Assembly (NCBI GenBank): GCA_002269645.1
Contig: NIVC01000186.1
Location: forward strand, 62,001-126,000
Origin: Macrostomum lignano
Taxonomy: Eukaryota
Direction: 5' to 3'
DNA length: 64,000 nt
This document shows positions 1 through 64,000 of the stretch, in pieces; the first letter of the stretch is position 1, and every line of letters starts with the position of its first letter. Made by a program: the position numbers and the translations under genes. The notes under the pieces were generated by a model. The model did no database searches. It was not told the DNA's origin and was given only the letters and a program-made list of their open reading frames with translations.

Positions 1-146
1 ACACTACCAATAGTAATATGTAATTCTTAAAAAACCTCTACCTCAATCCTAAACCCCTCAAATTTTACAAAAAGCCGCGACCCCTGGTCCGTGCGCAGCG
101 CCACATTCATTTGGGGCTTGTGAGCACGAAAACTGTCTTTAGAAAT

Positions 147-1402
147 TAGGGATTGCAATCCCGGGATCCCGGACACTTTTTGGCCTGACGGAATCCCGAG
201 ATTAGGGGCTCGGGATCCCGGGATTGGAAACTTTTTTTGATAAAGTGGGTGATATCCAGGAAATGTCAAAATGTTCGTATTGTAAATACATTACAAAAGT
301 AACATTCGCGCGTCGTGATCATGAGTCGTGATCGTGACGTGACTCTCAATTCTCGAATCGTGATACAATACAAATTATACAATACATACAATACATGCGA
401 GTCTCAAGCTTGTGTTGTGTTTGTGTATTTGACTACTTGCGTTACTTGTGTAACTTGTGAGGTTGTGTACCTTGTGTTATGTACATAAAAGCATTGAAAA
501 ATGACTGGGAGATAATTTTGCATGCATACATTACAAGCTCGTAAGTTACAAGTGTAGAAAATAACAAAACAAGAAAAGAGACCATTGTATATTAGATAAT
601 AGATACTCGGTAATGCTGTCAAGTCGAGAAATATAAAATGTATTACACACTATTACTGCTTTACACATTCGTGTTCTCGTTTTTTTAGTAAAATCAAATA
701 GAAAAGTTATTGCTTTTAAAAAAACGTTTAAAAAAAGCGGGTTTTTCTGGCATTCTATCGGCAAAATATTTAAAATGTCAATCCCGGGATTGGGTCCGGG
801 ATCCCGGGATTGAGTCATTGCTTCGTCCGGGATCCCGGGATTGAGTCATTAAGCTTCGTCCGGGATCCCGTGATTGAGTCATTAAGCTTCGTCCGGTATC
901 CCGGGATTGAGTCATTAAGCTTCGTCCGGGATCCCAGGATTGAGTCATTAAGCTTCGTCCGGGATCCCGGGATTGAGTCATTAAGCTTCGTCCGGGATCC
1001 CGGGATTGAGTCATTAAGCTTCGTCCGGGATCCCGGGATTGAGTCATTAAGCTTCGTCCGGGATCCCAGGATTGAATCATTAAGCTTCGTCCGGGATCCC
1101 GGGATTGAGTCATTAAGCTTCGTTCGGGATCCCGGGATTGAGTCATTAAGTTTCGTCCGGGATCCCGGGATTGAGTCATTACGCTTCGTCCGGGATCCCG
1201 GGATTGAGTCATTAAGCTTCGTTCGGGATCCCGGGATTGAGTCATTAAGCTTCGTTCGGGATCCCGGGATTGAGCCATTAAGCTTCGTCCGGGATCCCAT
1301 GATTGAGTCATTAAGCTTCGTCCGGGATCCCGGGATTGAGTCATTAAGCTTCGTCTAAGGCTGTTCTAAGGATCGTAGAACAGCCGGGATTTGCAATCCC
1401 TA
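147..1402. mobile_element. MITE-like non-autonomous DNA element with terminal inverted repeats
   Basis: Left end TAGGGATTGCAATCCCGG (147) and right end CCGGGATTTGCAATCCCTA (to 1402) are near-perfect inverted repeats, possibly including a TA target duplication. Internal GGGATCCCGGGATT motifs recur. No transposase ORF. Confidence 0.5.
798..1354. repeat. 33-bp minisatellite, about 17 copies, inside the MITE-like element
   Basis: Unit GGGATCCCGGGATTGAGTCATTAAGCTTCGTCC. Explains the repetitive ORFs 778-1344, 810-1358 and 815-1300. Confidence 0.95.
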
Positions 1403-1437
1403 GTCATCATGCAATTCACACTCAGGAGGGCCAACCC

Positions 1438-1575
1438 CCAAGGCACAGAGACTGTACATGGCCTGGCGATTAGAAAGCCAGGACTGCTGCTGTACACCCT
1501 GTGTGAGCGCGTGTACGAGTGCGTGCCTGCGTACTACAGTATTGGCGCGCTTGTCAGGAGTCAGCGGAATGGGCA
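1438..1575 (+). mobile_element. degenerate internal fragment of the SINE family seen at 13111 and 54361
   Basis: CCCAAGGCACAG..TGTACATG..GCTGTACACCCTGTGTGAG..GTGCCTGCGTAC..GCGCGCTTGT..GCGGAATGGGCAG is colinear with about 13251-13385. Confidence 0.45.
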
Positions 1576-2199
1576 GAATGGCTCAGCTCTGGATGAAGGC
1601 ATTATGCCAGAGTGCCCATAAATATTTTTAACCAGATGCTTATGAAGTACTAAGGGTTGTCTCGGGGTTGTCTCAAGGTGGTCCGGTAAGTCTTGAATCC
1701 CACCGCTGCCACCAATGTTGTACCTGTGCTTCTCCTGCTGTCTAGCACAGTGATTTGGGCTCTCCGTCTTCTCAATCGGAAGCCTTCTATTAGCTCTTAG
1801 TAGCGTAGGTAGTGCTGCCACCAGTTCCTTTAGGTCTCGGCCTCCGGTGAGGTGAGCTTCCCGTCGGAACGAAATAAACAAGTCAACGAACTCAGCACAG
1901 CGTACAGATTTGCAGATTAATGAACAAGGCGTCCTGGTCAGCAGATCTCGCCAGGCTCAGGGGGTGGCTGGGAAGGCAGTGTTAGCCTCCCTTAGGCTTG
2001 GGCGTCTACGAGCTAAGTCTAGTGCAGGTCAATTACAGATAGCTTAAATGGGCAACTGAATGAAGTCTAAAGTTTAACTAGACTAAAGAAGAACTACAAG
2101 AAGAAGAAAGCTCCTTGACTGAACCAAGGGTGAGGGGCACGTATTTATAGGCAGGGAATCCCCGCTGCACCAGTGTGCGCCGGACCTCGTGACTCTGTT

Positions 2200-2304
2200 C
2201 TATTTTTAGAACTGACGTCACCCTCTGCCTTAGAGAAGGCAGGGTCTGCGGGTAGAGTGCACAGGGCCGCATGACTCAGTATCTATTTTTAGAAACATGA
2301 GTCA
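2200..2304. promoter_or_regulatory. cluster of MEF2-type (CTATTTTTAG) and bZIP-type (CRE, AP-1) motifs
   Basis: CTATTTTTAG at 2200 and 2283; TGACGTCA at 2213; TGACTCA at 2272; TGAGTCA at 2298. Motif matches only, function untested. Confidence 0.45.
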
Positions 2305-2672
2305 CCTATTACCTTAGAGAAGGCAAGGGCCCCGAAGCACGCGATTCCTCCCGTAAACACGGCCAACGAGTGCAGTAAACATGTTTACTGCACTTTAGGA
2401 CTTCGAGAAAACAAGACTTGTGAGGTGACTTGCTCACATGACAAGGGAAACAGGCCACCAGCGTGACCTCAGGACAGGAACGAAACGCAGAGCAGGCCAC
2501 AGCGGAGAAGCTCGTGGCTGCAAGCAAGAGCGCAGAGAAGAGGGGGGGCGACAGAGAACAGGCAGAAAAAGGGGAGGGAGTCGGCCCAGAGGCAGACAGC
2601 AACCCAGGGCGAGGGCGAGGGAAGCTGCTGACAATAGTGCGACGCCTAACACCAAACTAGCGGATAACTACA

Positions 2673-2838
2673 CTTATCAACCAGAATTTCGTCACATTCC
2701 ACCAAATCAGATGCTTATCAACCAGAATTTCGTCACATTCCACCAAATCAGATGCTTATCAACCAGAATTTCGTCACATTTCACCAAACCAGATGCTTAT
2801 TAACCAGAATTTCGTCACATTCCACCAAATCAGATGCT
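2673..2838. repeat. 41-bp tandem repeat x4 spanning the bestrophin exon acceptor
   Basis: Unit CTTATCAACCAGAATTTCGTCACATTCCACCAAATCAGATG. The last copy supplies CAG|ATGCTG at 2833/2834. Confidence 0.9.
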
Positions 2839-5800
2839 GAAAAACCTGAACTCTGACCCGGTGGTGCGGCTAAACTTCACCAAGATGATCACCAATTCTG
2901 AAATCGGAGCATTCCAGCGCCTGGCCGACCAGTTTAAGGCTACGTACGGCCGTAGGTACGAGTGCGAGTACTGGGTGCCGCTGGTGTGGGCGTCGCGGCT
3001 TATCAAGAAGGCCTTCCTACACGGCTACATCCCGGATCCAAGGAGCATGATGTACTTGCTGGATGAGGTGAGCATTGGCTGCAAATCCTATAATTGCATC
3101 GAGTTCGACGTGGCCATTGCCAGGGGCGTCCCACCGGATGGACAGGGGGACATGTCCCCCCAGTAAAAGCTATGGGGGACATGCCAATGCTTTGTCCCCC
3201 CACCCCCACCCAACCTTGTGGCCCGTTATTGAAATCAATAATTTTGCTTCAGGGCGCCAAAATGACTGCCTGCAGCGCTAAAATGAGTGCCCGCGGCGCT
3301 ACAATGAGTGCCTGCGGCGCTACAATGAGTGCCTGCGGCGCTACAATGAGTGCCTGCGGCGCTACAATGAGTGCCTGCGGCGCTACAATGAGTGCCTGCG
3401 GCGCTAAAATGAGTGCCTGCGGCGCTACAATGAGTGCCTGCGGCGCTAAAATGAGTGCCTGCGGCGCTAAAATGAGTGCCTGCGGCGCTACAATGAGTGC
3501 CTGCGGTGCTAAAATGAGTGCCTGCGGCGCTACAATGAGTGCCTGCGGTGCTAAAATGAGTGCCTGCGGTGCTAAAATGAGTGCCTGCGGCGCTAAAATG
3601 AGTGCCTGCGGTGCTAAAATAAGTGCCTGCGGTGCTAAAATGAGTGCCTGCGGCGCCAAAACAAGAGTCAAAATGGGCGCTGACAACACAGATTCTGAAA
3701 ATAATGTACATGTATAATTCTTGGCTATGTCCCTCCCCCCACCATAAAATCCGTGGCGACATCCCTGGCCATTGCTGTGAAAAATGTACCATCTTGCATT
3801 CACAAAGTATCCAGGATGTAGATGACAAATCTACAAGCAAGTATTTTAAACATATTTATTATTGTACGCAAAAATTTCAGGTGGACAAAATGCGAAACCA
3901 GATGCACACTTTAGTGATTTACAATGACGTCATGATTCCGCTGGTTTACACGCAGGTAGGAAATTCAATTATATTTATCAATATCAGTTAGCTACGAGCC
4001 CGTAAATCCGCTGTGTCAATTTTCCACGCGTATATATTGTAGATGTCTATCCTGTGCTATTTTTAGAACGATTTTTCTACATGAGTCATCGAAGAGCTAT
4101 TTTTAGATCTGGAAGACGCTTGTCTATGGGATTATAAGTACATACATGTCTATGCTGAGCTATTTTTAGAACGGTCCGTCGACACGAGTCATCAAAGAGA
4201 CACAGTAAAAAGACACAGTAAAAAATCAAGATTAATGAAGCAAGTTAAAAAATAAAGTAACAAAATTATATACAGGAAAACACTAGACTGGAATGTGTCT
4301 AGAAAGACCTGTAAATCATGGTTTTTCAGTGAAAAATTTCTATTCGAAACCCTTCTTAGATAAAGTTGGTAATTAATCAGCCTCAAAAAAACAAATTCAA
4401 GACGTTTTTATGATGTTGTTTTGAAACTCGTATGCCTCGCCTCGTCTGGGTGCTTCATGTTTTTTTAATACTCATAAACAACTTAATTTTTCTTTAGTTC
4501 GTCCTTTTTTGCTAAAAAATGCTCCACTGGGGGATTAGAGAGTTTTCAGTTCAGATTCCCAATAGCTCAACTTCTGGACTTTCAATTTTCAAGTTACATT
4601 CATAAACATTGGGGAACTCGTGGAAAAAATAACTCGAATTTATTATTTCTATGGTTGTAAATACCACAGGCGTTGATCTTAGAGCATGTCTATGGTAGAA
4701 AATCCTGAAAGAGCGCTTGTAATTTGTCAATTTTGCTTGCCACTTGTCGCTTGTAACTTGCCCGACAAGTGCTTTGTGGAATGAGCCTTGCAAAAAGCTG
4801 ATATATAGGTGTTTACTAAGCAGATCGCAACAGACTACACAGACTAAACTATGTTGCGCATTTCAGGTTGTGATCATTGCGGTCTACTCCTACTTTCTTC
4901 TGCAACTGTTCTCCGCACAGTTTATCCGAGCACCGCTCACTGAAGAGACCGCCATGGGAGCCGTGAATCGCAGCTGCGGCTGTTCTAAGCCGGACTCCAC
5001 AATCGACTTTTTCGTGCCAATTTTCACCATCTTTCAGTTCCTGTTCCTCATGGGCTGGCTCAAGGTCGCCATGTGCGTCATGAACCCGTTTGGCGATGAC
5101 GATGAAGACTTTCAAACCTCGGAGATTCTGGACTACAACTTGGAGGTGAGTCGGTTTTGTTAAAATTTTATTGACTTTTTTTTAAATATTCAATGCAACT
5201 TGTTAGCATCGCGTTAGCATCGCGTTAGCATCGCGTTAGCATCGCGTTAGCATCGCGTTAGCATCGCGTTAGCATCGCGTTAGCATCGCGTTAGCATCGC
5301 GTTAGCATCGCGTTAGCATCGCGTTAGCATCGCGTTAGCATCGCGTTAGCATCGCGTTAGCATCGCGTTAGCATCGCGTTAGCATCGCGTTAGCATCGCG
5401 TTAGCATCGCGTTAGCATCGCGTTAGCATCGCGTTAGCATCGCGTTAGCATCGCGTTAGCATCGCGTTAGCATCGCGTTAGCATCGCGTTAGCATCGCGT
5501 TAGCATCGCGTTAGCATCGCGTTAGCATCGCGTTAGCATCGCGTTAGCATCGCGTTAGCATCGCGTTAGCATCGCGTTAGCATCGCGTTAGCATCGCGTT
5601 AGCATCGCGTTAGCATCGCGTTAGCATCGCGTTAGCATCGCGTTAGCATCGCGTTAGCATCGCGTTAGCATCGCGTTAGCATCGCGTTAGCATCGCGTTA
5701 GCATCGCGTTAGCATCGCGTTAGCATCGCGTTAGCATCGCGTTAGCATCGCGTTAGCATCGCGTTAGCATCGCGTTAGCATCGCGTTAGCATCGCGTTAG

Positions 5801-6466
5801 CATCGCGTTAGCATCGCGTTAGCATCGCGTTAGCATCGCGTTAGCATCGCGTTAGCATTGCGTTATCATGAATGAATAGCCCGAATATCACGCCAGATAT
5901 CCCGTCGCTCAGCCTCAGCCGATGAGATGATGTTCCCATTCGACTTCAAGCTGCCCGACATGAAGACCAAGCCGCAGCCGCAGGCCGAGGCGGACAACTT
6001 GCCCGAGTTTCTTGCCAGGATGAGCATCGAGATGGAGCGGACCCATCGAGAGCTGCTGGTTGAGATGTCGGAGCCAGTCGGCTTGACCAGAGTTGGAATC
6101 AGCGGTGGCGTGATTGGAGGCGGAGGCGGCGGCTGCTGCTGCTGGGGCGATGAAGGTCAGGACGAGTCCTTCATCCACAGCTATAGTCGCGACGTGGTCG
6201 CCATGGACATGGACAGCCGTCAGCCGCAGCTTGAGGTCGCCGATGGGCGAGTCAATCGATCCAAACGGACGCAGAAGCGGCGGCAGCGTCGATCCAAGAA
6301 CTGCTGTGGCGTCGGCGGTGGCGGCGCAGACGAGATCGGCAACGACGGGGACGATGGCGATGGATGCGGAGCTGCTGCGTTCGTTGCCAAAAACTGCCAC
6401 GCCAGCGTTGCAGCCGCTTCGTCTAGCGGCGTCAGCTGGGACCGGCAGGGCCCGGCTGTCGTGTGA
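2834..6466 (+). CDS. bestrophin family Ca2+-activated anion channel, 3' exons (5' exons not identified in window)
   Basis: Exons 2834-3067, 3881-3955, 4867-5145 and 5897-6466, all phase 0 with GT-AG introns. Family motifs YWVPLVWA, IPLVYTQVV.IAVYSYF, FFVPIFTIFQFLFLMGWLKVA and acidic Ca-clasp NPFGDDDEDF. Confidence 0.92.
3255..3660. repeat. 21-bp intronic minisatellite, about 19 copies
   Basis: Unit AATGAGTGCCTGCGGCGCTA(C/A), within bestrophin intron 3068-3880. Confidence 0.95.
4057..4190. promoter_or_regulatory. second MEF2/AP-1 motif cluster, in a bestrophin intron
   Basis: CTATTTTTAG at 4057, 4097 and 4160; TGAGTCA at 4082. Confidence 0.45.
5202..5866. repeat. 11-bp tandem repeat, about 60 copies
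   Basis: (TTAGCATCGCG)n fills most of bestrophin intron 5146-5896. Confidence 0.97.
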
Positions 6467-7074
6467 CTGAACTTGTCCGCAGTCCCGCATAGCGATCGTG
6501 ATGAAGCACCCTTTTTAGCATCGATTACATCAAACTTAAAGCACTACAGTTCTGAATTTTTTATACATGCAGTTCTCTATTCTTGTAATTAATGCATGTC
6601 ACAATGTCTGACACATTGATGGTGGCAGTTTAGGGTAGATCACACCAGCCTCAAGATTTCGAGCGTCAACCGGGAATAATATAACGAAATCGAACCAGGG
6701 CACTCGGACGGAGGGTTGGACGCCTTAATAATAACGCACTGTAGATTTCAACCATTACATCAAATAACCCCAATTTCTGAAGGAGTGAACGAGAAAAGTT
6801 CATTTTGATTTATAACCTAATAATTTTTACCTATTGTCTCTGCGCCTTATGCAAAAACATGCGAGTTGGATAAATAGATAGAAGTAATTAGATTTTATTT
6901 CATTATCCCAAAACTATATGCCGCAGTACTGTGCTATGTCATGATTTATTGCTTCATTTTTCATTCAAGCTTTCACTCTTACGAGCGTACATCCCGAATC
7001 CGACTAAAAACCCGTTTAACATTAAATCGGTTTCCACCCTCATCAAGCAAAACTTCAGAGATTCACTCGTTGAC

Positions 7075-8066
7075 CTCATCAAGCGACACTTCAGAGACCA
7101 AATAACTTCACTCATCAAGCGACACTACAGAGACCAAATAACTTCACTCATCAAGCGACACTACAGAGACCAAACAACTTCACTCATCAAGCGACACTAC
7201 AGAGACCAAATAACTTCACTCATCAAGCGACACTACAGAGACCAAACAACTTCACTCATCAAGCGACACTTCAGAAATCAAACAACTTCACTCCTCAAGC
7301 GACACTACAGAGACCAAATAACTTCACTCATCAAGCGACACTACAGAGACCAAACAACTTCACTCATCAAGCGACACTTCAGAAATCAAACAACTTCACT
7401 CCTCAAGCGACACTACAGAGACCAAATAACTTCACTCATCAAGCGACACTTCAGAGACCAAACAACTTCACTCATCAAGCGACACTTCAGAGACCAAACA
7501 ACTTCACTCATCAAGCGACACTTCAGAGACCAAACAACTTCACTCATCAAGCGACACTTCAGAGACCAAACAACTTCACTCATCAAGCGAAATTTCAGAG
7601 ACCAAATAAATTCACACATCAAGCGACACTTCAGAGACCAAACAACTTCACTCATTAAGCGAAATTTCAGAGACCAAACAACTTCACTCATCAAGCGACA
7701 CTTCAGAGACCAAACAACTTCACACATCAAGCGACACTTCAGAGACCAAACAACTTCACTCATCAAGCGACACTTCAGAGACCAAACAACTTCACTCATC
7801 AAGCGACACTTCAGAGACCAAACAACTTCACTCATCAAGCGACACTTCAGAGACCAAACAACTTCACACATCAAGCGACACTTCAGAGACCAAACAACTT
7901 CACACATCAAGCGACACTTCAGAGACCAAACAACTTCACTCATCAAGCGACACTTCAGAGACCAAACAACTTCACTCATCAAGCGACACTTCAGAGACCA
8001 AACAACTTCACTCATCAAGCGACACTTCAGAGACCAAACAACTTCACTCATCAAGCGACACTACAG
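7075..8066. repeat. 36-bp minisatellite, about 27 copies
   Basis: Unit CAGAGACCAAACAACTTCACTCATCAAGCGACACTT. One frame is stop-free, which produces ORF 6931-8154. Confidence 0.95.
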
Positions 8067-8900
8067 AGGCGTAGTTGCTACCTCAGTCGATCTACCAATT
8101 TACCAGGCAACGGAATGTTTCCTCTCATTGTATTCATTATATCTGCGCGTGTAAGTGCTCGTAGGGCCTGGAACCATCAATATTATTGAGGTTATAGTGG
8201 GTCATTTACGGAATGCAAACTGAGTAGGTTCAAATAGAGAAAAGTCCATAAAGAACTGCCTCCCCTCGGGGCTGTGCAGCCGGCTCTCTATTAATGAGCG
8301 TTGGAGATAAAACTGCCAACCAGCGGGATGTGTGAGTATGAGGGTCAGAAGGTCCCTTCACTGCTCAGCAAAATGCAATCTCCCAAAGTGAACTCAGCTG
8401 CGTTTGACGAAAAATGCACCATTTAATAGTCTGACAAGTCGCTGGGCTCCCTATCCGACTGGGAAAACCAGCCTCACGGCTGACTGCATCACGGTCGGAT
8501 CCACCCGCCATCGCACTAAAGCAGCCCATGCAGCTTCATCCATCGCAGATGCCTCGCCGGGCACTCCCGGAGCAGACATGTGAGCCTCAGCCTCAATAGT
8601 GATCGCGAAGCGAGTTTGAGAGTGACAGAAAAATAGTCTGGAAAGGCAGAGAGAGAAACGGGTGGCAGAACTGACAGCCAATGACTGCGCGAGACTCTTG
8701 AAATGGGAAAGTAGAAAAATCAAAAAGTGCTTCTGCATAACCGGCGGAAGCTGGCTGGAGCTGCTGCAGCTTGAAGCCCAGTTTGCAGATACGAGTGCAT
8801 CAGCTGGTGACGAACGCACAATCGAGCAGGGAATTGGTAAATGGCTCCCGCTTGGTTTGCTTCTCGATTGCCATTGTCTCCTTGACTGTTTGCCTATCTT

Positions 8901-9311
<411 letters not shown>

Positions 9312-9476
9312 TGGTGTATGTTTGTCTCTCTGTCTCTACAGAGCTGATGAAGCAGAAATCGGCTGAGTTGTAAACCAGAAATTATCGCAGAAAGTGACTT
9401 TCTCCATATTCCCTAGAGATTCGGTATGCACAAGTGCGGGGCCATCCGCTGTGACCTGCGCCCAATTCCAACACTC

Positions 9477-12400
9477 ATGTTTCTGCGCGCACTTAAATTT
9501 CTGCTTCTGCTGTCACCGTTGCTGCTACCGGGAGTCGCTGGAAGCGAAGTGTCGGATGCCACCGGCAGAGTTGCATGGAGGCCGCACGCGTGTAAGCGCT
9601 CGGCTGCCAAAGTTTTTGCTCTGGTTTTTGTTTGTCGCAGAAAGTCAAAGCTGGAAAGGATGGAGAGCCGCTAGCAAGTGAAAGGCTAATCAGAAATGGA
9701 AGCAACAGGTTTAGCTGTCCATCGAAAATCTTTTCAAAGCATAAACAAGGCAATAAATTATTGAGATTCTCAATGCACCAGCCGGCTGCTGCACTGCAAT
9801 TAGAAATTCATAAATTCAAGCAGAAACTGCAGCCCCAGCGTCGCTTCTGCTTTTAGGGAAATTGAAGGGGGGGCAGATCTTTTTATTTCACCCATCCGCA
9901 TCCCACGCCAGAGCGTCGCTTCCGCCCCTTCCCGCAGGGGGTCCGGCGGGCCCGGTGGGCCCACCAGCCGACACTATGGAGACTCTGCCGGCTGATGAAG
10001 AGAAAGCCAGAGAGGCCAGTGAGTGATTCAGCTGACTCGGACACGCTGAATGTACTTTTCTGTGTTAGCAGCTACTCGTGCTGTCTCAATCTGCAGAGCT
10101 GTTTGATGCTGAGCAGTGTGCCTGACTCTCCCAGTCTGCAGAGCTGTTTGATGCTGAGCAGTGTGCCTGACTCTCCCAGTCTGCAGAGCTGTTTGATGCT
10201 GAGCAGTGTGCCTGACTCTCGCAGTCTTCAGAGCTGTTTGATGCTGAGCAGTGTGCCTGACTCTCCCAGTCTGCAGGGCTGTTTGATGCTGAGCAGTGTG
10301 CCTGACTCTCCCAGTCTGCAGGGCTGTTTGATGCTGAGCAGTGTGCCTGACTCTCCCAGTCTGCAGGGCTGTTTGATGCTGAGCAGTGTGCCTGACTCTC
10401 GCAGTCTTCAGAGCTGTTTGATGCTGAGCAGTGTGCCTGACTCTCCCAGTCTGCAGGGCTGTTTGATGCTGAGCAGTGTGCCTGACTCTCCCAGTCTGCA
10501 GAGCTGTTTGATGCTGAGCAGTGTACCTGACTCTCCCAGTCTGCAGAGCTGTGTCGTCGCTGCCACCCGACGCTCACCTGCTGGCTGCGTCGAGCTCCGG
10601 ATTTCACCCGGCCCTGAACAGCTTCTGCCTCGCCTTCAACGTCACCTGCGTCTTTCTGGACGCACTGGAGGGCGAACGAGTCCCCGACGACTGGCTGCAC
10701 AACGCCATCCGCTTCTTCCCAGCACCAGAGCTGCGCAGCCAATCGGTTTACGAGTACATCACCTGGGCCATGTGGACCAATTTTGTAGTTCTCTACTGCG
10801 ACTTTCACAGTGAGACATTGTGCACTTTCTGTGTCAGCAATGCAGAGTTTAAGTTTCTCTCTCGCCTTCCAACTCCAGACCTGGAAAGCATCCACAGCGT
10901 GTTCAACTATCCTATGGGCCCCGTACTGTTTCGGCACCTCGACCTGGACGATGCTCACGGCACACAGAGCGTGCTGCGTCAACTGAAACTGTCCACAATC
11001 AACAATTTCATTCTGGACATGCCGCACAGCCAGATTCTCAAGTTTCTAAAGCTGGTACTTTCTCCTATTAGATTAGTAGTGTTTTTAGTTTTATCCACTA
11101 TTGAGTTAAAGAACGCGATGCAATCTTGCGACAATTTCAGGCTAGCGAAGCAAATTTGAAGGGGCTGGCTAGAAGCTTCCTTCTGATCCGGGAGGTGAGG
11201 GTACAGTGATGATTGACGCCTCGAGCATCTCAATATCGAAAGCAACTTTCATAGTTTGCGCGAATTCTCGCTTACTGTCTGTCCGTCAAATCTGTTCTCA
11301 ACGAGCTTTAATGCTTTTCTGTAGCCCTTTTTCAACGCATTTCCTCCTGCAGATTAACAGCACCTTCTTCAAGGAGCAGATGGCTAGCAGAGTCTGGGCC
11401 GGCATGAACTTCACCTCGCACCTGTTTGATGGAGTCGAATTTGTTGGAGACGAGCCTCGTCAGGTGAGCTAATGAGACGGACACTGCCTCAATTCCATCT
11501 AATCTTAGTTAAGTTTACACTTTTGAGTTCACTGTCAAGGACCACCAGAAGCTACTCTCGTGAATATTGCAAAATTTTGTTACGTGTAACGTGGTATTTA
11601 TCGATGCTTGCCTTCAAAAAAAGCATTCTATTTGACTGTTTTTAAAGAAACCTGCACTGGCTTTGTGCAACAGAAGCTTCAACTTAGGTGTATTTATAAT
11701 TTGTGTGTACGAGTATAAAAAGTATTTTAAAAAGTACATGATATGAAAATGCATTCATGATTATTTAATCGACTGCTTTACCACCTGAGCGTCCGCACAA
11801 CGAATCATCAGGTTAATGCGGTAATACTTTGAGTCAATTGGAGCAAGCTAGCGTTTCGTTTTGAACGATTATTTCATATTTTTCATAATTAATTGCATTC
11901 GCATTCAAGTTATGCTACCTCTTTGTCAGTAGAGAGAAAGAGCATCGCGTCTTTTTATTTCGGCCTGGAACATTCCTACCGACAGAGGCGCAACAAGACT
12001 TCAGCGCTGGAGTTGCTGATGAATGCGGCGCACTCCTATTGGCTCAGCAGGTGGGCATCGGCGGGCGGAGCGCTTCGAGCTGGCTTCAAGAACCGGGCGG
12101 GCGCGTGGGAGCGGTGCGGCTCGCTAGGAGGCCGCGTTCACCCAGCCGCTGGGGAGTTTCGTCAACTGCTGGAGGCGAGTTGCAGCGCGTCTGTTTTGCA
12201 GTGTTGACCTTATAGAGGGTTGGCCTTACCCCCTATCAACGGTCATAGAGGGTTGACCTTACCCCATCAAGGGTCATAGAGGGTTGACCTTACCCCCTAT
12301 CAAGGGTCATAGAGGGTTGACCTTACCCCCTATCAAGGGTCATAGAGGGTTGACCTAATCGTTCGAGGGTAAAAAAAGGTTGCCTCTTCACGTCACCCGC

Positions 12401-15400
12401 AGAAGTTTGAACTCTTTTGAAGTAGAATTCTGATTAGAGATGCGAATAAACAGTGGATACAGCGAATGTCACAAAATCACCAATCCAAGATGCACACCAA
12501 ACGAACAGCTGCCTGTTCCAATCTGAAAACCTGCAGAAGCAAATCGAACAGCAAGTGGGCACGGTAATGATCGATGGAAAACGGTTGTACAACTTCTCAT
12601 TCAGCGTGTACCACATGTACACGGAGCGGGATCCCGAGGTAAGCTAGCAGTTCAGCAGGGCTCACCAATTTCACGACCCACGGTTAACTGCTATACTCGT
12701 CAATATTTTGTTGCAAAAACTTTCAGACCAAAGAGAACCTGAAGGAGATGAACGATGTAATCTTGCCTATCGCTAATCTGCTTTGGCGCAGCAGTCACTT
12801 TGATTTAGCTTAGATTGCATGACTTTATTTTTCAGCAACCGCTAAATAACATTTCAATTATCCACACAGTAAATTAATTTCGCATTTTTGCATGGTGAAT
12901 AAGCTGCTCAGTAGAGAAAGATAATATATTTACAGCTTGTTTGCTTGGATCGTCTGTTTTAAACTACTTAAAGTACGAGCCGTAGCTATTGAATGCTTTT
13001 TTACTTAGCGATGATAAATGCGCGCACAAGTCATTGGTTGGGGGACTAAAAGAACCAAGAATAACAGACAATTCTTGCTTCTGAACAAAGACATCTTGCA
13101 TCGTGTCGAAGGGGGAGGCCGTAGCCCAGTGGTCTGATGTGCCAGCGGCCCAGGCTCGATTCCCAGTGCAGTCACATTAATTTGGGACTAAATTGGAATC
13201 TCGGCTTGGCTCTGCTCGTGAAATTAACGGCCTTGAGAGCCACCCCCCCCCCCAAGGCGCAGTGAAGTGTACATGCCTAACTATAATATAAAGTTAGGGC
13301 CGCTGTACACTCCTGTGTGAGTGTGTGCCTGCGTACGTATCCGCGCGCTTGTGTGCCTGCTCAGGGGAGTCGGCGGAATGGGCAGTAATGCCTCTCGCTG
13401 GTTGTGTGCCAATGTCGCTTAAAATGCGCCAGGGTGCACACAACCCCCCTGCTTCTAATAAAAAAACCGCCCTAAATGCTGAACCTTGAATGCATTTTAA
13501 CTGAAAATCAATACCAACATTTTTATTTTTGTATGCCCGCACTGCTTGATTTAGTGGAACTTACCGCTAAGCTTAAATGTGCGAGAAGCATTAGCTTGAT
13601 AGTTCATCACTGTCACTGCCGATTAGACTCATTAAATAAGACTGAAGGCTGGAATGCATTCACCGCGCTTCAGTTTGCCACCTGGACGGCGCAAAAGGGA
13701 TTCGTCATGGCCCCAGGAGCCAGCAACCGGCATCAGCGGCACTTTCGCGAGTTCATGAACGAGCTGAACCTCACGGTGGTCACCGTCATCGATCCGCCGT
13801 TCAGCTTCGAGCGCGATTTCGACGACAACGGAAATCGATTGTATGGCAACGACAGGTGGACCGGCTTCTCTATCGAGCTGTTCAAGCGGGTGGCTTCTGT
13901 GCTCAATTTGACGTGAGTCTGGGCGCGTATTAGTGCCTTTAGTGTCTCAGTGTTTATGGTTTAGAGCGTCACCCCTTGAAGCAGCCACTATGAGGGAGTC
14001 ACCCCGCTGTGATGGAGTAGCAGATGTGAGCTGGGTCGGGTCTCAAAACTTCTGTGCCGGTTTCTGAACACCTGACCATCTTGCAGTGAGTCAGGCGTAT
14101 TCAAACCATCATCTGGTAACTGGACCATCGGTACAAATTCCGCTTCAGCTACACAATTCGAGTCAGCTCAGACGGGCAATTCGGCGGCCTGGTTGAGAAC
14201 GACTCAGATGAGCAGGTTTGGTCAGGAACAGTCGGCGAATTGATGGCCGGCACAGCCGATGTGGCCGTGGCCTCTCTAGTCATCACCTACGACAGGGAGC
14301 GCGTGAGAGCTGCACAGCATGCTACTTACACTCATTCTCAAAATTTGAGTCACGTTAAAGCAATGAGGCTCTAATCCATCAATAGGTCGTGGACTTCACC
14401 ACTCCGTACACAAGCCTGGGCCTGAGCGTGATCATGAAGAAGCCGGAGCAGCAGACCGACCCGCTCCAGTTCATGCTGCCCTTCAGCGGTCGCGTGTGGA
14501 CCTGCATGCTGCTGGCCTGGCTGCTCACCAGCCTGCTCATGCTAGTGTGCGCCAGGCTGAGTCCCTACGAGTGGTACTCGCACAATGACTGCGTGCCAGT
14601 TGTGGAAAACCAGTTTGGTGCACTGAACAGCATGTGGTTCACCATTGGCTCCCTGATGCAGCAGGGTGAGTGGCAGAATCCTATATGAGCCGCCCTTGGT
14701 CTGCCTGACACAGTGGTTGTTGGCTGTTGGGTATCCGGGGTCCACGTCGTGTTCTCTGGAGTGGGAGTCCGTGAATGTTAATAATAATCGATTACACCTG
14801 TCCCAATTGGACCAGATGTGCAACCGACAGCTCAGCCGCAGCTATTGAGCGGCGCATCTGAAAGCTGCGTACGGCTGTTCAGTCCAAGGACTGGGGGGGG
14901 GGGGGGTCGCCACACACACCCTCAATTACCCCAGCTAGTTCTGGCACCCATTTTACAGCTGGGTGAACTGAAGCAATGCTGAGGTATGTGTCTTGCTCAA
15001 GGACACTTATTGTTCTGAGTGGATCGAGAATCGAACCCACGACCTTCAATTCGGAGTCCGTGAAGCTCTCCAAAAAACCCGATTTCATTTGACTGTGGAG
15101 ACGCGGTATTCGGTGGGTCAGTTGCGGTTGTTGATTGGGGTCGATTTTTTATTTTATTCAAGCCAAGTTCTCATATTTCCTTTCAGTAAGGCAACGGCTT
15201 TCGATGTTGAGTATTTTTAACCAAATTTAGAATGTCGATGAGTCAATAGAAGAACAGGGGTGGTGAGACGTGTTAGGCAGTGTCGGGATGGACGCAGGAT
15301 GGACTGGGTGGGTTAGGTAGCCACGATAGCCTACGTACAATTAAGTAATTAAGTACTTAAGATTTAATATCCCGGTAACATCCCAAAACCTCAGGATCCG

Positions 15401-18229
15401 ATTTGGCCCCAAGAGCCTCATCGACGAGGATGGTTGCGACAACCTGGTGGTTCTTCACCCTGCTGCTCATCAGCTCCTACACGGCCAACCTGGCCGCTTT
15501 TCTCACCACCAGCCGGCTCGGCAACATCGACAGCGTGGAAGCGCTGGCCAGCCAGAGCAAAGTGAAGTTCGGCTGTCCCGTTGGCGGGGCCATGTACAAC
15601 TTCTTCAAGGTAAATTGGACTGACAGGTGTGAGCAGTGTATGATTTGTAAACAACGACGAATATTTCTACGTGTAAAATTCGTTTTGTTCCTACGAATTT
15701 CAGAACTCGAAGATTACCGTCTACCGGCGGATGTGGGACTCCATGGTTTCCTGGAGCGCTAAAAACGAGTCGTTTGTCGGGAAAACATCGGAAGGAATCG
15801 GCCGGGTTCGGGAGGGAGGCTACGCCTACATCCTTGAGTCCACGTTTAACCAGTACTATCGAGAGAGAGACTGCGAGCTCACGCAGATTGGAGGCATCTT
15901 CAATCCCAGCAGCTACGCGTTCGCAGTACCGCAGGGCAGTGAGTGATCTCGATCCCAGATCCCGATCCCAGATCCCGATCCCAGATCCCGATCCCAGATC
16001 CCGATCCCAGATCCCGATCCCAGATCCCGATCCCAGATCCCGATCCCAGATCCCGATCCCAGATCCCGATCCCAGATCCCGATCCCAGATCCCGATCCCA
16101 GATCCCGATCCCAGATCCCGATCCCAGATCCCGATCCCAGATCCCGATCCCAGATCCCGATCCCAGATCCCGATCCCAGATCCCGATCCCAGATCCCGAT
16201 CCCAGATCCCGATCCCAGATCCCGATCCCAGATCCCGATCCCAGATCCCGATCCCAGATCCCGATCCCAGATCCCGATCCCAGATCCCGATCCCAGATCC
16301 CGATCCCAGATCCCGATCCCAGATCCCGATCCCAGATCCCGATCCCAGATCCCGATCCCAGATCCCGATCCCAGATCCCGATCCCAGATCCCGATCCCAG
16401 ATCCCGATCCCAGATCCCGATCCCAGATCCCGATCCCAGATCCCGATCCCAGATCCCGATCCCAGATCCCGATCCCAGATCCCGATCCCAGATCCCGATC
16501 CCAGATCCCGATCCCAGATCCCGATCCCAGATCCCGATCCCAGATCCCGATCCCAGATCCCGATCCCAGATCCCGATCCCAGATCCCGATCCCAGATCCC
16601 GATCCCAGATCCCGATCCCAGATCCCGATCCCAGATCCCGATCCCAGATCCCGATCCCAGATCCCGATCCCAGATCCCGATCCCAGATCCCGATCCCAGA
16701 TCCCGATCCCAGATCCCGATCCCAGATCCCGATCCCAGATCCCGATCCCAGATCCCGATCCCAGATCCCGATCCCAGATCCCGATCCCAGATCCCGATCC
16801 CAGATCCCGATCCCAGATCCCGATCCCAGATCCCGATCCCAGATCCCGATCCCAGATCCCGATCCCAGATCCCGATCCCAGATCCCGATCCCAGATCCCG
16901 ATCCCAGATCCCGATCCCAGATCCCGATCCCAGATCCCGATCCCAGATCCCGATCCCAGATCCCGATCCCAGATCCCGATCCCAGATCCCGATCCCAGAT
17001 CCCGATCCCAGATCCCGATCCCAGATCCCGATCCCAGATCCCGATCCCAGATCCCGATCCCAGATCCCGATCCCAGATCCCGATCCCAGATCCCGATCCC
17101 AGATCCCGATCCCAGAGTAAGTGATTCAGAGTTGGGCTTCAGACATTCTTCACTCTATCAGGACTCACTTTTGTCGCACGTTGCACTTCCAAGACGTACT
17201 ACTTCGAGACGAGCTGAGCGAGGTGATTCTGAAGCTGCACAAGGAGCAGTTCATCGAGGACCTGTCTGATGCCTGGATCAAGCGGTTCAACCTGACCGGG
17301 CCGCCGTGCAGCGAGGTGCACACAGGATCCACCCCAGACGGCACCCTGGACGTCGCCTCATTCGGCGGAGTTTTTGTCTCAATGCTGGTCGGACTGGGAG
17401 TCGCGGTGCTGCTGTGCTTCATCGAGCTGATGTGGCGCAGCGCTACCTTGGCGATGAGAACTCAAGTGAGCTGATGACTTTATTACTCAATCGGCAGGTG
17501 TCATTCATTAGAAATAGATTCAGTTGTCATCCTCTGGATTCCATCATCACCTGGATTCCATCATCACCTGGATTCCATCATCACCTGGATTCCATCATCA
17601 CCTGGATTCCATCATCACCTGGATTCCATCATCACCTGGATTCCATCATCACCTGGATTCCATCATCACCTGGATTCCATCATCACCTGGATTCCATCAT
17701 CACCTGGATTCCATCATCACCTGGATTCCATCATCACCTGGATTCCATCATCACCTGGATTCCATCATCACCTGGATTCCATCATCACCTGGATTCCATC
17801 ATCACCTGGATTCCATCATCACCTGGATTCCATCATCACCTGGATTCCATCATCACCTGGATTGGTGTGATTAAGTGTAAAGTGAAGTCATAAGAAAATT
17901 CTGTTTGCTTGGAGTTTACGCGAAGAAACTTGGAGTTTGAAGGCTGAAGGTTGCGCCAACTCATCCCGAGACTTCCCGCCGCTCCGCAGCGAAGCTTCGC
18001 GGATTTGTGCATCGAACAGCTGCGGCTCGCCTTCCATCTGGCCGTCAACCGCAAGTCGCCGCCAGTGAAGAGCTCTCCGGCGCTGCCGCCGCCGCGACCG
18101 ATGGTATCGCTGCAACTGCCGCAGCCGTCGAAGTCGCCAAAGAGAGAGCCGTCGATTGGTGGCAGCGACGACAGCGGAAATGGGTACGGCGAGACTTCCA
18201 TGGCAGTGGCTGCGGACACCCGACTGTGA
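9477..18229 (+). CDS. ionotropic glutamate receptor, non-NMDA (AMPA/kainate-like) type, paralog A, about 893 aa
   Basis: 15 phase-compatible exons: 9477-9591, 10540-10809, 10879-11054, 11141-11194, 11353-11463, 11986-12174 (GC donor), 12537-12638, 12727-12756, 13674-13912, 14149-14302, 14386-14665, 15395-15609, 15704-15938, 17194-17465, 17990-18229 (2682 nt). Signal peptide, ATD, S1 ([23 protein letters not shown]), M2 [12 protein letters not shown]3 [10 protein letters not shown]2 YAYILEST, M4 FGGVF. Confidence 0.93.
10090..10552. repeat. 45-bp minisatellite x10 spanning the acceptor of iGluR-A exon 2
   Basis: Unit TCTGCAGAGCTGTTTGATGCTGAGCAGTGTGCCTGACTCTCCCAG. Period 45 from 10090 to the true exon start at 10540. 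Confidence 0.95.
13111..13466 (+). mobile_element. tRNA-derived SINE (family 1), near full length, in iGluR-A intron 8
   Basis: Head with A-box-like TAGCCCAGTGG and B-box-like GGCTCGATTCC; AATAAAAAAA tail; homologous copies at 54361-54706 and 46144-46374. Confidence 0.8.
14850..15075 (-). mobile_element. second tRNA-derived SINE-like element (V-domain-like)
   Basis: Minus strand reads GGGTTCGATTC (B-box), then GTGTCCTTGAGCAAGACAC..CAGTTCACCCAGCTGTAAAATGGGT, resembling the V-SINE central domain from recall. Lies in iGluR-A intron 11; absent from paralog B. Confidence 0.55.
15951..17117. repeat. 13-bp tandem repeat, about 90 copies, in iGluR-A intron 13
   Basis: (GATCCCAGATCCC)n starts 12 nt after the GTGAGT donor at 15939. 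Confidence 0.98.
17532..17871. repeat. 17-bp minisatellite x20 in iGluR-A intron 14
   Basis: (CTGGATTCCATCATCAC)n. Confidence 0.97.
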
Positions 18230-18231
18230 AC

Positions 18232-18561
<330 letters not shown>

Positions 18562-19029
18562 TGAGAGTTTGTCATTCTGCTAGAAAATCGCCATTATGAT
18601 CACTTGATACTATCTATGCCGTGGCCCGGACACTAGTTAGCCCACAAGATAGTTATCCCAAGCATCTGAAAGATCCCATGCTTTTCAAACGGCAATGATG
18701 ACCGCCACTATTACAGCATCGAAGGTATTCAAGCAATAAACAAACTCTTTGCAGAATTCTTTGGAGCTCATGAAACTTTTTTCTTAACGCTGCCGAGCTC
18801 ATGAGATCCGTCATTTATTTCCTTTTTGATTCGATAAGCTTAGCTCAAGGAGTTATCGGATAGCTGTCCTGTGCAGTGACAGGTAGGCAGATGCAGTGGG
18901 AAACTTGTGCGAACAAGCAGAGCAAATATTGTCTGTCACCTGCAGCTGCGTTTGAGAGGGAATGAAATAGAGAATGCTTGCACTTTTCTCTCGGATCTGA
19001 AGATTTTGACCAGATCGCTTTAAAGTACA

Positions 19030-20728
19030 AGGAATAGAATGGATTGCTAATCTAGCCAAAGCATGGATGCAGGAATAGAATGGATTGCTAATCTAGCCAA
19101 TGCATGGATGCAGGAATAGAATGGATTGCTAATCTAGCCAATACACGGATGCAGGAATAGAATGGATTGCTAATCTAGCCAATACACGGATGCAGGAATA
19201 GAATGGATTGCTAATCTAGCCAATGCATGGATGCAGGAATAGAATGGATTGCTAATCTAGCCAATACATGGATGCAGGAATAGAATGGATTGCTAATCTA
19301 GCCAATGCATGGATGCAGGAATAGAATGGATTGCTAATCTAGCCAATACATGGATGCAGGAATAGAATGGATTGCTAATCTAGCCAATACACGGATGCAG
19401 GAATAGAATGGATTGCTAATCTAGCCAATGCATGGGTGCAGGAATAGAATGGATTGCTAATCTAGCCAATACATGGATGCAGGAATAGAATGGATTGCTA
19501 ATCTAGCCAATACATGGGTGCAGGAATAGAATGGATTGCTAATCTAGCCAATTCATGGGTGCAGGAATAGAATGGATTGCTAATCTAGCCAATACATGGA
19601 TGCAGGAATAGAATGGATTGCTAATCTAGCCAATGCATGGATGCAGGAATAGAATGGATTGCTAGTCTAGCCAATACATGGATGCAGGAATAGAATGAAT
19701 TGCTAATCTAGCCAATACATGGATGCAGGAATAGAATGGATTGCTAGTCTAGCCAATACATGGATGCAGGAATAGAATGGATTGCTAGTCTAGCCAATAC
19801 ACGGATGCAGGAATAGAATGGATTGCTAATCTAGCCAATACACGGATGCAGGAATAGAATGGATTGCTAATCTAGCCAATTCATGGGTGCAGGAATAGAA
19901 TGGATTGCTAATCTAGCCAATGCATGGATGCAGGAATAGAATGGATTGCTAGTCTAGCCAATACATGGATGCAGGAATAGAATGAATTGCTAATCTAGCC
20001 AATGCATGGATGCAGGAATAGAATGGATTGCTAGTCTAGCCAATGCACGGATGCAGGAATAGAATGAATTGCTAATCTAGCCAATACATGGATGCAGGAA
20101 TAGAATGGATTGCTAATCTAGCCAATACATGGATGCAGGAATAGAATGGATTGCTAATCTAGCCAATACACGGATGCAGGAATAGAATGGATTGCTAATC
20201 TAGCCAATACATGGGTGCAGGAATAGAATGGATTGCTAATCTAGCCAATTCATGGGTGCAGGAATAGAATGGATTGCTAATCTAGCCAATACATGGATGC
20301 AGGAATAGAATGGATTGCTAGTCTAGCCAATACATGGATGCAGGAATAGAATGAATTGCTAATCTAGCCAATGTATGGATGCAGGAATAGAATGGATTGC
20401 TAATCTAGCCAATACATGGATGCAGGAATAGAATGGATTGCTAGTCTAGCCAATACATGGATGCAGGAATAGAATGGATTGCTAGTCTAGCCAATACACG
20501 GATGCAGGAATAGAATGGATTGCTAATCTAGCCAATACATGGATGCAGGAATAGAATGGATTGCTAATCTAGCCAATACATGGATGCAGGAATAGAATGG
20601 ATTGCTAGTCTAGCCAATACATGGATGCAGGAATAGAATGGATTGCTAGTCTAGCCAATACATGGATGCAGGAATAGAATGGATTGCTAGTCTAGCCAAT
20701 ACACGGATGCAGGAATAGAATGGATTGC
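19030..20728. repeat. 41-bp satellite, left arm, about 41 copies
   Basis: Unit GGATGCAGGAATAGAATGGATTGCTAATCTAGCCAATACAC, with variants. Confidence 0.97.
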
Positions 20729-20732
20729 ACTC

Positions 20733-20927
20733 TGTTGTACTCTGCCCCCCCCCTTTCTCGGCACGTTGATTTTAACTCCTGTGTACATTGCATCATAGAT
20801 GTACACTTACTCTAGAGCAATCGATTACAGAGCTTTGAGCTCAAATATATAATAGCACCCCACGCCCAAGTCGGGGCTGTAAGCTTTTGGTTCATCTAAA
20901 CTTCTGTCTCTCGCGTCAATCACTACA
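20733..20927 (+). repeat. 5' LTR (195 bp)
   Basis: TGTTGTACTC...CACTACA, with an internal TATATAA. Confidence 0.95.
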
Positions 20928-20947
20928 CTGGCGTCGCAAGCTAAGCT

Positions 20948-23900
20948 ATGTCTACTGAAAACAGTGGCCAGACACGCAACGTTGTTCAACTGCAACTGCC
21001 TCCACCTGAGCCATTCAACGTCAACCAAGAAGCACACGCACTGTCATCACGGTGGGAAGATTGGTCGTCGCGCTTTCTGTGCTTCATCCACGCCTCCGGA
21101 GTCAAGGATCCGGCCCAGCAGAGACAAGTCCTGCTCTACACAGGCGGGAGGGAGCTGGCCGAGCTATACAAACAGCTGACCAACAGCGGAAACACAGTCG
21201 AAGAACTCATCAAGGCTTTCAAGGACCACTTCACAGGCCGCAGGTGCGTGGTGTTCTCAAGATACGAGTTCCGAAACTGCACGCAGCAACCAGGCCAGAG
21301 CATCGACGCATGGGTCAGTCAGCTATACAAGGCCGCAGAAAGCTGCGACTTCGACAATTTGCGCGACTCCCTCATCCGCGACCAGATTGTCGCCGGATGC
21401 AACACCGAGCAACTCAGAAGACGGCTACTGCAGACCGCCAACATCAACTTGCAGGATGCACTGCAGCTGTGCCGAGCCTTCGAAGCCGCTAGCTACCAGT
21501 CAGCGGCCATGGAGTCACGCCGCGACGAGACAGTCAACTCAATGAGGCGCACCAGAGGTGAGCAACAAGACGGACCATCGTACAAGCCTGGCAGCAAGTC
21601 CAAGTGCTACCGATGCGGAGAAACCGGGCACCGTAGCTGCGACGCGGCCAAAGGCAAAACATGCAACATCTGTAAAAAGGTGGGCCACCTGGCGAAGGCC
21701 TGTATGTCTAAGGGCAACTCCAGAGACCGCGTGCACACCATTGGCGGTCAGCATCAACACCCGGAAGAATCCAGCAAGTCACCAAGCGACGAAGGGGAGG
21801 TCTTCTGCCTGACTGCGAACAAGCTGCCGCTGATGAGCATCTCTATCAACGGTAAGCGGGTCGAGGCGCTCATCGATAGTGGCGCCAGCTGCAATGTCAT
21901 CGACCAGGCGACTTTTCAAGATCTCAAAACAGCCAAAACGCCACTGCTTCGATCAGCACGGCAGCTGTACCCGTTCGGCTCGAAGACACCACTGGCGACC
22001 GCCGGCAGAGCTGAGCTCCTTGTCAAAATCAGCGGTCTCGAGGAAGTAGTGGACTTCACAGTAGTGCAAGACCCGGGCGTCACCATTCTCGGAAGGGCAA
22101 CGAGCGAGAAGTTCAGAGTACTACGAGTGGGTCCGGCGCCGGAAACTCGCATCAACAGCATCGGGAGTGCCGACAAGGCAAAGGCAATGGAGTCCTCGAG
22201 TCCGGAGGCCAACTCAGCTAACCTTCCAGCAAACCTCCAGCTTGATAACATCCTCAAAAAGCACCGGGCGCTCTTCCAAGGAGTTGGCTGCGTCAAGGAC
22301 GTCGAAGTGAGCATCCGACTCAAGGACAACGCTATCCCAGTGTGCCACCCGCCTAGCCGAGTGCCAATCCACCTACGAGACGCAGCCATCAAAGAGCTCG
22401 ACGCCCAGCTCAGCGAAGGCATCATCGAGCGAGTATCTGAGCCTTCCGAATGGGTCGCTAGAATGGTAGTGGTACCAAAAAGCAATCCGAACCAGGTGCG
22501 AATCACCCAAGACCTTCGAGACCTCAATCAATACGTAGTGCCGGAGAAGCAGCCGATTCCGACCTTTGAAGAGGTCACAGACGAAATGGCCGGTTCACAC
22601 TTCTTCTCGGAGCTAGACATCAATAAAGCCTTTCACCAAATCAAGGTCGATCAGGAGTCACGCAAGTTTCTGACCTTCTCGACACCACTGGGCTTAATGA
22701 GGCTCACGCGCCTCTGTATGGGTTTCACGTCGGCTTCAGAAATTCTACAGCGTGTGATGTCTACAGTACTCAGCGGCCTGCCAGGAGTGAGATGGGTGCA
22801 CGACGACATCATTGTGTATGCCCGGGACATCCAGGAGCACAACAGTCGCCTAGTCAGCTGCCTTCAGCGTCTTCAGGGACACGGCCTGACTCTCAACCCG
22901 TCCAAGTGCAAATTTGCGGTGCCGGAGGTCAACTTCCTGGCCATGCGACTGTCGGCAAAAGGGATCCAGCCAGCTGAAGCCAAGGTGTCGGCGATCAAAA
23001 GCTTCAAAGAGCCAACGAACGCCTCGGAAGTCCGCTCCTTCCTCGGTCTGGTTACGTTTGTCAGTCGCTTCATGCCAGGCCTGGCGGACATGACGAAGCC
23101 GTTGCGGGACCTGACCAAGAAGAGTGCAAGCTGGCAGTGGGGCGAGCAGCAGGCCAAGGCTTTTCAAGAAGTCCGAGATCGCATCGCAGTCGACAGCACA
23201 CTGGTCTTCTTCGACAAGCACCGGCATACCGAACTCGTTGTCGACGCCAGCCCCATCGGACTCGGCGCCATTCTTTGCCAGATTCAGTCCGACGGCTCAT
23301 CCAAGCCGGTTGCATTCGCAAGCAGAGCCCTATCGGCAGTCGAGTCGAGGTACTCACAGACGGAACGGGAGGCTCTCGCAATCAAGTTCGGCTGCCTGAA
23401 ATTTCGACACTATCTCAGCGGCGCCGCCAACTTTACTGTCGTCACCGACCACAAGCCGCTGACCTTCATGCTCAAGCCCGGCTCGCGCCCACCTCCACGC
23501 ATCGAGCGCATGGCGCTCAGCATCCAGGACATGCAGTTCAGCGTCATCTATCGGCCAGGCCCGTTCAACCCGAGCGACATCCTCAGCCGGCAGCCAGAGC
23601 CCGCTCCGACATCGATCAACATCGGCGAGATCCTGGACACAAACTTCATCGGCAGCATCGCGCAAGCGGCGACGCCGAGAGGCCTGTCCCTGCAGCAAGT
23701 CCGGGAAGCCACGGCCCGTGATGCCATTCTATCGACTGTGCTGTCATCGTTGAGAACAGGCAATTGGGATCTGCGGGACGACAGCATCCGACGACTGCAC
23801 GCCGCCAGGCACGAGTTGACCGAGGCTTCTGGCGTTCTGCTGCGAGACCAAAGATTGGTAATCCCAAAAGCCCAGCGGCCCGTTGTCCTGCAGCTGGCTC

Positions 23901-24992
23901 ATCAAGGACATCAAGGCGAGACCAAAACACTGCGCCGACTCAACTCCAAGGTCTGGTGGCCCGGAATGTCAGCTGAGGCCAAGCAACTGGTGGCACAGTG
24001 CCTGGAATGTGCGGCCACTAACCATCAAGCGGAAGTTTCGGCAGCCCCACTGCAACCGACTGAGCTGCCAGAGTCTGCCTGGTCCACTATCGGCATCGAC
24101 TTTCTTGGACCTGCCAACGGTCGACATTTCCTGGTGATCATAGACCACTACTCGCGCTACCCCATCGTCGTGGCGATGAAGTCGATCACAGCTGACCGCA
24201 CCACCAGACAGTTACAGCAGGTCTTCGCGACCTTCGGGATTCCCCAGCAAATCGTGACGGACAACGGTCCGACATTCACATCAGAAGCCTTCAGGAGTTT
24301 CGTCACAAGCCACGGAATCAGCCACCGGCGCATCACACCGTACCATCCCGAGGCCAATGGCATTACCGAGCGAATCAACAGGTCCCTGAACAAGCTGCTC
24401 CGCATCTCCAACGCCCAAGGAACCGACTGGAGGACGGCATTGCAGGAGTGGCTCGCCGCGTACCGCAGCACTCCGCACACGGCCACAAGGAGTCGCCCCA
24501 GCCGACCTGATGTTCGGGAGACCAGTCCAAGACTGCATTCCAGGAGTCAAGCCGCAGGCTGCAGCAAAGACGGTCAGGAACAGAGACCGTCAGTACAAAG
24601 CCGCCATGAAGCACTACGCCGACGCGACAAGATCAGCCACAGAGCATCGCATCCAAGCTGGCGATAAAGTCCTCCGCAGAAAAACCCAGCCATCGAAAAC
24701 GGATACGCCATTTGAAATTCAGCCTTGGACAGTCACGGAGGTCAAAGGCGATTCTGTCATCCTGGAGAGCATGGGCGGCAGCAACTGCATGCGCCACGCC
24801 AGCGACGTTAAGCGACTGCCAGAGCGGCCAACAGGAGACGGACCAGACGAGACCGGCAGTCCAGAAGGCGACCCGACGGCCGCTTCGGCCCCCGCGGAGC
24901 CGCCGGCCGCCGCCGGTGCGGGGGAGCTGCCAATCGCGAACCGTCCGCATCCAAGAAGCTGCAAACTACCGCATCCCAATTATAGGACCTGA
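20948..24992 (+). CDS. gag-pol: gag-pol polyprotein with an apparent +1 frameshift near 24487 in the integrase C-terminal region
   Basis: Zinc knuckles CYRCGETGHRSC and CNICKKVGHLAKAC; protease LIDSGAS; RT WVHDDII; RNase H VDASPIGLG..YSQTEREAL; integrase HQGHQG..WWPGM..CLEC, GIDFLGP, TDNGPTF, PYHPEANG. Removing one A at 24487-24488 restores TATGVAPADLMFGRP and joins ORF 24510-24992. Confidence 0.95.
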
Positions 24993-25094
24993 TTTTTTTC
25001 GTGCAAAACTGACGAACCTATAAACCTCTTTTTGCTTTTTTTGCGCATGACATTCATTTTTTTTTAATCCGTTAATCTCCGCGAAGGGGAAAGA

Positions 25095-25288
25095 TGTTGT
25101 ACTCTGCCCCCCCCTTTCTCGGCACGTTGATTTTAACTCCTGTGTACATTGCATCATAGATGTACACTTACTCTAGAGCAATCGATTACAGAGCTTTGAG
25201 CTCAAATATATAATAGCACCCCACGCCCAAGTCGGGGCTGTAAGCTTTTGGTTCATCTAAACTTCTGTCTCTCGCGTCAATCACTACA
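25095..25288 (+). repeat. 3' LTR (194 bp)
   Basis: Identical by eye to the 5' LTR except C8 versus C9 in a homopolymer. Confidence 0.95.
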
Positions 25289-27105
25289 CACGGATGCAGG
25301 AATAGAATGGATTGCTAATCTAGCCAATTCATGGTTGCAGGAATAGAATGGATTGCTAATCTAGCCAATGCATGGATGCAGGAATAGAATGGATTGCTAA
25401 TCTAGCCAATACACGGATGCAGGAATAGAATGGATTGCTAATCTAGCCAATACATGGATGCAGGAATAGAATGGATTGCTAATCTAGCCAATGCATGGAT
25501 GCAGGAATAGAATGGATTGCTAATCTAGCCAATACACGGATGCAGGAATAGAATGGATTGCTAATCTAGCCAATACACGGATGCAGGAATAGAATGGATT
25601 GCTAATCTAGCCAATTCATGGGTGCAGGAATAGAATGGATTGCTAATCTAGCCAATTCATGGGTGCAGGAATAGAATGGATTGCTAATCTAGCCAATGCA
25701 TGGATGCAGGAATAGAATGGATTGCTAATCTAGCCAATGCATGGATGCAGGAATAGAATGGATTGCTAATCTAGCCAATACACGGATGCAGGAATAGAAT
25801 GGATTGCTAATCTAGCCAATACACGGATGCAGGAATAGAATGGATTGCTAATCTAGCCAATACACGGATGCAGGAATAGAATGGATTGCTAATCTAGCCA
25901 ATACACGGATGCAGGAATAGAATGGATTGCTAATCTAGCCAATGCATGGATGCAGGAATAGAATGGATTGCTAATCTAGCCAATACACGGATGCAGGAAT
26001 AGAATGGATTGCTAATCTAGCCAATGCATGGGTGCAGGAATACGAGCTAGAATGGATTGCTAATCTAGCCAATACACGGATGCAGGAATAGAATGGATTG
26101 CTAATCTAGCCAATACATGGATGCAGGAATAGAATGGATTGCTAATCTAGCCAATACACGGATGCAGGAATAGAATGGATTGCTAATCTAGCCAATACAC
26201 GGATGCAGGAATAGAATGGATTGCTAATCTAGCCAATGCATGGATGCAGGAATAGAATGGATTGCTAATCTAGCCAATACACGGATGCAGGAATAGAATG
26301 GATTGCTAATCTAGCCAATGCATGGATGCAGGAATAGAATGGATTGCTAATCTAGCCAATACACGGATGCAGGAATAGAATGGATTGCTAATCTAGCCAA
26401 TACACGGATGCAGGAATAGAATGGATTGCTAATCTAGCCAATACATGGATGCAGGAATAGAATGGATTGCTAATCTAGCCAATGCATGGATGCAGGAATA
26501 GAATGGATTGCTAATCTAGCCAATACACGGATGCAGGAATAGAATGGATTGCTAATCTAGCCAATACACGGATGCAGGAATAGAATGGATTGCTAATCTA
26601 GCCAATACACGGATGCAGGAATAGAATGGATTGCTAATCTAGCCAATACACGGATGCAGGAATAGAATGGATTGCTAATCTAGCCAATACACGGATGCAG
26701 GAATAGAATGGATTGCTAATCTAGCCAATACACGGATGCAGGAATAGAATGGATTGCTAATCTAGTCAATACACGGGTGCGGGAATAGAATGGATTGCTA
26801 ATCTAGCCAATGCATGGGTGCAGGAATACGAGCTAGAATGGATTGCTAATCTAGCCAATGCATGGATGCAGGAATAGAATGGATTGCTAATCTAGCCAAT
26901 ACACGGATGCAGGAATAGAATGGATTGCTAATCTAGCCAATACATGGATGCAGGAATAGAATGGATTGCTAATCTAGCCAATACACGGATGCAGGAATAG
27001 AATGGATTGCTAATCTAGCCAATACACGGATGCAGGAATAGAATGGATTGCTAATCTAGCCAATACACGGATGCAGGAATAGAATGGATTGCTAATCTAG
27101 CCAAG
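25289..27105. repeat. 41-bp satellite, right arm, about 44 copies
   Basis: Same unit as 19030-20728. Confidence 0.97.
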
Positions 27106-27474
27106 CACAAATCAAGGCGTTAGCTGAATCTGAACTTCTTGCTAAGTTTAGCCTCAGAATCCGCTACGCAGTCCGGATCTACAGCAGCCCTCAAACTGGC
27201 TATTTTTAGTCAAATTATGCATATAAATATTCAGTTAGTTTGCCAGCACTGCCTTATTTGGCTTCGTTAATCTGCTGTGCAAGCGTAAAAAACGGCAAAG
27301 TGAAACAGCGGGAGACTCAGAGAGAAAATGAGCGCTCAGTCACGTTTGTTTTCGAGCACGCGGCGATGAATGTGGAAAAGTCGCCGCGGCTGATTCGCGC
27401 TGATTGGTCAGCGGCCCCGGCTACATAAGCGCGTCCCGCTGCCGCTGATGCCCCCATGGCGAGCCTCCGGCAGC

Positions 27475-28005
27475 ATGGGCCAAATCTGCTTGGTAGCCAA
27501 GACCTCCTCGGTTGACAACGGCGACGAAAAACTGGCTTCTGAAGTCGCCGCCATACAGCTGGAGTCCACGGCCGTTGGGCAGTCGCTGAAGTCGTCGACG
27601 GAGCCACCGGCTGAGCCAGTCGTCGGCCTCTCGGGCAGCCTCCGCAGTCACAGGAGGTCGCAGCAGCAGCAGCCGGCCGCCACGGAGCAGCCGCCGCCGA
27701 GCCGCAAGAAGTCTCTGTTCCGCTGTCCGTCCATCGCCGATCGGGAAATGTTCGGCGACCTGCCCGACGGCGTCTCCGAGGCGGCCAGACGCGAGGTGAT
27801 GCTGCTGCGGGGCATGGTGAAGTCCGGCCTGCTGCCGCTGAAGTCCTACCGCCAAATCAGCGCCGAGATTGTCGAGGAGGATCTGCGGGCAGCCGCCGCT
27901 GGCGCCGACGCCGCCAACGAAAGTGGCCGAGGGGAGCCGCCATCGCAGGCGGCCGCCCGGCGCAGCAGGGTTTCAATTTTAAAGCAGCGACGAAGCATCA
28001 CGTGA
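27475..28005 (+). CDS. single-exon hypothetical protein (176 aa) with a putative N-myristoylation/palmitoylation N-terminus
   Basis: GC-rich non-repetitive ORF starting agcATGG (MGQICLVAKTSS). Upstream GATTGG (reverse CCAAT) near 27402, TACATAA near 27422 and CTATTTTTAG at 27200. An in-frame upstream ATG at 27448 is an alternative start. Confidence 0.6.
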   Translation: MGQICLVAKTSSVDNGDEKLASEVAAIQLESTAVGQSLKSSTEPPAEPVVGLSGSLRSHRRSQQQQPAATEQPPPSRKKSLFRCPSIADREMFGDLPDGVSEAARREVMLLRGMVKSGLLPLKSYRQISAEIVEEDLRAAAAGADAANESGRGEPPSQAAARRSRVSILKQRRSIT

Positions 28006-28183
28006 CTCTTTGGTTCAAGATGCACTTTTATGCGCGTGGAGCTGAGTTTACTGGTTTATTGAACTTGTTGTTGTGTAGCAGCGCAAGCACCCATGATAGT
28101 GCGGAACTTCTTAAAAGCTTTACTGCAGTTGTGGAATACCCTGAAGGCAATAAAAAATCAAGTTTGATCAACCATTGCCTTTG

Positions 28184-28440
<257 letters not shown>

Positions 28441-28849
28441 GCAATTTTCTGCATGCAAGGTTCCTCCTATCCGAAAGAAAATTATCCGAGAGAGTTGGCA
28501 GTGTTTAGTGAAGCATGAACTGCACTGGAAAAATCATAAGGTGGATTTCTCTCCATGCTGCTTGGGCTTTCCGTTTGAGTCGCCGACCCGCAGCGGGAGA
28601 GCTGCGGCGGCGCGGAGCAATTATCCGTGGAAAACAATTTTTAAATGCGCAAAAACTGGCAGGAGCTGATGTGGAAAGATAGTCTTAAGATTAAAATTAA
28701 TAGTACTTCACCTAAGGACAGATCAGGAAGTACATGCAGTGAAGAGAGAAAAAACATATTGAAATGTCGAATGAGGCTCAGAAACCAGAGCAGTGCTTCA
28801 AAATGAGTTTGGTGACTGGCCAAGGAGCCAGAAAGCATGACACATGTGG

Positions 28850-29226
28850 TCGCCCACCTCACTCCGCCCACCTCACCTCTGCCCACCTCACTCCGCCCAC
28901 CTCACTCCGCCCACCTCACTCCGCCCACCTCACTCCGCCCACCTCACTCCGCCCACCTCACTCCGCCCACCTCACTCCGCCCACCTCACTCCGCCCACCT
29001 CACTCCGCCCACCTCACTCCGCCCACCTCACTCCGCCCACCTCACTCCGCCCACCTCACTCCGCCCACCTCACTCCGCCCACCTCACTCCGCCCACCTCA
29101 CTCCGCCCACCTCACTCCGCCCACCTCACTCCGCCCACCTCACTCCGCCCACCTCACTCCGCCCACCTCACTCCGCCCACCTCACTCCGCCCACCTCACT
29201 CCGCCCACCTCACTCCGCCCACCTCA
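28850..29226. repeat. 14-bp minisatellite
   Basis: (CACCTCACTCCGCC)n, about 27 copies. Confidence 0.95.
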
Positions 29227-29552
29227 CAGAGAGAGTTAGCTCAGAGCTGCAAAAGCGGATGCTTAGCTGCCAAATGAAGGCATACTTACTCACGTGGTGG
29301 CTCTTTATATTTTTTATTTCAAGCGCAAAGCAAAACTTGCGCTCGGGATTCGTACCGTACAGAACTTATCTCCGTGATAGCACAGGCTTAGTATGTACAC
29401 CTTATTCACAGTAACACTTCGGCGATACAGAATGCTTTGAACTACCAGAAGAGCGAATACCTTAAATAAAAAATCAGTTGCAAAATTATGAACAAATCAA
29501 TCGAGCAGTGAGAAAGCGCGCAGCAGCTTGTGGCTTGTGGCAGAAGTGGCAT

Positions 29553-32500
29553 TCACTTCCTCTGCTTGCTGGCGGCGTTCCTCGCCGTCATCATTCGGTA
29601 GAATTCCTCGAAGTCCACCAGCCCGTCCTTGTTGAAGTCCGCCTCCGCGATCATGTCGGCCGCCTCACGTTCGGACAGCTTGATGCCCAGATTGCTCAGC
29701 ACGTGCCGCAGTTCCAGAGGACTGATAAATCTGGATTGGGGTGTCAGAGTGTCTGCATGGTTTGAAGGCTCCACTCTTGCATGCCCATCCACCTCACTCC
29801 GCCATAGACCGCACTTCACCATCCACCTCACTCCGCCACCCACCTCACTCCGCCACCCACCTCACTCCGCCACCCACCTCACTCCGCCACCCACCTCACT
29901 TCGCCACCCACCTCACTCCGCCACCCACCGCACTCTGCCACCCACCTCACTCCGCCACCCACCTCACTCCGCCACCCACCTCACTCCGCCACCCACCTCA
30001 CTCCGCCACCCACCTCACTCCGCCACCCATCTCATTCCGTCACCCATCACTTCTCTGCTCACTTTCTCCCCGAAACTGAGTCAGCCCTCACCCATCCTGG
30101 TCTCTGTCGAACACCTTGAATGTTTCTTGTATTTCAGATCTGAGTTCATCTTCAGTCTTTCGAGTCTCCATCAGGGCCACGAATTCGGAGAAATCGATTG
30201 AACCGCTGCGCTTGTCGGAGCGTTGATTTCGGCCATCCTGGTTACGACGACATTAAAGCGAATCACTTTGTATTTTTCAAAATAGCTAACGGTGTAAATC
30301 ATGCATAGGACCAGCTCGAAAGTTCAGAATCGTCCCTAATCTTGCTTAAACCTTGTTGTCTGTGGAGCTTGTGACGTGTCAGATTTGAGCCCTTTTTACT
30401 TTTGACGCTCGGGGCTTTTAAAGTTTGGAGTTTCTGAGCACTTAAGAGCAGAGCTAGATAAGAGCAATAAGAGCAAATTTAGACTAGATTTGTAATTCAG
30501 TTCTACAACTATAGGAAGTTTTCACTAAAAACACGGAAATATCGAAGACCTGATTATCACCTTGTCAGCGGCATTTCGTCTGGCGTTGGCGACGGCCCCG
30601 ATGGCCTGGAGCTGCGAATCCGGCATCTCCTGGCCCAGGCTGCGCATCACCCGGCCGAGATCCTTCGTGGTGATGCAACCGTCACCTTCAGGAGTGAAAA
30701 AATTTGGGTGTGAGGAAGCTTTAGAAGCTACCTGTTGTATCTGATCGAAGGGAGCGAAAAAATAACCTGGCACCCTGCTGGCATTTTATATTTACAGATA
30801 TGTAGTCTAAATATGAGTTTTAGTTCTCATTGTAATCCGATCCAGTGTGCATTAATTAAGTGTCACATGAGACTCAGTGTCACTGAGATCGGCTTCTTCT
30901 TCTCGCTCATGCTTATTCTATCAGTTCGTTCAGAACCGGATCAATTGCAGCATTCTGCACCATTCGCTTTGCACCAGTTTCACCTTTGCACCTGACTGTC
31001 TCTGTAAGAGACCTGTATTCTTCTTAATCTCCAGTCTTGAATGCTGTTTGAGCGTTTGAGCTGTTTGGCATGCTCATTGTGGTAACTAGGACATGCTCAC
31101 TTAAGTACCAGGGCAGGCTCACTGAAGTACCAGGACGTGCTCACTGAGGTAACTAAGGTATGCTCACTGAGGTAACTAGGGCATGCTCACTGAGGTAACT
31201 AGGGCTTGCTCACTGAGGTAACTATAGGGCATGTTCACTGAGGTAACTAGGGCGTGCTCACTGAGGTAACTATAGGGCATGCTCACTGAGGTAACTAGGG
31301 CATGCTCACTGAGGTAACTAGGGCATGCTAAATGAAGTACCTGAGCATGCTCACTGAGAGACAGTGTCATGTAGTTCTGTCAATAAATATCTCACATTAT
31401 GTAGCAATAATAACCATTTTTTAAGCAATCTAAGTTGGACAAGACTACTTTAAGTAGCTCGCTTTAAGATTAGCAAATAAGCACAGCTACAGACGGGGCA
31501 GGTAGCAAAAAAATAGTCTCTTTGTCGAAGAGTCTTTATTGATGGATAGCTAGTAGGACTTCCTGACGGGGAAGTTAGCTTAGGGAAGTTTCACAACCAT
31601 GTTTAGCTTGGTGGCAAACAAGACTTACTGAGTAGTGAGCTAGCTGCCCAGGAACTGAGAATTAGGATTGCTTCTAAGCCTTGTAAGACAAAGCTTTAGT
31701 GTCAACTAGCAGAAAGAGACAGGATTTCCGGAAGCAGCTCGTGGTGCGCACAAAGCTGTCACGGTTGACACAATGGGACAATAATCCCCGCATGATCCTA
31801 GGAGGCTGTACTTCTTCATCATCCAGGCTAATCCAGCTTTTTTGCTTCTAAGTACTCGGAAGGAAGAGAGAAGCAGGTCTAGGAACACTTATATTTGAGC
31901 TCATCCCGCTCAGTCAGGGCTCAGACTTCTCGTCTGCATGCAGAAGTGCACCAACACTTATAGGCCAACAATTGACAGCCGGGAGAAGAAAGGTTGAGCA
32001 CGAGACAGCACCAGCTCTCAATGAGTCTCATTTAGGCATGGTGGGCCCGTGGACAACTGAGATCTGACTTTGCACTTGAAAATCATGCGAATTTAATAGG
32101 AAGTGCCTTGACGGTTGGCCCTCATGGGGGGAGGGGCAAATTCTTCGATCTCAAGCCCAAATGAATGTGTTTGAGCACGAAATCGAATCAGGGCGAGAGT
32201 CAGGCGAGAGTCAAGCGAGAGTCAGGCGAAAGTCAGGTGAGAGTCAGGCGAGAGTCAAGCGAGAGTCAGGCGAGAGTCAGGCGAGAGTCAGGCGAGAGGC
32301 AGGCGAGAGTCAGGCGAGAGTCAGGCGAGAGTCAGGCGAGAGTCAGGCGAGAGTCAGGCGAGAGTCAGGTGAGAGTCTGCTCTTTCTCCTTCCAAAGTTC
32401 GTTTTAAAAAGTTTGAGAACGTATTTTTTTTCACCTCTAACTAAATGTATTCGAGATTCATTTATGATGTTGTTCGAGATGAACGCGTAGTTTTTTAGAA

Positions 32501-33274
32501 GCGCCTAACTCAGAAAACACTTGAACTCAGCACCGTAATGGCCCACGTTTTACAGCCTTCTTTCACTAGCAATAAAACTTGAGCTGTGAATGAAGAATAA
32601 TACTCACTGTTGTCTTGCACGGCGTTCTACTTGCGCAGTGTACAATGAGCTGTTCTTGGGAGTGCATGACGATTGCGAAGAGTCTTTCAAGGGACTTTTT
32701 TCAATCACTGCTCACATTTTATAAGACGGTTTAGGACACTGGTAGAGGAGAGACGGTTTTGCAAAGATGTAGCATTTTGTATGGGTTTTGCGTCCACATC
32801 TTATAAATAATGTTTAGTTCTTCTTAAATTTCAAGCTAAAATCTTGTTTAGATCGCATATAGATCATGCCTAGATCGCATATTGATCATGCCTAGATCGC
32901 ATATAGATCATGCCTAGATCGCATATAGATCATGCCTAAATCGCATATAGAGCATGCCTAGATCGCATATAGATCATGCCTAGATCGCATATAGATCATG
33001 CCTAAATCGCATATAGATCATGCCTAAATCGCATATAGATCAGGCCTAGATCGCATATAGATCATGCCTAGATCGCATATAGATCATGCCTAGATCGCAT
33101 ATAGATCATGCCTAAATCGCATATAGATCATGCCTAGATCGCATATAGATCATGCCTAGATCGCATATAGATCATGCCTAAATCGCATCAGAACTCACCG
33201 TCTTTGTCAAACAGAGCGAATGCTTCCCTGTACTCGGCCACCAGACCCTGGTCGAATTTGCTGAGATCAGCCAT
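29553..33274 (-). CDS. calmodulin-like 4-EF-hand protein, 174 aa
   Basis: Exons 33274-33199, 30685-30561, 30237-30092 and 29730-29553 (525 nt; phases 1, 0, 2). [44 protein letters not shown]...[13 protein letters not shown]...[57 protein letters not shown]. Confidence 0.9.
29790..30030. repeat. 17-bp minisatellite related to the 14-bp array, in calmodulin-like intron 3
   Basis: (CACCTCACTCCGCCACC)n. Confidence 0.9.
31090..31355. repeat. about 23-bp degenerate minisatellite
   Basis: GCATGCTCACTGAGGTAACTAGG-like units. Confidence 0.85.
32190..32375. repeat. 11-bp tandem repeat
   Basis: (GAGAGTCAGGC)n. Confidence 0.9.
32850..33188. repeat. 22-bp minisatellite next to the calmodulin-like exon 1 donor
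   Basis: (TAGATCGCATATAGATCATGCC)n, about 15 copies. Confidence 0.93.
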
Positions 33275-34259
33275 CTCGTGCCTCACACACTCTCTCTCTC
33301 TCTCTCTGCCCTACTCTTTCAAGCCGCAGTTATTTTGCTTTCTTCAATTCAGAGAAGATGAATAAGAAGAGTTCTTCTTCTTTGCAAACGTTAGCAGAAA
33401 GCCCTCTGGCAACAATGGCCTCTGTCGACAGCTTGGAATTTAGACTCGCATAAAAATGAGAGAGAGAGACGCACAGAGCGAAGGACGGCAGAGGGCTGGA
33501 GCGGACCGGTGGGTGCTGCCATCCAATCAAATACTTCAAACTTATCTGTTTCTGTTTCAATTTAGATTATCTCTCCAGCTGCTGCCGCTTATCAAGGTGC
33601 CACTCTTACCTCTCGGCAAGTATTACTCAGGCTGAGAGCGGGGTTGCTCTCGCGAAAAAAATGAATTGAAAGTCTATAGCTAAAGGCTTCTGGAGCCATT
33701 ACCTGCTGACACAACCTGCACCCCCGCCCCCCAAATGCTTGCCTAGCGCAGCGCCTCCATTGCAAACCATTGCAAAGAATAAAAAGAAAAATATACAGAG
33801 CTAAAATAAGTTATGCCGTGAATTCTAAAGCCTGCTGCTCGATGAACTAGGGCTTGACAGTTTGGCTTGAAGCAGAAATAATTGAAAGAAACCGCGACTC
33901 TCTTGCCTGCCAAAGGCATCGCCCACAAGCCTGTCAGAGTATCGGAAGAGGCTGGGGAGGCTGCCAACCGCTCTTAATAATGCGTTCTCATTGTTGCTAG
34001 GCGTGCCAGGGACCGCCAAGCATCTTATTTTTTTAAAAATGGCGAGAGAGAACCCGGTGCAGAGGCCGAGATCTGAGCCGCGTCACCCCCAGACTGAAAC
34101 CCCCCAGTCTTTGCCCCCAGTTGAGGAGGCAACCAAGAAAATAATATTACTTTTTTCGAGAAAAAATTCTGTACCTAAAAAAAGCCATGTACACCTATCG
34201 TAGTCACTGTTTTTTAAGTCAGATATATGTGTTTCAATAAAAAGCAATTCCCCCAGTGA

Positions 34260-34550
34260 GCCATGGCTTCACAGAAATTCCCCGTGAGCATAAGCATAGG
34301 CCTCTCCGCAATTCCCCATGAGCACTGACTGACCTCTCAGCAATTCCCCGTGAGCACTAGCGTCTCAACAATTCCCCGTGAGCACTGGCCTCTCAGCTAT
34401 TCCCCGTGAGCACTGGCCTTTCAGCAATTCCCCGTGAGCACTAGCGTCTCAACAATTCCCCGTGAGCACTGGCCTCTCAGCAATTCCCCTTTAAGCACTG
34501 GCCTCTCAGCAATTCCCCATGAGCACTAGCCTCTCAGCAATTCCCAGTGA
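34260..34550. repeat. about 28-bp degenerate minisatellite
   Basis: CAATTCCCCGTGAGCACTGGCCTCTCAG-like units. Confidence 0.85.
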
Positions 34551-34984
34551 GCCATGACGGCTCATCAACTCCCATTTCGTCATTAAGCCTAACCTTATGC
34601 AAATTAAAATTAAGCCCAATAAAAAGTTTAACTAATTATTTGTTTCCCCGAACATCTACTGGAAGTAGCCGGTTGCGCTATATTTTTAATAGAAAATTGC
34701 AGAATAAATGATATTGTATTTCCAAATTAGCTAAATTTAAGTAAGTATTTAAACTATGGATTCAATAAACTACATTCATATTCTTAACTTTTTCCAATTT
34801 AGTTACCACTTCACCATAATCGAGCGATTGTACTTATACAAGCAGCCGACAGTACCGGTATAGCCAAATAAGATACTTGTGAACTATCAACCACTGTTGT
34901 GTCGGAATAAGCTGCCAAACCTTTTTCTATCCAGGCACATCCTCCCAGACCCTGGGTCAAATCCCCGGGATTTAGATCGCAGCA

Positions 34985-35165
34985 AGAACTGATGAGGGCC
35001 AATACGATTGTGCATCAGGTCGCTGCACTGTGCCGCTCTGTCTGGGAAGGCAGCAAAACTGGCTGAACTGCTTAGCTGCGGGCCCGCCTCTCACCTTCAT
35101 TTTTACCCAAGCCAGCGCCCCAGCTTCCCTGCACTTTCCCTCTCCCCCTCTCCCTCTCCCTCTCT
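34985..35165 (+). repeat. dispersed duplicate of iGluR-B intron 11 sequence (51340-51520)
   Basis: AAGAACTGATGAGGGCCAATACGATTGTGCATCAGG...CCCAGCTTCCCTGCACTT is near-identical to 51340-51495, in the same orientation. Both copies run into a CT-rich tract. Confidence 0.85.
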
Positions 35166-36055
35166 CCCTGTCCCCCTGTCACTCCCTCTCTTTCTCACCC
35201 TCTCCCTCTCTCCCTGTCCCCTCTCTCCTTCTCACTCTCTCCCTGTCCCCCTCTCTCCCTGTCCCCCCTCTCCCTGTCCCCCTCTCTCCCTCTCTTTCTC
35301 ACCCTCTCTCCCTCTCTTTCTCACCCTCTCCCTCTCACCCTCTCACCCTCTCCCTATTTCCCTCTCACTCTCTCCCTGCCCAACTCTCTCCGTCTCTTTC
35401 TCACCCTCTCCCTCTCTCCCTCTCACTTCTCACTGTCCCTCTCCCTCTCTCACTTCCTCTTTCTCTCCCTCTATATCTACCTAAATGGCTTACACAAGTC
35501 CACATATTTATGCAATTAATAATGTAGGTACGAGTCACAGTTATGTGGCCTGAGCTCTGGCCGCGCCAAGTTCAAACTGTAATTACAAAAGAATATTACA
35601 CTTTTTTGCATTATGCAGCCAAGAAAATACTAGCGTATCCAGTAGCGCTTTACACTTAGTCGCAAATAAATCCGAGTTTAAAGTTTGCTGTTACATGTCT
35701 GCCCTCAGGTACACCTTAACCTGTACAAAATAAGGGGCCGTATCCGAGGGTCAAGCAGTCTGGTTGGCCAGTTGGGAGACCTGCTGCTAACAGCAGGTTT
35801 GGTTGGCAACAAGTTTCCCAACAACCGAGCAAGCAATTAGTTTTTTGGCTGATAGAAGGTTATAATTGCCCCGAACCCTTGGCAGCAAGTAGCTCGACTA
35901 TACGAGCTACTGCTGTAGACTTTGTAGACTTTTAGACTCGTATTGGTGCCGCCAGAGCATGGACTGCGTGGCATAAATATCTGGCTTTGAAACTGACTGA
36001 TGGAAGAGTTCAGATAGTAAGCCCTGCTTACTGTGGCGTGTGAGGGCGAAACAAC

Positions 36056-38254
36056 CACATGCTTTAACCATAGACTAAACTAAGGGTGTGGGCGAAGCCC
36101 AGAAAAGCCCCACATGCTTTAACCATAGACTAAACTAAGGGTGTGGGCGAAGCCCAGAAAAGCCCCACATGCTTTAACCATAGACTAAACTAAGGGTGTG
36201 GGCAAATACCTGAGAAGGCCACATGCTTTAACCATAGACTAAACTAAGGGTGTGGGAAAAGCCCAGAAAAGCCCCACATGCTTTAACCATGGACTAAACT
36301 AAGGGTGTGGAAAAGCCCAGAAAAGCCCCACATGCTTTAACCATAGACTAAACTAAGGGTGTGGGCAAATACCTGAGAAGCCCCACATGCTTTAACCATA
36401 GACTAAACTAAGGGTGTGGGAAAAGCCCAGAAAAGCCCCACATGCTTTAACCATAGACTAAACTAAGGGTGTGGGCAAATATCTGAGAAGGCCACATGCT
36501 TTAACCATAGACTAAACTAAGGGTGTGGGAAAAGCCCAGAAAAGCCCCACATGCTTTAACCATAGACTAAACTAAGGGTGTGGGCAAATATCTGAGAAGG
36601 CCACATGCTTTAACCATAGACTAAACTAAGGGTGTGGGAAAAGCCCAGAAAAGCCCCACATGCTTTAACCATGGACTAAACTAAGGGTGTGGGCGAAGCC
36701 CAGAAAAGCCCCACATGCTTTAACCATAGACTAAACTAAGGGTGTGGAAAAGCCCAGAAAAGCCCCACATGCTTTAACCATAGACTAAACTAAGGGTGTG
36801 GGAAAAGCCCAGAAAAGCCCCACATGCTTTAACCATGGACTAAACTAAGGGTGTGGGAAAAGCCCAGAAAAGCCCCACATGCTTTAACCATAGACTAAAC
36901 TAAGGGTGTGGGAAAAACCCAGAAAAGCCCCACATGCTTTAACCATAGACTAAACTAAGGGTGTGGGCAAATACCTGAGAAGCCCCATATGCTTTAACCA
37001 TAGACTAAACTAAGGGTGTGGGCAAATACCTGAGAAGCCCCACATGCTTTAACCATAGACTAAACTAAGGGTGTGGGCGAAGCCCAGAAAAGCCCCACAT
37101 GCTTTAACCATAGACTAAACTAAGGGTGTGGGCGAAGCCCAGAAAAGCCCCACATGCTTTAACCATAGACTAAACTAAGGGTGTGGGCGAAGCCCAGAGA
37201 AGCCCCACATGCTTTAACCATAGACTAAACTAAGGGTGTGGGAAAAGCCCAGAAAAGCCCCACATGCTTTAACCATAGACTAAACTAAGGGTGTGGGCAA
37301 ATACCTGAGAAGCCCCACATGCTTTAACCATAGACTAAACTAAGGGTGTGGGCAAATACCTGAGAAGCCCCACATGCTTTAACCATAGACTAAACTAAGG
37401 GTGTGGGCGAAGCCCAGAAAAGCCCCACATGCTTTAACCATGGACTAAACTAAGGGTGTGGGCGAAGCCCAGAAAAGCCCCACATGCTTTAACCATGGAC
37501 TAAACTAAGGGTGTGGGCGAAGCCCAGAAAAGCCCCACATGCTTTAACCATGGACTAAACTAAGGGTGTGGGCGAAGCCCAGAAAAGCCCCACATGCTTT
37601 AACCATGGACTAAACTAAGGGTGTGGGCGAAGCCCAGAAAAGCCCCACATGCTTTAACCATAGACTAAACTAAGGGTGTGGGAAAAGCCCAGAAAAGCCC
37701 CACATGCTTTAACCATAGACTAAACTAAGGGTGTGGGCAAATACCTGAGAAGCCCCACATGCTTTAACCATAGACTAAACTAAGGGTGTGGGCAAATACC
37801 TGAGAAGCCCCACATGCTTTAACCATAGACTAAACTAAGGGTGTGGGCGAAGCCCAGAAAAGCCCCACATGCTTTAACCATGGACTAAACTAAGGGTGTG
37901 GGCGAAGCCCAGAAAAGCCCCACATGCTTTAACCATGGACTAAACTAAGGGTGTGGGCGAAGCCCAGAAAAGCCCCACATGCTTTAACCATGGACTAAAC
38001 TAAGGGTGTGGGAAAAGCCCAGAAAAGCCCCACATGCTTTAACCATGGACTAAACTAAGGGTGTGGGAAAAGCCCAGAAAAGCCCCACATGCTTTAACCA
38101 TAGACTAAACTAAGGGTGTGGGAAAAGCCCAGAAAAGCCCCACATGCTTTAACCATAGACTAAACTAAGGGTGTGGGAAAAGCCCAGAAAAGCCCCACAT
38201 GCTTTAACCATGGACTAAACTAAGGGTGTGGGCAAAGCCCAGAGAAGGCCACAT
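36056..38254. repeat. 55-bp satellite, about 40 copies, two interspersed variant types
   Basis: Unit CACATGCTTTAACCATAGACTAAACTAAGGGTGTGGGCGAAGCCCAGAAAAGCCC; variant GGGCAAATACCTGAGAAG. Confidence 0.97.
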
Positions 38255-38774
38255 ACGATTATCACATTAAGGGCCACATTCAGGGGTTCATGTTCCGACA
38301 GTTACCAGTCTAGATTTCTAGGCTTAGAAATCTATTACGAAGGCCACAGTTTGATTATTGAATTAATAACCTGTTTTGGCTAGATTTGTCTGCTAGCAAA
38401 ACCTCCCAGCAATCTTCGTTCGCTAATTCCTTACCTGAATTAATAAATAATCCAAAAATCAAATAAAAAATAAAAAATCCAAAAATCCAAAAGTCAATTA
38501 ATTTATTCATTCTTATCAGAATAATTTGGCGGTTCTGCAATTCGCAGCTAAATGGCCATGAGCTGGAAATAAAGTCTCCAACTCTGCATGAGTGGCCTGG
38601 AGGTAGTGAGTTTGGGATTTTATTTTATCAGGGTAAGACTCCCCTTTTTATAAGTTTACAAGTAGTGCTAGGGTTGTTGTCTCCGGGATCTGAGTCGGCA
38701 TACTGCGCGTCTTTTAAGCGTCATATCTATCGGGTCTTTGTGGCGCTAAAACTACTGGGTCGTGGTGGCATATC

Positions 38775-39055
38775 TATCGGGTCCTTGTGACGCCAAATCT
38801 ACTGGGTCCTTGTGACGCCAAATCTACTGGGTCCTTGTGACGCCAAATCTACTGGGTCCTTGTGACGCCAAATCTACTGGGTCCTTGTGGCGCCCAATCT
38901 ACTGCGTCCTTGTGGCACCAAATCTACTGGGTCCTTGTGGCGCCAAATCTACTGGGTCCTTGTGGCGCCAAATCTACTGGGTCCTTGTTGCGCCAAATCT
39001 ACTGGGTCCTTGTGGTGCCAAATCTACTGGGTCCTTGTGGCGCCAAAGCTACTGA
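38775..39055. repeat. 25-bp minisatellite
   Basis: (GCCAAATCTACTGGGTCCTTGTG[A/G]C)n, about 11 copies. Confidence 0.92.
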
Positions 39056-39549
39056 CTCATTGTAGCGCCATATCTATCGAGTCTTCGTGGCGCCATATCT
39101 ATCGAGTCTTCGTGGCCGCCTTTTAAGTACCGAAAACAGCTTGAGGATCGAAAAAGTGCGAGAAGGGGTTCGCGAAAAACTCGAAGGCAATCAGGGCAAA
39201 AACTCAAAAGAAAACCGCCGCTAATGGAGCCGAAAATCCGTTATCTTTCGCTCTCGCTCTCTGCTTCAAGCGCCTCTTCCTGGTAGTTGGGTGACTCATC
39301 CAGGTGATTCTTGGCACAGGTTTTGCCTTGGGATTGCGGGCTAGGGAATCGCTGCTGACCGATTTCTCTGCCTCCGCGCAGACTTTTATACTAAATCCTC
39401 CCGAGCTGTCACTCTTTGGTAGCTCCGGTTTCGGTTTCCTGGCGCCCGCGCCATCAAGGAACTTAATTCTTTTTATGCTTTTCAATGGCAACCCCGCTGA
39501 ACTTTGTGCGAACTCTTGCTTCTCTTCGTGTGAGCGATTCTTCTGTCCT

Positions 39550-40620
39550 TTCCTCTCCCTCTCCCCTTTTCCATCTCCCTCTCCCCTTTTCCATCTCCCT
39601 CTCCCCTTTTCCATCTCTCTCTCCCCTTTTCCATCAAATCTCCGTCTTTCCAGCTTCTCTCCTCTTCTTTCTCCGTTCTCAGCTGTCTCCTCCATATATT
39701 TTATCCATTCTCATATCTCCTGTTTTTGTTCCTCCATCCTCTCCTCTCTCTCCTCTCCTCTCTCCCCTTTTTCCTCTCCTCTCTCCCCTTTTTCCTCTCC
39801 TCTCTCCCCTTTTTCCTCTCCTCTCTCCCCTTTTTCCTCTCCTCTCTCCCCTCTCCTCTCTCCCCTTTTCCCTCTTCTCTCTCCCCTTTTCCCTCTTTTC
39901 TCTCCCCTTTTCCCTCTTCTCTCTCCCCTTTTCCCTCTTCTCTCTCCCCTTTTCCCTCTCCTCTCTCCCCTCTCCTCTCTCCCCTTTTCCCTCTCATCTC
40001 TCCCCTCTCCTCTCTCCCCTTTTCCCTTTCCTCTCTCCCCTCTCTCTCTCTCCCCTCTCCTCTCTCCCCTTTTCCCTCTTCTCTCTCCCCTTTTCCCTCT
40101 CCTCTCTCCCCTCTCCTCTCTCTCCTTTTCCCTCTTCTCTCTCCCCTTTTCCCTTTCCTCTTTCCCCTCTCCTCTCTCCCCTCTCCTCTCTCCCCTTTTC
40201 CCTCTTCTCTCTCCCCTTTTCCCTCTCCTCTCTCCCCTTTTCCCTCTCCTCTCTCCCCTCTCCTCTCTCCCCTTTTCCCTCTCCTCTCTCCCCTCTCCTC
40301 TCTCCCCTTTTCCCTCTCCTCTCTCCCCTCTCCTCTCTCCCCTTTTCCCTCTTCTCTCTCCCCTCTCCTCTCTCCCCCTTTCCCTCTCCTCTCTCCCCTT
40401 TTCCGTCTTCTCTCTCCCCTTTTTTCCTCTCCCTTCTCCCCTCTCCTCTCTTCCCTTTTCTCTCTCCCTTCTCCCCTCTCCTATCTCCCCTCTCCTCTCT
40501 CCCCTCTCCACTCTCCACTCTACCCTCTCCGCTTTCCTCTCTATCCTCCCTTCTCCTCTCTCCCCTCTCCCCTCTCCCCTCTACTCTCTCCCCTCTCCCT
40601 CTCCCATTTACCTTCTCCTG
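39550..40620. repeat. polypyrimidine (CT-rich) low-complexity tract of about 1.1 kb
   Basis: Almost exclusively C/T; explains the SPL/GER-rich pseudo-ORFs. Confidence 0.95.
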
Positions 40621-41199
40621 TATCCTCCCCTCTCTACCCCATGTCGCCTATTCACCACACAAAAAGGTTCGCGCAGTCCCTGATCCACCGGTTCAGCCAC
40701 CGCTTATTCAGCTTTGGGACTCGATGCCTCTCAGTTTCCGATGCTTGGCTTTCAGTTCCGCTGGTGCTGGCTCGGAGCCAACAGTCCTGACTGGGGATAT
40801 TGATTGATATGGTTCATCCCGATATCAAGGCGGCTGCCCCCCCCCCACATCCATGAGAATTCTCTCCTCTTCGTAATTTTTCCCGTAAGTTTAACGAATC
40901 GCCAAGCTGCCCCTCATCTTCAGAGCTGGCAGTCAGCCAATAAGGACCCCCCCGGAGGCTGAATCATGGAGACTCAGAACCAGAAACTGGAGTAGAAGCA
41001 CTTTCCTAAACGAGCCATTTTCAGACAACTTTCGGCTGACGGCTGTCTCTCTGTTTTAATACAAATGACAGGCAACTTTCTGCATCAATTTTTATTAAAA
41101 TTCAAAACTTCTGTCAGTTATTTGAGCTGGCTCAGAATGCAGTGATATTTCACTCAAATGCGAATAGTTTATTTCACCATTAAAATGATACTCAGCCTC

Positions 41200-41570
41200 T
41201 CCTCTCTCCCTTTTCTCTCTACTCTCTCTCTCTCCCATCTCCTCACTCCACTCTCTTCGCTCCATCTCTCCCGGTCCGTCTCTCTATCTCCCTCTACCCC
41301 TCTCCCTCTCTCCCTCTCCCCCTCTCCCTCTCTCCCTCTCACTCTCCTACTGTCTCTCTCTCTCGCCTCTCCTCTCTCCTCTCTCCTCTCTCCAATCTCC
41401 TCTCTCCTCTCTTCCCTCTCCTATCTCCTCTCCTCTACCCTCTCTCCTCTCTCCTCTCTCCTCTCTCCTCTCTCCTCTCTCCTCTCTCGTCTCTCGTCTC
41501 TCATCTCTCCGATCAATCTCTACTTCTCTTCCCTCTCCTGTCTCCCCCCGTTCCTGTCTCCTTCTCCCAT
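41200..41570. repeat. CT-rich low-complexity tract
   Basis: CTCTCCT-type repeats. Confidence 0.9.
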
Positions 41571-42204
41571 ATACCTGCAACCTTTTTATTGGATTTCAAA
41601 ACAACTGTCGAAACTTTTAACGGAGAATGCAAAGATATTTCACTCAAATATGAAAGAGTTTATTCTGCTCTAACCTGAGACCAATTTTGTAAAGACCAAC
41701 CTACTCGTACTGAAACCGAAACAAAGTGAAATTGGGGAAAATGGGGGGTTGTTCAAGGAGGAGTTGCCAATCCAAGTTGTGGCTGCGGATCTCCATGGCT
41801 TAATGCAGGAAAATTAGTAACGAACCGCGGCGCCGGCCGTGTGGGAACTGCGGCAATAAATGAAGGCTTTAGAGAAGAAGCTGGCAACAGTGGTTTCCGC
41901 TTTTAGCCAACTGCCCTGCCCCCTCGAGTCGCCTCTCAGCCTGAGATAGTTTACAACCCGAGAGACTAGCAGCTCCAGGCCCGGCCCTCGACGCAGGCAG
42001 GCAATTTTCGACTTCGAAACGGCACATGCTGGCGAGACGGCGGCAGCTGCTGGCCCAGACCAGATCCCAATGCTCCGCTGTGATGGGCGCGACAGACAGC
42101 AGCGGCTTGGCTCGCTTCGCATCCGGAGGTTTGCTTATCTTGTTTATGAGTACCTCATGGGCCTTTCTTGATGGCGCTAGGGATTTATTTGTTGGGGAAA
42201 TACT

Positions 42205-43030
42205 TAGGGAGAGGGGCAGGGAGAGATTAAGGGAGGGGGGCAGGGAGAGATTAAGGGAGGGGGTGAGAGATTAAGAGAGAAGGGCAGGGAGAGATTAAGA
42301 GAGAAGGGTAGGGAGAGATTAAGGGAGAGGGGCAGGGAGAGATTAAGGGAGAGGGGCAGGGAGAGATTAAGGGAGGGGTAGGGAGAGATTAAGGGAGAGG
42401 GGTGAGAGATTAAGGGAGAGGGGTAGGGAGAGATTAAGGGAGGGGTAGGGAGAGATTAAGAGAGAAGGGTAGGGAGAGATTAAGGGAGAGGGGCAGGAAG
42501 AGATTAAGAGAGAAGGGTAGGGAGAGATTAAGGGAGAGGGGCAGGGAGAGATTAAGGGAGAGGGGCAGGGAGAGATTAAGGGAGAGGGGCAGGGAGAGAT
42601 TAAGAGAGAAGGGTAGGGAGAGATTAAGGGAGAGGGGCAGGGAGAGATTAAGGGAGAGGGGCAGGGAGAGATTAAGGGAGAGGGGCAGGGAGAGATTAAG
42701 GGAGAGGGGCAGGGAGAGATTAAGGGAGGGGGGCAGGGAGAGATTAAGGGAGAGGGGTAGGGAGAGATTAAGGGAGAGGGGCAGGGAGAGATTAAGGGAG
42801 AGGGGCAGGGAGAGATTAAGAGAGAAGGGTAGGGAGAGATTAAGGGAGAGGGGCAGGGAGAGATTAAGAGAGAAGGGCAGGGAGAGATTAAGGGAGAGGG
42901 GCAGGGAGAGATTAAGGGAGAGGGGTAGGGAGAGATTAAGGGAGAGGGGCAGGGAGAGATTAAGGGAGAGGGGTAGGGAGAGATTAAGGGAGAGGGGCAG
43001 GGAGAGATTAAGAGAGAGGGGCAAGGAGAG
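42205..43030. repeat. 24-bp purine-rich minisatellite
   Basis: (GGGAGAGATTAAGGGAGAGGGGCA)n, about 34 copies. Confidence 0.95.
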
Positions 43031-43209
43031 GCAGGGAGGTGGCCGATGAAGCCCAGCCGGAGAGAGCAAATAGCGGAGATCAAAGAGAATTACCATAACA
43101 TGAAAGCACACAGCTTTAGACTTGCTAACCTGTTCCGCTACTCAAACTCTACTCAAAATTGTTGGTGCTGAAGTGATCAGCAAACATAATCTGGCCAATA
43201 GTTTCTCAG

Positions 43210-47552
<4,343 letters not shown>

Positions 47553-47869
47553 CTTGGTTTCTGATGTACCTCAGTAAATAACTTTCCCAAGCATCCAGTT
47601 CATATCTGCCATGACAGCAGTGAGTAGCAGCAGTCCCGGTCTCAATAGCAACGGTATCAACTCAAGCTTGCAGTCTTGATGCTCAAGTGCCCTGAATTTG
47701 TCATCATAAATTATTATTTTATATTTATGATCTTAGCTGCATTGATGCTAATCCTCTACAATTAATATCTATCATTTTGCTCTATTTTTTCAATTTTCAT
47801 AAATTTCAGCTACACCGCATCTCGCTGACCCCAACCTTTAGATAGCTGTGATTTTCAATTGATCTTTAT

Positions 47870-48290
47870 GATCCCACCCTTCTCTATATGATCCCACCCT
47901 GATCTCTATGATCCCACCCTGATCTCTATGGTTCCACCTTATTCTCTATGATCCCAACCTGCTCTATTTGATCCCACCCTGATCTCTACGATCCCACCTC
48001 ATTCAGTATGATCCCATCCTGATCTCTATGACCCAACCCTGATCTCTATGATCCCACCCTGCTCTCTATGGTTCCACCTTGTTCACTATGATCCCACCCT
48101 GCTCTCTATGACCCAACCCTGATCTCTATGACCCAACCCTGATCTCTATGACCCAACCCTGATCTCTATGATCCCACCCTGCTCTCTATGGTTCCACCTT
48201 GTTCACTATGATCCCACCCTGCTCTCTATGACCCAACCCTGATCTCTATGATCCCACCCTGCTCTCTATGATCCCACCCTGCTCTTCAGC
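47870..48290. repeat. 20-bp minisatellite
   Basis: ATGATCCCACCCTGATCTCT-like units. Confidence 0.9.
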
Positions 48291-49079
48291 ATCCTTCTGA
48301 TCTCATTGGTACCACCTCAATCTCTGTGATCCCCACTCATCCGAGTTTCACGAACCCGACGACTCTTTTCAACATCTCTCCGAGGTTTTCATGACAACAA
48401 AATTTCATTTAAAATATTGTTTACAATCGTTCAACGCTAGGCCACTTTCGTAGTTGGCAAAACCTCTTTTAGAAGTGAACAAAAAGTTTTTTTCTGAAAT
48501 ATGAGTACCATTAATCAGTAATATTGAAAGACATTTTCTACAAGTATTCTCGTAGCTTTATACGCAATTTATATATTTCTTTCATCGAGACAAGTAAACA
48601 AACATCGGATAGCTGCATGCAGTGCTGCTATGCTCATTAGAGAATTTGTTCTGCTGTGCTGTTATTTCAGAGAATTTCATGCCATTTAATAAGCGTCCTG
48701 ATAGAAATATCTTTTTCTTAGTTGTATGGGATATAAGAGAAAGATTAATTAAGTGAAATAAGTAAATACTAATAGCGTAGGTTTTGGTAGCATTTCTTAT
48801 TAGGATTGGTGTAGGAGTGTTCGAGAACGATTAATGTCTACTTTAGATTAATGCCTGCTCTGTGGGCCTCAGTGTAAAATGCGTCAACCCCACCACCCCC
48901 CTTCCCCACCTCTCTTCCGCCCCACCCCTCCCCCTTCGCCCACCTCTCCTCCGCCCCACCCCCTCCGCCGCGTGCCGGGGGGTTCTTAAACCCATGCAGT
49001 CTTTTCTGGCCTGGCCGTCTGCGTGCAAGTGCTCCGATTATTTATTTTTTAGTTTAGTAGTCAGTAGTCAGTTAGTCAA

Positions 49080-49620
49080 ATTGTCAGATGGTCAGATGGT
49101 CAGATGGTCAGATGGTCAGATGGTCAGATGGTCAGATGGTCAGATGGTCAGATGGTCAGATGGTCAGATGGTCAGATGATCAGATGGTCAGATGGTCAGA
49201 TGGTCAGATGATCAGATGGTCAGATGGTCAGATGGTCAGATGGTCAGATGGTCAGATGATCAGATGGTCAGATGGTCAGATGGTCAGATGATCAGATGGT
49301 CAGATGGTCAGATGGTCAGATGATCAGATGGTCAGATGATCAGATGGTCAGATGGTCAGATGATCAGATGGTCAGATGGTCAGGTGGTCAGGTGGTCAGA
49401 TGGTCAGATGATCAGATGGTCAGATGGTCAGATAGTCAGGTGGTCAGGTGGTCAGATAGTCAGGTGGTCAGATAGTCAGATGATCAGATGGTCAGATGGT
49501 CAGATGATCAGATGGTCAGATGGTCAGATAGTCAGGTGGTCAGGTGGTCAGATAGTCAGGTGGTCAGGTGGTCAGATAGTCAGATGATCAGATGGTCAGA
49601 TGGTCAGATGGTCAGATGAT
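49080..49620. repeat. 8-bp tandem repeat
   Basis: (GATGGTCA)n with GATGATCA and GGTGGTCA variants. Confidence 0.95.
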
Positions 49621-49682
49621 GGCCTAATCTATCTCCGCTTAAATTAGTGTTGTTGTCAGATCACGGCTGGCGTCCCTCAGCC

Positions 49683-52600
49683 TCAATAGCCTGGGGACTC
49701 GGTTGCTATGACTGAAGACTTGGTTGCTATGGCTGAAGACTCGGTTGCTATGGCTGGAGACACGGTTGGTATGGCTGGAGACACGGTTGCTATGGCTGGA
49801 GGCTCAGTTGCTATGGCTGAAGAATCGGTTGCTATGGCTGGAGACACGGTTGCTATGGCTGGAGACTCGGTTGCTATGGCTGGAGACTCGGTTGCTATGG
49901 CTGGATGCTCCATTACTAGTGCGCCTACTGTGGTTGCTAAGGCCTGGTCTGCGTCCATATTATCATTGTGGTCGGTTTCTAGGGGCAATGCGTCCCAGTT
50001 GGCATTGGAGACGCAGGCGCAGGGAGGCGGCGCAGGCGACATCTCCTTCTGGTTAATGTTCAGCTTCGTTGCCAAACGAAGGTGCTCAATTAGCAAGTCC
50101 AGGAATGGTCGCTGAAATTCGAGTGAAAGTTTGCATGCTCGATACATTGACACTCGGTGCACTTAAAACACCTGATATCCTTGATCAATGGGTACAACAT
50201 CCGAAGGCTCACCCGGGTTCTCAGGGCCAGGGTGCGACAGCGCCATAGCAGTTCGACAAAACAAAGTAGGACAGCCACGCCAAGTCCGATCATCAGGGCG
50301 ATGAAGACGCCCCCGAAGGATGCCACTTCCATGGTGCCGGTCGGAGATGCATCGTCCACTGCTTCGCTGCACGGCGGCCCGGTCAGGTTGAACCGCTTGA
50401 TCCAGGCATTCGACAGATCCTCGATGAACTGCTCCTTGTGCAGCTGAAGAATGACCTCACCAAGCTCCTCCTTGAGAAACGCGTCTGAAAAAGAAAGAAA
50501 AAGAAAGAATGGAATATCGATCACAGATCACAGATCATCTGGGATCGGGATCTGGGATCGGGATCTGGGATCGGGATCTGGGATCGGGATCACTCACTGC
50601 CCTGCGGTACTGCGAACGCGTAGCTGCTGGGATTGAAGATGCCTCCAATCTGCGTGAGCTCGCAGTCTCTCTCTCGATAGTACTGGTTAAACGTGGACTC
50701 AAGGATGTAGGCGTAGCCTCCCTCCCGAACCCGGCCGATTCCTTCCGATGTTTTCCGGACAAACGACTCGTTTTTAGCGCTCCAAGAAACCATGGAATCC
50801 CACATTCTTCGGTAAAGTGGGATTCGGGAATTCTGAAAGCGAACAAAAGCATTACGCACCAGACTTGAATGCTTCGCAGTGTTAAAATCTGGATTTTACA
50901 ATTTTTGAACCAGTAATTTCCTTCACAAACGTATTTCTAATCTACCCGGAAGAGATTTTGATTGCTCGATGTGCCAACCAGCAATCTGATTAACCTTGAA
51001 GAGTGTGCATACCGCACCTACATGTATCATACGGCTGCTGAGAGCAGTACTTCAGCAAATAAAGGATGAAGGTGCACACTGCTCACACCTGTCAGTCCAA
51101 TTTACCTTGAAGAAGTTGTACATGGCCCCGCCAACAGGACAACCAAACTTCACTTTGCTCTGGCTGGCCAGCGCTTCCACGCTGTCGATGTTGCCGAGCC
51201 GGCTGGTGGTGAGAAAAGCGGCCAGGTTGGCCGTGTAGGAGCTGATGAGCAGCAGGGTGAAGAACCACCAGGTTGTCGCAACCATCCTCGTCGATGAGGC
51301 CCTGGGCGCCAGTTCGGATCCTGAGGTTTCGAAGTAGGAAGAACTGATGAGGGCCAATACGATTGTGCATCAGGTCGCTGCACTGTGCCGCTCTGTCTGG
51401 GAAGGCAGCAAAACTGGCTGAACTGCTTAGCTGTGGGCCCGCCTCTCACCTTCATTTTTACCCAAGCCAGCGCCCCAGCTTCCCTGCACTTCCCCTCTCC
51501 CCCTCTCCCTCTCACTCTCTCCCTGTCCCCCTGTCTCTCCCTCTCTTTCTCTCCCTCTCCCTCTCTTCCTGTCCCTCTCTCTCCCCCTCTAACTCTCCCT
51601 CCCCCTCTTTCGAGTTTCGAAGTGTTCAATATATTCTTAATATCGGCTTTTCGCTTTGCATCAGGGAGGCAGTCCAAGTATAAACATAGTCAATAGTCAA
51701 TAAAATTTGTTAGAATTCCGTAAAACTGCAAGGCTTCCTTGTTTAGAAAATAGGCATTTACTGGTTTCTGCATACAGTGCTAAGGCTTTTTGTCCAAGTA
51801 GTCTGTCTCGCATGGAGAGCTTCACGGACTCCCGCTCCAGAGAACACGACGTGGAACCTGGATACCCAACAGCCAACAACCACTGTGTCAGGCAGACCAA
51901 GGGCGGCTCATATTGGATTCTGGCACTCACCCTGCTGCATCAGGGAGCCAATGGTGAACCACATGCTGTTCAGTGCACCAAACTGGTTTTCCACAACTGG
52001 CACGCAGTCATTGTGCGAATACCACTCGTAGGGACTCAGCCTGGCGCACACTAGCATGAGCAGGCTGGTGAGCAGCCAGGCCAGCAGCATGCAGGTCCAC
52101 ACGCGACCGCTGAAGGGCAGCATGAACTGGAGCGGGTCAGTCTGCTGCTCCGGCTTCTTCATGATCACGCTCAGGCCGAGACCCATGAAAGGTGTCGTGA
52201 AGTCCACGACCTTCGTAGATGAGTAATTTATTCAGATAGGTTTTGATACTTGTAGCACTACTTATTCGAGTAGTGTGTTCTTGGAGTAGGCACCCACCCG
52301 CTCTCTATCGTAAGTGATAACTAGAGTGCCAATGGCCACATCGGCTGTGCCGGACATCAAATCGCCGATCGCTCCGGACCAAACCTGCTCGCCGGCTTCG
52401 TTTAGCTTCGGACTGCCAAACTGACCGTCCGAGCTGACTTGGATCGTGTAGCTGAAAACAAGAAGACGTAGAGATTAATTTAAGTGTGCCTTTGACATTT
52501 GACGCGTTCGACAGAGTCAAATAGCTGACTTGTGTTGAAGAGAGAGCGTGCACTGGAAGTCAAGTAGCTTACTTGTGTTGATGAGAGAGCGTGCACTGGA

Positions 52601-55600
52601 AGTCAAGTAGCTGACTTGTGTTGAAGAGAGAGCGTGCACTGGAAGTCAAGTAGCTGACTTGTGTTGATGAGAGAGCGTGCACTGGAAGTCAAGTAGCTGA
52701 CTTGTGTTGAAGAGAGAGCGTGCACTGGAAGTCAAGTAGCTGACTTGTGTTGAAGAGAGAGCGTGCACTGGAAGTCAAGTAGCTGACTTGTGTTGAAGAG
52801 AGAGCGTGCACTGGAAGTCAAGTAGCTGACTTGTGTTGAAGAGAGAGCGTGCACTGGAAGTCAAGTAGCTGACTTGTGTTGAAGAGAGAGCGTGCACTGG
52901 AAGTCAAGTAGCTGACTTGTGTTGAAGAGAGAGCGTGCACTGGAAGTCAAGTAGCTGACTTGTGTTGAATAGTCCAGCTTGAAGTTCAAGAGCGGTCGCG
53001 AACTGAATAAATTCGTGGATTTAAGACTGGTGTCAAGTACCGTATTGCATATGATTAATGAGTGGGGAGTACATGTAAAGGTGTTCAGAGGTTTCCTAAA
53101 TATTAGTTAGAGTTTAGTACTTAAAAAGGAAGTTCAACTCAAGGAAGAGTTCAAACTCACGAAATTTTCAGTCGTTGAGCGGCCTCCTTAAACAATTCGA
53201 TAGCCATGCCAGTCCATCGTTGGTTTCCTATCAGGCGATTGCCACCTGCGTCAAAGTCCCTCTCCAGACTAAACGGCGGGTCGATGACAGTGGCAACAGT
53301 GAGGTTCAAGCCGCTCATGGACCGTTCGTAATGTTGCTCCTCCATGTTGGAGCCGACACGTGTGACACGGTAGCCTCTGTCCAGATTCCATTCGGCAAAC
53401 TGCAATCGGGTGCGCGAATGTGATTCGAGACTTTGATGCCTGTCAAGACTACCAGACCGAGTATTTTACTTGCCTTCATGTTCTGAATCAGGCGCGAACC
53501 GTTGGCGAGCTGAAATTTGAAGCGTTAATTAAAAAGAAACGAGTTAGAGTCATGATAGTCGACAAGACTGAGTGACTTCATCAACATCCCAACAGACTAG
53601 TCTATTGATATATCATGAGAACCTGCTCACTTGTAAGAGCTGTTGCTAATAAAGAGTAGCCACCGAATTTTTCGAGTACGAGTCACCACGGGAGATCCTG
53701 TGGATTCTAGCGGTTAAGATTGAACTGTCTGCATAACTATGTACTACGGGATTTTGGAGCGCAGTCCAATCAAATAAGAGCAGAAATGATTACCACTACC
53801 TGACTTTGAATCCCACTCATACGTTGCCCTACCCCGTGTGGGAATGTGCCACATGATAATCGATAATGTGCTCAAACCTCGTGCCGCGACATGTGCCTGA
53901 CGACGAAGGAGAAGTTGTAGTACTTCGCGCCGTCGAGTAGAACAACGCCAAGGCGATTGCGGATCTTGCTCTGAAAATAGCAAAGTACAGATTTATAGTT
54001 CGTTTGGTGTAACTCAACCTATTGAATCGAAAAATCGAAGCAGAGGTATAAATGACGAAATCAGTCAACCTCCAAAACGTGTCGAAATTCTCCAACTCTT
54101 GTCGTTAAAGGAGGCTGGCACCGCATCGAACTTTCTAATCCGATTTTCTCAGCAGTAAAAGCGATGGGAGCTGCGACTGTCCGCCAGGCTTCATAAGCAG
54201 CGTCAAGTAAAAGTTCCAAGGCTTCAGCGCGAGATCGGGTTGGCTGCAAGAAATGGGAGGGCTTGGAGTTAATGGCTTCGTGTCTATGGCTTTACATCTA
54301 TGGCCTTGCATCTATGGCCTTGAATCTATGGTTTTGTGTCTATGGCCTTGCGACATGGCTTTTTTTATTAGAGGCAGGGGGGTTGTGTGCACCCTGGCGC
54401 ACTTTAACAACCGGCGAGAGGCATTGCTGCCCATTCCGCCGACTCCCCTGAGCAGGCATACAAGCGCGCGGATACGTACGCAGGCACACACTCACACAGG
54501 AATGTACAGCGGCCCTAACTTTATTTTATCGTTAGGCATGTACACTTAACTGCGCCTTGGGGGGTTGGCTCACAAGGCCGTTAATTGCACGAGCAGAGCC
54601 AAGCGGAGATTCCAATTCAGCCCCAAATTAATGTGACTGCACTTGGAATCGAGCCTGGGTCGCTGGCACACCAGAGCCTGCGCTAGACCACTGGGCTACG
54701 GCCCCCTGCAACATGGCTTTGAATCTATGGTTTTGTGTCTATGGCCTTGCATCTATGGCATTGAATCTATGGTTTTGTGTCTATGGCCTTGCAACATGGC
54801 TTTAAATCTATGGTTTTGTGTCTATGGCCTTGCATCTATGGCCTTGAATCTATGGTTTTGTGTCTATGGCCTTGCATCTATGGCCTTGAATCTATGGTTT
54901 TGTGTCTATGGCCTTGCAACATGGCTTTGTTTGAATCTATGGTTTTGTGTCTATGGCCTGGCAACATGGCTTTGAATCTATGGTTTTGTGTCTATGGCCT
55001 TGCATCTATGGCCTTGAATCTATGGTTTTGTGTCTATGGCCTTGCATCTATGGCCTTGAATCTATGGTTTTGTGTCTATGGCTTTGCATCTATGGCCTTG
55101 AATCTATGGTTTTGTGTCTATGGCTTTGCATCTATGGCCTTGAATCTATGGTTTTGTGTCTATGACTTTGCATCTATGGCCTTGAATCTATGGTTTTGTG
55201 TCTATGGCTTTGCATCTATGGCCTTGAATCTATGGTTTTGTGTCTATGACTTTGCATCTATGGCCTTGAATCTATGGTTTTGTGTCTATGACTTTGCATC
55301 TATGGCCTTGAATCTATGGTTTTGTGTCTATGGCCTTGCAACATGGCTTTGAAAGGTTCGAAAAAAGTCACGAACGCTATCGATGCTCTCGCCGATGAAC
55401 CGGACGCCGCCTAGTTGGTGCGTTGTGAAATTCACTCCGTTGTTCAGCCTTGGCGCCACGTGGCGACCAAAGAATGCTTCGCTCAACTAAAAGCAGAAAT
55501 CAGGCGGCTATATGTCAGTTGCAATCTTGCAAAGCGAGCACTCTGTTTTGCTAGAATTACCACGTCAGAAATCAGAAGGAAGCTGTGCGCCATTCCGTTG

Positions 55601-57209
55601 AGGCCCGCCGCTTTGGCCTGGAAATAAGTATCGAGGAACGCTGCATTGCATAGCTATGTGTTCTCTTCCGAGATATCAAACTCCTCACTATGCATATTAT
55701 ATAAGTAGGCACTGCGGCCATTGTGGAAAATAATAAAATGCATCTCTTGCTAACCAATTTAAAGAAGTTTGGCAGGCTACGAATCGGCATGTCCACGACA
55801 AACCGGTGCAGAGTGCTCCGTTTGAGTCGGTGCAGCTGGTGCAGCGCCTTACTAGGCCTGCTCATGTCCAGCGGTCGAAACAGCACCGGCCCCAGCGGGT
55901 AGTTGAGCAGCGTCTGCACCTTTTCAAGGTCTTTATTCGGGCGTTGGGTGAAATGTGCTTTTTTATTTGTGATGAGGGTGATTGAGAACTTGTTTTAAAG
56001 TGGGCAACACAAACATGCATAGAAAAATGGGACACCCCCAGCCTTGAGACCGACTCACTGTCAAAGTTACTGTAGAAAACGATAAACTCTCTCCACATCG
56101 ACCAAATGACGTAATCAGAAATCGATCGGCTGCGCAGCTCTGGCGCCGGAAAGAAGCGGATGGCGTTGTGCAGCCAGTCGTCGGGGACTCGTTCGCCCTC
56201 CAGTGCGTCCAAGAAGATGCAGGTGACGTTGAAGGCGAGGCAGAAGCTGTTCAGGGCCGGATGGAATCCCGAGCCCGATACAGCCAGCAGGTGAGCGTCC
56301 GGTGGCAGCGACGACACAGCTCTGCAGACTGGGAGAGTCAGGCACACTGCTCAGCATCAAACAGCTCTGCAGACTGGGAGAGTCAGGCACACTGCTCAGC
56401 ATCAAACAGCTCTGCAGACTGGGAGAGTCAGGCACACTGCTCAGCATCAAACAGCTCTGCAGACTGGGAGAGTCAGGCACACTGCTCAGCATCAAACAGC
56501 TCTGCAGACTGGGAGAGTCAAGGCACACTGCTCAGCATCAAACAGCTCTGCAGACTGGGAGAGTCAGGCACACTGCTCAGCATCAAACAGCTCTGCAGAC
56601 TGGGAGAGTCAAGGCACACTGCTCAGCATCAAACAGCTCTGCAGACTGGGAGAGTCAAGGCACACTGCTCAGCATCAAACAGCTCTGCAGACTGGGAGAG
56701 TCAAGGCACACTGCTCAGCATCAAACAGCTCTGCAGACTGGGAGAGTCAAGTCACATTGCTTAGCAACCAATGAGTGACAGCTCTTTAAGGCAGCTCAGC
56801 AGGTACATGCAGCAGTAATTTTATCCCAATATCGATCAACTCACTCTCCGCCAATGCAAGTTCCTCAGAGTCCGGCAGCACAGCTGTGCGGTTGTGCAAA
56901 TCAATTTTGGCTGCACTCTCAGGATTCCCTGAAGCGATTAATTGACATGATCAGATGCATGCAGAACAGCATTCGCTGCAGTTTAGTCTCAATTTTAAAA
57001 ATCGAACAAACAGTTTCCGGAGTTGTAAAAAATTCTGCTGCAATTATCTACCGCAAAAAATGATAGAAATTTTCTATCTCACATGCGTGAAATCTCCATT
57101 CGACTCTTCCAGCGGTTGCTGCCGCCGTTGCCAAAGCGATTCCAGAGGTCAGAATGATGGCTCCCAGAGCCAGTAGTGACCGCAGATCAGCGTTGCACTT
57201 GGCGAGCAT
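49683..57209 (-). CDS. ionotropic glutamate receptor, non-NMDA type, paralog B, about 955 aa
   Basis: 15 exons with the same phases as paralog A: 57209-57083, 56328-56059, 55930-55755, 55617-55561, 55486-55376, 54243-54070, 53970-53878, 53509-53474 (GC donor), 53399-53161, 52451-52298, 52210-51931, 51320-51106, 50832-50598, 50484-50213, 50111-49683 (2868 nt). Same M2, M3 (SYTANLAAF), S2 and M4 motifs. Confidence 0.92.
49697..49905 (-). repeat. 21-bp coding minisatellite (AIATESP-type heptads) in the iGluR-B C-terminal tail
   Basis: About 10 in-frame units within the last exon. Confidence 0.88.
50538..50591. repeat. 13-bp repeat x4 in iGluR-B intron 13, homologous to the about 90-copy array in paralog A
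   Basis: Reverse complement of GATCCCAGATCCC, at the same distance from the donor. Confidence 0.92.
52516..52968. repeat. 43-bp intronic minisatellite, about 10 copies
   Basis: Unit AGTAGCTGACTTGTGTTGAAGAGAGAGCGTGCACTGGAAGTCA, in iGluR-B intron 9. Confidence 0.95.
54290..55350. repeat. 42-bp minisatellite interrupted by a SINE
   Basis: Unit CTATGGCCTTGCATCTATGGCCTTGAATCTATGGTTTTGTGT on both sides of 54361-54706. Confidence 0.93.
54361..54706 (-). mobile_element. tRNA-derived SINE family 1, full length
   Basis: Minus-strand head GGGGCCGTAGCCCAGTGGTCTAGCGC...GGCTCGATTCC and an A-rich tail. Flanked by TGC(G/A)ACATGGCTTT, a possible TSD. Confidence 0.85.
56316..56750. repeat. 45/46-bp minisatellite, about 9 copies, spanning the iGluR-B exon 2 acceptor
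   Basis: Reverse complement of the 10090-10552 unit; some distal copies carry one extra base. Confidence 0.95.
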
Positions 57210-57385
57210 ACTTCTCGCTTGTAAAAATAGTTTTAATCCAGAATCTGGTTTGGTAAACATGTTTAATTTGCTTTTTTTAGTAGATTGCAGATTGTAGATT
57301 GCATGTAGTTTAAGTTAGTAGATACTAGATAGTAGATAGTAGAGAGAAGATTGTAGATTATAGATAGTTAATACTAGTGAATGAA

Positions 57386-60300
57386 GTCTAAGTGGTATAG
57401 TGGGGGGCTGGCCACCCCCCACGCCCCTGGCATTAGTTAGTCTAGTGGTATAGTGGGTGGCTGGCCGCCCCCACGCCCCTGGCATTAGTTAGTCTAGTGG
57501 TATAGTGGGGGCTGGCCGCCCCCCACGCCCCTGGCATTAGTTAGTCTAGTGGTATAGTGGGGGCTGGCCGCCCCCCACGCCCCTGGCATTAGTTAGTCTA
57601 GTGGTATAGTGGGGGGCTGGCCGCCCCCACGCCCCTGGCATTAGTTAGTCTAGTGGTATAGTGGGGGGCTGGCCGCCCCCCACGCCCCTGGCATTAGTTA
57701 GTCTAGTGGTATAGTGGTATAGTGGGGGGCTAGCCGCCCCCCACGCCCCTGGCATTAGTTAGTCTAGTGGTATAGTGGGGGGCTGGCCGCCCCCACGCCC
57801 CTGGCATTAGTTAGTCTAGTGGTATAGTGGGGGGCTGGCCGCCCCCCACGCCCCTGGCATTAGTTAGTCTAGTGGTATAGTGGGGGGCTGGCCACCCCCA
57901 CGCCCCTGGCATTAGTTAGTCTAGTGGTATAGTGGGGGGCTGGCCACCCCCCACGCCCCTGGCATTAGTTAGTCTAGTGGTATAGTGGGGGGCTGGCCGC
58001 CCCCACGCCCCTGGCATTAGTTAGTCTAGTGGTATAGTGGGGGGCTGGCCGCCCCCACGCCCCTGGCATTAGTTAGTCTAGTGGTATAGTGGGGGGCTGG
58101 CCGCCCCCACGCCCCTGGCATTAGTTAGTCTAAGTGGTATAGTGGGGGCTGGCCGCCCCCCACGCCCCTGGCATTAGTTAGTCTAGTGGTATAGTGGGGG
58201 GCTGGCCGCCCCCCACGCCCCTGGCATTAGTTAGTCTAGTGGTATAGTGGGGGCTGGCCGCCCCCCACGCCCCTGGCATTAGTTAGTCTAAGTGGTATAG
58301 TGGGGGGCTGGCCGCCCCCCACGCCCCTGGCATTAGTTAGTCTAGTGGTATAGTGGGGGGCTGGCCACCCCCACGCCCCTGGCATTAGTTAGTCTAGTGG
58401 TATAGTGGGGGGCTGGCCGCCCCCCACGCCCCTGGCATTTATTAGTCTAGTGGTATAGTGGGGGGCTCGCCGCCCCCCACGCCCCTGGCATTAGTTAGTC
58501 TAAGTGGTATAGTGGGGGGCTGGCCGCCCCCCACGCCCCTGGCATTAGTTAGTCTAGTGGTATAGTGGTATAGTGGGGGGCTGGCCGCCCCCCACACACC
58601 TGGCATTAGTTAGTCTAGTGGTATAGTAGGGGGCTGGCCGCCCCCCACGCCCCTGGCATTAGTTAGTCTAGTGGTATAGTGGGGGGCTGGCCGCCCCCAC
58701 GCCCCTGGCATTAGTTAGTCTAGTGGTATAGTGGGGGCTGGCCGCCCCCCACGCCCCTGGCATCAGTTAGTCTAAGTGGTATAGTGGGGGCTTGCCGCCC
58801 CCCACGCCCCTGGCATTAGTTAGTCTAGTGGTATAGTGGGGGGCTGGCCACCCCCCACGCCCCTGGCATTAGTTAGTCTAGTGGTATAGTGGGGGCTGGC
58901 CGCCCCCCACGCCCCTGGCATTAGTTAGTCTAGTGGTATAGTGGGGGGCTGGCCGCCCCCCACGCCCCTGGCATTAGTTAGTCTAGTGGTATAGTGGGGG
59001 GCTGGCCGCCCCCCACGCCCCTGGCATTAGTTAGTCTAAGTGGTATAGTGGGGGCTGCCGCCCCCACGCCCCTGGCATTAGTTAGTCTAGTGGTATAGTG
59101 GGGGGCTGGCCGCCCCCCACGCCCCTGGCATTAGTTAGTCTAGTGGTATAGTGGTATAGTGGGGGGGCTAGCCGCCCCCCACGCCCCTGGCATTAGTTAG
59201 TCTAGTGGTATAGTGGGGAGCTCGCCGCCCCCCACGCCCCTGGCATTAGTTAGTCTAGTGGTATAGTAGGGGGCTGGCCGCCCCCCACGCCCCTGGCATT
59301 TATTAGTCTAGTGGTATAGTGGGGGCTAGCCGCCCCCACGCCCCTGGCATTAGTTAGTCTAGTGGTATAGTGGGGGGCTGCCTGCCCCCCACGCCCCTGG
59401 CATTAGTTAGTCTAGTGGTATAGTGGGGGGCTGGCCACCCCCCACGCCCCTGGCATTAGTTAGTCTAGTGGTATAGTGGGGGGCTGGCCACCCCCCACGC
59501 CCCTGGCATTAGTTAGTCTAGTGGTATAGTGGGGGGCTGGCCGCCCCCCACGCCCCTGGCATTAGTTAGTCTAGTGGTATAGTGGGGGCTGGCCGCCCCC
59601 CACGCCCCTGGCATTAGTTAGTCTAGTGGTATAGTGGGGGGCTGGCCGCCCCCCACGCCCCTGGCATTAGTTAGTCTAAGTGGTATAGTGGGGGGCTGGC
59701 CGCCCCCCACGCCCCTGGCATTAGTTAGTCTAGTGGTATAGTGGGGGGCTGGCCGCCCCCCACGCCCCTGGCATTAGTTAGTCTAGTGGTATAGTGGGGG
59801 CTGGCCGCCCCCCACGCCCCTGGCATTAGTTAGTCTAAGTGGTATAGTGGGGGGCTGGCCGCCCCCCACGCCCCTGGCATTAGTTAGTCTAGTGGTATAG
59901 TGGGGGGCTGGCCACCCCCACGCCCCTGGCATTAGTTAGTCTAGTGGTATAGTGGGGGGCTGGCCGCCCCCACGCCCCTGGCATTTATTAGTCTAGTGGT
60001 ATAGTGGGGGGCTCGCCGCCCCCCACGCCCCTGGCATTAGTTAGTCTAAGTGGTATAGTGGGGGGCTGGCCGCCCCCCACGCCCCTGGCATTAGTTAGTC
60101 TAGTGGTATAGTGGTATAGTGGGGGGCTGGCCGCCCCCACGCCCCTGGCATTAGTTAGTCTAGTGGTATAGTGGGGGGCTGGCCGCCCCCCACGCCCCTG
60201 GCATTAGTTAGTCTAGTGGTATAGTGGGGGCTGGCCGCCCCCCACGCCCCTGGCATTAGTTAGTCTAAGTGGTATAGTGGGGGCTTGCCGCCCCCACGCC

Positions 60301-60810
60301 CCTGGCATTAGTTAGTCTAGTGGTATAGTGGGGGGCTGGCCACCCCCACGCCCCTGGCATTAGTTAGTCTAGTGGTATAGTGGGGGCTGGCCGCCCCCCA
60401 CGCCCCTGGCATTAGTTAGTCTAGTGGTATAGTGGGGGGCTGGCCGCCCCCCACGCCCCTGGCATTAGTTAGTCTAGTGGTATAGTAGGGGGCTGGCCGC
60501 CCCCACGCCCCTGGCATTTATTAGTCTAGTGGTATAGTGGGGGCTGGCCGCCCCCACGCCCCTGGCATTAGTTTCTCTAGTGGTATAGTGGGGGGCTGGC
60601 CGCCCCCCACGCCCCTGGCATTAGTTAGTCTAGTGGTATAGTGGGGGGCTGGCCGCCCCCACGCCACTGGCATTAGTTAGTCTAGTGGTATAGTGGGGGC
60701 TGGCCGCCCCCACACCCCTGGCATTAGTTTCTCTAGTGGTATAGTGGGGAGTTGGCCGCCCCCACGCCCCTGGCATTAGTTTGTCTAGTGGTATAGTGGA
60801 GGGCTGGCCG
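57386..60810. repeat. about 53-bp GC-hairpin satellite, about 65 copies
   Basis: Unit AGTGGTATAGTGGGGGGCTGGCCGCCCCCCACGCCCCTGGCATTAGTTAGTCT. Confidence 0.97.
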
Positions 60811-60814
60811 CCCC

Positions 60815-61110
60815 CACACCCCCGCTCCCCACCCCTCCCGCGCGTTGTTGTTGGGGAGGGTGGTTGTTGTTGTGGGGTTTGCGTAACGTGGGGGCTGCCG
60901 CCCCCACACCCCCGCTCCCCCACCCCTCCCGCGCGTTGTTGTTGGGGAGGGTGGTTGTTGTTGTGGGGTTTGCGTAACGTGGGGGCTGCCGCCCCCACAC
61001 CCCCGCTCCCCCACCCCTCCCGCACATTGTTGTTGGGGAGGGTGGTTGTTGTTGTGGGGTTTGCGTAACGTGGGGGCTGCCGCCCCCACACCCCCGCTCC
61101 CCCACCCCAC
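60815..61110. repeat. about 90-bp repeat x3 derived from the same hairpin core
   Basis: GGGGGCTGCCGCCCCCACACCCCCGCTCCCCC...GTTGTTGTTGGGGAGG...TTTGCGTAACGT units. Confidence 0.88.
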
Positions 61111-61392
61111 CCCTCCGCAACTTTTCCCACCTCTAACACATCTTTTTAGCATGCTAAAACTGCTTGTAAGCCTTTGGCGACCGCGCAACACATGATACTT
61201 GCCGATATGTATCGTAATATTCTTTCTGCACTAACAAATCATCTGTGCCGCACTTTCAGCTTCACTCTTACTCTTTAATAAGGTATAGAAGGAAAGGAAA
61301 ATTAAACAATCAATATTAAATTATATTCAAGTGAAAGAGAATTGAAAATACTAATAAATCCGTTCCTGCTAAAAAATTAAATATAAAAAAAA

Positions 61393-61475
61393 CTTGGCCC
61401 ACTTGGGATTCGAACCCGTGTTTAGGCCATTTACAAAGCAACTGCCTTCGGCCCCGATCCATCTCTTACTTAAGC
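61393..61475 (-). other. tRNA-like pseudo-sequence or SINE-head remnant
   Basis: Minus strand GGGTTCGAATCCC (T-loop/B-box) followed by ..GGGCCAAG and a T8 run. No convincing cloverleaf. Confidence 0.3.
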
Positions 61476-62939
61476 GAAGCTCTACAGTGCACGCCGTTTA
61501 TATCGAATATTCCCTATGGTAGCCACTTTTACGATTTTTGCTGCTTTTTCATACATTTCTGCTCGCTGCATCGCAGCGCCTTCATCTAAAAATGCGAGTC
61601 GCATGTCGTTACAGAGATAACATCAAGGCGCATTCATCTAATGCATTTTTAAAGTATGTCAACAAATTTTACGCCTCCTAGGCGCCAAATTGTGCATTTT
61701 CACCTGTTCTGACAGGTATTCAAACAGGTATTAAGACCTATTAACTTAAGAATCAGTTTTCAAAACTAATTTAGTTGCACAGTGCATCCATAGTGCTGTT
61801 TTTAGACACCAAAATTGAGTCTCTAGGCCTTGCCAATGCAGAGTTATTAGCAAAAGTATGCTCAAAATTTGCCCAAAAATAGCCTTCTCAAAATTCGGAG
61901 CCAATTTTCTCAAAAATACGAATTTTCCAGCCATATTGGCGTATGACCGGTGTAACTTCATCTATTCGACTAAACAATATTGAAAATGCAGAAAAATCGG
62001 TGCGCAAAATTTCTTATTTTTCCACTTCAAAGTTTGTACCCCAAAATGGGCCGTTTTTCACTTAACAGGTAAAAAGTACCTGTTAACAGGGGTTTTTTCA
62101 GGAGTGTCTTATGTCATTCAAAAGGGCATCCGATGGGCTACAATTTGACGCCATACTCGAAAAACTTTGCCCCATTTTAAAAAAATTTCCTTAACAACGT
62201 CTGATTTTCTGCAGTGCCCCCCGGCCTCTTTTTTCCCTGGTTTTCGGGTCACTGCTCAGCACAGGTAGGTCCAAATGCTTAGAAAATTTAGGAAAACAAA
62301 TTTCCATATGTTTGACACATCGTGTTAAAGTCTCACCACTGTAGCATAAAACACTTTTTCAAGTTTGAGGACTACTTTTTTAAAACGTGACCCAATTTTT
62401 TGAAAATGTCGTTTTTAGGCACTCTTTGGCACCTGGGCAGGTTATTGATGGCCCAATAAGCCAAATCTCGATGTTTCCGAATAGAAGACATCTATTTGAG
62501 TAATTTGGTGTAGAAATATTAAAAAATAAAGTTTTTAATCTCGACGAGATAGGCCTCACAAAAGTGCACTAAAAATTTGTACTTTTAAAGTGCAGATAGG
62601 CAGCCATGTGAAAAGTACATTTTAGCCCTAAAAACTATAGCGCATCAAACAGCCCCAGGTGTTATTGACGCTATGAGGCAGCTCAAAGGCCGCGCTATCG
62701 CGCGTCCTTTTCGCTGCGGTGAGGCAAAGTTGGAAAAAATGCCAATTTTTCGACCTCAAAAAACACGTTTTTTGTACTTTTAGCCTAGACGTTAAAGTAC
62801 AATAAAAAAATCCATTTCTGATCATTGTAGCGTTCGAATGCCCGCGTTTACTGAGCCAGCCCGCTAAGCGCTGCCATATTCTCAATCCTTATTTTTTGAG
62901 ATCAAAGTTTTTGACAAAGTCGAAAAAACGCAGTTTTTG

Positions 62940-62975
62940 GTTGCCATGGCAACCAAAACGCATTGCCATGGCAAC
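62940..62975. promoter_or_regulatory. two X-box-like palindromes (GTTGCCATGGCAAC)
   Basis: A perfect palindrome at 62940-62953 and a 13/14 copy at 62962-62975. Confidence 0.35.
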
Positions 62976-63325
62976 CAACTATTGTGCATCCGATAGCGCT
63001 AGGTCTTTGACACATTTTGGCAAAAACCGTTTGTAAATTGGTCGTACCGTTTTTTATTGGCAGCGTTTAAAAGTTGAAAAACGTCATTTTTAGTGTGTGC
63101 AACCACGTTACATCTTATCAGGGACGATTTCGCAAAAGTAAGCACCATAGAAAAAAATTCTCGCTTCGCTCGCCTTTTTTTCTATACTACTTACTGGCTC
63201 ATCGTCCCACAACTAGTGAATGAAGACGCTGTCGTCTTCAAAGGTGGGACGATGGGTATATATTGTGTCCATTATTGTTTATGGCTATGACATCTATTTA
63301 TTTAACCTAAATTGAGAGCTAAAAA

Positions 63326-64000
63326 GCCCCCCCCCACGCCCCTGGCATTAGTTAGTCTAGTGGTATAGTGGGGGGCTGGCCGCCCCCCACGCCCCTGGCA
63401 TTAGTTAGTCTAGTGGTAAAGTGGGGGCTGGCCGCCCCCACGCCCCTGGCATTAGTTATTCTAAGTGGTATACTGGGGGGCTGGCCGCCCCCCACGCCCC
63501 TGGCATTAGTTAGTCTAGTGGTATAGTGGGGGGCTGGCCGCCCCCCACGCCCCTGGCATTAGTTAGTCTAGTGGTATAGTGGGGGGCTGGCCGCCCCCCA
63601 CGCCCCTGGCATTAGTTAGTCTAGTGGTATAGTGGTATAGTGGGGGGCTAGCCGCCCCCCACGCCCCTGGCATTAGTTAGTCTAGTGGTATAGTAGGGGG
63701 CTGGCCGCCCCCCACGCCCTTGGCATTAGTTAGTCTAGTGGTATAGTGGGGGGCTGGCCGCCCCCACGCCCCTGGCATTAGTTAGTCTACGTGGTATAGT
63801 GGGGGGCTGGCCGCCCCCACGCCCCTGGCATTAGTTAGTCTAGTGGTATAGTGGTATAGTGGGGGGCTGGCCGCCCCCCCACGCCCCTGGCATTAGTTAG
63901 TCTAGTGGTATAGTAGGGGGCTGGCCGCCCCCCACGCCCCTGGCATTAGTTAGTCTAGTGGTATAGTGGGGGCTCACCGCACCCCACGCCCCTGGCATTA
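63326..64000. repeat. about 53-bp hairpin satellite resumes and runs off the window end
   Basis: Same unit and orientation as 57386-60810. Confidence 0.97.

Follow-up and report, generated by a model that had tools for sequence, protein, structure and literature searches.

How can two paralogous genes be saturated with silent differences over most of their length and yet match almost base for base, introns included, in a few short stretches? The question is raised by two intact iGluR genes, here called A and B, which lie in convergent (tail-to-tail) orientation in the 64,000-nt stretch of Macrostomum lignano DNA that we analysed (the window).

Gene models and receptor identity

Gene A encodes a kainate-like iGluR of 889 aa and spans 9477..18229 on the + strand in the joint A/B spliced model, with exons 1-7 at 9477-9591, 10540-10809, 10879-11054, 11141-11194, 11353-11463, 11986-12192 and 12537-12638, and exons 8-14 at 13674-13912, 14149-14302, 14386-14665, 15395-15609, 15704-15938, 17194-17465 and 17990-18229. 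Its paralog B encodes 942 aa and spans 49683..57209 on the - strand in the same joint model (exons 1-7 at 57209-57083, 56328-56059, 55930-55755, 55617-55564, 55486-55376, 54243-54070 and 53970-53878; exons 8-14 at 53399-53161, 52451-52298, 52210-51931, 51320-51106, 50832-50598, 50484-50213 and 50111-49683). These models bear out the convergent iGluR paralog pair proposed in a preliminary description of this DNA, which had also reported 14 introns of shared position and phase: positions and phases are indeed common to both genes, and the count is corrected to 13 introns and 14 exons in each, with exons 11, 12 and 13 of that description corresponding to exons 10, 11 and 12 here. Both models have an open reading frame and GT-AG introns throughout, exon lengths are equal between A and B in 10 of the 14 exons, and in the diverged exons of these two intact ORFs dN is far smaller than dS. 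Splitting exon 6 (11986-12192) to accommodate a 14th intron was tried and rejected, no donor/acceptor pair of equal phase being common to the two copies, and joint A/B chaining gave no conserved candidate for an extra exon in introns 5-7.

Pfam Lig_chan is matched by A (E = 3e-39) and B (E = 1.5e-39), as is Lig_chan-Glu_bd (E = 9e-30 and 9e-28, respectively), and SBP_bac_3 is matched as well. Both proteins feature a channel domain (M1, the M2 pore loop, M3 with SYTANLAAF, and M4) together with a bipartite S1/S2 ligand-binding domain. GluK2 is the best match among solved structures (PDB 9c5y and others, E = 3e-104) and aligns end to end over S1-M1-M2-M3-S2-M4, bringing SYTANLAAF and MQQG into register; A and B both have Q at the Q/R site and keep the equivalents of Arg523 (the alpha-carboxyl Arg) and Glu738 (the alpha-amino Glu). 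Both differ from GluK2 in carrying Met at the Thr690 equivalent, Val at that of Ala518 and Ser at that of Pro516, and AMPA subunits score nearly as high as GluK2, so that we describe the pair as AMPA/kainate-like and assign it to neither subfamily. The N-terminal region of about 340 aa fits an ATD in length and position, and this putative ATD has no Pfam ANF_receptor (PF01094) match at E <= 0.01 and no PDB sequence match at E <= 10.

Three distinct B-like protein models of M. lignano are found in UniProt (P0001, P0121 and P0122). Within the protein segment encoded by exon 11, N and V are present in window A, window B and P0001, and T and I in P0121 and P0122, a protein-level difference among the B-like copies that may hint at conversion still segregating among homeologous copies.

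Near-identical tracts in a diverged background

Silent divergence between A and B is far from uniform. Estimates of dS exceed 1.2 or are saturated in exons 1, 3-8, 13 and 14, and most introns are unalignable; exon 9 retains 76.5% nucleotide identity (dS 0.76) and is still alignable, as is intron 9; in exons 2, 10, 11 and 12 dS is 0.13-0.30. The exons with low values hold T1 to T4 of five collinear tracts that are 93-98.5% identical and have sharp edges inside exons and introns. The first, T1 (10090..10740 on the + strand in A, 56128..56766 on the - strand in B), comprises the intron-1 minisatellite and the opening 200 nt of exon 2, so that the ATD is homogenised over its initial 67 residues; its exon part carries 13 mismatches in 200 nt (93.5% identity), and directly after APELRS the mismatch density jumps to about 30%. 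T2 (14419..14775, + strand, in A; 51813..52177, - strand, in B, where 52177-51821 is the counterpart of 14419-14775) begins 33 nt into exon 10, covers the last 247 nt of that exon and 110 nt of intron 10 with 7 mismatches in 357 nt, and encodes pre-M1, M1, the M2 pore loop and the MQQG Q/R site. T3 (15386..15639, + strand; 51076..51329, - strand) covers exon 11 in full, encoding M3 (SYTANLAAF) and the beginning of S2, together with 9 nt of intron 10 before it and, after it, 30 nt of intron 11 identical in the two copies; it has 8 mismatches in 254 nt overall. T4 (15731..15999, + strand; 50537..50805, - strand) starts at the 28th base of exon 12 (S2), whose first 27 nt are truly diverged, and extends 61 nt into intron 12, where it takes in the start of a 13-bp array, with 4 mismatches in 269 nt. 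T5 (17234..17314, + strand; 50364..50444, - strand) lies within exon 13, has 3 mismatches in 81 nt and encodes a peptide of 11 residues, a D/N difference between the copies and a further 14 residues. Tract edges thus fall in mid-exon at 10740, 14419, 15731, 17234 and 17314, and the reach into introns is 30-118 nt, the intron-1 array being included whole.

Among codons specifying the same amino acid in A and B, four-fold degenerate sites differ at 10 of 142 positions inside the tracts versus 89 of 143 outside (Fisher p = 2.3e-24). The tract limits used for this test were picked after viewing the maps, and a two-state HMM reached the same limits independently of that input, with mismatch rates of 1.9% and 44% and a log-likelihood gain of 262 over a uniform model. 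The longest run of identical four-fold sites is 35, a length reached in 0 of 20000 permutations. The preliminary description had placed T1 to T4 at essentially these positions, synonymous and intronic bases included, and T5 was added by the HMM. Near-identity as described there holds for T2 to T4, the exon part of T1 being the exception, and the abrupt end of T1 after APELRS and the strong divergence of ATD exons 3-8 both stand. Its domain outline, in which pore and S2 are uniform and ATD, S1 and tail diverge, is retained from pre-M1 to M2, in M3 and in most of S2, as well as for the diverged S1 and tail, and is amended for the ATD, which diverges only past its homogenised start.

T1 and T4 both involve tandem arrays. 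In A the intron-1 array consists of 10.3 copies of a 45-bp unit (10090-10552) and in B of 9.9 copies of a 45/46-bp unit (56316-56766), the two being 97% identical in an array-to-array blastn alignment (10090-10507 versus 56737-56316). The unit joins the last 31 nt of intron 1, acceptor site included, to the opening 14 nt of exon 2, its consensus is near-identical in A and B apart from a one-base length variant in B, and each copy has private unit variants. Because an array of about 10 copies with near-identical consensus and a unit derived from the acceptor and exon 2 is shared, independent origin in the two genes is implausible. The 13-bp array of intron 12 (GATCCCGATCCCA) has 90 copies in A (15945-17116) and only 4.2 in B (50537-50591). 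A 345-bp match of 89% between 13122-13466 and 54685-54360 was rejected as a conversion tract, since it pairs intron 7 of A with intron 5 of B; a third copy at 46134-46374 identifies it as a dispersed repeat. A dispersed-repeat copy (51336-51608) also sits in intron 10 of B, 6 nt upstream of T3.

Could the identity have been introduced during assembly or polishing, by reads of one paralog correcting the other or by the assembler switching copies? The region is rich in tandem repeats and several near-identical copies of the locus are apparently present in the genome (P0001, P0121, P0122), both of which make for a hard assembly, but we regard such an artefact as very improbable. The scattered mismatches in the tracts (1.3-6.5%) and the private array variants speak against consensus collapse, and the tracts run into introns with unalignable surroundings, where reads would cross-map only if the identity were real. 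Moreover, a 289-bp insertion present in A only, between 14775 and 15065 and flanked by a 12-bp direct repeat, interrupts the T2 homology, which returns for 8 nt at 15065-15072, and this is the mark of separately evolving loci.

Nucleotide-level purifying selection, acting through exon-intron duplexes that serve A-to-I editing at Q/R-site and R/G-like positions (known from vertebrate GRIA2), splicing enhancers or extreme codon bias, would be another way of keeping silent and neighbouring intronic bases alike from the duplication onwards. It would fit the end of T2 just past the exon carrying the MQQG Q/R site, the exon end covered by T4, which we take to be close to the vertebrate GRIA2 R/G site, and the somewhat higher GC3 inside the tracts (0.79-0.80 versus 0.63-0.73), a rise so modest that any signal of GC-biased conversion is likewise weak. 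Selection of this kind nevertheless cannot account for the common 10-copy intronic minisatellite of T1, nor for the way identity sets in abruptly within exons at 14419 and 15731, points at which protein conservation is the same before and after. Divergence (1.3-3.7%) is alike in the exon and intron parts of a tract, which fits a single copying date rather than graded constraint, and inside the tracts generally (1.3-6.5%) it is equal in third codon positions and adjacent intron DNA. In the M4 part of exon 13 the protein is well conserved and nearly every third position differs; therefore, protein-level constraint does not shield silent sites here. Three exon-intron junctions folded against dinucleotide shuffles showed no extra stability (z = +0.62, -1.28 and +0.59), and since they fold no better than shuffles we reject an ADAR-type RNA-editing hairpin as the source of the intronic identity. 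Taken as a whole, constraint on nucleotides hardly qualifies as an explanation of the tracts.

A probable inverted duplication with repeated conversion

Synonymous divergence is heterogeneous along the gene, and the low-divergence tracts contain non-coding DNA and have abrupt limits blind to exon boundaries. On the strength of these two DNA sequences, in which the direction of transfer is not polarised, A and B are very probably old inverted duplicates that have undergone repeated interlocus (non-allelic) gene conversion. The old duplication with recent conversion tracts suggested in the preliminary description is thus upheld by the contrast between a saturated, unalignable background and tracts diverged by 1.3-6.5%. 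The opposite history would make A and B recent duplicates (about 2% diverged) one of which took in its diverged exons from remoter family members at other places in the genome; further iGluR paralogs do occur in M. lignano, among them P0009 with 43% identity, and two sequences do not allow the direction to be polarised. This history strikes us as most unlikely, as it needs many more events, with 9 of the 14 exons and almost the whole of the intron DNA replaced and every intron position left in place. Furthermore, no close third paralog was found in protein searches and no third iGluR copy in the window, and the flanks of A and B share no homology outside the gene bodies.

A single long conversion over 14419-15999, later split by intron insertions, was also considered. 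It is partly true at the end of T2, where the 289-bp insertion lies, but the rest of the intron DNA retains no homology and the start of exon 12 is diverged, which points to separate patches.

These data support a model where one kainate/AMPA-like iGluR gene would have been duplicated long ago in inverted, tail-to-tail orientation, and where breaks in one copy were presumably repaired from the other, now 34-47 kb away on the same DNA molecule as measured between homologous parts, with a few hundred bases copied each time irrespective of exon boundaries. Conversion events of at least two ages can be told apart, as judged from the lower divergence of T2 to T5 (1.3-3.7%) versus that of the T1 exon part (6.5%), and the alignability of exon 9 and intron 9 looks like the trace of an older, decayed event. 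The concentration of tracts in the best conserved exons would reflect a need for pairing, for which no other exons retain enough identity. As a conjecture, the shared intronic minisatellites beside T1 and T4 could be break-prone initiation sites, and the inverted orientation, proposed in the preliminary description as able to favour conversion, might make exchanges tolerable, a crossover yielding an inversion and not a deletion.

The net effect is that the pore, the gate and the S2 lobe are almost identical in the two subunits, and that the ATD, S1, M4 and the C-terminal tail differ. It is conceivable, if rather unlikely, that minisatellites seed the exchanges and that selection retains those conversions that keep pore, gate and S2 identical as ATD, S1, M4 and tail specialise, a module-wise concerted evolution that would preserve heteromer co-assembly and may still be segregating among homeologs of a polyploid genome.

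Relation to known cases of gene conversion

For flatworm iGluR annotation and phylogenetics, the patchwork implies that trees built from the channel core would date the duplication as recent and trees built from the ATD as ancient. As an example from a lophotrochozoan, the locus documents short and repeated conversion tracts of inverted paralogs at the resolution of single bases; its tract edges and post-conversion insertion could calibrate tract length and age, and the pair would lend itself naturally to a series of chimeras aimed at the iGluR modules that determine assembly and ligand specificity.

Overall, A and B are a clean but ordinary case of a known type of event and call for no new mechanism. 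Interlocus gene conversion of linked paralogs is known from the human gamma-globin genes HBG1/HBG2, from red/green opsin exons and from the arms of Y-chromosome palindromes, and the A/B pair resembles all of these in combining old duplicates on the same chromosome with short tracts of silent and intronic near-identity, abrupt edges and a background of high divergence. With the Y-chromosome palindromes it further shares the inverted orientation, but instead of a long homogenised arm it features five small patches (81-650 bp), with introns that do not align in between and saturation in the rest of the pair. Unlike those cases, two of its patches adjoin shared minisatellites, and it is known from two sequences. 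Closer to the receptor family, gene conversion is discussed for linked members of insect chemoreceptor families including the iGluR-related IR genes (PMC4122928), in what is reported as a family-wide analysis of Drosophila IR chemoreceptors, whereas the case described here is a single pair of synaptic-type flatworm iGluR genes with tracts delimited at the level of bases.

Joint models of genes A and B

The paralogs A (9477-18229, + strand) and B (57209-49683, - strand) are convergent in the window and were modelled jointly, with acceptor and donor sites required to coincide in aligned position and phase between the two, the search for these sites confined to stretches where A and B encode similar peptides, and exons chained with both frames kept open. 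The resulting iGluR-family proteins of 889 and 942 aa are each encoded by 14 exons separated by 13 GT-AG introns, with intact ORFs in both genes. The preliminary description had counted 15 exons and 14 shared introns, but neither a 14th shared intron nor an extra conserved exon was found in the joint comparison, and its exons 11-13 correspond to exons 10-12 here. Ten of the 14 exons are identical in length, the differing ones being exons 1, 6, 7 and the last, and most of the 53-aa difference in protein length is due to a 21-bp coding minisatellite in the C-terminal tail of B (49691-49905, 10 copies, encoding (S/P)PAIAT(E/V/D) repeats), which gene A lacks.

Both proteins match the Pfam families Lig_chan, Lig_chan-Glu_bd and SBP_bac_3 and align end to end with GluK2 structures from S1 to past M4 (E = 3e-104), with AMPA subunits scoring close behind. 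Equivalents of Arg523 and Glu738 (GluK2 numbering) are present in both, as is a genome-encoded Q at the Q/R site. By their predicted channel and ligand-binding domains, A and B are AMPA/kainate-like members of the iGluR family. They share changes in the ligand pocket, encoded by exon 9 (A 14149-14302, +; B 52451-52298, -) and exon 11 (A 15395-15609, +; B 51320-51106, -), where the GluK2 Thr690, Ala518 and Pro516 equivalents are Met, Val and Ser, and from these predicted changes the agonist may be other than glutamate. For the N-terminal 340 residues, neither Pfam (ANF_receptor included) nor the PDB, searched to E = 10, gives a sequence match, so that they are assigned by position and length as the presumed amino-terminal domain (ATD; about 340 aa, exons 2-7, A 10540-13673 and B 56328-53400). 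In a database of 5.8 billion proteins, its close relatives are only four M. lignano proteins, three found by an ATD/S1 profile search together with the UniProt model P0001.

The surrounding sequence is rich in repeats. Between the genes lies a Ty3/gypsy-type LTR retrotransposon (19030-27104) with one uninterrupted 1240-aa gag-pol ORF (20945-24664, +) that spans zinc knuckle, aspartyl protease, RT, RNase H and integrase domains; the element's flanking direct repeats (19030-20928 and 25095-27104, about 1.9-2.0 kb) are 95% alike, and each is tandem-repetitive within itself, giving a self-match ladder in steps of about 123-164 bp. A (CTGT)n / 12-bp TGTCTGTCTCTG microsatellite is present immediately upstream of the A start (8883-9335), 2 nt past the A stop (18231-18562) and about 2.1 kb downstream of the B stop (46985-47554). 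Many introns carry minisatellites of their own (33-bp x4.5, 12212-12356; 17-bp x19, 17534-17863; 43-bp x10.6, 52515-52969; 42-bp x15, 54713-55353), and a long GC-rich satellite block (57385-60823 and 63326-64000; ladder steps of about 105-160 bp, 92-95% identity) starts 176 bp upstream of the B start codon.

High-identity tracts and silent-site divergence

Comparison of the two loci by blastn gives only a handful of matches, inverted and collinear, and base-by-base mapping delimits five tracts of high identity, read on the + strand in A and the - strand in B. T1 (A 10090-10740, B 56766-56128) comprises the 45-bp minisatellite of intron 1 (10.3 vs 9.9 copies) and the first 200 nt of exon 2, with 13 mismatches in those 200; T2 (A 14419-14775, B 52177-51821) the last 247 nt of exon 10 and 110 nt of intron 10 (7 mismatches/357); T3 (A 15386-15639, B 51329-51076) 9 nt of intron, the whole of exon 11 and 30 identical nt of intron 11 (8/254); and T4 (A 15731-15999, B 50805-50537) exon 12 from its 28th base and 61 nt of intron 12 (4/269). 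These four had been noticed by inspection and are confirmed by the maps; T5 (A 17234-17314, B 50444-50364), 81 nt within exon 13 with 3 mismatches, had not been listed and was picked out by a two-state HMM. Run without tract limits as input, the HMM recovers the same limits as the maps, with mismatch rates of 1.9% and 44% and a log-likelihood gain of 262 relative to a uniform model.

Most introns are unalignable beyond the tracts, apart from weak alignment in intron 9 and at the 3' end of intron 11. Per-exon dS (Nei-Gojobori) is far from the uniform profile that the preliminary description had set against its proposal of conversion tracts: exons 2, 10, 11 and 12 have values of 0.13-0.30 and exon 9 a value of 0.76, and exons 1, 3-8, 13 and 14 range from 1.2 to saturation. 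In the diverged exons dN is far below dS. At four-fold sites, counted in codons with the same amino acid in A and B, 10/142 differ within tracts vs 89/143 outside (Fisher p = 2.3e-24), and the longest identical run, 35 sites, was reached in 0/20000 permutations. The M4 half of exon 13 serves as an internal control: its protein is conserved, yet almost every third base is mismatched, so that selection on the protein leaves silent sites unprotected in these genes. GC3 is slightly higher within tracts (0.79-0.80) than outside (0.73 in A, 0.63 in B), which is compatible with, though not decisive for, GC-biased conversion or A as donor. A and B differ by 1.3-3.7% over T2-T5 and by 6.5% over the exonic portion of T1, and exon 9 (76.5% nt identity) and intron 9 are still alignable; these differences suggest that the exchanges fall into at least two or three age classes.

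Tract edges, insertions and the intron-1 array

The mid-exon end of T1 is as abrupt as had been described, with mismatch density rising to about 30% past 10740, in the codons after APELRS. T2 begins 33 nt into exon 10, with 10 mismatches in those first 33 nt, and T4 ends within a 13-bp array of 90 copies in A vs 4 in B. Where T2 ends distally, the sequence of A is GGAGTCCGTGAA, 277 unrelated nt and then GGAGTCCGTGAAGCTCTCCA; B reads GGAGTCCGTGAAGCTCTCCA without a break, so that it is A that carries a 289-bp insertion (14776-15064, intron 10), flanked on both sides by the 12-bp target-site-like direct repeat GGAGTCCGTGAA. The shared homology in fact reaches 118 nt into the intron before ending. 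One end of the insertion bears GGTCGTGGGTTCGAT, which resembles a tRNA B box; ARAGORN finds no tRNA in it, and the insertion is probably a SINE-like element that arrived after conversion. Another recent insertion, a 273-bp dispersed-repeat copy with a CT-rich tail in B intron 10 (51336-51608, 94.5% identical to 34981-35254 on the same strand), lies 6 nt upstream of T3 and shapes its apparent edge. A single 1.6-kb event in which all gaps between T2, T3 and T4 are insertions was rejected: the rest of the intron DNA lacks residual similarity, and exon 12 shows true divergence over its first 27 nt. T2-T4 form a patchwork. A dispersed 345-bp repeat (81-89% identity; 13122-13466 in A intron 7, 54360-54685 in B intron 5, 46134-46374 downstream of B) mimics a tract in dot plots but is not collinear.

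In T1, each 45-bp unit joins the last 31 nt of intron 1 (polypyrimidine tract and AG included) to the first 14 nt of exon 2, and the array arose by tandem duplication across the intron-exon junction. A and B each hold about ten copies with the same consensus, but for a one-base length variant in B, amid ATD exons that are saturated between the genes; independent origin is implausible, and one gene must have acquired the array from the other. Each array also has private units (AGGGC and CTCGCAG/TCTTCAG in A, a 46-bp CCTTGAC unit in B), indicating real, separately evolving loci. These variants, the scattered mismatches within tracts and the A-specific 289-bp insertion argue against an origin of the identity in assembly or polishing, which is improbable.

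RNA-level selection, in which exon-intron editing duplexes preserve silent and intronic bases, was also weighed. Such duplexes are required in vertebrate GRIA2 for editing at the Q/R and R/G sites; T2 ends right after the exon with the Q/R site, and T4 includes an exon end near the R/G-equivalent position. However, the folding energies of the three exon-intron junctions do not improve on those of dinucleotide shuffles (z = +0.62, -1.28, +0.59), and selection of this kind cannot account for the shared array of T1.

Probable conversion between inverted paralogs

The mosaic divergence, the silent-site and intronic identity within tracts, their sharp edges and the intact ORFs are best explained by repeated interlocus gene conversion between the old inverted paralogs, which lie 34-47 kb apart. 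Homologous repair would copy a few hundred bases per event, and the most conserved exons would be converted repeatedly because only they retain enough identity for strand pairing. The minisatellites adjoining T1 and T4 may act as break-prone initiators, and inverted orientation would favour exchange, since a crossover would produce an inversion and not a deletion.

Among database proteins, the nearest to A and B are untidy M. lignano UniProt models. P0001, P0121 and P0122 resemble B and represent at least three distinct B-like sequences besides that of the window (for example DLMSG vs DLISG, VAIGTL vs VAVGTL, LGNIDS vs LGTIDS, CPVGG vs CPIGG), so that the genome appears to carry the locus in several slightly differing versions; this would fit the hidden polyploidy reported for M. 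lignano. Exon 11 encodes N and V (LGNIDS, CPVGG) in P0001 and in both window genes, and T and I in P0121 and P0122, a split that hints at conversion status varying among copies and that two substitutions in one lineage would explain equally well. The chimeric C-terminal ends of P0001 and P0122 run into region 45887-46570. P0123 ('AGC-kinase C-terminal domain-containing protein') is a fused model, as sequence of the gene upstream of A continues in it into A-like intron-1 and exon-2 sequence; its N-terminal part is nearly identical to the ORF at 5876-6463 (+), adjoined by a repetitive ORF (6892-8151) with a weak RhoGAP match.

A literature search turned up no report of this pair or of gene conversion among Macrostomum iGluRs; gene conversion is also discussed for insect chemoreceptor families, IRs included (PMC4122928). 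Conversion between A and B is well supported and not surprising to a specialist, the process itself being already known, and is a useful caveat for iGluR phylogenies. The process is ordinary interlocus conversion of the kind familiar from globins, opsins and Y palindromes.
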